Source: Chiloscyllium plagiosum (lineage: Eukaryota). From it: a stretch of DNA of 64,000 nucleotides. Location of the stretch: contig NC_057713.1 in NCBI RefSeq assembly GCF_004010195.1, positions 100,304,075-100,368,074 of the forward strand. The letters run 5' to 3'. The notes beneath the pieces were generated by a model that was given only the letters and a program-made list of their open reading frames with translations, did not search any database and was not told where the DNA came from. A program made the translations under genes and the position numbers. Positions 1 through 64,000 of this stretch are shown piece by piece. Every line of letters starts with the position of its first letter. The stretch's first letter is position 1.

Positions 1-3000
1 TCCACGCTGTGGCTGGGAGTTAGGGTCCACGCTGAGGCTGGGAGTTGGGGTCCACTCTGCGGCTGGGAGTAGGAGTCCATGCTGAGGCTGGAAGTTCTAG
101 TCAATGCTGCGGCTGTGAGTTGGAGTCCACGCTGAGGCTGGGAGTTGGAGTCCACGCTGAGGCTGGGAGTAGGAGTCCACGCTGAGGCTGGGAGTTGGAA
201 TCCAAGCTGAGGCTGGGAGTTCTAGTCCACGCTGAGGCTGGGAGTTCTAGTCCACGCTGAGGCTGGGAGTTTGAGTCCACACTGAGACTGGGAGTTTGAG
301 TCCACGCTGAGGTTGGGAGTTGGAGTCCACGTTGAGGCTACGAGTTGGAGTCCAAGCTGAGACTGGGAGTTGGATTCCATACTGAGGCCAAGAGTTCTAG
401 TCCACGCTGAGGACGGGAGTTGGAGACCATGCTGAGGCTGGGAGTTGGAGTCCATACTGAGGCTGGGAGTTGGAGTCCACACCGCGGCTGGGAGTTGGTG
501 TCCACGCTGAGGCTGGGTGTTGGAATCCACGCTGAGGCTGGGAGTTTGAGTCCACACTGAGGCTGGGAGTTTGAGTCCACACTGAGGCTGGGAGTTGGAG
601 TCCATGCTGAGGCCGGGAGTTGGAATCCACGCTGAGGCCGGGAGTTCTAGTCCACGCTGAGGCTGGGAGTTGGAGTCCAAGCTGAGGCTGGGAGTTTGAG
701 TCCACACTGAGGCTGGGAGTTTGAGTCCACGCTGAGGCCGGGAGTTGGAATCCACGCTGAGGCCGGGAGTTCTAGTCCATGCTGAGGCTGGGAGTTGGAG
801 TCCACGCTGTGGCTGGGAGTTTTGTCCACGCTGAGGCTGGGAGTTCTAGTCCACGCTGAGGCTGGGAGTTTGAGTCCACACTGAGACTGGGAGTTTGAGT
901 CCACAGTGAGGCTGGGAGTTGGAGTCCACGTTGAGGCTAGGAGTTGGAGTCCAAGCTGAGACTGGAAGTTGGAGTCCACGCTGAGGCCAGGAGTTCTAGT
1001 CCACGCTGAGGACGGGAGTTGGAGACCATGCTGAGGCTGGAAGTTGGAGTCCATACTGAGGCTGGGAGTTGGAGTCCACACCGCGGCTGGGATTTGGTGT
1101 CCACGCTGAGGCTGGGTGTTGGAATCCACACTGATGCTGGGTGTTTGAGACCACACTGAGGCTGGGTGTTTGAGACCACACTGAGGCTGGGAGTTGGAGT
1201 CCACGCTGAGGCCGGGAGTTGGAATCCACTCTGAGGACGGGAGTTCTAGTCCACGCTGAGGCTGGGAGTTGGGGTCCACGCTGAGGCTGGGAGTTTGAGT
1301 CCACACTGAGGCTGGGTGTTTGAGTCCACACTGAGGCTGGGAGTTGGAGTCCATGCTGAGGCCGGGAGTTGGAATCCACGCTGAGGCCGGGAGTTGGAGT
1401 CCACGCTGTGGCTGGGAGTTGGGGTCCACGCTGAGGCTGGGAGTTGTGGTCCACTCTGCGGCTGGGAGTAGGAGTCCACGCTGAGGCTGGAAGTTCTAGT
1501 CCACGCTGAGGCTGGGAGTTGGAATCCACGCTGAGGCTGGGAGTTCTAGTCCATGCTGCGGCTGGGAGTTGGAGTCCACGCTGAGGCTGGGAGTTGGAGT
1601 CCACGCTGAGGCTGGGAGTTGGAGTCCACTCTGAGGCTTGGATTTGGAGTCCACGCTGAGGCTGGGACGTAGAGTCCACGCTGAGGCTGGGAGTTGGAGT
1701 CCACGCTGAGGCTGGGAGTTGGAGTCCATGCTGAGGCTGGGAGGTAGAGTCCACGCTGAGGCTGGGAGTTGGAGTCCACGCTGAGGTAGGGAGTTGGAGT
1801 CCAAGCTTAGGCTGGCAGTTGGAGTCCACATTGTGGCTGGGAGTTTGAGACCACACTGAGGCTGGGAGTTTGAGTCCAGACTGAGGCTGGGAGTTGGAGT
1901 CCACACTGAGGCTGGGATTTGGAGTCCACGCTGAGGCTGGGAGTTCTAGTCCACGCTGAGGCTGGGAGTTTGAGTCCAGACTGAGGCTGGGAGTTGGAGT
2001 CCACACTGAGGCTGGGAGTTGGAGTCCACACTGAGGTTGGGAGTTGGAGTCCACTCTGAGGCTGGGATTTGGAGTCCACGCTGAGGCTGGGAGTTCTAGT
2101 CTACGCTGAGGCTGGGAGTTTGAGTCCAGACTGAGGCTGGGAGTTGGAGTCCACCTGAGGCTGGGAGTTGGAGTCCACACTGAGGCTGGGAGTTGGAGTC
2201 CACACTGAGGCTGGGAGTTGGAGTCCACTCTGAGGCTGGGATTTGGAGTCCACGCTGAGGCTGGGAGTTCTAGTCCACGCTGAGGCTGGGAGTTTGAGTC
2301 CAGACTGAGGCTGGGAGTTGGAGTCCACACTGAGGCTGGGAGTTGGAGTCCACACTGAGGTTGGGAGTTGGAGTCCACTCTGAGGCTGGGATTTGGAGTC
2401 CACGCTGAGGCTGGGAGTTCTAGTCTACGCTGAGGCTGGGAGTTTGAGTCCAGACTCAGGCTGGGAGTTGGAGTCCACGCTGAGGCTGGGAGTTCTAGTC
2501 CACGCTGAGGCTGGGAGTTTGAGTCCAGACTGAGGCTGGGATTTGGAGTCCACGCTGAGGCTGGGAGTTCTAGTCCACGCTGAGGCTGGGAGTTTGAGTC
2601 CAGACTGAGGCTGGGAGTTGGAGTCCACACTGAGTTTGGGAGTTTGAGTCCAGACTGAGGCTGGGAGTTGGAGTCCACACTGAGGCTTTGAGTTGGAGTC
2701 CACACTGAGGCTGGGAGTTGGAGTCCACTCTGAGGCTGGGATTTGGAGTCCACGCTGAGGCTGGGAGTTCTAGTCCACGCTGAGGCTGGGAGTTCTAGTC
2801 CACGCTGAGGCTCGTAGTTCTAGTCCATGGTGAGGCTTGGAGTAGGAGTCCACATTGAGGCCTGGAGTTTGAGTCCACACTTAGGCTGGGAGCTCTAGTC
2901 CACACTGAGGTTGGGAGTTGGAGTCCAAGCTGAGGCTGGGAGTTGGGGTCCACGCAGAGGCTGGGAGTTCTAGTCCAAGCTGAGGACGGGAGTTCTAGTC

Positions 3001-5470
3001 CACACTGAGGCTGGGAGTTGGAGACCACGCTGAGGCTGGGAGTTGGAGTCCATGCTTAGGCTGGGAGCTCTAGTCCACACTGAGGTTGGGAGTTGGAGAC
3101 CACGCTGAGGCTGGGAGTTGGAGTCCATGCTTAGGCTGGGTTTTGGAATCCACACTGAGGCTGGGAGTTGGAGTCCACGCTTAGGCTGGGAGTTGGAATC
3201 CACACTGAGGCTTTGAGTTGGAGTCCATGCTTAGGCTGGGAGTTGGAATCCACGCTGCGGCTGGGTGTTGGAATCCACACTGAGGCTTTGAGTTGGAGTC
3301 CATGCTTAGGCTGGGAGATGGAGTCCACGCTGCGGCTGGGTGTTGGAATCCACACTGAGGCTGGTAGTTGGAATCCACACTGAGGCTGGGGGTTGGAGTC
3401 CACGCTGCGGCTGGGAGTTGGAGTCCATGCTGAGGCTGGGATTTGGAGTCCACGCTGAGGCTGGGATTTGGAGTCCACGCTGAGGCCGGGATTTCTAGTT
3501 TCATGCTGAGGCTGAGAGTTGGAGTCCACGCTGAGGCTGGGATTTGGAGTCCGGGCCGAGGCTGGGAGTTGGAGTCCATGCTGAGACCGGGAGTTGGAGT
3601 CCAAGCTTAAGCTGGGAGTTCTAGTCCACACTGAGGCTGAGAGTTGGAGTCCACACTGAGGCTGGGAGTTGGAGTCCACACTGAGGCTGGGAGTTGGAGT
3701 CCAAGCTGAGACCGGGAGTTGGAGTCCACGCTGAGGCTGGGAGTTGGAGTCCACGCTGAGGCTGGGAGGTCTAGTCCATGCTGAGGCTGGGATTTGGAGT
3801 CCACGCTGAGGCTGGGATTTGGAGTCCACGCTGTGGCTGGGAGTTGGAGTCTATGCTGAGGCTGGGATTTGGAGTCCACGCTGAGGCTGGGATTTGGAGT
3901 CCACGCTGAGGCTGGGATTTGGAGTCCACGCTAAGGCTGGGAGTTGGAGTCCACACTGAGGCTGGGAGTTGGATAAAAGCTTATCCTAGGAGTTCTAGTC
4001 TACATTAGGCTGAGAGTTGGAGTCCACACTGAGGCTGGGAATTGGAGTCCATGCTGAGACCGGGAGTTGGAGTCCACGCTGAGGCTGGGAGTTGGAGTCC
4101 ACGCTGAGGCTGGGAGTTCTAGTCCATGCTGAGGCTGGGAGTTGGAGTCCACGCTGAGGGTGGGAGTTGGAGTCCATGCTGAGGCTGGGTGGTTGGAGTC
4201 CACGCTGAGGCTGGGAGTTCTAGTCCATGCTGAGGCTGGGAGTTGGAGTCCACGCTGAGGCTGGGAGTTGGAGTCCACACTGAGGTTTGGAATTGGAGTC
4301 CACGCTGAGGCTGGGAGTTGGATTCCACGCTGAGGCTGGGAGTTGGAGTCCATGCTGAGGCTGGGAGTTGGTGTCCACGCTGAGGCTGGGAGTTCTAATC
4401 CACGCTGAGGCTGGGAGGTTGGAGTCCACGCTGAGGCTGGGATTTGGAGTCCACGCTGAGTCTGGGAGTTGGAGTCCATGCTGAGGCCGGGAGTTTGAGT
4501 TCACACTGAGGCTGGGTGTCCTAGTCTATGCTGAGGCTGAGAGTTGGAATCCATGCTGAGACTGGGAGTTCTAGTCCACACTGAGGGTTTGAGTTGGAGT
4601 CCACGCTGAGGCTGGGAGTTGGAGTCTACACTGAGGCTGGGAGTTCAAGTCTTTACTGAGGCCAAGAGTTCTAGTCCATGCTGAGGCTGGGAGTTGTAGT
4701 CCACGCTGAGACCGGGAGTTCGAGTCCACGCTGAGATCGAGGTTTGGAGTCCACGCTGAGGCTGGGAGTTCTAGTCCATGCTGAGGCTGGGTGTTGGAGT
4801 CCACTCCGAGGCTGGGAGGTTGGAGTCCACGCTGAGGCTGGGAGTTGGAGTCCATGCTGAGGCTGGGAGGTTGGAGTCCACGCTGAGGCTGGGAGTTGGA
4901 GTCCACGCTGAGACCGGGAGTTTGAGTTCACACTGAGGCTGGGTGTCCTAGTCCATGCTGAGGCTGAGAGTTGGAATCCATGCTGAGGCTGGGTGTCAGA
5001 GTCCATGCTGAGTCTGGGAGCTCTAGTCCACACTGAGGGTTTGAGTTGGAGTCCACGCTGAGGCTGGGAGTTTGAGTCTACACTGAGGCTGGGAGTTTGA
5101 GTCTTCACTGAGGCCAGGAGTTCTAGTCCATGCTGAGGCTGGGAGTTGTAGTCCACGCTGAGACCGGGAGTTCTAGTCCACGCTGAGATCGGGGGTTGGA
5201 GTCCACGCTGAGGCTGGGAGTTCTAGTCCATGCTGAGGCCGGGAGTTCTAGTCCATGCTGAGGCCGGGAGTTCTAGTCCATGCTGAGGCTGGGAGTATGA
5301 GTTCACACTGAGACCGGGAGTTCTAGTCCACGCTGAGGCTGGGAGTTGAAGGCCACGCTGAGACCGGGAGTTCGAGTCCACGCTGAGATCGGGGTTTGGA
5401 GTCCACGCTGAGACCGGGAGTTCTAGTCCATGCTGAAGCCGGGAGTTTGAATCCTCACTGAGGCCAGGGT
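1..5470. repeat. 25-bp tandem satellite, consensus approx. GAGTCCACGCTGAGGCTGGGAGTTG, roughly 215-220 monomers, extends beyond the left edge
   Basis: The tandem monomer is directly visible. Recurrent variants include TTCTAG/TTTGAG/TTGGAG and CACG/CATG/CACA. It accounts for all the repetitive DSNSQPQ ORFs. Confidence 0.98.
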
Positions 5471-5612
5471 CCACAGTGGCTTTCACCCCAGACATGCCAA
5501 TGCTACCAAACGGGAGGTAAAGAGAAAAAGAAAAGAAAACACAAAAAGAGACAAGTAAAAGAAAGAAAATGGATGGTGCGGATGAGCTCAGGCTCAGGAG
5601 TCCTACTTCCCT
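5470..5612 (-). mobile_element. 5' head of a shark non-autonomous retroposon, contiguous with the satellite
   Basis: An AG-rich tract is followed by GCGGATGAGCTCAGGCTCAGGAGTCCTACT. This resembles the reverse complement of a recalled shark repeat head; the family name is not established. Confidence 0.55.
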
Positions 5613-5659
5613 TCGAGATAAAAAGTACATTATAGTTGGAAATGTTGAATCAGGAGGAG

Positions 5660-5940
5660 ACCATTTAACCTCTTGACCATTTTACACTGTTCAATTAGAT
5701 CTTGATTAATTTGTATCTCAATTCCATTTTATCCACCTTTGCTCCAAATCAGTCTTTAAACCTCCGAAGCATACACAGACTTTTGTGGGGAGAGAGTCCC
5801 ACTCTTGTACATGTGCTAAGGTGCTACCTGATTTACTGCCTGAATGCACTTTTAAATTTTAAGATTTACATTCCTGTGTTCTATATTCTTCCGTTAGAGA
5901 ACACAGTTTCTCAATTTTTACCTTACTGAATCCCTTTAAT
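5660..5940 (-). mobile_element. degraded CR1 3' fragment
   Basis: CR1 3'-UTR-like GGAGGAGACCATTTAACCTCTTGA...TTCAATTAGATC in reverse orientation. Confidence 0.5.
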
Positions 5941-6391
5941 TTTTTAAAGACATTGTTCCCAAAATCAGTAGAAAGCAACCATAATTGAACACCTTTAGAC
6001 ATCATTCTGGCGACTGAGAGTCTCTCTGATTGTTGTTCCTATTTGTGTTCAGATCTCTCAGGTACATATACTGCCTTGTTGAATAAATGGTAAAATAATT
6101 CATTTTCTCAAACGTTAGTTTAATAGAATCCCCAATGATAGGGCAACATTTCTAAGTGAGTTTAAGCAGAAGATCCAGTGTTGGTCCTTGGCAACAGAGG
6201 GACATGAAGAGGGCATTCAGCCTTTTTTTACTTAAGTGAAGAGCTATTCACCTCTGATTTTAAATGATTAATTGAGCTAATTTGTACTGTATCTTGTGGC
6301 CAAGAGTTCCATTGCCCTCTAACCTCTCTCCTAAATGGAATGCTTTGATTTTGAGCCTCCCCCTCCATCAGTGGAAACTGTTTCTCTCTCT

Positions 6392-6659
6392 GCGATTTTG
6401 GAGAAGACTTGTATCTCAGGGTGTGGATCAGGTTGTACGTTTGCTCACTGAGTTGGTAGATTTGTTCTCAGACGTTTCGTCACCATGCTAGATAGCATCA
6501 CCAGTGAGCCGCCGATGAAGTGCTGGTGTTCTGTTCCGCTTGCTATTTAACTGTCTTGGTCTGTTGTGGTGGGTGATATCACTTCCGGTTCTTTATCTGA
6601 GAGGATGGTAAATGGGATCCAAATCGATGCATTTGTTAATGGAGTTCCAGTTTGAATTT
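6392..6659 (-). mobile_element. Penelope-like element 3' end (endonuclease C-terminus plus pLTR)
   Basis: The minus strand encodes WNSINKCIDLDPIYHPLR, typical of PLE C-termini. It is followed by a decayed hammerhead, CTGGTGA-T-GCTATC-TAGCAT-GGTGAC-GAAAC-GTC. Confidence 0.8.
6466..6508 (-). ncRNA. degenerate type I hammerhead ribozyme motif
   Basis: The core reads CUGGUGA (A6>G), stem II is imperfect, and GAAAC-GUC is present. Probably inactive. Confidence 0.6.
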
Positions 6660-7559
6660 GTATTTGAAACTCTGAAAACTGTTGATGGAATATGTTTTTC
6701 TCGCTCTCTCCACCTATCAAATCAATTCAAAATCTTAAAAACCTCAATCTAATCACCCTTTAATCTCCGATCATCCAGGGAAGACGAGCTTATTTTGTGT
6801 AAAGTCTCCTCAAAATCTAACCTGGACAGCAATGGTGACACTCTGGTGAACCTGCAATGCACTTCTTCCAAGGCCAATGTGTCCCTTTTGAAATGATATG
6901 CCTTCATATAATCTCTGGTGATGTAAAGTTGTGTAACGTCAGACAAATCTGCAATAAGGGAATCCAAACAACTTCAGCAATGCTGAATTAGAGACAGAAA
7001 CACTTCTGATCCTGCTCCTGATTGCAATCATTTGAAAGTTATTGGAATTGAATCTCTGTCAGTTCAGGGTTCCCCTGGCAGTGGATAAGCTGCATTGTTA
7101 TCCCTACACTCATTGGGAAGATAGGGATAATAATAGTACAATCATTTTGGATGGGCTACTAGTGAGTCTATTTTGATGGATTCCCATTAAGGTGTTACTA
7201 GTTCCAGAGACAAATACTGGAAAAGAGAAACAATAAGTTTGATAATTTAAAAATGGTCCAATAATCATGTTCAATTCAACTACCACTTCTAACTAACAAT
7301 TTCTAGCTAGTATTTGAAGCTCTGAAAATCGTTGTTGGAATATGTCAAACAACAAATTATTGGAACAATAAGCTAATCACTGCAGCCAAACGCAATTTAG
7401 AGATTATTTTATTTCTGATTTGTCAATATGTTTTCTGTTCTGATTTAGTTATCCTGGCACTATCTCTATTCACAATCTTAACAGCAGCATTTTTGAAAGT
7501 AATTCTGGCAAAATGAATACTTCACCTCCAATCTAAGATTTAAAATAAGGAAAACAAAA

Positions 7560-7920
7560 TCTTGGATTTACAAAGCAACTTTGACAACATCCCAAAGTCC
7601 AATGGAATACTTTGAAGTGTAATCACCAGAATATTTTAGGAACCATAGAAACCAATTTGTACAGAGCAAGTTCCTCCAAACAGCAATGTGATAACGAGCG
7701 TCCGAGAGATGTGATTAGGGAATATATTTTGGCCAAGAGATTGATGAGAACTTACTCTGCTCTATAAAACATGTGTACCCCCACCTGAGATGAGACGTAA
7801 AAGATGACACCTCTAACTTAGCTGAGTATCAGCCTAGTTTCTGTGCTCTTGTCTCCAGACCAGCTTTAAAATAATGCACTTCTGATTTTGACTTAAAAAT
7901 GCAACCTGTGGCACTACAGT
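7560..7920 (-). mobile_element. ancient tRNA-derived SINE (Deu-domain / SacSINE1-like)
   Basis: ACATCCCAAAG...CAATTTGTACAGAGCAAGTTCCTCCAAACAGCAATGTGATAA is the reverse complement of the body seen in other copies in the window. Confidence 0.6.
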
Positions 7921-10249
7921 TGGCTTCACAGTGCCAACACCTGATTTCAAGCCCATAACCCACTATTTTGTCAGTTTTAGAGTTTAGCTGAGGTTTGAAT
8001 GAGCACTGTCTTCTCTGAGACAGAAAATTGTGGGTTCAGTCCCCATTTATGGTATGTGGCCATAGAAGCATAAATGGTTTATACTCGCATTGATTTTATT
8101 CCATCAGGAATGATTTTCAGAAACTTGAGAGAAGAGCTCAACTCAAAAACCACAACTCTTTCTACTCATTCAATTAAAATTTATATTTACGTTGTGCCTT
8201 CATACTAAGATACTAAGGCACTTCATATCATCAACTATCAAACATAATTTGACACTGAGCCATGTAAGTAGAGAGAAGGCTAAGAACCAAATGTCTAGCC
8301 AATGAGATAGAGGAGAGAGATGGAGTGAAGGAGAGGGGATTAGTGAGGGAATTTCACAGTTAAAAACGTAGATGGCTGAAGGCACAGCCAATACTGATGG
8401 CAAAAGGAAATCAGAAACGTGCGAGATCACAGCTGAGGCCATGACCTCCTGTGGTATGTTACCCTCTGGTGGAAGAGTTAAATCTCCTTCATCATCTGTA
8501 AACTGGTATTCAGGACTACATTGTAGAGATGCAGCATGTTCAGAGGTGCTTAATGTTTGGCTATTTAATGACTGTCTGCCTAATAATGCAGGAGTTCAGA
8601 AAAATCCTAAATCTCCCATTTAGCACTTTTCAAAGAAGAGCAGAGAATTTTTGTGGCCAATATGTTCCCATCAGCATTCATCTTACAATTACTTCATTCA
8701 TGCATTGATTGCAGCAGCTAGGGATAGCCTCTTTAGAGTAGGGAGGTTAGGAGCAAATTTGATAGAAACGTTCAGTTATGAGAGGTGGATGGAAAGGAAC
8801 AATTCCCATTGGTGAAAAGATTGATAATCAGAGGACACAAGTTTAAAACGAATGACAGAACAGCTACTGTCTGTCAGCATGGTGGAAGCAGATCCAATCG
8901 TGGCTTTCAAAAGGGGATTGGATAAGCACCTGAAGATAAAAGGACAAGGACGGCATTCATCATATTGCTCTTGGAGAGAGCTGACATGGATCTGTGGACT
9001 AAATGGCCTCCTTTTGTGTTGTAACTAAGAATTAATTCATAACACTGGCTGGTTACCATGGTGCTGTTTGTGCAGGATCTAGCAGTGCATTACGTGGCTC
9101 CCATATTTGCCTGCAAAATGGTCATTTTATCGCAAAGCTACTGTAAATATATAATTTTGAGACCTTACTGAGAATTGTGATAATACACAACAGAAAAATA
9201 AGTAGAATTCTAAAATCTCCATGAAAAATTAGTAGGCATCAAGCTTATAGCATCATTTACTACTAATTATTTCACTAGAAAAGAAAGTTAAACAGTAGGT
9301 TTGTTTCATATATCTTGTGAAATTATTTGATTCATTGAATTATTTATCCCAGACAGGCATATTAATCTATTTAGTCACTTTAATCAGGCTGAGACTGTTA
9401 GTGTTGGCTTTGTTTCACTCCCCTTTAGGCAGGTCTAAGTGAATAGAGAAGCAATATCAATTTTTCTGATTGTATGTGATCCATAATTCATATCAACCTT
9501 CAACAATGGAAGGGTATGACTTTGAAAGTTGGCATGAACAGTCAAGCAGTGCAGAGATAACTTCAGACTGAGATTATCTGCCCCTGTTAACAGGGATCTT
9601 TATTGTAGTCAATGTATTAATGTTTGCCTTTAAATCAGTTACAATATTAGCCCCAAGGTCTTGAAAAGCATTTTTGAAACTCATGTCGGTTTTTTTTTCC
9701 TTTCAGCACATAGGTGGGCTTGGTCTGGTAGTTTCACTCAGCTTTACTCAAACCCCTGCTTTTCACTGGAAGCATAATAGGAATCTTCCTGTTGTCTTCT
9801 TGTGCAAAGGAGGAAGATGAAAAGGCTAGATCAGAGCTTTTTACTGATTTGTATCAGAGGTAGTGGGCAGAATTCTGCATTATGCTGATAAGTCGAGCGA
9901 TAAAACTCCTCGATGCCCTTCCTGTTGCCCACCTGCCCAGCTAGCCCAACCTCTCCTCAATTACACAATGGCACCTTTACCACAGTTCAGGCTCTTATGT
10001 GGCAAATTAATGTCCGGTTAAGGCCTCAATTTCTTGGGTGGTGGGATGAGGTCAGGGTCGGGGAGCAAGCCCGGAATGTGACCCTTCTCAGGCCAGAAGT
10101 TGGGGGATGGAACACCTCCATAAACAGCCAGCTTTGCCAAGTTGGTGAGGTCACCACACCATAGGGAGGATGTGACTGCAATAGGAAGGGTGCTGAGGAA
10201 ATTCTCAAGGTTGTTGCCTGGCTGGTGCGATTCAGCTATGAAGAGAAAG

Positions 10250-10672
10250 TGGATAGGCTGGGGCTGTTTTCCTTTGAGTTGTGAAAGCTGTGGTGGCATC
10301 TGATTGAAGTGCACAATGTTCTGGTGGACATAGACAGGATAGATAAGGAGAAACTTTTCTCTTTAGTAAAGCAGTCAATACCCAGGGACATAGATTTAAA
10401 TAAAGGACAGGAAGCTTTGAGGGGATTTGAGGAAAAGTGTTTTCACCCAGAGGATTATTGGTACCTGGATCTCATTGCCTAAAAGGGTGGTATAAGTAGC
10501 AATCCTCAATATATTTAAGAAGTATTGAGATGAGTACTCAAAACATCATAGTATACAAGGCTACAGGCCAAGTGCTAGAGAATGGGATTAGAATGAATGG
10601 ATATTTAATAACCAGCATAGATATAGTGGGCTGAAGGGTGTCTTTCTGTGCTATGAAAAATCAATGATTCTA
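10250..10672 (+). mobile_element. CR1 3' fragment
   Basis: GGATAGGCTGGGGCTGTTTTCCTT...TTTCACCCAGAG...GGGCTGAAGGG...CTGTGCT; CR1 ORF2 end plus 3' UTR. Confidence 0.75.
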
Positions 10673-10860
10673 TAACCCTGTCAGGAAACCACCCCACCCC
10701 TCCCTCAACAAAGTCTGCCTCCATTGAGATGCTGCTTCCCAAACTATCCATCAAGAACCCTAATCCCCTCCTACTTCATTTGCCACTCAATCAAATTTTT
10801 CTGCATCTCTCTGAGATGGGATCTCCTCTGGAATAAGGAACAGGCGATCCAATTTAATGT

Positions 10861-12495
10861 CAATACACAATAGGCAATAGGTGCAGGAGTAGGCCATTCT
10901 GCCCTTCGAGCCAGCACCACCATTCATTATGATCATGGCTGATCATCCTCAATCAGTATCCTGTTCCTGCCTTATCCCCATAACCCTTGATTCCACTATC
11001 CTTAAGAGCTCTATCCAACTCTTTCTTGAAAGTATCCAGAGACTTGGCCTCCACAGCCTTCTGGGGCAGAGCATTCCATACACCCACCACTCTCTGGGTG
11101 AAGACGTTTCTCCTCTGTTCTAAGTGGCCTACCCCTTATTTTTAAACTGCGTCCTCTGTTTCGGGACTCACCCATCAGCAGAAGCATGCTTCCTGCCTCC
11201 AGAGTGTCCAATCCTTTAATAATCTTATACGTCTCAATCAGATCCCCTCTCAGTCTTCTAAACTCAAGCGTATACAAGCCCAGTCACTCCAATCTTTCAG
11301 CATAAGATAGTCCCGCCATTCTGGGAATTGACCTCATGAACCTATGCTGCACTCCCTCAATAGCCAGAATGTCTTTCCTCAAATTTAGAGACCAAAACTG
11401 CGCACAATATTCCAGGTGCGGTCTCATCAGGGCCCTGTACAGCTGCAGAAGGACCTCTTTGCTTCTATACTCAATTCCTCTTGTTATGAAGGCCAGTATG
11501 CTATTAGCTTGCTCCACTGCCTGCTGTTCCCGCATGCTTGCTTTCATTGACTGCCGTACAAGAATACCTAGATCTCATTGTACTGCCAATTTACCTAACG
11601 TGACTCCATTTAGGTAGTAATCTGCCTTCCTGTTCTTTCCACCAAAGTGGATAACCACACATTTATCCACATTAAACCGCATCTGCCATGCAACAGTCCA
11701 CTCACCTAGCCTGTCCAGGTCACCCTGTATTCTCCTAATATCCTCCTCACATTTCACCCTGCCACCCAGCTTTGTGTCATCAGCAAATTTGCTAATATTA
11801 CTTTTAATACCTTCATCTATATCATTAATGTACATTGTAAAAAGCTGCGATCCCAGCACGGATCCCTGCAGCACACCATTGGTCACCGCCTGCCATTCCG
11901 AAAGGGAGCCGTTTATCACTATTCTTTGTTTCCTGTCAGCCAATCAATTTTCAATCCATGTCAGTATTTTGCCCCTAATACCATGTGCCCTAATTTTGCT
12001 CATTAACCTCCTACGTGGGACTTTATCAAAGGCTTTCTGAAAGTCCAGGTATACAACATCCACTAGATTTCCCTTGTCCATCTTCAGAGTTATATCCTCA
12101 AAAAATTCCAGAAGATTAGTCAAGCATGATTTCCCCTTCATGCTGACTCTGACCTATCCTGTTACTGCTATCCAGATGCGTCGTAATTTCGTCCTTTATA
12201 ATTGACTCCATTATTTTTCCCACCACTGAGGTCAGACTAACTGGTCTATAATTCTCTGTTTTCACTCTCCCTCCTTTCTTAAAATGTGGGACAACATTAG
12301 CCACACTCCCATCCGCAGGAACTGATCCTGAATCTATAGAACATTGGAAAATGATCACCAATGCATCCACGATTTCTAGAGCCACCTCCTTCAGTACCCT
12401 GGGATGCAGACCATCAGGTCCCAGGGACTTATCAGCCTTCAGACCTAACAGTCTCTCCAACACCAATTCCTGCCTAATATAACTTCCCTTCAGTT
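10861..12495 (-). mobile_element. 5'-truncated CR1 LINE, RT domain frameshifted
   Basis: ORF track shows [40 protein letters not shown] and RRLRGDLIE. Tandem CAATAGG tail at 10861-10881. Confidence 0.95.
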
Positions 12496-13172
12496 CAATT
12501 CAATTAACACTCCATGGGGCATTAAATTACTGTGAAGTAGCCGGTATCAGTGGCAATACATATACCACTGACTTTTTGGATGGTGAATAGGGAAACCCAG
12601 CCATCCTAAAATTCCTGTCAGTGTCTCTTTACAATGCATATTCATCAAGGTGCACAGAGCAAGAAGACACTATTAGCATTTTCAATACCTCAGTATACTA
12701 TCCTGCCAATCACGTCCACCCTTCTGCTAAAACTCTGGATTGTGGTGAGATATAGAAAGTGTTGTCTGCAGCCTATTTCCCTCATAGCAGAAATAATGTC
12801 CATTCCAATCAAAGTCCCTGACACCTTGAATTTCGTTGCCACTGGCTCCCACAAAACAGCATATTGAGTCCTTTATCACATTAATGAAATGCACCATTGT
12901 ATGAAGAGAGTGACTGATTGTCTCTTCAGTAGATCCATGCAATTTGTATATTTTCCAACTAAATCATGCAAAGAGTGATAGCAAATTCTATAGATTAACA
13001 TATTCTTATTTCCATAAGGAACAATTGATAGAGTACATGTATCACACAAATCCCATATGACAGCCACATAGTTTTCATGAATTAAAAAAGCCTATATTTT
13101 ATTAATGTTCAACTTTTCTGCAATGCTGCTAACTCAATCTAATTTATTTCTTCCAATATCACAGTCTCTTCT

Positions 13173-13404
13173 AGGCAAAAGTGAGGACTGCAGATGCTGG
13201 AAACCAGAGTTTAGATCAGAGTGGTGCTGGAAAAGCACAGCAGGTCAGGCAGCATGTGAGGAGCAGGGAAATCAATGTTTCAGGCAAAAGCCCTTCATCA
13301 GGAATGATTCCTGATGAAGGGCTTTTGCCCGAAGCGTCGATTTTCCTGCTCCTCGGATGCTGCCTGACCTGCTGTGCTTTTCCAGCACCACTCTGATCTA
13401 AACC
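13173..13404. mobile_element. Penelope-derived fold-back element with hammerhead motifs
   Basis: Inverted arms of 97 bp (13209-13305 and 13307-13403). TSD CACAGTCTCTTCT at 13160-13172 and 13405-13417. Confidence 0.9.
13307..13342 (+). ncRNA. hammerhead motif with GAAA>GAAG substitution; mirrored minus-strand copy at ~13270-13305
   Basis: CTGATGA-A-GGGC-TTTT-GCCC-GAAG-CGTC. Confidence 0.7.
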
Positions 13405-14659
13405 CACAGTCTCTTCTGCCTAGAAAGACAAGGGCTGCAGATATATTGGAGCACCAATACTTACAAATTTCCCTCCAAGTCACTCACCATCCTGAATTGG
13501 GAATAAATTGCCATTCCTTCACAGTTGCTGGGTCAAAAATCCTAGAACTTCCCAATGTTTGCATGCCTTAAACACATAAAACAAATTGACCGGGATGCAT
13601 CTGTGACCTCCTAACTTATGATAAAGTATCCTCTATGATTCAAAGAATGGATCCTGATGATCAATTAATGATCAAGGCTTACGATCATAGGAAGACCGCT
13701 GTGAGTGTTCTATTAAAGCAGTTGAGGTCAATATGCCAGGTTTCACTTTCGCTCCCCATTCCCACTTCCCCATCTAGTTTCTAGCAGATGCTGGGGGAGG
13801 GGGCTTAAAATTTCCCATTCTGTCCACTCTGTCACTGTAATATTAAGATGTTGATTTTAATCATGAACATGTGTACACTTACTATACATAAAATATTTAA
13901 AAATTATAATGTGTATATATATATATATTTTTTAAGGAGGAATCTAAGATAATAGTGAGGGAAATCAATGTTCCTTCAGGCTATGTTAAGTTATTCAGTG
14001 TGGTGAGGTTCATATTGTATGATGAATCATATAAAGGAGACATTTTTAAAATCTAAATAAATTTCTGTATCTAATGTTTTCATTCTGTTTGGATCTGAGA
14101 CAAGTCCTACCATTAATCATATAATTTCAATTTTCATGGTGAGTCTCCAGTTCATCAATCAGGTATTCTCTTACTTTTCAGTCTGTTGCTATGGTAGTAT
14201 ATTTATTTTGGGAAAAACAAACTAGGAAACCAGACTTACCATTAGGTTCTTTTATTCAAAATAATGTGTCGTCGCTTTCAATGGACTTGGTGACCAAGTC
14301 TCCTTTCCTGCCACTTTTTTTTGCACCATTGCATTGTCACACATGAAGCATTGAATATTGATACGGATGTTTAAGTAATATCTGGGCAGCAGTTAAGATT
14401 TTTGAGCTAAAAGGGAGAAGCTCAGAGAGAACCAGGGAGATCTTTGGATTATTGCTATGCTTAGCATAAGGCAAAGAAGGATCTTTTTTTTCTGAAGCAC
14501 ATTTCACCAATGCAGGACATCCCAAAGTGGTTTACAGACAAAGAGACAGCTGTGGAATGTTCCATTGGATGAAACATACTCCTCTGGGCTTTCTTAAAAG
14601 ATTTCAACAAATTCTGTATTTCGGGCATGAAAATACATTTCATGAGTATTTATAAGACT

Positions 14660-15455
14660 ACAAGATTATAAGGTGTAGGAACAGAATTAGGCCATTTGGT
14701 TCTTCAAGCCTGCTCCACCATTTGATATGTTCTTAACTCCATTCTCCTGCCTTCACCCCATAACTCTTGATCCCTCTACCAATCAAGAATCAATGATCTC
14801 TGTTTGAAATGCCCTCAATGACTTGGCTTCCACCGCCCTGTATGGATTGAGTTCCACAAATTAACCATGCTCCAGCTGAAGACATCCCTCCTCTAAAGGG
14901 TTGTCCCTTCACTCTGAGGCTGTGCCCTTAGATTCTAGCCTCTGCTACTAATGGAAACATCTTTTCCACTTTATTCAGGCCTCTCAGTATTCTGTAACTT
15001 TCAATCAGGTCCCCCTTATCCTTCTAAATTCCACTGAGTACAAATAGAGACAAGCCCTTCATCCCCAGATTATTCTTGTAAACCTCCTCTGGACCGTCTC
15101 CAATACCAGGCAACCCTTCCTGACATGGAGGTCCAAAACAGCTCATAATATTCCAAATGTGGTCTGACCAGAGGCTATACAACCTCTCCAGTACATCTCT
15201 CCTCTTGTATTCTAGCCCTCCTGAAATGAACACTAACATTGCATTTATTGTCCTTACTACCAACTGAACCTGCATGTTAATCTTAAAAGAACCCTGAACT
15301 AGACTCCTAAGGTCCTCTATGCTTCATATTTCTAAAGCCTTTCTTCGTTGAGAAAATAGTTTCCACTAACATGCATCACTTCACACTTTTCCACATTATA
15401 TTCCATCTGCTCGTTCTTTGCCCACATTCCTAGCCTGTCCAAGTCCTTCTGATAT
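14660..15455 (-). mobile_element. CR1 3' fragment
   Basis: ORF track shows DLDRLGMWAKNEQMEYNVEKCEVMH and GGLEYKRRDV; CR1 3' UTR near 14670-14760. Confidence 0.9.
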
Positions 15456-15659
15456 TCATTACACCCACAACTGCTGTTGCATAATTTATAGCTCAGAAAT
15501 ATGCAGAGATAACAGTCCAGCTGCTGCACAAAGTTAACATTGATTCAAAATTCCGACTCCATGTTGCTCCCAACACTTCTTACAGTTTCTTTCCTTTCCT
15601 CTCAGTCTGAATCCAGGCTTAACTAATTAAGACTCAGCTAATAAAACACAGATCAATTA

Positions 15660-17090
15660 ACTAATACAGCTCCAGCTATACAAGACCCTGGTTAGTTCAC
15701 TCCTGGAATACTGTAAGCAGTCCCAGGCATCCATCTTCAGAAAAATGTATTGGTGGTCGAGGGTGTGCAGTGTAGATTTACCAGAATTATACCTGAACTC
15801 CTCATGTTTAGCTACAAAAAAAATTAAACAAAATAGGATTATATTCCCTGGAATTTAGATGATAGAAAGGAGATCTGATTAAAGTTTTCAAGATATTAAA
15901 GGAAACTGATAGAATAGATAGGATCAAACTATTTTCATTTGTTGGGGAGCTTGGGCCTGGGAGAGTTAGTGTAAATATTAGAGCAGAGCCTTTTTTAAAA
16001 GAAACTGTACCCAAACCATTAATTGATTGATTGATTGATTGTCATGTGTACTGAAGTACAGTGAAAAGCTTTGTTTACAAGCAGTACAGGCAGATCAGAG
16101 TAAGCAAGGATGTAGAGATCAGAGGTTGTACAAAGACTTAGACAGAGGCATACAGATTACATTGCACAGAGCATGCGTTGCTGAGATCAGCATTAGCAGG
16201 ATCAGCATTATTTGATTCTAGAGAGTCCTTTCATCAGTCTAATAACGGCTGGGAAGAAGCTGTTCCTGAACCTGCTGGGGATTGTGTTCAGTCTTCTGTA
16301 TCTTCTGCCTGATGGAAGAGGTTGTAGGGGATCATTACCAGGGTGTGATGGGTGTTTGATAATGTTGGCAGCCTTTCTGCGGCAGCAAGTTGTGTAAATG
16401 GAATCCATGGATGGAAGGGTGGATTCTGTGATGGTCTGAGCTGTGTACACCACCTTCTGTAGTTTCTTATGGTCCTGGACTGAACGTTACCATACCAGGC
16501 TGTTATGCACCTGGACAGTATGCTGTCAATCGTACATCTGTAAAAGTTGGTGAGGGTCGTTATGGACATGCCAAATCTCCTGAGTCCCCTGAGAAAGAAG
16601 AGGCATTGTTGTGCCTTCGTGACTGTCGCAGCTATGTGGGAGGTCCAGGACAAGTTGTCGGTTATCATTACTCCAAAGAACTTGACAGTGTCCACCCTCT
16701 CAACCTCAGTTCTGTTGATGTAGATGGGAATGTGTTCTCCTTTTTTTTTCTGCTGTATCCAGATTATGATAATGTGTTGATCAAAGCGCAGAACAGTTCA
16801 TGAAATTGATTGTTTCTGCCAAATACAACAAAAAGAAAATTGGAGCCAGATCTTTAGGAGTCAAATTAGGACATTCTTTCTTGCATAATGGTAGTAGAGA
16901 TTTAGAACTCTCTTGAACAAATAGCAGTCAATTTTAAATCTGAGATGTATACATTTCTGCAAACTCAAGGTATTAATGAATATGGGAGGAATGAGGATAG
17001 GTAAAGTTAGGTCACAGATCAATAATGATCTCATCAAAAACAGATCAGGCTTGAGGGTTGAAATGGTCTCCGCCTATTTCTAGATTTCTA
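15660..17090 (+). mobile_element. old CR1 3' fragment split by a Rex1/Babar insertion
   Basis: CAGCTATACAAGACCCTGGTTAG (LQLYKTLV) at 15672; the element resumes after ~16760 and runs to a CR1-type 3' UTR. Confidence 0.6.
16020..16745 (-). mobile_element. Rex1/Babar LINE 3' fragment
   Basis: ITDNLSWTSHI...AQQCLFFLRGLRRFGMS...FYRCTIDSILSRCITAWYGN and LPSGRRYR...SFFPAVIRL; (TCAA)n tail at ~16022-16040. Confidence 0.9.
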
Positions 17091-18073
17091 CAGGAACAAC
17101 ACGAAATGTAGGAAGTAATTAATTCCTGGAACACAGTTTCTGCCTGAAATAAGCAGAGCACTGAAGACACTAAAGTAGAAACTCTGAAAGTGACATTAAT
17201 TTTAATGGATAATGGTCATCACATTTTATTCAATAAAATCAAATGCCCATTTTAAACATTGATGGCTTAAATATTAGGGATTGTATCACCTTCAAGGCAA
17301 TGATTGTTAATAATCTAATACTACTCCTGAGATACTTTTCTCTCTTAATTTCACTTAACACTTACGTCTTAAAATAAAATTCATTCCAATTTGTTTTCGT
17401 GAACTTCCATCTGAAAAGGTGACCAGATTTCCTATAGTAAATCCTGACTCAGCTCCCTACCATGGAACCTCTACCTTGAGAAGCGAATGGTGGAGGTGGG
17501 TGACTCATGAAAGAAATGTTGAAGTGGGGGAGATCTTAGCTTTCGAGTAGGACTAGGAAGATGTTCCCTTGTTGGTTAAAGATGTAAATGTTATGGAGCC
17601 AAGCTGATTCAATGTAGTTAAGGTACGAAACACAATCAGGTTGTTGATCAGGTTCAAGAATCTGTATGGCCTTCTCTGTTCCTATGTTCCATCCCAAAGA
17701 GAAAATTACCCATTCTGAGTCGATTCCAAACCTGATTCCATTTTGTCCCAGAATGTCTAGAGTGTGAAAGCAACGGTGGATTTATAGGTTATTTTTTCAG
17801 CTACTGCTTCCACAACTTCTATTTCAACATCAAGCAAGCAGTGGAACAAAATATATTCATCTTTCCATGAGGCTCTTTGCAGCCTTTAAATCTCAACATC
17901 GAGTTCAACAATTTCAGATAATAATCACCGGCCCCATTTCCTCTGACAGCAGCTATTGGTGTTTATTCTGTTAATCTCATTTCCACCTCTCTCGGCCCAT
18001 TTTCTGTGCATTTACCTATTCCTTGACCACATGACCATCTTCTTTCCTCTTGAACCGTCATCTGTGTTTTCAT

Positions 18074-18366
18074 TTAGAATCCCTGCAGTGCACAAAGAGG
18101 CTATTCAGCCCATTGAGTCTGCACCAAAGAAATCCGACCCAGACTCAACGCTACCGCCACACCCCCAACCCTGTAATCCCACATTTACCATGGCCATTCC
18201 ACTTAACCTGCACATCTTCAGACTGTGGAAGGAAACCAGAGCACCCAAAGGAAACCCACACAGACACTGGGAATGTGCAAACTCCACACAGACAGTTACC
18301 CAAGGCTAGAATGGAACCCAGGTCCCTGGCACTGTGAGGAAGCAGTGCTAACCACTGAGCTATCAC
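18074..18366 (-). mobile_element. HE1-type shark tRNA-derived SINE
   Basis: Reverse complement of the GCTCAGTGGTTAGCACTGCT head, V-domain GTTTGCACATTC and GGGATTCTA tail. Confidence 0.9.
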
Positions 18367-18484
18367 CTTCCAACCTATCACTGACCTACCCTACTGCTCA
18401 TTCTTCTCCCTCCTCCCTTTCCCAACTTCAGTACCTGCTGCAATATTATTACAGCTCTAGCTTTTTTCCTGTTGAGATTAATGT

Positions 18485-18590
18485 CATAGATCAGAAAGAT
18501 TAATTCTATTGCTCTCTCCACAGATGCTGTTTGAGCTGTTGAGTATTTTTGTACTTATTTCAGGCATCTGCACTATTTTGCTTTTGCAAT
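18485..18590 (+). mobile_element. old Penelope-derived pLTR 3' fragment
   Basis: CTCTCTCCACAGATGCTG...GCATCTGCAC is homologous to the arms of the hammerhead elements. Confidence 0.55.
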
Positions 18591-19379
18591 AAATGTAAAT
18601 TTTGTTTGGTCTGCAACAATCTGCCAAAGGGATTTTTGCAACAGCTAAACACTTGGGTATTCGCCAGATATTGACTAAATACTTCTGCTGCCTAACAAGT
18701 TCCCTGCCTATTTCACTTGGATCACATTCAACCTGAAAGATGAGAAGGCAGAGAGGCAGTCAGTTGAGAATTAGCTAAATAAAGCTACTCGTGACTACCA
18801 TCTCATCCAGGCAAAGCCTGATCTCTACCACTCCAGCACAACCAATGAATGGCTTCCAACCCCATGGGATTTATTACAGTTCTTTTGCAAGTTTTAAGAG
18901 AGTTATAGCTCTTGAATGCCACAGATATGAGTGAGTTATTACGGTCTGTCAGCTTTGTGATAGAGGGCCTACAAAATACTGTCATAACTGGACTGCCCTT
19001 GGAGCTTGTAGCTGAAGCACTTCACCAAGTCAGATTTGAAAGCTGCTAAATTTTGTAACAAGCTGCACACATGAGCCTTTTATTATCCAGAAGTGCTCTT
19101 ACACACAACAGAACATCATTTCTCCCCCATCACCAAATCACCTGTGGTGCTTTTTTTCATCTATTAATCACCACCATTAAATCACCCATGTTTCCAATTG
19201 AATAATTTATATGCAACGCTCATTAAGGGCAATCAAACTATCTAAAGTGAGGGACAGGTAAGGAGAAGGGAGGGGGCTAATCAATACAGAGCTGGAGCAC
19301 ACATAAAGCTTTACCTACTCTGGTTAATCAGATTCTTCTTGCATGTGACTTGCTTTGCTGAAAATCACTTGTAGTTCAA

Positions 19380-19770
19380 TAAGTAGCTCTGAAATCAGAA
19401 TGTTCTGGATCAAGTCCCAGTCCAGACACTCCTACACAAATTTAAGCTGATATACCCAGTGCAGTATTGAGAAAGTGCTGGTTGTGCCATCATTTTCAAA
19501 TACTAAACCAGCTACTCTTACTTGTGGAAGTAAATAATCTCAGAATTATATTTGAAGAGGAGTGAGGGAGCCCTGCATAGTGTCCTGACCAATATTCTTA
19601 ACAAAAATGGATGATCTGCTTTTTTATCATATTGCTTGCTGTGTGCAAGTTGATTGCCATATTTCTTGAAACATGCCTACACTTTAACGTTAATTAATTC
19701 ACTGTTAAGCACTTTGGGATTGCCTGAGGCTGTGAAAAGAGCTATATAAACAGAAGTCCTTTCTTTTGTA
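19380..19770 (+). mobile_element. ancient Deu-type SINE with L2-like tail
   Basis: Head CTCTGAAATCAGAA...TCAAGTCCCA; tail AGCACTTTGGGAT...GCTATATAAA. Confidence 0.65.
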
Positions 19771-20163
19771 AAAAGCATTACCCATGTGTGCTATGAAATT
19801 CCAACATGTTCTGTTATCTACAAAAGAACTTGAGAGAACTCAATGCTGAAATTGTCATTATTTCCAGCCTAGGACAATTCAATATAACGTTATCTCTCTT
19901 TCTGGCCTCCCAGATTTATGTGGTGAATCTTCCATGTTTTTAAGGCATCATGCTCCCTAACATATGAATTGTGAATTGCGGCCCAGATCAGAGGCTACAT
20001 TGTTGATTTTCTGGTTGCAATATAGTACCTGCTTTATGCCTACAACGCACTGCTACCAAGGGCCAGCCTGACCATCCAGGCAAACTAGGTAGGTACATAC
20101 GATCCAAGTCGTTAAGGGACACTAAATTAGCTGCCAGTGAAGGAGTGAACTTTTAAAGATAAA

Positions 20164-20268
20164 GGTCTGAAGAAGAGTCATACTGGGCTCAAAACATTAA
20201 TTCTTTTTCTCTCTCCGCAGTTATTGCCAAACTTGCTGAGTTTCTCCAGCACTTTCTGTTTCTGCTTT
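20164..20268 (+). mobile_element. old Penelope-derived fragment with decayed hammerhead
   Basis: CTGAAGA-A-GAGTC-ATACTG-GGCTC-AAAAC, followed by the pLTR tail CTTGCTGAGTTTCTCCAGCAC. Confidence 0.7.
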
Positions 20269-20469
20269 AAAAGTCAGATATAATTCTAGACTCCTTACTT
20301 CTCTCCATATGGAATGTGGGTTGGGTGTGGGAGAGGAAGCAAAGTCATAATTCACCTGGGGTGCCGCAAACCCATGCTGCCAACATTGAAATGATGCACC
20401 ACGCCAAATACTTCCTCAGGTTCCGGCTAGGATGGAGATTCAAAGCTGCATGGAAATTCTGTGGCCCAT

Positions 20470-20660
20470 TTCAATTCCATTCAATTAGCTTTATTGTTAC
20501 ATGTACTCAAATGAGTACAGTGAAAAGTTTACAGTCGTCACATTACAGCGCTATCTGAGGTATAAATGTACCTAAGTCCAGATACTTAAGATCATATTCT
20601 TAGGAAACAAAAAGACAAATTAGAAAAGTAAAGAAATAAATAGGTTAGGCCAGAAGTCAC
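20470..20660 (-). mobile_element. 3' end of a non-autonomous retroposon sharing the Rex1/Babar tail
   Basis: TTTATTGTTACATGTACTCAAATGAGTACAGTGAAAAG resembles the tails at 16040-16070 and 42960-43000. Confidence 0.65.
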
Positions 20661-21034
20661 ATCAATCCCCTTCCCCACATTATGGGCAAAATTTGAATTT
20701 CTCCCCCAATTTGGATACATGCCGAATTCCTTCATCTTTGTCCTTTCAAGGTAAGTATGATGTTAGTGTGTGTGTGTGTATTTCACACTTCTTCCACAGG
20801 CTATATAACCAACAGTTAAATGAAACAGCAGTGGGAAAATGAAGGAAGGTTAAGAATAGATTTAAATTGATAAAGGTGTTTGAGAGGTTAGATAGGGAGA
20901 AATTAATTCCTCTCGTGGGGAAGTTTAGAAAAGGAGACATCACCTTAACATTAAAACAGTCCCATCCAAGGGTGATATCAGGAAACATTTCTTTCACACA
21001 AAGGACAACTTGGAACTCTTTCCTTCAAAAATGT

Positions 21035-21515
21035 AATGGATGCTCCCTACTTGTCTGGATGAATGCAGCTCCAATACTGCTCAAGAAATTTGACACCACC
21101 CAGGACAAAGCAGCCTGCTTGTTTAGCACCACAAATATACACTACCTCCACTAATAACACTCAGTAGCTACAATGTGTGCTACCTACAAATGCACTGCAG
21201 AACTTCACTAAGAATCCTTAGACAGCACCTTCCAAACCCATGACAATTTCCATCTAGAAGGACAAGATCAGCAGATACATGGGGCACCACCACCAGCAAG
21301 TTCCCCTCCAAGTCACTTCACCATCCTGACTTAGAACTATATCATCGTTCCTACTGTACCGTTAGGTCAAAGACTTCTTAATGACATTGTGAGTCTGCCT
21401 ATAGACATGGATTGCAGTGGTTCAAGAAGGTAACTCACCATGACCTTATCAACAGCATTAGAGACCAGCAATAAATGCTGGCCAGCCAGCGATACCCGCA
21501 GCCCACCAATGATTT
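21035..21515 (+). mobile_element. non-LTR retrotransposon 3' fragment (CR1/L2 group) inserted in a CR1 remnant
   Basis: Translates to LVWMNAAPILLKKFDTTQDKAACL; 3' UTR CAATAAATGCTGGCCAGCCAGCGA. Confidence 0.8.
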
Positions 21516-22495
21516 TTTTTAAAAAACCTGTTGGAGTTGGGGTTCAATTGAAACCTTATAGACTGAGGTAGATTTTTACTGGATAAGTGGATCAATGCTT
21601 CTTGTTTTTGAGATAAACATCACTTTGTTTTTGTCAATGTTCACATTTAGGTCAAAGCTTATGCTTGCTTTTAATAGTCTATGTACTAGTTCATTGAATC
21701 CTTTTGCTGTGCTTGTTTTGCTCCCCCACACCACATCTTAATGTCAGATTCTGTGTCTTCAAATGCTATTTGATCATTGTTTCTGCAGAAGCTTTGAAGT
21801 AATAAGGAAATAAAAACAAGGATAGCAAATGGAAAGGTCAGATTTAATAAGAAGAGACAGCTGCTGACAGAGGAGGTGAAAAAGACAACTCAAGAAATGA
21901 TTTATAAAGAGTTTAATTTGGAATGTTGATTTGCAACTTGAAACTTATGCAAAGGGTAAACCAACTTGCTAAATAGCTTTGAAGTGTGTTTTGAAGGAAA
22001 ATGGACAGGATCTCCTGGATAGGAAAGAATAATAACAGGCGAAGTGCCAAGGGGAGTGAATCACTAAAGAAATTTGTTGAATTCGGAAAGGTCAGAGGAC
22101 TGCATCTTACAGCTTTTTAGCAAAATGTGAATTGCATAGATTTGATGAGATGATTCTTGATGTGAGGCCAAGCGAGCTTTCTCACCCCGTCAAACCCGTT
22201 GCATTAATTGGTGTTTGAGCTTTTGTGGTTGGACTCACGTCTGATTTCCACCCCATTGACCAGACATTGTTCCCAAACCAACTTGCCACTCATCAGATAT
22301 CCCAGAATTGATAAGCATTCCTGGCACCAGTGCCATACTTAAAAATCTATTATATACCTGGACAAGCACAGTCACTTCAGAACTGTCCTGGACAGTTTCT
22401 GCTTCAGAAATGATAGACAGGGGAAATTGGCCCCTCACCTTGTGGGCAGGCTCCTGAAGTTGTGCTGGATGTGGTAGTGCACAGGCATGACTGCC

Positions 22496-24030
22496 TAGAA
22501 CATAGAACATAGAACGTTACAGCACATTACAGGCCCTTTGGCCCTCAAAGTTGTGCCGACCCACGATATTAATCTGATGCCCATCTAATCTTCACCGTTC
22601 TATTATTATCCATATGTATGTCCAATGCCCATTTAAATGCCCTCACTGTCGACGAGTCTACTACTGTTGCAGGCAAGCCGTTCCACGCCCCTACTACTCT
22701 CTGAGTAAAGTAACTATTCCTGATATCTGTCCTAAATCTATCACCCCTCAATTTAAAGCTATGTCCCTTCATGTTAGCCTTCCCCATCCAAGGAAAAAGG
22801 CTCTCACTGTCCTCCCTATCTAACCCTCTAATTATTTTATACGTCTTGATTAACTCACCTCTCAACCTTCTTCTCTCCAACAAAAACAGTCTCAGTTCCC
22901 TCAGCCTTTCCTCGTAAGACCTTCCTTCCATGCCAGGCAACATCCTAGTAAATCTGCTCTGAGCCCTTTCCAAAGCTTCCACATCCTTCCTATAATGCAG
23001 TGACCAGAACTGTGCTGAATTCTCCAGGTATGGCCTTACCAGTGTCTTATACAGCTGAAGCATGACCTCTTGGCTCTGAAACTCAATCCCCCTACCAATA
23101 AATGCAACATACCATATGCCTTTTTAACAATCCTATCAACCTGGGTGGTAACTTTCAGGGATTTGTGCACCTGGACACCGAGATGTCTCTGTTCATCTAC
23201 ACTACCAAGAATTTTACCATTAGCCCAGTACTCTGCATTCTTGTTACTTCTTCCGAAGTGAACTACCTCACAGTTTTCCACATTAAACTCCATTTGCTAC
23301 TTCTCAGCCCAGCTCTGCATCTTATCTATGCCCCTCTGTAACCCATAACATCCTTTGGCACTATCTACGACTCTACTACCTTAGCGTCATCTGTAAATTT
23401 ACTAACCCATCCTTCTACGCCCACATCCAGATCACGTATAAAAATGACAAACAGCAGTGGCCCCAAAACAGATCCTTGCGGCACACCACTGGTGACTGAG
23501 CTCCAGGATGAACATTTCCCATCAACCACCACCCTCTGTCTTCTTTCAATTAGTCAATTTCTGATCCAAACCGCTAAATCCCCTTCAATCCTGAAACTCC
23601 GTATTTTGTGCAATTGCCTACTATGTGGAACCTTATCAAACATCTTACTTATACACCATATCAGCTGCTTTACCTTCATCCACCTATTTTGTCACCTTCT
23701 CAAAGAACTCAATAAGGTTAGTTAGGCATGACCGTGTTGACTATTCCTAATCAGATGATTATAAATCCTATCACTTATGAACTTTTCCAGCACCTTACCC
23801 ATAACTGAAGTAAGGCTCACTGGCCTATAATTACCAGAGTTGTCCCAACTCCCTTTCTTAAATAAGGGAACAACACTTGCCATCCTCCAGACTTCTGGCA
23901 TTACTGCTGTCGACAATGATGACATGAAGATCAAAGCCAAAGGCTCTGCAACCTCTTCCCTGGCTTCCCAGAGAGTCCCATCTGGCCAGGGGTCTTATCT
24001 ATTTTCAGATTTTCCAAAATTGCTAAAACC
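22496..24030 (-). mobile_element. 5'-truncated CR1 LINE with internal deletions
   Basis: NYRPVSLTSV, FNVENCEVVHFG, LQLYKTLVRPYLE and RRLRGELI; (TAGAACA)n tail at 22496-22516. Confidence 0.95.
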
Positions 24031-24124
24031 TCCTCTTTGTCATCCGCAATGCCATCCCAGCCTAATGCCCCAGGACCGGCAGTGGAGGTCACGGCACTAG
24101 ACCATACCGGCCTGCTCCAATCTT

Positions 24125-24311
24125 CCTATAGAATCATCCAGGTGAACTTCATAGAAAATGATTTCCCTGATTGGGCCTGTGAATCTCGTCCAATCAGCTG
24201 TCTGTTCACTCTGACAGTTGGCTCTGAGGAAGCTGTATCAATGTCAAGGACCCTCCACATGTAAATAAAGGTGACTTGGTCATGGGATACTGCCTCTGTG
24301 GAGTTATTTCA
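24125..24311 (+). mobile_element. LTR-like fragment (probable Gypsy solo LTR)
   Basis: AATAAAGGTGACTTGG...GCCTCTGTGGAGTTATTTCA; homologous to the inverted copy at 30382-30614. Confidence 0.6.
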
Positions 24312-24418
24312 GTTACCATCTGGGTTAGAGCATTCTCAGCCATCTGGAGAATGTAAGAGAAAGATTAATTACGTTATCCACTCTGCCATCTTCTCTCCAA
24401 TACGCCATACTCACTCTG

Positions 24419-24520
24419 GTGCTGGAAAAGCATAGCAGTTCAGGCAGCATCCGAGGAGCAGGAAAATCGATGTTTCGGGCAAAAGCCCTTCATCAGGAAT
24501 ACAGGCAGAGAGCCTGAAGG
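24419..24520 (-). mobile_element. single-arm Penelope-derived insert with hammerhead motif
   Basis: Minus strand CTGATGA-A-GGGC-TTTT-GCCC-GAAAC-ATC. 16-bp TSD (14/16 match) at 24403-24418 and 24521-24536. Confidence 0.85.
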
Positions 24521-24579
24521 CACCATACTCGCTCTGTCTCTACTACTGGCCACATCTCCCACCAAGGTTTACACTCTAT

Positions 24580-24908
24580 TGGAATCACAGAATCCCCTTT
24601 TACAATGCAGAAAAATGTAATTTAGCCCATCGAGTCCTCACCAACCCTCCAAAAAACAACCCTCCCCCTATTCCCATAACCCGTCATTTACCATATCTAA
24701 CCCACACTATGGGATAACTTAGCTTGGCCAATCCACTTAACCTGCGCAGCTTTGGACTTTGGGAGGAAACCGGAGAACCCAGAGGAAACCCATGCAGTAC
24801 ATGGAGAATATACAAACTCCACACAGACAGTTGCATGAGGGTATAATTGAACCCAGGTCCCTGGCGCTGTGAGGCAACAGTGCTAACCACTGAGCCACCA
24901 TGCCACCC
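24580..24908 (-). mobile_element. HE1-type SINE
   Basis: Head GGGTGGCATGGTGGCTCAGTGGTTAG on the minus strand, with V-domain. Confidence 0.9.
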
Positions 24909-24924
24909 ATCATTAGGTTCTTAA

Positions 24925-25052
24925 TTCCAGGATTCTCACTGATTTCAAATTACACCATCTGCTACAGCAGGATTTGAACCCAATTCCCAGAGCATTTTCT
25001 AGGTCACTGAATTTATAGTCTAGTGATAATAACACTAGACCATCACCTCCCC
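24925..25052 (-). mobile_element. tRNA-derived SINE head
   Basis: Minus strand GGGGAGGTGATGGTCTAGTG (A-box)...GGGTTCAAATCC (B-box). Confidence 0.7.
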
Positions 25053-25852
25053 GATTGCCTGGAGAATTTTCCCATTTGCCCTCACCCACACTGACCTGCC
25101 ACACCATGAACATTGCATGCTCTCTCTACAGCCTACTCATTCACTTAGGCAACCTCTCCACCAGCACCAAAAGTAATGAGCCACCCATTTTCATCTCCCA
25201 TAATACCTGCCTCTCTCTCATTCCAGGAGCCAACACTGGGGCAAAAAGAGTTAAGACTGGTGGTCTGTTGCCTGTTATTGAGCTCTCCACTCCTTAAGAG
25301 GAATGGTCCCTGACTCTGACTGGCCTGAGCAGGGTCTGACTTGTAAGAGAGGCTGGTTTGGCTTACTGTGCCAGGATCTCTTTGACTGGGACTGAGGCCT
25401 GCTGACAACTGTGGTAAGCTTCCTCGTTATGTCTCTGTTCTAAATAGAACAAGACAGTAGCTGTATAAGCATGACTATGGTTGAGGGAGCAATGCATGAT
25501 AAGGTAAGGAAATGCAAGGTAGGATATCAAAGAATATGAAGCACAGGCCTGTGATTGTGGTCCATGTGCAAATCAGCCATGACCTAATTGATGGGTGGAA
25601 TATTCTCAAAGGGCTGAAAGGTCTCCTGATTCTATGATTTGACAACCTTGGCTTGGGATGAAAAAAACAAGGTGGTGAGAGTATCTTTGAAATCTTGATG
25701 TGGAGTCAGGAGCAGCAGAACAGGCAGCAATATCCATTGTCCCCGATACCTTCTCCAAAACACCCCACCCTCTACGCCAGGACTTATAGGTCAATAGTAG
25801 GTGAGGCAGCTGGCCCATGACACCACAAGGCGTCGCTGAGACATAGAAGTTT

Positions 25853-26175
25853 GTTAGAATCCCTACAGTGTGGAAGCAGGCCATTCAGTCCATTGAGTCC
25901 ACACCAACCCACCAAAGGCCATCCCATTCTATCCATGTAACCCTGCATTTCCTAAGGCTAATCCATCTAGCCTGCGCATCCCTGGGCAATTTAGCATTGC
26001 CAATCCACATAACCTGCACATCTTTGGAATGTGGGAGGAAACTAGCGCACCCACGGGCAACCCACACAGACATGGAGAGAATGTCCAAACTCCACTCAGA
26101 CATTCACCTGAGGCTGGAATCAGACCCGGGTCCCTGGCGCTGTGAGACAGCAGCGCTAACCACTGATCCACCGCG
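25853..26175 (-). mobile_element. HE1-type SINE
   Basis: Head, V-domain and CACTGTAGGGATTCT tail on the minus strand. Confidence 0.9.
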
Positions 26176-29100
26176 CTTTAAGAAGAAGCTGCAAAGAGCG
26201 TAGGGAAGAAAGTAATCGACAGAGATGATGATGTGGTGAAATGAATGAGGCTGAGGTACAACAGAATTACCGGCAAGGACCAGTCAAGCTGAATGTTTTA
26301 TTTCTGTGTTGCAGAGTCAAAATAATTCAATGTAAGTTGCAGCATTGACAATGTCTGAGATGCTATGGGAGGTATGAAATGTGATGCAGCTCATCCTAAT
26401 TATATACATTTTGCCTGAACCACAATTTTAGGACAGCCTCAGGTCCATGATCTCTATGTTCCAAAATCAGAATTAAGGGAGATCAGCAAAGGGCCTTTTG
26501 AAGGTATGCTGAAGCTTAGAATGAGTTTTATACTACCACTTAAAAATTTACCCTTTTGGCTTTTAAGTAATGTCAATTTTATACCATTTTCAATGAAAAA
26601 AATGATTCAGATAGCATTTTTGCCTTGTCTCTTGCAACCAGATGTTAAGGTTTAATGAGTTTCCCCAGCCGATTCTATGTGAGTGACTGAAAAAATACAG
26701 AGAGGTGAGAGCAAGAATGCTGTATGATTCTCATTATTAAGAAACTGAAGTCACTTTATAGTTGCTGCAGAGATTAATTATCTCCAGTGTAAGAAGTGAA
26801 AACCATTGATTGTTCAGGAATTTGAGCCATAATTAGTTAATAAACTATCTGTTACAGCTGATTATGACATCCCTGAACTAAAGAATTGCAGGCTCCAGTC
26901 TCACAGCATATAGAATTGTTGAGGGCTAAATTTGGCGTATGAGTAAGGAAAAGCTGCATTATCAGTGACAGAGTTCTGAGAAGGTTGCAAATGTTTCTCG
27001 CACGTGTGGCATATATGAGGTACTTCACTGTCACTCATCAAGTCTGGTTCTCCCTGAGCTGTGAACTCAAGAATTATTAACTTCTCTTATTAATATTTTA
27101 AGATGTCAAACTGAGACCAATGCAGAAAAAAAGGAAATAAATAACTTGCATATTTATTGCACCTCTCACATCCTCAAGACACCAATGAAACATGTTCGGA
27201 GTGTAGTCTCTGGTGTAATGTAGGAATTACAGCAAGACTCAACAAATAGCGCAGAACATATTGATTCAGTGATGTTGGTAAACGAATGAAGCAACAGAGG
27301 CTAGTGTATCTAAGAGGCCACATGCATCATATACTATTCATGTAATACTGTGCTGTGGCTCACAATTATCCCCCAAGTGTGGGATATAACACACTAAATA
27401 GTGTGTACCACACACTAACTCCACTGTTTGAAAGACAGCTATATCAGCTTAACCCATATGGGAAAATACAACTTGAATCTATTTACAGATTAGGAAATAT
27501 ATAGAATCCAGATGTACATTGTGAGAAGGAGATGAGAAGTTGAAACTTTGTGTCTTTAACTCATCAATTAACAGAATATTTGATCTTTATCACATTTCTG
27601 TTTGTGAGATTTTGCTTTGTACCAATTGACTGTTATGTTTCCTACATTAGAGCACATATCATTGGCTGTAAAATGCTGGCAAGTCCTGAAGTCATTAGAG
27701 GTGATATATAAATGCAAGTTCTCTTTCTTTCCTCTTTGTAACTTACCTTCTCTACTAACAAGGAGGAAAGAATTTCAGCAGCAAGAGGAAAAGCATTTTC
27801 TTGCTGTTGACTTACAGCAAATTATGTGAGTCATTTGGATCATCCTCATGCAACAGTCCTAATAAGTAACACATGTAATGATTGTTTCCCATTTCATTGC
27901 TAACATAACCATCATTAGTATTTTCTGTTCCCTACAGCCTCAGCGAAAGTCATTTAAAATTGGATTGTTACGAGACAGAATAACAACAAACTTTTATTTT
28001 TGCAAATTTCTACTCAAATAAGAAGCTGTTTCAAAGAGATGACTCATTAAGATGGGAGAAGAGTGAACAGCAGCATTGGAGCTGGAAAGGAAAATGGAGA
28101 GATAAGGGTAGGGAGGGCAAACCACTTTTAAAGAGCAGATCCATTGTGAGTTTCAAAATCAAATAATAACGTGAAAGGGAAAAAGCTGCATGATGACAGA
28201 ATCATAACGGCTGATACGATTGTTTCCATCGGTGGAATTGAGGAACTAAAGACAGAAATAGCCAGACAACACATGATGAAGGACTGCATGCTCAAATAAG
28301 GTGAGCCAATGCCGACTGGAGATTTGAAAGAAACAGATAATAATTTTGGAACTAACTTACTGAGACATACAATTGGTAGGGATTGGACATGGGGACGGTA
28401 ATAGTAGATATGGCCCTTTTGACTTGTGAAAAAGCAGAAAGATTATGTCATTTTAACTTTTACCGTTTGGAAATGAGCAGAAAATAAATGACTTTTTCCA
28501 TCCCAAGTTTTGGAATGAACATTTAAACAAGAATTCCTTACAGGACTAGACCAGGATGATTCATTTAAAATATTGCCCTGAACTATTGCCCTAAGTGCCA
28601 AGTTGTTGCAATTAGTCAAGACAAGAGCAGAGTTCACCTCCTCAACAATCAATGGACCTCCAAGTTAGTGGTCTACTGGATTATAATCATTGGTGATTGA
28701 CAAAGACTTCTGACTGGATCAATGAGGATTCTTCCCTAGCTTCTAGTTCTGTCAGAGTAAAAACTAGCTGAGATTTCCTCCAACACTGAATTACCTTGTC
28801 TCATATTTGGCAGATTTACCAATACGCGAAATAAAAACAGAAAATGCTGGAAATATTCAACAGGTCTTGCAGCTTCTGTGGAGACAGAAACAGAGTTAGC
28901 ATTTTGAGTCAAAGATGGCTCTTCTTCAGAACTGAGGGAGATAAAATGTGATGGAATTTATGGAATACTCCAGGAAAGAGGAGGATAAACAAAAGGAAAT
29001 TGAAGACATGTGTCTCATTGTTGCATCTGGAAATTTTGAAACCATTACACTTTGAAATTCTGTTCTGGACAGATTCCAGTACTAGGTTGATTTAGGATCT

Positions 29101-29298
29101 AAATAATTGCTTGGTAATACTGAAATTAAACATTGTCAATAGGAGATAAGAAGTTGAAGCTTACATTCTTACATACACCTGGACTAGGACAGGAGAAATA
29201 GACTTGAACAAAGGGGCAAAAATGTATACAGCATGAGAAAAGGGTGCTAATTGGTTGGGACATCATTGGCATAGATATATGGCAAGAACAGTTAACTG

Positions 29299-29510
29299 GG
29301 GAGAAAGTGAGGTCTGCAGATGCTGGAGATCAGAGCTGAAAATGTGTTGTTGGAACAGCGCAGCAGGTCAGGCAGCATCCAGGGAACAGGAGAATCGATG
29401 TTTCGGGCATAAGCCCTTCTTCAGGAATCCTGAAGAAGGGCTTATGCCCGAAACGTCGATTCTCCTGTTCCCTGGATGCTGCCTGACCTGCTGCGCTGTT
29501 CCAGCAACAC
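29299..29510. mobile_element. Penelope-derived fold-back element
   Basis: Inverted arms of 84 bp centred on 29427 with 2 mismatches. TSD CAAGAACAGTTAACTG at 29283-29298 and 29510-29525. Confidence 0.92.
29425..29462 (+). ncRNA. intact minimal type I hammerhead ribozyme
   Basis: GAAUC-CUGAAGA-A-GGGC-UUAU-GCCC-GAAAC-GUC-GAUUC gives a 5-bp stem I, a 4-bp stem II and a palindromic ACGU stem III. Predicted cleavage is after C29457. Confidence 0.85.
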
Positions 29511-30109
29511 AAGAACAGTTAACTGTCAAGTTCAATTTTCAGACTAGGCAGGTAGACACTGATTGGTCAGGGTGTTGCTATGGGAATGCAGCAGAAATTG
29601 GCAATCTCCATTCCTTTATTTTCTCCATGAACCCTGTATTGATGTATGGAGCCTACATATCTCTTAGCATAATCTGGATTATTCAATAAATGTTTTCCAA
29701 TTGAAGAATTCAATCTGATGGTGGTCATGTTCTTCTGAGACTTGGAAGCATGAATTGATTGAGTGTGATGAGCATGCTGCCAACTGTGAATGATCAGTGA
29801 AATGTATAATTTTACACAGTCCACCAATTGTTGGCATATTACCTGTATAACAGGCATCACATTGGCACTGAGAATCATATTTCATTTTATGCATTTATGC
29901 AATAGGAAAAATAACTTTTTAGCTAGAAGGCAGCATCCAGTTACTGAAGAAAGTACTCATCTTTATTGCAAGGTAGCAGCGGGAGGTGACTAACTTCACC
30001 CCATTGTTCAAACCTTTGAACCACCTTCCATTCAGGGTTATCTGAGATAGACTAGACACTGTTCAATGCTAGAAAGTGGTTTACATAGCTCCTTTTAATG
30101 TATTTTTGA

Positions 30110-30238
30110 TTTGATTTATTATTGACGTATGTACTGAGATATCGTTTTGTGTGCTAACCAAACAAATCATACATCAGGGCAATAGAACAGAGTGCAGAAT
30201 AAACTATTATAGGTACAGAGAAGGTGCAGAGAGAGTCC
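30110..30238 (-). mobile_element. Rex1/Babar-type 3' tail fragment
   Basis: Reverse-complement match to 42850-43005 (TGCACCTTCTCTGT...AATAATAAATCAAA). Confidence 0.7.
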
Positions 30239-30381
30239 TATGATACACAGTCAATGAGAGTATAATCAGGGCAGCTATAATCAGGCAGGGGAATTTTAAT
30301 AAAGCCTACTTCAGCATCAAGCTCACATGGTGAGCAGATGGCTACGGCCCTATTCACCGGGCTGCAAATAAGATTGACTCT

Positions 30382-30614
30382 TGATATAACTCCACAGAGG
30401 CCAGTATCCAGTTGCCAAGTCACCCTTTATTCACACATGCATAGTACTTGACACCAGTCCAGCTTTGTTACAGCCAGCTAACAGAATGAAGATAATCTCT
30501 GGCACTCCTGTTTCTATCTGTCAGCCAGGGCTCCCTGATTGGACCAGAAGCATCCCAAATCAGGGAACCCATATTCTATGAGGTCCATCTGGCTGACCTT
30601 GTATAATCACTACA
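30382..30614 (-). mobile_element. solo LTR, ~233 bp
   Basis: TG...CA termini, AATAAA on the minus strand, and homology to 24125-24311. Confidence 0.65.
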
Positions 30615-30714
30615 GATCTTGTAATGGGTGGGACAGTAGGAATCCCAGTGAACTTGAGCTTTTGGTAAATAGTAGTAAAGAACCCATTGACAGACTAATA
30701 CAGCAAAGCAAGGG

Positions 30715-30972
30715 AATTTAGTGTCAATTGATGGGTACATATTGACCAGGATACCAGGGACAACTTCATGACGCTTCTTAAAAAAAAACACCTTGGGATA
30801 TATTATACCTATTTAACAGGATAGGCAGGACCTCGGTTTAACAACATATTAAAGAGACAATTTGCCCAAAAATGCAACACTCCCTCACTGCCAGAGTGGA
30901 AGTATGCTCTTGGATTTTGTGATCAGAACTTTGAACCCATCCCTTCTGATTTAAAAGCAAGAGTGTTATCCA
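30715..30972 (-). mobile_element. Deu-type SINE fragment
   Basis: ATATTGACCAGGATACCAGG...CCTCGGTTTAAC...GCAACACTCCCTC. Confidence 0.6.
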
Positions 30973-30974
30973 TC

Positions 30975-31782
30975 GGACAGGCTGAGTGAGTAGACATACG
31001 CAATATAATGTGGATAAATGTGAGGTTATCCACTTTGGCAGTAAAAATTGGAAGGCAGGTTATTATTTAAATAGCTGTAATTTGAGAGAGTGGAATGTTC
31101 AACAAGACCTAAGTGTCCTTGTGCACCAGTTGCTGAAAGTAATCACAGAGATGCAATAGCCAGTAAAAAAGGCAATCTATATTTTGGCTTTCATGGCAAG
31201 AGGGTCAACTCTAAGAAGAAGGATGTCTTTCTGCAATTATAAGAAGCATTGGTGAGGCTAGAATATTGTGTATAGTTTTGGTCTCCTTATCTGAGGAGGG
31301 GTGTTCTTGCTGTAGAGGGAGTGCAGCAAAAGTTGCCAAATTGATTCTTAGGATGACAGGACTGGCATATGAGGAGAGATTGATTCAGTTGTGATTATAT
31401 TCATTGGAATTTACAAGAATGAGACCAGATATCATAGAAATCTATAAAATTCTGACAGGACTAATATTTTAGATGCAGGAAGGATGATCCTGATGGTAGG
31501 GGAGTCTAGAATCAGGGATCATACTTTAAGGATTAAGATTTAAATGATAAGGATTTTTTTCACCCAGAGAGTGGTGGGCCTGTGGGATTCACTACCATGG
31601 AAAGTAGCTGAGGCCAAAACATTAAGTGCTTTCAAGAAGGAGGTGGCTAAAGGGATCAAGCAATATGTGGGTTAGATTAGGGTATTGCGCTCATTATTCA
31701 GCCATGATCAAACTGAATGGTGGAGCAGGACTTGAGGGGCCGAATGGCCTAGTCTTGCTTCTATCTTCTAGGTTTCTATGTA
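30975..31782 (+). mobile_element. CR1 3' fragment
   Basis: TATAATGTGGATAAATGTGAGGTTATCCACTTTGG (YNVDKCEVIHF) through the GGGCCGAATGGCCT 3' UTR. Confidence 0.9.
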
Positions 31783-31799
31783 ACTCTATCTAACATCTG

Positions 31800-32070
31800 T
31801 TCAGCCTCCAGAATCCAGCTTTTCAACAATTTCAGCATTCCATCATTGTTAGATCCCAAGCTCTGGAACTGTCTCTCCAAATTTCTCGACCTTTCTTTCC
31901 TCCTTTAAGATGCTCCTTAAAACCTATTTGACCAAGCTTTTGGTAATTTATCTTAAGACTTCCCCATGTTGCTCGGTAGCTGACTTTGTTTGACAATCAG
32001 TCTTGTGAGGCTGCTTAGAATGTTTTACTAAGCTAAAGTTGCTTTAAAAATGCAGGCGATTATTGTTGTG
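31800..32070 (+). mobile_element. L2 LINE 3' fragment
   Basis: AAGCTCTGGAACT...CCTTTAAGATGCTCCTTAAAACCTATTTGACCAAGCTTTTGG. Confidence 0.65.
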
Positions 32071-33219
32071 GAAAGTCCGTGTATGTGGGGGAAAACTGAT
32101 TGGTGATAGGAAGAATGGTAGGGTCACCTGACCATGTAAAAACAGCTTTGTGAATGTTGGGAAAGTTGGCTAAAGGATGATGGGAAGATAATGGAGAACT
32201 AGCATTTCAACAAAATCACAAGCAGTTTGGGTTCTGTTTTCCTGGGCCATCCCTCCCTCAGTTCTATTGCTGCTCTCCCAATTCCACCAAATACCAACCT
32301 TACCCACTGCTCCAAAACTCTAATTATATTTTAGTGAGACTTCGAACTTCCTTCTGCCCTTGGCCAATTCTGAGGAGACTTTATATGTATCAGTTCACAG
32401 ATTCCTAAACTGCATTATCAGTATTCAGCAATCACACCTGAATGATCCAAACCCCCAACATGTCCTCTCCCAAAGATCCCTTGTTCCAGGAATCCTCTGC
32501 CAGTGATATGGATGTTGAAAAGTACTTTGGTCTTCTGAATACTGCTCTGTCTAATATTACCACACCACTGGGTTTCCCACTTCTCATGCTGACTGACTTC
32601 AGTGGCATTCCTTTAATAAATTCCATTTATTAATGAGCCTTGACAGCTTATTCTGTTACTCTGAATTCCCAGTGTTCTCCTCAGACTCCGCCCTATCTGC
32701 AACTCCTCCCCACCCACTCCCCAACTGCAACACACAAACTGACCCCACTCCCACCCCCACAACACTGTTGTAAATTTTATTGCAACAGTACAACAGCACC
32801 TGATAACCTTTGCCTCGATGTCAGCATTGCCACAGTCATTGCACTTAAAAGGCATTGCATTATGTAACATGTTTGTTTTAATTTTAAAATTCTAGGCTGA
32901 AGCCAGGAGTTTGTTTTTGTCAGAGTCTCCTGTCTCATTGCAAAAATTCAATAACTGTGTGAATAACCTCAGGGAGACGGGAGCACAACACAACCTCTTG
33001 CTTGTGTTAAATAAACGTACACACACAGGAGCTCTTTATTTGCTTGACTACAATCTTTTCTCTGGGGCTATTCCACAAGTGCCTATCCAATTGATTCAGA
33101 ATTAGAGCTGAGATCTGCAGCACTCTTTAAACTCAGCACATTTTGCCGTAACAGTTTAAGAAAAGATGCATGCTTCTGATGAAAGCAAATCAGTTAAAAA
33201 GTTATTGACCTTATAATCT

Positions 33220-33548
33220 GTTGAGTAAAGAAGATTTAGGGATGATCTAATTAAAGAGTTTAAGATGATCAGCAGAGTTAATCAGTTAGATGGAAACTGA
33301 TTCAGAGTTCAGAACAAGGGGACAGAGCCTTATAATTAAAGTCAAGCTGTTCAGACATAATCTAAGGAAACACATAAAGGGTAATGGAAATCTGAAACTC
33401 TCTCCCCAAAACAATATTGAGGCTGACAATCAGCTGAAAATTAAACACATCAAAGTGGTAAGAGAAGTTGAGAAACAGATCAGCCATGATACAATTAAAA
33501 AGTACAATAAGCTCAAGGGGCTGAATGGCCTCTTAATGTTCCCTATGA
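33220..33548 (+). mobile_element. degraded CR1 3' fragment
   Basis: AGAAGATTTAGGGATGATCTAAT, GATCAGCCATGAT and GGGGCTGAATGGCCT. Confidence 0.7.
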
Positions 33549-36500
33549 TTTTAACCCAAAACTTTGTTCCTGTATCCCTGTAATCTTTTGGAGAAATGAT
33601 TTCACTCCAAAAAAAATTAGACTTTTTTTTCTTTTCTCCATTTGCTGTATATAAAAGATTATAGTGAGGATTATGTAACATTAGTCTAATTGACAATTTT
33701 GTAATAAAGAATTCTGTTCGCCCTGATAGAAATGGCACAATAGCACCCAATCAATTTCTTTCCAGATGAATACTTCATCCAGCAACTCAGACTTAATTAA
33801 AATGGAATTGATCTCTTAGCTAATCTTAATTCCCGGTCATTCTAACATGTTATTTAAGGGCATTCGATTTTGCTTGATATTTTCATCAGGCAGTTTGGTG
33901 CGGAGTATATCACCCCTAAACCCATCAGCAGTAGAGCATTAAGAATAGAGAACACACATGGCTGAAACTAGAGCTCAGCTACAATGAAACTGTGAAACGA
34001 CAGGAGCTATTTGGTTTTTGCGCTCAATAACACCTCAAACTGACAATCCACTTGAGCCGAATCAATCACCCGATTCAATAGTTCAGGTTGAAATAACTGA
34101 GTCAGTTACTCATTACTCGGATCCAGGGCAACAATTGGGTATTCATTTCAACAGTCATTTCTATTTTTTTCCATTTTATGTGTGAAGTCTTGATTTTGCA
34201 ATCTTTCTGTTAAATCTGCATTAGCTACACTTTCCACAAACAAATGCTGCTTCAGGAGATCAATTTTCTGGTAGGTTATACCAATTGTTCTGGAGGAGTC
34301 TAAATGTGCATCTCCTCTTCTCTGTTCAGTCCTGCTCTCAGATGCACAGCTGCATAAATTGTCAAGTCGATATTAATTCTAGACATGGAATTATATTGTG
34401 ATGTGAACATATTTTCAGAGGAGCATGCAGTTAATTTGGTCACATTTCTCCCAGGTGGAACTGAATGTTCAGTTGGAGGGTTTTTGCAATAACTACAGAG
34501 AACATTTTTTTTTTGAATAGATCATTCTCACATGGTCTCTGCTGATGAGACTGTCTTCTTTAATAAACTAGTGGCTCTGGATAGGGATGGGTGAGCTTTT
34601 CTTGATATTACATCTCAGATCTCTGAGGGATTGTAAGTAATTTTGTTAAAGGTAGGGTCAGTTATGAGCCTTTCCAGTACAGGTTGTTTTTATTTAAAGG
34701 CTATCAATGCAAGTATTATGCTTCCTTTAAATTTGAAATGGAAAACGCACGATAATTTTGCTGCATTCACCACAGCAGAGTGTGATAGCCTTGTCAGATT
34801 GCAACAGCAATTCTGTGTTCTCAAGATCAGACAATGACAATTTATAGCAGTCTTTTCTCTTCAGTGTTGGAATGCTATATTGCTGTTATTTTCAAAATTC
34901 TCATGTTCATTTTCAAATTCCTCTGAGCCCTGTCTCTCTATCACCGTTCCGATCCTACCAACTTTTAAGATATCTGACCTCCCCTAAATCTGGCAGCCTC
35001 TAACCCCAGCTTTCCCCTGCCTACCATTCACTGCTTTCAGTGCCAGGCTTATTCAACTCCACTCCACTATTGTCTACAGCCTCTCATGCATGCCTACTGA
35101 CCACGCCAATTCAGTGCAGCAGGCTGTGTAGATTGTTCTCTGATCACAGTTCTCAGTCGCAGTTATTTTCTTTTCCTTTGCAGGAACAGAAATTAATGTT
35201 AAAGGAATGGTGATTTGTTTCACTGTCACCCCTGTAAGCGCTTGCACGCCAAGGTGAAAGATCTCTCTGTGTTCAAGTGCAATAATCTTCGAGATTAACC
35301 GAGGTCCTGTGAGTGGCTGCATTCAGCTGGTGTTCGCAAACGTTGTCCTCATTAGAAACAAATACTTCTCATGCCCAGGTGCTGAGCGAATGAATAAGTA
35401 AGAGGTTTGAAAGTGATTAAAGGCTGCAATTAGAGAAGGAAGTTTACTACATTTTTCTGGTCTGTCCTCACCTTAGACTCTGACCCACAGCAATGTGGTT
35501 GAACTCTGAACTGGCCTGTTAAATGGCCTATCAAGCCACTTAGTTGTACCCAAGAAGGCAGCTCAATAAATGCTAGACTGAAATTACTACTCTAAGTGCC
35601 CCCCAGAAAAAGTTATGAAGTTCCTCCATTCTCACGGTGATGGGCTACACCTTTTGTCAGGCTTTACCGGCAAACTTTATAATTTGGTGACATTTTGTAT
35701 TAAATGAATATCTAGAGGCACTGATATTGGAGTTGTAATGAACGAAACCTTTTCAAATAGGTTCCTACATAGTCTTAACTCACGAGAGCTAAAAATAGAT
35801 GATGTCATTTTCTTCCTGTTTCAACAGCAATAACTTGCATTTGCATTGCACCTTTGATCATGGTAATCCATTCTGAGGTGTTTCATGTGACCATTCTCAA
35901 ACAAAATTTAACACTGAGCCATGTGAGTAGGTATATGGCAGTTGAGTTTAAAGAGTTAGATTTTTTAAGGAGGATCTTTAAGTAGGAAAAAAAGGTAGAG
36001 AGGTGTTAAGGTTCAAGGAGGGAATTCCAGAGCTTAGGAATTGACAGCTCAAGCCTGGCTGCACAATGAGCACTTTATAGATAGTCCACACTAATATCAA
36101 AGTAAATTGTCAAGTGTCTAAATAGTCATTTGCTATAACACATTGATGAGGGCTGTTTCAATAATTATAAGAATCATCGTTTCCAACTCTGCATGTACAA
36201 GACATTTATTTCACGATGAGCTTAATTTAAGTCTGAACAACTATAAAATTTTCATTGCAATAAAAATAACCACTACCCTTATGCTTTATTTCAAAATAAT
36301 TGGGTTGTATAAAAATGGAGGAGATTTCGGGCGTATAATTGTCTTGTTCTCTTAACTGTTTCAGGCTCACTGATATTTGTCCATAGTTGAGGAAAATTAC
36401 TTGCTCTAAAACTTATTCTACCATGACAATTATGGTCATTTGAAGATAGCCCTTCCGAAGATATCCCTGAGTTGTAGTCTTATTTTAATTATCTCACAAG

Positions 36501-37359
36501 AAATAATTACATTTTATACACATTTCCCAAATTTTGTCTGTGTTTCTCTTGTTAATTCGAAAGGGGAGGAGGCCATTCAGTCCCTCAAGTCTGTTCCAGC
36601 ATTGAATTCCATCATTTCTGATCTGCACTTCACTATTTTCCCATCTTTGTCCGGTAAGCTGTGATCCCCAACAAAAGTCTGTAAAGCTCATTCTAGAAAA
36701 CTTCAATTGATGTCCAGCTTCCACAACCTTTGATGAAAGAAGTTTCATATTTCTACTATCCTTTATGAAAAGAAGTGCTTCCTGGTATTCCACCAAAATG
36801 GGGACATGCTCCAATTGGGAGATTGTTCCACCTGGTTCTGGCATGAAGATGAAGTAGCAGCAGAGCTGAGCAGAGACATTTGGCGAGTAAGGCCTACAAC
36901 TGTCTCACCACCTGACCTGGACTCCCTCAGCCCATCCATTAGGACCTTTAGACTCTCCTCCTTCACCACCCATTAAATGATGGCAGGGAGGCACAATAGC
37001 CTTGTTTCTACAGCTTAGCATGAACACCATGTGGTTAATAACCTGATGTATGTGATGATAAAGGAATGGAGAAAGGTGTATTCTAAAGACCTCTCCCTCT
37101 GCATCAGATTCTGCATTTACCTGGGTGTTAGTTGTATTGTATAAAGATGAAAGGATAATGCCGAGGAGTGTGTTCAACGCTGCTGAATATGATGATGTCC
37201 CGTGAACTTGGCAGAAGAACAGGATCTCAGAGCAGTAAAGTCTAACCTGGAGATTATCCACATTATCTCAATAGCAATGTCTGTCAAGCCAAAGTAACAA
37301 TACTTGTTGCCAACATGTAATAAATTAAATCTCATTTAAGAAAACAGCTCCTTTTATTA

Positions 37360-37500
37360 AGAGGATGACATTCCTGATGAAGGGCTTTTGTCCGAAATGT
37401 CAATTTCCCTGCTCCTCGGATGCTGCCTGACCTGCTGTGCTTTTCCAGCACAACACTCTTGACTCTAATCTCCAGCATCTTTGTCCTCACTTTCGCCCAC
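37360..37500 (+). mobile_element. single-arm Penelope-derived insert with hammerhead motif
   Basis: CTGATGA-A-GGGC-TTTT-GTCC-GAAA-TGTC at 37374-37401. 12-bp TSD-like repeat (11/12 match) at 37348-37359 and 37501-37512. Confidence 0.85.
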
Positions 37501-37735
37501 CTCCTCTTATTAGACTACCAAGAAGGTGTACTCTATCACACTGGTCCAAACATATCCTATAGGTATCTACGCTGAAAAACAATGGTGGCAGTAAACCCAC
37601 CAGATGAATCTTGCACCATTGATGTGCTGTAGTGAGGATTCATCTTAAGGACTCAGCTGTGAGCCTTAATCTGTCTTTGGGATCATCTGTCCTTTTAAAT
37701 GGTTCCCTCTGCAATCCATTACATGCAGTGAATGA

Positions 37736-37946
37736 GTTGAAAAATGTGGTGCTGGAAAAACACAGCAGCCCAGGCAGCATCCGAGGAGCAGGAGAATCGA
37801 CGTTTCGGGCATAAGCCCTTCTTCAGGAATGCTTATTCCCGAAACGTCGATTCTCCTGCTCCTTGGATGCTGCCTGGCCTGCTGTGTTTTTCCAGCACCA
37901 CATTTTTCAACTCTCGTCTCCAGCATCTGCAGTCCTCACTTTTCTC
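37736..37946. mobile_element. Penelope-derived fold-back element (mirror orientation)
   Basis: Inverted arms join at 37830/37831. TSD CATGCAGTGAATGA at 37722-37735 and 37947-37960. Confidence 0.92.
37794..37830 (-). ncRNA. hammerhead motif with intact core
   Basis: AUUC-CUGAAGA-A-GGGC-UUAU-GCCC-GAAAC-GUC-GAUUC; stem I has a U-U mismatch. Confidence 0.75.
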
Positions 37947-38089
37947 CATGCAGTGAATGACCCTTTATCCAGGAAGTTGGTACAAGGCTGAATTAGTTTA
38001 TGGGATTTGACCCAGGATAGCTGAATCCAGAAGAGGAGAACTTAATCCCAGAAGTGATAATCTCACCAAATGCAGATGAGAGATGTGGG

Positions 38090-38405
38090 CAATCCTTCAG
38101 CAGCTTCCTCCAAACCCATAATCTTGACCACTCAGAAGGACAGGGACAGCAATTGCATGGGACTGCCACCTTCAAAATCCCCTTGAAGCCACACACCATT
38201 CTGACTTGTAGACTATATAGCTGTTCCTTTACAGTTTCTGTGTCAAGATCATGGAACGCCATTCCTGACATCACTGTGAGTGTAACTACACCATATGATT
38301 TTCAATTCTTCATGACAATGGCTCTTCACCACCTTGTAAAGGGTAATTGAGATGAACAACAAATGATGGCCTTGCCAATGGGACACATGTTCTTGAATGA
38401 ATAAG
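38090..38405 (+). mobile_element. CR1/L2-group 3' fragment
   Basis: Homologous to 21215-21510. Confidence 0.75.
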
Positions 38406-39845
38406 ATTTTAAAAAATGCATCTTTTTATCACATGAATATTATAGCAGACAGTTACAGTCCCAGACAGACTTCCAAATGTTTACAGGCCTGTTGCTATTC
38501 CAATCTGCTGAGATTTTAGAGGAGGTGGTGAGAAATGAGAACTGCAGTTCCTTGAATCACTATGCTTTGATAAATCTGTTCTGGCTGGCCTCTCCCACTT
38601 TGCACTTTTGATAAACTTGAGATCATCTAAAACTCGTGTTGCTCATGTCTTAGTAAGGACCAAGTCTCATTTCCGAGTTATTTATATACTCGCTGACCAA
38701 CATTACCAACCAGCAGTGCCTTGATCTTAGTTCCTAATTTTTTTTTGTTCATATCTGTTGACCATCTTGCTATCTAATCCTGCCTCCTCCAGCCTCACAA
38801 GCCTCCAAGGATATCTGAATTCTCCAATTCTGAACCCTTGAACAGCTCTGATTTTAATCAATCCTGTATTGATGGCCATGCCTCCAACTGCTTGAGCTCT
38901 GAGATCTAGAATTGCTTTCCTAAATCTCTCCACTTCTCACCTCCTTCAGGATGTTCATTGAAACCTATCACATTGACTAAGATTTTGGTCACCTACATCT
39001 CCTTATGCAGCTTGAAGTCAAATTTTGATTCTTCTGAAGTCAGTGTAAAGATCCAGAAAAGGCTCATTCAGCTGATTGCTGGAATGGGATGTTATTTTAT
39101 GATGGAAAGTTGGACAAGCTGTGACTGGTTTTCCTGGAGTTTAGATGTGTAGCAGCCTCATGGCTGCTAAAACACAAGTAGGTTGCCAAATTGACAAAAC
39201 AGCAAGGGATGCGGGGTATGGGAGACATTGACCAAGAAAAGCTCTGCAAATTGCAAAACCTAAAACTACACACAGTGCAAACATAGCAGCCAAGTGCTAA
39301 TGACATTAGCGTTGTGTAAAAGGACACTTCTTGTCAACAGTTATGCTGGACACACATATCCCCAACAATGTCAATCAAATAAAAGAGGAATGCATATATT
39401 CTGCCAAAAACCAAACAAAAGGGCAGCCTGGCCCTGCTACACAAAGAAACAAACATTAACAAGCCATGCAAACAAATGACAATGTTCGGAACCATTAAGC
39501 GAGTTCACCAGTACTATAGAAAGTTCCAGAAAACCATCAAAAAAAAGCATATAAATGGGGCTTACCTGCACATCAAACTCTTGGGCCTTCTGGAGGTGAA
39601 GGTGCAGACTGACTGACCACCTAGAGTGAGAGGGACAGAGGACAACAACTTCACAAACCCGACTTCAGTTACAAGAGACTCTGGAAACTGTTGTACGATT
39701 GAGGGGATCGGGTGGGATTAGGAATACTTTCTTTAGTATTAAAGTCTTGTTCTTAAAAAATGTTGCAACAGTTTGTGTCCAACTTGTGTCTATAGGGATT
39801 TGACTGTTCTGGTCTTGTGGGATACCTGGGTATACCTGGTGAAGG

Positions 39846-39972
39846 ATCACCTGATGAAAGAGCGTCGGTCCGAAAGCTAATGTGCTTCCAATTAAACCTG
39901 TTGGACTATAACCTGGTGTTGTGTGATTTTTAACTTTGTACACCCCAGTCCAACACCGACATCTCCGAATCA
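39846..39972 (+). mobile_element. second Penelope-family pLTR end with hammerhead motif
   Basis: CAC-CTGATGA-A-AGAGC-GTC-GGTCC-GAAA-GC-TA followed by AAACCTGTTGGACTATAACCTGGTGTTGTG. Confidence 0.75.
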
Positions 39973-40734
39973 TAACTAATAGAGCAGACTTGAGGAACAC
40001 AATGGCATGATCCGATTTTTTATCCTTGTCTTGTTTCATGAAGAACTTTGGGAAGTTTTATTCCATTAAAGGTGCTATGTGAATACATTTTGTTAAAATC
40101 ACAAATTGTCAGAGAGCCTGGGCAAATGAATTGGAATGTTATGCATGGTATAAGAGACTCATGATGCTGTTGCTCTATTTACAATATGTGCTTACGTCTG
40201 GTGAAGCTGTGAACAGAGGTTGGAGTCTCTCCTCCTGCCTTGTACATGCCCAGGCAGCTGTGAGATTCAGATTTGTGCTATGTTTGACTTCATTGTGTGC
40301 AGGTAAAAGTAAGTGCTTTGTGAAATGATTGCTTTATTGTATGCTTACTGTTATGCAACATGTCCTTGAGCCTTTTGCTTTTCATTGCATTCTCTAGCTG
40401 GTGAAGTATTCACATTTTCATTCGTGGTTTTAAAGATTTGAAAACATTTCTCTGAATTGTCATTTTATCCTAAATTTTATACAAGAAGATAATTACACAT
40501 TCCTTTTCGCATGTTTCCGAGTTTCAGTGCTTTATAATGTCAAATTGCTGGACAAAGACAGTCAGTTTCTACTGAATTAAATATGCTGCCCACCCACTTA
40601 GTGATGGAAATGTACACAAAATATCTAGTTCCTTGTTGCTTTGGTTTTAACACATAAAAATGCAAAGCTTGTAGGATTGATAAGTACCGGTAAGTTCACA
40701 GAAAATGCAAGGGTCCAGAAGGGAGATATTTGTG

Positions 40735-41125
40735 TGCTTTGTTCAGGTACAGTAGACGCATACTTGCCTCTGGGTCAAATAGTGCAGATGTTGACCTATT
40801 ATTTGGATTGAAAATCCTGTGTTGCACTACCAAAGCTGCCATCGTTCTAACAAAACTGAGGCCCCATCTACTTTCTCAGTTGGATCTAAAAAACCCCATG
40901 ACAATATTTGAGGAAGTGCAGTGTGTTCTTCTCCCTATCCTGGCCAACACTTCAACTTCAACATGATTGTTGCTGATTGTCTCGTCACTGCCATACTGCT
41001 GTTCGTGAGAGCTGATTGGTGAATTGGCTCCATCTTTTCTGCATTATAACAGGAACTGCATTACAAAAGTAGATTTCATTGCTGTGGGTCATCCTAAGGT
41101 TGTAAACAAAGCTACAGGAAATGCA
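40735..41125 (+). mobile_element. Deu-type SINE
   Basis: CTTGCCTCTGGGTCA head, CTGAGGCCCCATC, ATATTTGAGGAAG and TCCTGGCCAA. Confidence 0.6.
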
Positions 41126-42084
41126 ACAAAAAAACTGAAGAAAAATTCTACAATTACTAGAAATCTGGAATAAAAACAAAATAATGGTGAAAATACTTAG
41201 CAGTTTAGGCAGCATTTGAAAGAGAGAAACTGAGTTGCTTGATAGAAACGTAAGACTTTCTTTTTCATTCGTGAGTTGTTGTCCTTCAATTTAAATTTAA
41301 AATGCCCTTTCCTAATTTGTTACAGAGTCGTCTTCATTAAGTCTGCTTTTCCAACATGTTTATTTGAAATTTAAACCGCCTGTATTTCATTTCAACCAAT
41401 GATCATCAAGATTTCTCCTTCTCCCCAACAACTTGAGGTGTATGGCAGATTTTAGCTCTGCAATTAGAATTACAGAGAGCTTTAAAATATTATTTGACAA
41501 ATAATTGCTGGCAAGTTTGCCTTTGCCTGAAACCATTTGTGTTCCTGTTTAGAATCTGCTTTTACAGTTAGGTGCATTGGGAATTTTACCACAGTAATTG
41601 CACGCATCCGTCTGCACTGCTTAGGGAAATCAATGTAAAAGATCCCATGACACTATTTGAAGCAGAGCAGGAGAGTTCTCCTCTGTGTCCTGGCCAATAT
41701 TCATCCTTCAACCACCATCACTAAAATAGAGGGCCCAGTTAAGATGACATTACTGTATGTCGGAGCTTGCTGTGTGTAAATTGACTACCATAATCCCTAC
41801 ATTATAACAGTGATTATGGTTCATTGGCTGGAAAGGACTTTGGGATGTCCTAAGACCATGTATAATAGCTAATTCTTTCTCTGTTCATTCAGTTCCTGGT
41901 ACCTCATTCCAAAGTTATTGTGGAGAGATTCTAATGAAGCTTTAAAGAAACAGAGGGAGGAGTGCCAGACCATATGTCCATGTTCCACCTGTGTCTTTAA
42001 GATTTTCAAATAAAATACCTATTAAGTAAAGAATTGCCTAGAATTTTACCACAGTCGTTGAAAATTCTTACAATAGGATATGTA

Positions 42085-43005
42085 TTCCACCCCCTCAATA
42101 TTACTTATATGCTCACGACGTGTGGCCAAATTCCACACCAACTCCATTTACAAATTTACTGATGACATCACTATCGTAGGTCATATCTCAAACAACAATG
42201 AGACAGAATACAGGAAAGAGATTGGGAGCTTATTGACATGGTATAAAGACAAAGATCTCCCCATCATTGTCAGCAAAGTGAAGGAGCTGGTCATTGACTT
42301 CAGAAAGTGGAGTGGAGGACATGCCCCTATCTACATCAATGATGCTGTTGGTGGAGAGTGTCAAGTTCCTGGGAGTGATGTTGACCAACAATCTAATCTG
42401 GTCCACTTACGCCGACGCAATGGTCAAGGAAGCACAATGGCGTCTCCACTTCTTTAGGGAGCTAAGGAAATTTGACATGTCCACAAACACTCTTACCAAT
42501 TTTTATAGATGCATCAGAGAAAGCCCCCTATGCAGGTACATCACAGGTTGGTATGGCAACTGCTCTTCCCAAGACTGCAAGAAACAATAGAGTTTCATGA
42601 ACACAGCTCAGTCAATCATACAACCCAGCCTTCCATCCATTGACTTCATCTATCCTTCCTGCTGCCTCAGGAAAGCAACCAACATAATCAAAGCTGCCTC
42701 CTACCCCAGTTATATGGTCTTCCACCCTCTTCTGTTGGGCAGAAGATATAAACATTTGAATCCATATTTGAACAGATTCAAGAAACACTTCTTCCCTGTT
42801 GTTATCAGACTTTGGAACAGACCTCTCAATTGTTAATGTCGATCTCTCTCTCTCTCTCTCTGCACCTTCTCTGTGGCTGCAACACTATATTCTGTACTCT
42901 GTTCTACTATCCTGAAGCATTTTGTATGGTACGATCTGCGTGATTAGCACACAAAACAACACTTTTCACTGTATCTTGGTACATGTGACAATAATAAATC
43001 AAACA
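42085..43005 (+). mobile_element. Rex1/Babar LINE 3' half
   Basis: IYKFTDDITIVG, KVKELVIDFRK, FYRCIRES and FFPVVIRL; tail GTACATGTGACAATAATAAATCAAA. Confidence 0.9.
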
Positions 43006-43108
43006 AGCATTAATAAAGTTGAAGTTGAAACTTATGTAAAATAGATAATTTTATATGTTGAGGGAGCAAGGGGAGCTACTGATGTATTATTGTTATAGTG
43101 CACATAAC

Positions 43109-43418
43109 TGGGTGGCACGGTGGCTCAATGATTAGCACTGCTGTATCACGGTATTAGGGACCTGGGTTCAATTCCACTCTTGGGCAACTGTCTGCATGGG
43201 TTTCCTCCAGGTGCTCCAGTTTCCTCCCACAATCCAAAGATGTGCAGGTTAGATGTTTTAGCAATGCTAAATTACCCATACTGTTCAGGGATGTATAGGT
43301 TAAGTGTGTTGGCCATGAGAAATGCAGGGTTACAGGGTGGCAGGGGTGGTGCTCTTTGGAGGGTCAGTGCAGACTTGTTGAGCCAAATGGCCTGTCCCCA
43401 CAATGTAGGGATTCTACA
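43109..43418 (+). mobile_element. HE1-type SINE
   Basis: GGGTGGCACGGTGGCTCAATGATTAGCACTGCTG...GGGTTCAATTCC...TGTAGGGATTCTA. Confidence 0.9.
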
Positions 43419-44697
43419 GAATGCTTTTGCCTGTGGGTTCATATGCTCTAATAGGTTAGACTGTAAAAGGAAGTTTTTCTGATACTTTACAGGGCTTTAG
43501 TGTTTCTTTGATGCATGTGAGGTATTGTGTACTGCTTTGTGCTTCTGATTTAAAAAGGGATATACTCAGCTTAAAGTTGTTTGTCAGATTGACTCCTGGG
43601 ATGAGAGGATTTATCATTAGACAAATTTGAGCCTATTATGTTCCTTGGAGTTCAAAAAAATTGAGAGATAAACTTAATGCAATCAGATGCTTTGCAGTGT
43701 CAATGCTGAGAGGTGGTTTCCTCTGCTGGAGAGTATAAAACATGGGGACATAATCATAAGTTGTCCATTTAGGACCAAGCTGAAGAGAATTCTTCTTCAC
43801 TCAGACTTTTGTGATGCTTTGGAATTTTCTACCCCAAACAGCAGTGAACGATACTCAGCTGATGTATAATTTAAACACAGAATGCCTGAAACATTGGCTT
43901 TGTTTTTCTCACCACACAGGCTACTTGATCCGCTGAGGATTTCCAGCATTTCTGTTTGTTATTTAACTGATTTTGTTATCTTGCAAGTAGCCTCCTGGTG
44001 GCTTTTGTTTGCAGAAGGTTATCTATTAATACACTCTGTCTATAAAGAAATCAGCACTTTATGGGTTAAATATGTTACTAAAGTCAGCAGTATTTACCAT
44101 CAGACCTTGATTTCAAACAGAAGGATAAGAAGGGAGGAGAAGCCATTTTGATTTATTGCTGTGCTAATTAATTTAGTTTAGATAAACTCATTTCCGTTTG
44201 TTCGCAGTGGGATGTAATTTCAGCTGTGCCTCGGGAGACTTTCACATCTGGCTCATATTTCAGCTTTGAGGCTCCTGCTCTTTATCCTCCTCTAACCCTG
44301 TTCTGATCACTGTTTTAGGTATTACAACGGCTAACCACCACTGACAAGAAAATTGAAATATAAATTTAATGGCTTTGCCAGTACAGATTAGATGTGGTGA
44401 TGGCTGGGAGCCAGAACTGCCTGCCAGAAGAAAATCTAGCTCCAAAAGCCTTCTTCTGTTTAAGAAAGTATTTCTACACCTCTTCCCACATTGAATCTGG
44501 AAGGTTCTGGAGCTCATTAGTATTCTTCTGTTAAACGGAGGAAGAATGTATGTTTATATTGCACCTCCTGAGAGCTTGGGACACCCCAAAGTTCCTTTCA
44601 GCCAATTAAATACTTCTGAAATGCATTTGCTGTTGAAATGTAAGAAACCCAGTCATCAATGCAGTGCAAGATCACACAGTAGAAATCAGTTTCTTTT

Positions 44698-44810
44698 GAG
44701 ATACAAAAAGAGAGGCTGCTAGAAAAGCTCAGCAGATCTGGTGGCAACTGTGAAGAAAAATCAGAGTTAACATTTCGGGTCCGGTGACTCTTCCTCAGAA
44801 TGCTGAGGAA
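44698..44810 (-). mobile_element. Penelope-derived pLTR with hammerhead motif and short fold-back
   Basis: Minus strand CTGAGGA-A-GAGTC-ACCG-GACCC-GAAA-TGTT. Hairpin TTCCTCAG-AATG-CTGAGGAA at 44791-44810. Confidence 0.8.
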
Positions 44811-45420
44811 CATATGTAAGACATGTTCCAGGAATGCAGCATCTTTGAACTCCCCCGAGAGGGCAGCTGGTTGGATTGGAGCCAGCATCTGTTGACCTCA
44901 TGCAGTTGTCTTCCATTGATATGCTGCTTTTCTCTCCCAAGAGTCCATTTGTACACCTTATTTGTGAGAGGCTTGAGCCAGTCATAATCTCAATTACGTA
45001 TTGGCCACCCCACCCACCTTTCAGTCAGAAGATCGATTAGTCATCTTGTTCTATTGCCTGTTAAAACGTACTGTTTTAGCTTCCGAATTTTGCTTTACAT
45101 ATGGGTCATAAGGTCACATTACACTTCCCTGTCAACATTAGCAATGTTTGGATTCAACATTTGCAATCAAGAAGTGTCCTTGGCAGAGGGAGTTACTGGC
45201 TGAACAGCCCCGGAAAATACAATGGGAACTTTCCTTGTTGACAGAGAGAGGGTGGGGAGCGGTTGGGAATGAAAAAGAGTTAATCCTATAACATTTAATA
45301 AATTTCTTCAGAGTTTACAAAATTATGATGTCATAATTTCTTGCAAGTTGTAGAAATGATTTATGAAGCTTACTCCAGCAACGAGGGCCTTCACTTACAT
45401 GAATGGATTGGAGAAGTCTA

Positions 45421-45610
45421 TAATAAAAACCTAATCTGTCAGAGAAACTCAGCAGGACTGGCAGCATCTCTGGAGCAGGAAACAGGTTAGTGTTGTGAGT
45501 CCAGTTTGACTCTTCTTCAGAACTGTTTTTCTCTCCTCAGGTGCTGCCAGACCTGCTGAGTTTCTCCAAAACTTTGTTTTTATTTTAGATTTCCAGCATT
45601 TACAGTATTT
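45421..45610. mobile_element. older Penelope-derived fold-back element
   Basis: GAGAAACTCAGCAGGACTGGCAGCA is inverted relative to TGCTGCCAGACCTGCTGAGTTTCTC. Minus strand CTGAAGA-A-GAGTC-AAACTG-GACTC at ~45497-45520. Confidence 0.75.
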
Positions 45611-45639
45611 GAGGGGCAAGGATAGGAGGAATAAGACAG

Positions 45640-46270
45640 GGCAAGTCCAAAACTAGAGGGAATACGTTTCAGGTGAGAGGGGAAAGATTTAAAAAGGGCA
45701 TGAGGGGCAGCTTTTTCATGCAGTGGGTGGCATATGTATGGGACAAGTTGTCAGAGGAAGTGGTGGAGGCTGAATGGATATATGACTGGAAGGATTTAGA
45801 GAGATATGGACCAAATGCTGGCAAATGGGACTAGATCAGGTTGGGATGAGTGGTTGGCATGGTTGAGTTGGACAGAAGGGTCTGTTTCCATGTTGTTTCA
45901 CTCTACGACTCACTTTGACTTTTGTTAGGTAAGTGGGGGCTGCTTTCCTTCGGAAAGAGAATGTCGAGAGGAGACCTGATGGAGGATTTCAAAATCAAGA
46001 GAGTTCTGGGCCAAATAAATGAGGAAAAACTGTTCGCATTGGTGAAGGGATCAAGAGATCGTCAGTTTTAAGGTCAATGGCAAAAAGAGAGCAAAGGGAA
46101 GATGATTGAAAAGGTTTTAGGGTGGACAACAGTTAGCATCAGGAATGCACAACCTGAGAATGTGGTGAAGGCAGATCCTATCATAGCTTTCAAGAAGGAA
46201 CTGGACAATTATCTGATGAGAAAAGATTTGCAAAGCTTTTTGAGAAAGGACCGGAGTGGGCCCAGAATAC
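45640..46270 (+). mobile_element. two adjacent CR1 3' fragments
   Basis: AAACTAGAGGG...GTGAGAGGGGAAAGATTTAAAA and GAGAGGAGACCTGAT...GCTTTCAAGAAGGAACTGGA. Confidence 0.75.
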
Positions 46271-46295
46271 AAGCTCTTGCAGAGGAAAAGTTTGA

Positions 46296-46510
46296 TGAGA
46301 TTAGATTCCCTACAATGTGGAAACAAACCCTTTGACCCAACAAGTTCATTCCGACCCTCCGAAGAGTACCCCACCCAGACCCATTTCCCTCTGACTAATG
46401 CACCTAACACTATGGGCAATTTAGCATGGCCAATCACCTGACCTACACATCTTTGGACAGCGGGAGGAAACCAGAGCACCCAGAGTAAACCCACACAGAC
46501 ACAGGGAGAA
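46296..46510 (-). mobile_element. 5'-truncated HE1-type SINE
   Basis: GATTAGATTCCCTACA tail and the reverse complement of the V-domain. Confidence 0.88.
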
Positions 46511-47235
46511 TTATAGTAGACCCAAAGCATCAGGTTTCAAGAAGCTTCAGACATTTCAGAGGAGGACTTCTTGGTGAGAGTCTAACCGTGTTCCTATCTA
46601 TCAGCAATCTTCATGGAGATGGGTCAAGCTTATTGTGGCTACCTGTCTCACAGATGCTAGCCATCTGGTACTGCCTGCCTACCTGGCAGCTACAGTTAGC
46701 AATCTGTATAATGAATGTCTATTAGTGGACTGCCTGACGACATGACTGTCACCTTCCCAGTGATGGATGGGCTCCACACTGAGGCAAGTGCCTGGAGTTA
46801 GATTCCTGGTAACTGGCTAGTAGGTGGTAACTGAGTAGCCTCATTTCTCACCAACTAACATCCCTTCCCACCACCTCCTTTCCATCAGTTGTTCCTGCTT
46901 CATGTTTCACTTTAATAAGGGTGCTGTGGCAGTTGTGGACAAAGTTGAACTTATTAAAGTTAATATGTCATAAAATAGTGTCTCAAAAGTGGCGGCTCCC
47001 TTATACGCCCCCTATTATAGGGTGTCTGACTATAGTCTGCAGTCTCAGTCCAGACCCAGAGATGGTTTCTTAACCTGCTAACTCTGGGAAGATTCATCAG
47101 GCAGGTACTAAGGCTGGCTGTGCAGGGTTGCAAACCAGAAATGTTCCAACTAATGCTCATAGAGTCATAGAGTCTTAGAGATGTACAGCATCTTCGGTCC
47201 AACCCGTCCATGCCGACTAGATATCCCAACCCAAT

Positions 47236-49630
47236 CTAGTCCCACCTGCCAGCACCCGGCCCATATCCCTCCAAACCCTTCCTATTCATATACCCATCCA
47301 AATGCCTCTTAAATGTTGAAATTGTACCAGCCTCCACCACATCCTCTGGCAGCTCATTCCATGTACGTACCACCCTCTGTGTGAAAAAATTGCCCCTTAG
47401 GTTTCTTTTATATCTTTCCCCTCTCACCCTAAACCTATGCTCTCTACTTCTCGACTCCCCGACCCCAGGGAAAAGACTTTGTCTATTTATCCTATCCATG
47501 CCCCTCATAATTTTGTAAATGTCTATAAGGCCTCCGACGCTCCTGGAAAAACAGCCCCAGCCTGTTCAACCTCTCCCTATAGCTCAAATCCTCCAACCCT
47601 GACAACATCCTTGTAAATCTTTTCTGAACCCTTTCAAGTTTCACAACATCTTTTCGATAGGAAGGAGACCAGAATTGCACGCAATATTCCAACAGTGGCC
47701 TAACCAATGTCCTGTACATCCGCAACATGACCTCTCAACTCCTGTACTCAATACTCAGACCAATAAAGGAAAGCATATCAAACGCCTTCTTCATCCTATC
47801 TACTTGTGACTCCACTTTCAAGGAGCCATGAACCTGCACTCTAAGGTCTTTTTGTTCAGCAACACTCCCTAGGACCTTACCATTAAGTGTATAAGTCCTG
47901 CTAAGATTTGCTTTCCCAAAATGCAGCACCTTGCATCTATCTGAATTAAATTCCATCTTCCACTTCTCAACCCATTGGCCCGTCTGGTCAAGATCCTGTT
48001 GTAATTTGAGGTAACCCTCTTCGCTGTCCACTACACCTCCAATTTTGGTGTCATCTGCAAATTTACTAACTGTACCTCTTATGCTCGCATCCAAATCATT
48101 TATGTAAATGACAAAAAGTAGAGGACCCAGCACCGATCCTTGTGGCACTCCACTGGTCTTGCCTTTCCAAATACATGTACATCCTGTCCCTCAGGATTCC
48201 CTCCAACAACTTGCCCACCACTGAGGTCAGGCTCACCGGTCTATAGTTGCCTGGTTGGTCTTCACCGCCCTTCTTAAACAGTGACACCACGTTTGCCAAC
48301 CTCCAGTCTTCCGGCACCTCACCTGTGACTATCGATGATACAAATATCTCAGCAAGACGCCCAGCAATCACTTCTCTAACTTCCCACAGAGTTCTCGGGT
48401 ATATCTGATCAGGTCCTGGGGATTTATCCACCTTTAACCATTTCAAGTCATCCAGCTCTTCCTCCTCTGTAACCTGGACATTTTGCAAGATGTCACCATC
48501 TATTTCCCTACAGTCTACATCTTCCATATCCTTTTCCACAGTAAATACTGATGCAAAATATTCATTTAGTATCTCCCCCATTTTCTGTGGCTCCACACAA
48601 AGGCTGCCTTGCTGATCTTTGCCAACGCTATCTCATGTCCCCGTTTTGCCCTCCTGATTTCCCTCTTAAGTATACTCCTACTTCCTTTATACTCTCCTAA
48701 GGATTCACTCAATCTATCCTGTCTATACCTGACATATGCTTCCTTCTTTTTCTTAACCAAACCCTCAATTGTCATCCAGCATTCCCTATACCTACCAGCC
48801 TTCCCTTTCACCCTGACAGGAATATACTTTCTCGCTTCCCATTTTCCAGCCGTCCCTTTACCTGCGAACATCTGCCTCCAACCAGCTTTTGAAAGTTCGT
48901 GCCTAATACCGTCACAATTGGCCTTTCTCCAATTTAGAACTTCAACTTTTAGATCTGATCTATCCTTTTCCATCACTATTTTGAAATGGATAGAATTATG
49001 GTCGCTGGCCCCAAAGTGCTCCCCCACTGACACCTCAGTCACCTGCCCTGCCTTATTTCCCAAGAGTAGATCAAGTTTTGCACCTTCTCTAGTAGGTACA
49101 TCCACATACTGAATCAGAAAATTATCTTGTACACACTACAGAAATTCCTCTCCATCTAAACCTTTAACACTATGGCAGTCCCAGTCGATGTTTGGAAAGT
49201 TAAAATCCCCTACCATAACTACCCTATTATTCTTCCAGATAGCTGAGATCTCCTTACAAGTTTGTTTCTCAATTTCCTTCTGACTATTGGGGGTGCTCTA
49301 TAATACAATCCCAATAAGATGATCATCCCTTTCTTATTTCTCAGTTCCACCCAAATAACTTCCCTGGATGTATTTTCAGGAATATCCTCCCTCAGCACAG
49401 CTATAATGCTATTCCTTATCAAAAATGCCACTTCCCCTCCTCTCTTGCCTCCCTTTCTATCCTTCCTGTAGCATTTGTATCATGGAACATTAAGCTGCCA
49501 GTCCTGACCATACCTGATCCATGTTTCCGTAATTGCTATGATATCCCAGTCCCATGTTCCAAACCATGTCCTGAGTTCATCTGCCTTCCCTGTTAGGCCC
49601 CTTGCATTGAAATAAATGCAGTTTAATTTA
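47236..49630 (-). pseudogene. CR1 ORF2 (APE endonuclease plus reverse transcriptase), frameshifted and deleted
   Basis: [34 protein letters not shown] and KFADDTK. Confidence 0.93.
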
Positions 49631-49899
49631 TTAGTCCTACCTTGTCTCTGCCTGCCCTGACTGTTTGACTCACCTCTGTTCTCAATTTCCAAGTCTCAGA
49701 TTGATCTCTTTCCTCACTATCTCCCTGGGTCCCACCCCCCACCTTACTAGTTTAAATCCTCCCAAGCAGTTCTAGCAAAATTCCCTGCCAGTATATTAGT
49801 CCCCTTCCAATTTAGGTGCAATCCGTCCTTCTTGTACAGGTCACTTCTACCCCAAAAGAGATTCCAATGATCCAAAAATGTGAATCCTTCTCCCATACA

Positions 49900-50680
49900 C
49901 TATACACTAGCTCATTAGCCATGCATTCATCTGCTCTATCCTCCTATTCCTGCCCTCACTAGCTCATAGCAATGGGAGTAATCCAGATATTACTACCTTT
50001 GAGGACCTCCTTTTTAAATTTCTGCTTAACTCTCTGTTATCTCCCTTCAGAATCTGAACCTTTTCCCTTCCTATATCATTGGTTCCAATGTGGACAATGA
50101 CCTCCTGCTGGCCCCTCTCCCCGGTGAGAACATTCTGCACCCTCTCTGAGACATCCTTGATCCTGGCACCAGGGAAACAACACACCATTCTGTTTTTCCT
50201 CTGCTGGCCACAGAAACGTCTGTCTGTACCTCGAACTACAGAATTCCCTAACACAATTGATCTCTTGGAAGCCGACGTACCCCTTGTTGCATTAGAGCCA
50301 GTCTCAATACCATAAACTTGGCTGTTCGTGCTACGTTCCCCTGAGAGTCCATCACCCCCTACATTTTCCAAAACAGCATACCTGTTTGAAATAGGTATAT
50401 CCACAAAAGACTCCTGCCCTAGGTGCCGACCTCTCTCACCCTTCTGGAGTTAACCCATCTGTGTGGCTGTATCTGAGACTTTCCCCCCTTCCTATAACTG
50501 CCTTCCATCACATACTGTTGCTGTTGCAAATTCCTTATTGCTTCTATCTGTCTCTCCAACCGATCCACTCGATCTGCTAAGATTTGCATCCAACAGCATT
50601 TATGGCCGATATAATCCGCAGTAACCCTTAAACTCTCTTTAAACTCCCACATCTGACAAGAAGTACACATCATTGCAAAG
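49900..50680 (-). pseudogene. CR1 ORF1: CxxC zinc-finger/coiled-coil plus SGNH (GDSL-like) esterase
   Basis: MMCTSCQMWE...HKC, SIVLGNSVVRG, CFPGA and VHIGTNDIG. Confidence 0.88.
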
Positions 50681-52139
50681 GCTATTTTTGCTCCTTCACA
50701 ATCTACAGACTCAGAAAATAACACCGTCTTACTCTTCTACAAAACACTGCACTAGGTTAAATTAATAGCTATGGCTTATATTTTAAGTTTAATCAAGAGA
50801 CTTACCTCCAAAAACATATCATCAAGAAAGAACCCACTGTACCCACTAATACAGCCTTTCTCTTGGACAGACTTAAAACAACAATTAACTTATCTGATTC
50901 TTTGTTGTGAACTTCACCCAAGCCGGTTCCTCCAAGATTAGTTGTGAATTTCACTGTTTGTTAATTTTCCCAGATGCACGCCAATATCCATAACTTAAGA
51001 GCAGAAGACGTTGCCTTTGGAGAAGCTGCAGGAACATGACAGGCTGAAGGACCTCCTTCCGTGCTATAATAATTAACTGATTTTGAATTACTATTTGTGT
51101 TCTGTTCTATAACCTGTGGTTTTATTCTCTTTGTTTACCTGAGGTGATGTGGATTGTTTTAAATATTTTCTGCTTTGTTATTTTTTCCCCTGCTCTATCA
51201 CTGTGATGCAGGATGTGCAGAAATGGATACCTTTCATCTTCTTTTGAAATGGGCCAATACTCACTCATGTATGCATATTGAACCATAATCATCTTCACAC
51301 TCAAGCCTGATCCTGGTCTCGAATTGATATTGCAGATGCTTCTTCCAGTAAAGGTGAGAAGTGATGATCAGCACCAAAGTGGTTGGTACCACTTTCAGCA
51401 GGAATTTTGAAGCTTCTTGTGCCTTTCCTGAGACCATGTATAAAGAGATTCAAACTGCACACTCCAAATGAATCAGAATGATACGCAAGCACACTTTCAC
51501 AGTGAACTGTTAGGGAACTGGAGTGTGAGATTTTGTTAAAGATTCAAAATTAATTCGTGATCGGAACAATTATTTTATTTGGCACAACCTCCATTACACT
51601 CTATGGTAAATTCTGTTGTAAATGTTCTACTGTTTTCAGTTCTTGGCTGGTACCTTTTCCTATTACTTTGCAATTGTTTGGAATTTTGTTTTCAGCTGCT
51701 CTGATGTAAGTTGATTAGCTGTATCAGGGACCGTGCTGTTCTGTGTCAAATGTCAATGAAGGATCTGTAAGGTAACCTGTATTATGCTTCTGATAATCAC
51801 TTCATTTATACCATTACAAATAATGCTACTCAGCACATTATCTTATCTGTTATATAGTTACCTCAGATCAAAGGCTTGACATCAAATCAATTTCAAATCA
51901 AGCATTAATCAAGTCTTTTATTTTTTTCAGACTGCAAGCTGCTTAGTATCACTAAGGATGAAAGAAGGAATAAATTTATTTCTGAAAATAGTATGCTTCA
52001 CTTAAATATCTGTCTAATGTCGATTCCATCAGTATCGGTCATGCAAAGGGGAGAAACCAGTCATTTATTTTGTTTGATTCTGGTATCAGGAATATTTCTT
52101 CTGGCATTATTCAAAATCTTTATAAATCACTGGGATCAG

Positions 52140-53110
52140 TCTCAGCACACCACACTTCAGAGTGGATGTCAAGGCCTTAGAGAAGATGCAGATGAAATTT
52201 ACTGGAATGGTTCCAAGGATGAGAGACTTCTGTTATGTAGAGAGATGTGAGAAACTGAGGAAACTCTCCTTTGAATAAAGAAGGTTAAGGAGAGACTTAA
52301 ATAGAGCTGTTCCATATTGCGAGTGGTTTGATAGTTTATTTGTTTTCGTTGCTTCGTGCGATGTGAGCATCGCTAGCAAAACTAGCATTTTTTTTCCCCA
52401 TCCCTAAATGACCTTGAGAAGGTACTGCTCAGCTGCCTTCTTGAAAGCTGCAGTCAATATGGCTTAGGTTTACCCATTGTGCTGTTAGGGAGAAAACCAG
52501 CAGTAGTGAAGGATTGGTGATTTAGTTTCAAGTCATGATGGTGTGTCACATGAAGAAAACTTGAAAGTGATTATTTATCTTTGTAGTGGCAAAGTTTATG
52601 GATTTGTGAGGTGCTATTGAAGTTGCAATGCATCTTATAGATGATAGACTCTGCTGCAACTGACCATCAATGATAGAGACAGTTAATGTTGGAGGTGTTG
52701 GAGTGATGTCAATCAAGTGCAAGTCTTGTTCTGGATGATGAGAAACTTTGTGAGTGTTGTTGAGGCTGTACTCTTGCAAAGTGAAAAAGGAGAAACTGTT
52801 TCCACTGGTGGGAGCGGTGTTGACCAAAGGAAACAGGTTCAAAATAATTAGCAAATGTACCAAAGGGGAAATGAGGATCATATTTTCAATGCAGACAGTT
52901 GCTATGACCTGTTATGTGCTGCCTGAAAGGTGGTGGAAATAAATTCAAGAGTAAGTTTCAAAAGGGAGTTAGATAATTACTTGAAAGGAAAAATGTGCAG
53001 GGTTATGGGGACAGAGTAGGGAATAGAGTCTATGAATATCTCTTTAAACAAGCTGACACAGATGCAATGGACCAAGTGATGCCTCCTGTGCTGTCAGATT
53101 CTCAGATTCT
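52140..53110. mobile_element. plus-strand CR1 3' fragment split by a minus-strand CR1/L2-group fragment (~52350-52770)
   Basis: AGAAGGTTAAGGAGAGACTTAA lies before the insert and GAGAAACTGTTTCCACTGGTG after it. Confidence 0.65.
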
Positions 53111-53377
53111 ATAATTGTATATTTTTTGTGTTTGTGATGAATATAAATTTCCAGTGAGTGAAGTTATACCTTCAATTTTACAAAACTTACTGTCTATCTC
53201 CTCCAGTTATTGTTAAAATAGATTTGTGGAATATGGAAATTCAGAGTTGTGTCACCACCACCTACTCATGTTTCTGTTTAAAATTTCAGCTAGGAATACC
53301 TTCACAAAATCACTCAGCTTTAACCAATCAGCTTCAATAAACTTACACAAAGGCGGCTACACATTACTGATTACTGA

Positions 53378-53478
53378 AGTGTGTGTCAATGTGTCTGTAT
53401 GCATCAATGTTTGTGTGTACCTGTATGTGTGTGTCTGTGTCAATATGTGTATGCATGTCTGTGCAACAATATATATCT
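53378..53478. repeat. degenerate (TG)n microsatellite
   Basis: GTGTGT-rich tract ending in ATATAT. Confidence 0.75.
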
Positions 53479-53506
53479 ATGGACAGAATCTTTCCAGCCT
53501 TTGAAT

Positions 53507-53826
53507 GATTAGATTAGAATCCCTACAGTATGGGAACAGGCCCTTCGGCCCAACAAGTCCACACCAATCCTCCGAAGAGTAACCCACCCAGACCCATTCC
53601 CCAACCCTAGATTTACCCGTAACACTATGGACAATTTAGCATGGCCAATTCATCTAACCTGCACACCTTTGGATTGTAGGAGAAAACTGGAGCACCCAGA
53701 GGAAACCTGCACAGACACAGGGAGAATCTGCAAATTCCACACAGACAGTCACCCGAGGTGGGGATCAAACCCAAGTCCTTGGTGCTGTCAGGCAGCAGTG
53801 CTAACTACTGAGCCACTGTGCTGCCC
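53507..53826 (-). mobile_element. HE1-type SINE
   Basis: (GATTA)n tail plus the reverse complement of the head, CTGAGCCACTGTGCTGCCC. Confidence 0.92.
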
Positions 53827-54379
53827 CATGAATGATATGGGAAATTTGGAAAAAAATCACCTAAGAGGTTGCTTGAGGCCCTTTCCTAAGTTGAGACCAA
53901 ACAGTCATACTTTCCAGTCATATTCTGGGTATAAAGATAAGATTCTTGTTAGTGAGCAGTGAGATGCCTATTAACAGGAATTATCGCTCATTATCACCCT
54001 CATTATTATTAAATTTCACCTCATTAATGTGTCATTTTCATGCTCCCACCCACCGGAAATAAACTAGAAGCTGAAATTTCATGACATGGAAGTTGGGGGG
54101 GGGGGGGTACCTGGCGATTCCAGTTCACTGCTTACTCTCCTGAACCTCTATCTTGGGCACTTTGTACCAACATCTCCAAGGGCAGAGGTCACACACACTC
54201 CCCATCAACAGTTATTGCGATCTGAAGTGTCAATCTCACCACATCATCATGGGACATCTCCAATCCTCTTACAGAATGTTTCTACACTTGAGTGCTGCAC
54301 TTAGGAGTACATCAACACCTCTCATTGTATTGCTGGTCATATATTTCAGGGATCCTCACTTGCTCTCTTAAGGATAACT

Positions 54380-54600
54380 CAATGTGTACCTACTTCAATG
54401 CTCACATCATTCCTGCCTAGCTTTTTTGTGCTTTGGACCCTCAATTAGATCACAGAGGATCTCAGTATTTCTCACTTGCCTTACTGTTTAATGCACTGAG
54501 CCAGGCAGCTTGTCATAGTTGTCAGCAGTTGTTGGTTATGGCAAACTAGGGGATATTCAAAGCCTTCATGGTTGACAGGAAGGGCTACCAGGAAGGGAAT
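54380..54600 (+). pseudogene. possible second, highly decayed Harbinger transposase relic
   Basis: Weak motifs EDLSISH (cf. GDLCGISQ) and FMVDRKGY (cf. FINRKGY). Confidence 0.3.
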
Positions 54601-55229
54601 ATTTACATTTGGGGATATGACAATACTGAAGGCTGAGCCTTAGCTTCAGTGGTTGAGGAGTGACTGCTGCTGTCTTTCACTATGCTGTAGATAACAAGTT
54701 CACAAAGGAGATGAAAATGCCTGCCATTACCTATTTCCTTTCATGGGGAGGAATGGCTTTGATTTCAAGTGATGAGCAATTCTTCAAAGTGCCACAGCGT
54801 TACACAGACATATATATGCCAAAGCTGAAACATGCCTTCTCTGTGATACCTGGGCATTAACCTATAGTGTGAAGTCCAGATCTTTGCCCAAGCACTCCTG
54901 AACATATCATGCTGTAGATAACAAGTGAACCCACTCATCCCTGTGATGCAACAGCAATATTTATCTACCTGGAAAGATGCAACCAAGTTGCCAAAATAAC
55001 AATAACCTGTCACTTACCCATTTTCTGTGCATGGCGCAGAAACTGCTCACTTCATTCCTTACACCATAGAACATCATGACAGACATTATCCTACTCCTGT
55101 TAGAAGAGATGTTATCATCTATTGAAAACTTAAGTGGCCAAGTGTGGTGTTGAACTTAAAAATGGTATCTTCAAACCAGGCTAGTAAAAGGTTAAACATT
55201 AAGGATTAATTGGATATGTCAATGAGCAT

Positions 55230-55426
55230 TGAGTCATAGTCATACAGATGTACAGCATGGAAACAGACCCTTCGGTCCAACCCATCCATGCTGACCAGAT
55301 ATCCCAATCCAATCTAGTCCCACCTGCCAGCACCTGGACCATATCCCTCCAAACCCTTCCTATTCATATACCCATCCAAATGCCTCTTAAATGTTGCAAT
55401 TGTACCAGCCTCCACCACATCCTCTG
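55230..55426 (-). mobile_element. short, young CR1 3' end
   Basis: Highly similar to 47160-47350. Confidence 0.92.
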
Positions 55427-55619
55427 CAATTGAAAGAATGTGGAAAGGTACATGAAGAACAGACCAAATACAGCCTGCTTTGACTGGGTGGTTACCACAT
55501 GACTCAGAATTGTCTGTGAGAACTGTCCTGTTGTGCTGTCACACAGAGATCATTGAATTTGTTTCTCAGTCTGATTTGAAGGTTGGAAAAGTCTGCAGTC
55601 ATTACGAAATGGAGATTCA

Positions 55620-55950
55620 GCATATGGTTAACACTGCTGCCTCACAGTGCCAGGGACCCAGATTTGGTTCCAGCTGTGGACGACTGTCTGCATGGAGTTT
55701 GCATGTCCTCCCCATGTCTATGTAGGTTTCCTTCAAGTGATTTGGTTTCCTCCCACAGTATGAAGATGTGCAGTGAGCTGGATTGGTCATTCTAAATTGG
55801 CCAATAATATCCAGCAATGTGCAGGCCAGGTGGGTTAGCATGGTAATTGTGGGATTAAAGCGATAGGATGGGTCTAGGTGGATGCTTTTTGGAGGGTAGG
55901 TGCAGACTCCATGGGCCGAATGACTCTTTCTGCACTGTCAGGTTTCTGTG
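55620..55950 (+). mobile_element. HE1-type SINE
   Basis: TGGTTAACACTGCTGCCTCACAGTGCCAGGGACCC...GGAGTTTGCATG. Confidence 0.88.
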
Positions 55951-55957
55951 TATTTTC

Positions 55958-58140
55958 AGCCTAACAATACAGAAAGGCCACTGTAATGGAAGTAAAAGAA
56001 GGGAAAAGAGATTCATGGGCAATGTAGATCTCTGGATCCATGAACCTTGTTTGACTGAAGTTGTTAAGAATGATGCCAAGTATCACTTGGAAGCAATGGT
56101 GCTCTTTGACCTGGTCCAATGAGTATATGTGTATTTCTCACCTTCAACATGTCATTAGGAAATTCTGATGCACCATGTGCCTAATCTTAGAGTGAATCTT
56201 TTGGGCGAAACAAGATGAAAAATTCAAAATGAAACCTTGACAGCTCTTTGCCATCTTTTGTTTGATACCCACGATGCACTAATGGAAAACTGTGATGAGA
56301 TTATCCTAAAAGAGCAACTGGCAACACCTCATTAATAGATGCACAAATTCTTTGAAAAGGCATTTCTATTTTCAAGTTTGTGGTTTCTCTTATTGTGTGG
56401 TAAGACTTCATCCTTAAGGTTAATTTGAAACTTCAGCTTCAGCTGAATGAAATGGGCATTCACAGCTCTATGAAACAACTGAGAGAAGCCAAGATATTTC
56501 TTGGAGGCTACAGGCGTGAAAAAGGGTTTGAGAAAACACTGTTGGATGTATGTGCACATGCTGAGAAATTGGTCATATTGACACACTGAACCAGATCTGA
56601 TCCATATTTAAAGGAGGAAGAAGCACTTCTCATATGAATCTTATTTCAGATCTCCAGCATCCGCAATTCTTTGTTTTAGTTAGAGAATTAAAATCGGATT
56701 TACCACCTGGCTAACTATAAAACTAACCCCACCCCCGAATCACCATGAACCACAAATACCGAACACCCTCTTGTGGATCTAACTCCATTTCCAATCTTGA
56801 CCATCCTGGTCCTCCACCCCACCTTGACCTCGGACATCCCAAACACCTCCAAACACCAAATCTGCCCCAAATCCCAACACCTTCCCACAGCGGCATGGTG
56901 GCGCAGTGGTTAGCACTGCTGCCTCACAACGCCAGAGACCCGGGTTCAATTCGGGCAACTGTCTGTGTTGAGTTTGCACATTCTCCCCGTGTCTGTGTGG
57001 GTTTCCTTACCGGTGCTCCGGTTTCCTTCCACGGTCCAAAGATGTGCAGGTTAGGTGAATTGGCCATGCTAAATTGCCCGTAGTGTTAGGTGAAGCGGTA
57101 AATGTAGGGGAACGGGTCTGGGTGGGTTCCTCTTCAGAGGGTCGGTGTGGACTTGTTGGACCGAAGGGCCTGTTTCCACACTGTAAGTAATCTAATCTAA
57201 TCAGATAACTCCCATCCCTTCCCACATGACCCAATGCTCCCCACTCTTTGACAGTCTCCCCAGAACTGACAGCCTGTGTCCCATTGTTCCCTTTACCCAC
57301 AGCCCCTGGTTCCCCACACACACTGGGCCTTGACTCAAAATCTGAAATCCTACTTCCCTATCCACTCAGATCTTCTGAGCTCAACATCTTTTCTGCCTCA
57401 CATCCTATCCACCCTAGCCCCTCCCTCACCCACATGACACCCTAACCACATCACACATTTTGCACCCTACCCCCTCTCCCAACTGGTAGGTACTGCCTCA
57501 CTGACCAGTTACCCTACCACCTTACACAACTGGCACGGTTTCTCCCCCATTGTCCTGTCTCTCTACTCCCTCACTTGTCTTTTGTCAGCAACTGTCAAAA
57601 TACATTTGGACCTTTATGGAGCATTGTACACATAATGCCACAAAATAGGGTTGTGGTTTCAGTATTGATCTCCATTCTGTCACTGCCCATATTGTATCCT
57701 GAATTTGACCACACTGCTTCAGCTGGGAAAGCTCTTGACACAGTTGTTCATCCAGAAAATTGCACTAAGATGGACAATTTTTGTCAGATCTGGGCCTGAA
57801 ATAAGGAGTCCTACTCAGATGTGAGGATTCAGGTTATTGATGCTTCAGATTTGTGTGCTGAACAATGAATCATGTCAAAATGAGTTCCATAGTGTTCATC
57901 GCCGCAAGATGCATTGAATTTGGTTTGCAAGAACAGAATGAGGTAAATGTCTCTAACCCACTTATGGCTCTCTGCATTCTCTTGACATTCCACATTTCTA
58001 TGGCCAGTAGGCAGCGAAACATTTCTAAGCTAAAATTGATCAAAACTTACCTTAATTCTTCAATGATGCAGGAAAGACTATCCACCATCTCAATAAAACA
58101 TGAAATTCCATGAAACATTATCCTGAAAGAACTTGCTTCT
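55958..58140 (+). pseudogene. fragmented hAT (ZMYM1/Tip100-like) transposase relic
   Basis: 55958-56300 translates to LFDLVQ*VYVYFSPSTCH*EILMHHVPNLRVNLLGETR* (cf. FFSASTxRW...KPLSETRW). 57950-58110 gives ALCILLTFHISMASRQRNISKLKLIKTYLNSSMMQERL, the hATC dimerisation motif. Confidence 0.85.
56889..57203 (+). mobile_element. HE1-type SINE (young)
   Basis: GCGGCATGGTGGCGCAGTGGTTAG...GGGTTCAATTC...(TAATC)n tail. Confidence 0.93.
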
Positions 58141-58699
58141 GTACTTGTTGAAATTACAAAGTATTACATTCTAAATCTTCTTGATCAACAACTTGCAGAA
58201 AAATGCAGACAATATAGCACAGTATCAAGTCATGTGAGCCATCTGTGTTAAACTACTCATTAATATATGTGCATTGTTGCAAAATGAAAGGTTGCGTAGA
58301 GTGGAGCAATGGAGATAATCATATAAAACTCATTTTCAGTAATATATTCTTTTTTCTTGTAAGTAGATCTAATTTATCTATGAATGCAGAATATGGATAT
58401 TTATTCTTCATGAGCTTTATCATAAACTGATGTAGATTCGAATAATTAACAATGTGAATTTCTTTTTGGCATATGTGGGGGAGAAAATGGGTGATACTAG
58501 GCGCAGGCTGTCCTGATCGAAATCTTGTGATGAAGGTTGAGGTCTCACAAGAAGTCTGACATAAATGGATTGGCTGAGAGGGCTTTTGCAGAGGTGTTCA
58601 AAATCAAGATAGTTAAAAAACAGAGGGCATAGGAAGAAATTAGTAGAATGGTCAGGATTGAATGTAAGACTTGAAATAATTGTCAAAAAAACCCCAAAA

Positions 58700-58952
58700 A
58701 TAACATAAGGAAAGGTTTTGCTGCACACTGAGCAGTTAGCATTTTGGGATATATTGCCCAGAGTGTGGTGAAAGTAACTGTAATTAAGGCCTTAATAATG
58801 GAAATAGATCATGACTTGAAGGGAGATAAATGTGCAGCTCTATGGGCAGAGGGCAAGGAGTGAAAATAACTGAGTTGCCCCTGCAGCAAGGTTGCACAAG
58901 CTCAAAGGACTGAATTACCTCTTTCTGGGTTCTAACTATGCCATGATTCTGT
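58700..58952 (+). mobile_element. degraded CR1 3' fragment
   Basis: TGCCCAGAGTGTGGTGAAAG...GGACTGAATTACCTC...CCATGATTCT. Confidence 0.6.
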
Positions 58953-59849
58953 GAATATTTTGAAGGTGCCTCTCATTTCTCAACTAAACAACTTGAACAA
59001 AGAAAAAGATGAAAAAAAGCACCATAAAAATAACACTGTTAAAAGTAGGGCAAAGTTGAAGCACATATCAATTATGAAAAGAGTAAACTTAGAGTTTAAA
59101 AAAAAACCAGAGAATATTTAAAATTTCTGAGTAATACTAAGTAGATAAAACTATTTCTAGCAATTCCAAATTAAAAGTTTATTCATATACATCCAGCTCC
59201 ACGGTAATGCAAGGGTTAAAGTTAATCAGTTAAATAGTATACAATATTGCTTAAGTGAAAAAAAAACAGTAGTATGATTTGCACACTGTAAAAAGAGCAA
59301 TATTCTATGTGGTAGAACTGCCATTCCATATGATATATTATTTATGACGACAGTTTTACACAACATAATTTAGGTATCAAAGTAATGAAAATATGCTGAC
59401 TGGCAGAATCTCCCATTACATTATCCACTGAATCTTTGGCTTGAGCATCTGTTGGTACCATAAAGATATGCGTATGTGATGTTAAGGCAATCCGTCACAA
59501 CAGCCCAGCTTTGTGCTTGTAAATCAGACAGTAAAATTTCTCTTCTATTCATGCATACTTTGTAAAATAAGTTGTAAATTTTAAAACCAATGTTGCCTAT
59601 GAATGTAGACAGATGTTTCCCAGACAGTGTTGAAAACAAGTGGTGATCTCAATCTAGAATATTAAAGAGCAATGTAAAATCAGATTTGGTAAATTATTGT
59701 TAAGCAACTGGACACTTGAGTAAACTGATCTATTTTTATAAATTTATCAAGCAGCATAATTCTCCATCAAAGTAGGAGTCTATATTTTAGAAAATCATTT
59801 AAAAAACATTTTCTGTTTATGTTCTAGTCATTGGCAGATAAATGAATAT

Positions 59850-60165
59850 AATAGCTATGTTCAGTTGTTAACAGTTTGGCCTCTGAATCAGAAAGTCATG
59901 GGTTCAAGCCTCACTCCAGAAACTTGAGCATATCATTTACTCCCAGTTCAATTCTGTGATGTTGCCTTTAGAAGAAGCATTAGGCCAAGGCCAGATCTGC
60001 TGTCTCATAGGAAGATATGCTAATATTGGAAGAAGAACAGGGGAATTATAATATTGTTGTTTGTGGGATCTTACTGTGTGCATAATAAACTAATTGCAGT
60101 TTAAATATGTTTCCTTGGTTGTAAAATGCTTGAGATATTCTGAGGTCAAAAAAGCAAGTCCTATA
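59850..60165 (+). mobile_element. Deu-type SINE
   Basis: GCCTCTGAATCAGAAAGTCATGGGTTCAAGCC B-box head; TTGTTTGTGGGATCTTACTGTGTGCA. Confidence 0.65.
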
Positions 60166-62717
60166 TTATTAATAATTTTGCCTGAAGGATTTAAGTGGGA
60201 AAATACTGGCCTGATTGTAGTGCAGGGGAATTAAATATAGAACTCCAAATGAAATCTAATTATTGTCTATTGACTATGGAGTAAGGCAGCATTGTTTTGA
60301 ATTTAAGGCTATTGAAATTAAGACACTTATATTTTGCAAGCAATTTGAATACCATTGAAAGAGCACTTTATTTTAAACCAATTGTTGTTTTTGTTAAACT
60401 ATTGAACATATCAGTAGAATAAACATGATACATTTGAATAAGGCATTAAATACTTACACTAAATAAGTCAATATACAATTAATACTTATACAATGTAATT
60501 GGTGGAGTTAATAATTTTTCATAGCTGGCACAAGTTGCAGTTTCAGTGTAATTAGAAAGACTCTGTGTAATTAATCTGCCAATGCACTGCCATGGTACAG
60601 GACACAAAGAGTAGAAATCACAAACAAGTTTAAATCTGTTTCATTCCTCAAACAGTTTTCTTAAGAAATATATGAATTCCACGCAGGGGGTGCTGGACAA
60701 GTGTCCAGTTGCAGCTTCTCTGGTGGAGCAGGCATAGAACTGAGGCAGAAAAGCAGATGTGAATTGAAAATGAGCAGGTCCTGTCAAATTTGGGAGGCTG
60801 AGCTTGGAGCTGAGGTATCTGCAAAATGATCAACTCTTAGAATACTAGCTGGAAGTCATGGGTAAGAAACAAAAGGACAAGGAAATGTGGAGGTAAAACA
60901 GGAAATGGAGGAGAGTCAGGAAACAAGTTTTATTAAAATAACAAAAATATTGTGAATTTTTTTTAGATTTTGCATAAAATTTTGTTTTTAAATATTATTG
61001 TGTCACTCTTCTTTTAGAATTCCAAATGTTGAGATGCAAGTTGCTCTATTAAAGAAGTAATGCAAAACTCACCCAATGTCCTCAAAGCCCTCACATTATT
61101 GTTGCTGGTTATAGCTAATGTGTCACCCAAGAGGCCATAAGAAAATCAAAACTGCTTGGAGAATGCATGACTAGAATGGGGTGACATAATAAAGATTTGA
61201 CAGATTTTTCTTGCTGCAAATGTCATCTTTCTGTCATTGTGCTGTTTGAATGAATTCAATCCACAAATGCGATATTTGACATTTGATTAGGTAAAGACAA
61301 TGGAGAAGGTACAGCATAGTCATTGGTGTACATTTTAAGAACAGTTTGTTTTATCTCTAAAAACAAATGTACATACTGCAAGTTTCAGATAACATTAATT
61401 TGTATATTTGTCCTAACAAAGGACAGCGATCTATAAGCACGAATTCAGAACAAAACAGCATACTAATGGTGCAATCCTGATCAAGTAGCAATGGCTTTTC
61501 TGGAGTGATGTAGTGTAAAATGTGTTTAGAAAACATAATCAAATGTATTCAAGATCCCTGTTAATAAAGGTTATATTTTCGGTGGACTAGACTGAATGAA
61601 TTAATCTGTTGCTCTTGCACCAGAGGTACTGCAGACACTTATGGTGTGAATAGCTCAAATCAGTGGTGCACAAGTCATCCTTGAGAAACCAGGACTTTGC
61701 AGTCTGTAAAATGAATCATAGAATCCTACAGAGCAGAAAGTGACCATTTGACCCACCATATCCATGCTGGCTCTTTGAACGAGCTATCCAATAAATAGCT
61801 TAATGTCACTACATCGAGTGGCTTTTAATTTTTTTATATATCCAGAGTTCATAAAATGTTGGAGAGTTGCTGGATATCATTTGGGTTAGACCAAGGCACC
61901 AAAGTTTGTGTTGGGGGCTGGATGGGTAGTATAGAGATCAATAGTGAACCATTAACTCACCCACTCTCTTCACAGATGCTGCCGGACTTGTTGAGTGATT
62001 TTAGCATTTCCTTTTTGTACCAGAGTTAAATGCACTTGATGAATTAAACATTTTTGATAAGTCACAAACAAAACCTCTAAATAGTATCAAGAAGAAATAA
62101 CCGTTTTGCTTTTGCATAAATTAGGAAGTTTGAGGGTTGGCCAAATTGCAGTTCAATTCAGAAAGGATTTGTAGCGAGAATAGATACAGAGACAGTATGT
62201 TTTTTGCTGGGGATCGCGAGAAAATGGGGTAAGACTTTAAAATTACAGCCAGGAATTAAAATCAGGAACCAGTTCCTTAGGCTAAAAGCAGAGGGAATCT
62301 GAATGTTCTCCCACCAAAACCTGCGGCTGCTGGCAATCAACTGGAGTTTATGCAAATATAGTGGATTTTTAGGGGAGTGAGGTCAGAGGCGGGAATGGAC
62401 TTGAGGTACAGGTGATTGCCTTCAATCACGGAACAGGCTGGAAAGATTTGATGGCTTTCTGTTATTTCTGTGAACCTACAAACAGATCCGAATGCATAAA
62501 GTGACAGGAGGCCGGGGTGGATTGTTGGATTGTGAATCTTACCAAGTTTAGAAATGTATGTGGTGAAATTGTTGACAGACGTTTTGCTCGGTCAGTGTTG
62601 CATGAGACGTTGCGGGGAATGGGATGCTGTGGACTATTTCACGCTGGACAATTTGAGAACATTAACCTGTGTGATGAACAAGGTAAACACTTTTCAAGTT
62701 TACAACGTACAGCGCCA

Positions 62718-63515
62718 TTAATCAATGGTCATAGTGTCCTCTCCATCCATTGGAAACCGCTGGATGGAACTGTTGGGACCTGGAGATTTCAGGCGAAAGC
62801 TAAAAGACCCATAGAGTTTTCCCGATCTTCCCACAGCTGCGAACCTCTGCCTTTGATATAGTTCACCTTTGCAAATTGATATCATTAACAAAGTGGAGAG
62901 GAGGATTCCCCCCAGGGTCAAAAGGCCAAGTCCCGCGATGACACACCGGTCCAGGTGAGCCCCGATCCGGGCGCTCTCCTTTTGAAGGTTCTCCATCTCC
63001 CGGGCTGAAACACTGTCTGGATTCACAGTCACGTCGCGGGGGATCACGTAGGATATGATGACCAGCGTGATCCCACTGAACAGGAAGAGCAGGGCGCTGA
63101 TAAAGCCATAGTCCACGGATGTGTCCGAGCTCTCGGACGAGCTGTCATCATCAGACTCTGTCGAGAGTTCCTGCAAACCGTCGGGGATAGCTCTGATGTC
63201 GCTGGAAGAGCCGTGGTAGGACTGCATGGGGTAGCTTTTGTCGGACAGAGTCGGACTTGCACGTTGCAAGTTGACATTTTCGTCCACATAAGTGAAAGAT
63301 GTTTCAAGTTGCTGGTCGCAGCAGCACACCTTGATGTCCTTGCCGGCCGGGTGGTGCTGCTGCCCGTGTTTGTAGCTGTAGCACTCGTATGGAGCTGTCC
63401 CTGGTGCTGAACCGGAGAGGCACGGGAACGACGCGTGCAATCCCCACTCCAGTTCTTTCCATGCACACGGTTGGCTGTTGCCTTCGCCCAGGTAAACCAA
63501 TTCCACGGAAGCCAT
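62718..63515 (-). CDS. TMEM74: transmembrane protein 74, single coding exon, 265 aa from MASVELVYL
   Basis: LETSFTYVDENVNL, SVDYGFISALLFL, AREME..ESARIGAHLDRCVIAGL.LLTLGG and KLYGSF match recalled vertebrate TMEM74. There are two hydrophobic segments. The track start at 63542 is a GTG; the first ATG is at 63515. Confidence 0.95.
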   Translation of the reverse strand: MASVELVYLGEGNSQPCAWKELEWGLHASFPCLSGSAPGTAPYECYSYKHGQQHHPAGKDIKVCCCDQQLETSFTYVDENVNLQRASPTLSDKSYPMQSYHGSSSDIRAIPDGLQELSTESDDDSSSESSDTSVDYGFISALLFLFSGITLVIISYVIPRDVTVNPDSVSAREMENLQKESARIGAHLDRCVIAGLGLLTLGGILLSTLLMISICKGELYQRQRFAAVGRSGKLYGSFSFRLKSPGPNSSIQRFPMDGEDTMTID

Positions 63516-63592
63516 TTGACAAAGCGAGGTCTGTCCCTCCACCTCCCAGCCACGGGTGTCCTTTTAAGGCATCTCTGATGGAAAGCAGCTGT

Positions 63593-63612
63593 CTGCACAG
63601 AGAAGCACACAG
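63593..63612 (-). promoter_or_regulatory. probable splice acceptor for the TMEM74 coding exon
   Basis: Minus strand CTGTGTGCTTCTCTGTGCAG|ACAG lies ~77 nt before the ATG. Vertebrate TMEM74 has a non-coding upstream exon. Confidence 0.6.
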
Positions 63613-64000
63613 TTCTCCAGTTTAATACAGACTGTAAAAATAAACCCTCAGGCAGCGATAGCCTCCAGTGAGCGCCACAACCTCCTCATGAAGCTCAAAG
63701 TCACATCAGAGTCAACGTGTTTCAGTGCGTCTCCCATCTCTCTGCTTCTGTCTCTCGTCGTTAGAACACAGCTTCCTGCTCTCAGGGAGTAGCTTTTATT
63801 TTGCGTCTGTGGTCTGGAGCTTAGTCAGGAATTAGCCAGTTGGAGACATATATCTGTTGATTTTTTAAAAAAGCAAGTTTATTAAAATAACATAATTTCG
63901 AAACTCATAGATGCGCTACTTAAAAAGAGTGCATCAGTCTAGACTGCACGTTGGGCGCGCTTCTGTAGTCTCATTTAACGCTTCTCTGGTTGCTCGGGGC

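Follow-up and report, generated by a model that had tools for sequence, protein, structure and literature searches.

Hammerhead-bearing palindromes of a shark genome as stub insertions of putative Neptune-type Penelope-like elements with a likely capped 5′ boundary

The hammerhead-bearing palindromes analysed here are all stub insertions of Penelope-like elements (PLEs), assigned to the Neptune type by the sequence of a linker motif. Their turning points pile up 4–8 nt before the ribozyme, at a boundary that likely behaves like a capped Pol II transcription start, and we think it probable that the RT, starting from both nicked target strands, uses two fixed internal priming sites in the leader and runs off the cap. 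PLE head-to-head repeats with a single tail, and the role of the hammerhead in them, are a puzzle that these data address. The architecture itself is already known; the literature searched (subscription papers and Repbase/Dfam lay outside its scope, and an earlier description is possible) reports neither twin priming nor cap mapping by an extra G in PLEs, and does not record these elements from sharks.

Element positions are numbered from the C of CUGANGA (+1), and the features of the window (the whole 64-kb stretch of DNA analysed) are collected in Table 1. The earlier note had described five inverted pLTR pairs; those centred at 13306, 29427, 37830 and ~45522 are confirmed, but at ~44800 there is a solo copy that holds only a 20-nt palindrome, and the right side of this locus has no match to any family copy in 1.46 Mb. 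The inverted arms align over 97 nt at 93% identity (13209–13305/13307–13403), 84 nt at 98% (29343–29426/29428–29511), 83 nt at 96% (37734–37816/37831–37913) and 65 nt at 72% (45421–45485/45523–45587). Clean TSDs of 13–16 bp had been claimed for three loci and are found at two, of 13 and 16 bp, the third being 16 bp with one mismatch; a search for TSDs at the 45522 pair and in the flanks of the solo family B copy found none. CUGANGA cores lie at 13311 (+), 13301 (−), 29430 (+), 29424 (−), 37826 (−), 44798 (−) and 45520 (−), and the window contains no head-to-tail hammerhead arrays. In the right arm of locus 1 the hammerhead core (13311–13338) has GAAA mutated to GAAG, while the minimal core in the right arm of locus 2 (29430–29457) is intact. 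The single G between the arms of locus 1 is either cap-derived or templated, as base −5 of the left arm.

Table 1. Element copies, arms and TSDs located in the 64-kb window
Feature	Positions	Strand	Remarks
Left TSD, locus 1	13160..13172	+	13 bp; right copy 13405–13417
Family A arm with tail, locus 1	13173..13305	−	about −6..+126; +1 at 13301
Single G separating locus 1 arms	13306..13306	+	directly 5′ of right arm's A(−4)
Family A arm without tail, locus 1	13307..13404	+	starts at A(−4)
Solo old family C copy	20163..20261	+	
Solo family A copy	24417..24519	−	−23..+80; TSD 14 bp, one mismatch
Solo old family C copy	28825..28934	−	
Left TSD, locus 2	29283..29298	+	16 bp; right copy 29510–29525
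Young family A arm with tail, locus 2	29299..29428	−	−4..+126
Young family A arm without tail, locus 2	29428..29511	+	−2..+82
Solo older family A copy with tail	37369..37498	+	−5..+126; TSD 12 bp, one mismatch
Left TSD, locus 3	37720..37735	+	16 bp, one mismatch; right copy 37945–37960
Family A arm without tail, locus 3	37734..37831	−	−5..+93
Family A arm with tail, locus 3	37831..37947	+	late start, +11..+126; without CUGANGA
Solo family B copy (second PLE lineage)	39846..39975	+	hammerhead and tail
Solo old family C copy	44700..44810	−	only a 20-nt palindrome, 44791–44810, at 5′ end
Old family C arm	45421..45524	−	starts at A(−4)
Old family C partner arm	45523..45605	+	without hammerhead; reaches tail-like stretch; end approximate

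The unit that makes up these stubs also belongs to coding elements. The same hammerhead unit stands behind an RT plus GIY-YIG ORF and, in tandems, also ahead of the next ORF, such that the sequence running from the hammerhead through +82..+97 to the tail (+126) serves as 3′ pLTR of one ORF and as leader of the following one. At locus L141, a stop-free RT+EN frame (Pfam RVT_1, E 4.9e-08; GIY-YIG, E 3e-04, slightly short of the Pfam cut-off) is followed by the same pLTR; together with tandems of the form EN–3′UTR–hammerhead–tail–ORF at L161 and L167, this frame links the stubs to an autonomous element, and the PLE origin proposed in the earlier note is borne out. L009 carries a GIY-YIG domain upstream of the hammerhead, and the C-x4-CxxC linker found between RT and EN in both L009 and L141 fits the CX2-5CxxC pattern given in the available text of PMC8557442. 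The EN sequences of the two lineages, families A and B, are 29% identical; the 112-aa family B piece has no Pfam match, and is a putative EN assigned by this similarity to family A. Further PLE features seen are partial tandems as pLTRs, two 3′-end classes and an inverted partner. Among young elements, none was recovered at full length, intact and with both its pLTRs. A separate hairpin family is not supported: the unit is the end or the leader of an autonomous element, and the observation that none encodes protein, correct for the stubs, has to be read with the fact that they are pieces of a coding one. A candidate uORF from stem II reading through to the main ORF was rejected, being in frame in L278 only and not in L299, L306 or L307.

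The hammerheads are of the minimal type I, as first recognized, with CUGANGA, stem II, GAAA, a palindromic core and a short covarying stem I. Stem II positions are paired in 60–65 of the 65 family A copies, and with 17 copies of family B and 9 of family C (some of these misassigned) the core and stem covariation are seen in all three families, stem I alternating among UC/GA, CAC/GUG and GUU/AAC. Palindromic ACGU/AGCU stands where helix III would be. The short stem I, the bulged base before stem II and this palindrome are shared with the PLE hammerheads described in the portion of PMC4209133 available. An Rfam scan matched no hammerhead family and returned only sub-threshold miRNA models.

Cleavage is predicted to occur after +28. 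Only 4 of 178 sampled arms end at +28..+30, with no 5′-end peak at this site, and the inserts retain the uncut ribozyme, so the proposal that a short ribozyme-cut RNA is the mobile unit is disfavoured. In its full form, this retrozyme- or MITE-like reading has a separate non-autonomous RNA mobilised and the hairpin copied whole. Short arms do predominate (135/178, about three quarters), animal retrozymes derive from pLTRs according to the accessible part of bioRxiv 10.64898/2026.07.22.740005, and 12 rare variants common to both arms hint at many donors. Against it, the window lacks tandem hammerhead arrays, ORF-bearing copies show the same 5′ boundary as the stubs, and each paired event (59 of 59) has ends or a junction of its own, no two junctions being alike. 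TSDs of 11–19 bp, present in 69 of 164 young events, uphold the earlier attribution to retrotransposition; since their length varies and every paired structure is distinct, the fixed short TSD and wholesale hairpin copying of a DNA-transposon MITE are not what is observed. We consider the ribozyme-cut RNA largely refuted, with very little probability left to it.

The 5′ ends of the arms are far from evenly spread. Ninety-eight of the 178 arms start at most 10 nt from CUGANGA, and half of the arms still running (50/100) end at −6..−1, a hazard of 0.083/nt compared with 0.002–0.006/nt from −21 to −700. The hazard is already climbing at +10..+1 and is low at the 3′ edge of the ribozyme (11 arms were removed from this tabulation by the family C filter). 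The breakpoints are therefore non-random, as had been inferred, and a uniform spread, named beforehand as a refuting outcome, is not seen; the turn is not 'always' at the ribozyme edge, however, as 43 of the 178 arms extend upstream of −10 and in at least 5 of 43 pairs both arms reach past −30. An apparent family B peak at −3 (8/62) proved to be mostly mismatch against the single reference used.

The boundary coincides with an initiator-like A that lies 30–32 nt after a TATA or TATA-like box; this A is base −4 in family A and base −8 in family B. The family A box, TTA(T/C)C at −34/−36 in 15/15 long references, is TATA-like rather than canonical, and long family B copies have TATAAA ~32 nt ahead of A(−8). 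Fifteen of 36 scorable ORF-start copies begin at −4..+9, two of them as a G followed by ATTC. It could be argued, from the example of Drosophila Penelope, that the boundary is instead a splice acceptor or another site at which a longer capped transcript is processed: in D. virilis the 5′ end of helix I is where the intron ends (PMC4209133, available portion), and in the shark elements the upstream sequence is pyrimidine-rich and family C has AG at −4/−3. However, families A and B have no AG ahead of the boundary, the letters upstream of short copies form no common exon, and a candidate acceptor AG at −27 was discarded because it is missing from several long family A references. We give this reading almost no weight.

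A capped start is suggested by the base that precedes the boundary. Genome-wide, position −5 of family A is G in 2397 copies, A in 828 and T in 642, as compared with a background G/A ratio of 0.68 and with 48 G versus 129 A at the internal site +13 (Fisher p 6e-37); in family B, position −9 is G in 2083 copies and A/T in 448. An extra G marks capped full-length insertions of L1 (PMC11702581, as far as its available text goes), and the non-templated G seen here would likewise be a mark of the cap. Among the G loci inspected, the G also fits the target in about 7 of 30 and the partner arm in several, and one is a mutated long copy. PolyA single-cell RNA reads show no pile of molecule starts, 93% continuing into unlike sequence. 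For L278, run X21 yielded 2578 reads, most of them carried within host transcripts, with no start or end pile and with 16 reads (14 starts) spanning one opposite-strand joint, and run X22 gave 0 reads.

The position of the G also bears on the suggestion that RT stalls at the folded ribozyme, or more broadly that a folded or dimeric hammerhead, or a protein bound there, stalls RT or switches its template at the outer edge of a long RNA. Stem I has its first base at the boundary in families A and C, and the rise in hazard just inside it could be taken the same way. In family B, however, the G-marked boundary lies 5 nt before stem I begins (2083 copies versus 155 at the stem I edge), and RT would meet the 3′ edge of the ribozyme first, where the hazard is low; stalling is disfavoured on both counts. 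The internal truncation site lacks the extra G, and the monomer leader folds no better than shuffled sequences (z 0.67). We regard a stall as quite improbable.

Twin priming is suggested by the arrangement of the paired arms. Exactly one arm is tailed in 40 of the 43 pairs counted in 1.355 Mb; family A never has two tails, and the 2 of 13 family B pairs with tails on both arms would need two templates or a fold-back. The +82..+97 site at which arms without tails end is also where solo copies end. Inverted pieces that consist only of tail (L010 and three more) barely overlap the sense arm and contain sequence absent from it. At diagnostic sites, paired arms are alike in 89 of 92 cases, as against 59% between loci, although such similarity can arise instead from subfamily waves or gene conversion. 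Junction microhomology to the target is ~2 nt against a one-sided null of 0.4–0.6 nt, a modest excess; Frangieh et al. report no homology at priming in vitro in the text available.

A single tail would also result if the capped start were the boundary but the tail-primed cDNA ran off it, self-primed and copied back to ~+90. Near-perfect palindromic junctions and the variants common to both arms are in keeping with such a fold-back, and self-priming has been suggested for PLE palindromes (PMC3846280, in the part available). The tailed arm would then have to extend furthest 5′, yet it is shorter than its partner in 22 of 40 pairs, longer in 10 and equal in 8; this difference of 22 versus 10 is of borderline significance (p 0.05), and deletions arising later in the centres of the palindromes could have obscured it. 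Neither the tail-only inverted pieces nor the shared end of the solo copies is expected from copying back, and we judge a fold-back unlikely.

Under internal priming at two leader sites, Pol II would start at A(−4) or A(−8) from the pLTR box, and a protein dimer would prime at a staggered cut of ~14 bp, using one site for each of the two strands. The cDNA ends seen in the sequence near +90 and +126 would be the points of priming, with ~2 nt of target microhomology. On a leader template the cDNA would be only 90–130 nt long, with the cap copied as the extra base, and the two cDNA 3′ ends would be joined head to head. The tail-primed cDNA often stops early, which fits a cDNA that trails the other on one RNA. 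Either the full mRNA or read-out RNA of promoter-bearing 3′ stubs may be the template, the products being identical either way, and the hairpin would be rebuilt anew at each landing by copying of sense-strand RNA. More tentatively, and with rather less than even confidence, we suggest that twin priming is obligate, with an RT–EN dimer acting on a single capped RNA, where the first cDNA is displaced by the enzyme that trails, and promoter-bearing 3′ stubs donating 'strong-stop' mini-inserts in trans to yield ~10^5 hairpins with an uncut hammerhead at the cap.

In the available portions of PMC8557442 and PMC3846280, the EN+ PLEs Neptune and Nematis have an RT with C-terminal GIY-YIG, a Zn-finger-like linker, partial tandems, an inverted 5′-truncated partner, a 30–40-bp tail at one end, a junction palindrome, and TATA and Inr-like motifs in a pLTR. 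The shark elements share the RT–EN layout, tandems, one-end tail, inverted partner and junction palindrome, but most of their copies are leader stubs of 90–130 nt whose 5′ end is fixed and G-marked. Arkhipova et al. attribute head-to-head repeats to self-priming on an antisense template (same sources), whereas the shark junctions argue for a capped sense template.

A biochemical parallel comes from the anole Poseidon element PAc (PMC11167929, as far as its available text goes), for which two internal RT starts bracket the tail in vitro, both target strands are cut and extended, a dimer is predicted, and uncleaved RNA is the substrate, with the ribozyme dispensable. The PAc ORF starts in stem II and its RT sites lie inside the ORF, whereas the shark sites are in a leader of ~160 nt before the main ATG. 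That text maps no transcription start, leaves inverted pairs unexplained and leaves later integration steps unvalidated; the shark genomic junctions, by comparison, show ~2 nt of microhomology. Close opposite-strand hammerhead pairs were already noted in PMC4209133 (available part), where cleavage and circularisation were proposed; shark inserts begin upstream of an uncut ribozyme, and cleavage does not set their 5′ end.

L1 twin priming, in the accessible text of PMC11702581, likewise gives inverted insertions, 12–18-bp TSDs, microhomology at the second site and a 5′ extra G on full-length copies. There, the two cDNAs are adjacent and non-overlapping and the first primes on poly(A); in the shark elements both would prime internally, at fixed sites 35–40 nt apart, usually duplicating the same 80–90 nt. 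Animal non-LTR retrozymes are also non-coding, pLTR-derived and hammerhead-bearing, but form head-to-tail tandems (bioRxiv 10.64898/2026.07.22.740005, accessible part), whereas the shark units are solo or head-to-head and appear to be rebuilt at each insertion.

Thousands of exact genomic junctions thus place a likely transcription start with single-base precision in each of two lineages. Extrapolation from the 43 pairs in 1.355 Mb predicts ~10^5 hairpins of ~200 bp for family A alone, in line with the very high abundance anticipated, and this number represents a possible dsRNA load. Such palindromes also risk being misfiled as MITEs or miRNA precursors, as the sub-threshold Rfam miRNA matches illustrate.

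The 5' ends of hammerhead arms (halves of inverted pairs, or solo copies) were mapped in 28 sampled 50-kb blocks, placed at round-number positions of the 3.56-Gb genome and totalling 1.4 Mb, 45 kb of it N. A search with 15 natural long references gave 215 arms, of which 206 were left after de-duplication. Setting aside 17 arms adjacent to N or an edge, together with 11 family C cross-hits, left 178; scoring covered arms starting up to +50, where +1 is the C of CUGANGA. Ninety-eight of the 178 begin within -10..+10 and 50 within -6..-1 (modes -4 and -3). The 5'-end hazard is 0.083 per nt at -6..-1, versus 0.002–0.006 over -21 to -700, and is 0.008 (4 arms) at the cleavage site, which we take to lie after +28 in standard hammerhead numbering. 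The breakpoint is thus non-random, as the earlier note had proposed, but its claim that arms always turn at the ribozyme 5' edge does not hold: 43 arms continue beyond -10, and 37 beyond -20. Upstream element sequence is matched by just 4 of 121 short-arm flanks, and the peak is therefore not caused by a reference gap. Family A density, ~144 arms and 32 pairs per Mb, extrapolates to genome-wide totals of roughly 5x10^5 arms and 10^5 pairs.

This boundary, A(-4) in family A and A(-8) in family B, is accompanied by promoter-like signals. Long family A copies read TCATTC immediately before CUGA, and all 15 references carry TTA(T/C)C, located at -34 or -36; long family B copies have TATAAA ~32 nt upstream of A(-8), and several family C copies have TCAGTT and an upstream AT-rich box. 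On the template, the boundary is preceded by C (or T). In one young A subfamily, exact matching across the whole genome finds ATTC preceded by G 2397 times, by A 828 times and by T 642 times, not counting copies whose -6 base is G, so as to avoid one fold-back confound; the background G/A ratio is 0.68, and an internal truncation control (+13) gives G 48 versus A 129. Before A(-8) of family B, G is found in 2083 copies versus A or T in 448, and G at the stem I edge in 155. Passages of a study on L1 describe an extra G as the mark of a copied capped 5' end (PMC11702581), and we infer from the base counts that the boundary is a capped start. Among 30 inspected G loci (including two duplicates and one mutated long copy), the G frequently also matches the target or partner arm, perhaps representing a cap-derived C caught by pairing.

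What is the parent element? Upstream of the unit, longer family A copies contain a pyrimidine-rich UTR and then a GIY-YIG endonuclease (EN) with a C-x4-CxxC linker, whose closest relatives with a name belong to carpet sharks and a ray; one 902-aa relative combines reverse transcriptase (RT) and GIY-YIG. A search for an autonomous Penelope-like element (PLE) with the same pLTR, the repeat bounding such elements, found loci joining coding sequence to the family A unit. At L141, RT and EN without stops precede the unit, and in the partial tandems L161 and L167, EN, UTR, hammerhead and tail (the 3' extension to ~+126) continue into the next ORF, with its ATG ~160 nt downstream of +1. The family A unit therefore acts as 3' pLTR and also as 5' leader of a PLE, Neptune-type as judged from the linker motif in the relevant part of PMC8557442. 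The family B unit adjoins a different EN (29% identity to that of family A over 68 aa). One subfamily (L142, L144 and L154, 3' pLTR copies) has near-intact ORFs and a perfect 4-bp stem I, unlike the most numerous subfamily, in which this stem contains a U-U mismatch. Young family A copies have a 27-codon upstream ORF that opens at an AUG within the loop of stem II and closes between the two presumed priming sites; stem II is also where the main ORF of anole PAc begins. At L027 and L116, family A arms directly abut family B elements and the A 3' end is homologous to B sequence; priming of one element on the other, or next to it, is likely.

Copies that run past the tail into the ORF gave an independent test. 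Among the best 40 matches minus the query, 39 such copies were fetched and 36 were scorable: 15 start at -4..+9, nine (reference included) extend upstream as tandems, five start at +17..+58 and seven later. Since many of these ORF-bearing copies start at or near the boundary, it is probably a property of the autonomous RNA. PolyA single-cell RNA reads showed no accumulation of starts there.

Arm 3' ends fall into two classes, about +82..+97 and +123..+127, matching the two sites flanking the tail at which RT starts in anole PAc; in that system, cutting and extension affect both strands and do not require ribozyme cleavage (PMC11167929). Among the 43 sampled A pairs, a single tail is present in 40, three have none and none has two; 10 of 13 family B pairs show the same one-tail pattern and two are two-tailed. 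In family A, the tailed arm starts >5 nt later than its partner in 22 pairs, earlier in 10 and level in 8 (p 0.05). At L010 and three other loci the inverted piece is little more than a tail beside a sense copy ending at ~+85..+90, which fold-back of one cDNA cannot yield and priming from both nicks can. Target-site duplications (TSDs), tabulated as the earlier note suggested, are 11–19 bp long (mode 14) in 69/164 young events, sampled and search-selected loci combined, and share ~2 nt with both 3' ends (n = 35 and 40) versus 0.4–0.6 in a one-sided null. Arms of a pair agree at 89/92 diagnostic sites versus 59% between loci, and rare variants in 50 pairs lie on both arms in 12 cases versus one arm in 52, which is consistent with a single template but also with subfamily waves or conversion. 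All paired events are distinct (59/59 differ). Insertions at L005/L006, L121 and L172 are complex, showing target DNA in inverted orientation, inverted pairs nested in one another or N stretches close to palindromes, and such loci may be missed by the sample counts. In the polyA single-cell RNA run X21, 16 reads with 14 starts span an opposite-strand joint at L278, and at least one fold-back junction is therefore transcribed in that sample.

The insertions combine a PLE origin, two 3' ends, a fixed 5' boundary, an extra G and one tail per pair. In the mechanism we propose, PLE RNA would be capped at the boundary, short cDNAs from the leader would run off the RNA 5' end after twin priming from both nicks, and the cDNAs would be joined head-to-head. 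The template could be full mRNA or read-out RNA of 3' stubs that retain the promoter, as may the 37 of 178 arms continuing beyond -20. The upstream box is missing from the short inserts, which are probably dead ends. Earlier work had already described inverted pLTRs, palindromes at junctions, the tail and motifs resembling an Inr (PMC3846280, PMC2377424), and also hammerhead pairs on opposite strands (PMC4209133); searches of the openly accessible literature yielded neither a cap-G mapping nor an explanation by twin priming for PLEs. The inverted-pair feature is real and gives a concrete test of the open PLE mechanism.

Families A, B and C share a minimal type I hammerhead whose stems covary. 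Four of the five inverted pairs claimed for the window are present, three with TSDs (13, 16 and 16 bp); the fifth is not a pair, its right side matching no family member in 1.46 Mb. Five additional solo copies were found. A 25-bp tandem repeat at the start of the window is strongly G-skewed and gives rise to spurious long minus-strand ORFs. A stop-free frame near the window's end is probably a host membrane-protein gene exon, and the window hairpins may lie inside or close to that gene.

Coordinates of features in the window (contig C4:100304075-100368074) and at other loci of the genome
Locus	Position	Strand	Feature
Window	1-5464		Tandem repeat of a 25-bp unit (218 copies with 84% matches)
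Window	13306 (centre)		Inverted pair
Window	16288-16797	-	Presumably LINE (CR1/L2-type) ORF-like fragment, judged by residues
Window	22569-23123	-	Presumably LINE fragment, as above
Window	29427 (centre)		Inverted pair
Window	37830 (centre)		Inverted pair
Window	~44800		Solo old copy and 20-nt palindrome
Window	45522 (centre)		Inverted pair
Window	47735-50449	-	Presumably LINE fragment, as above
Window	62718-63563	-	Stop-free frame, 281 aa, two hydrophobic stretches
L027	1400-1660		Family A arm abutting family B element
L116	2200-2400		Family A arm abutting family B element
L278	382/393		Opposite-strand joint
L278	400-480		27-codon upstream ORF (also in other young family A copies)
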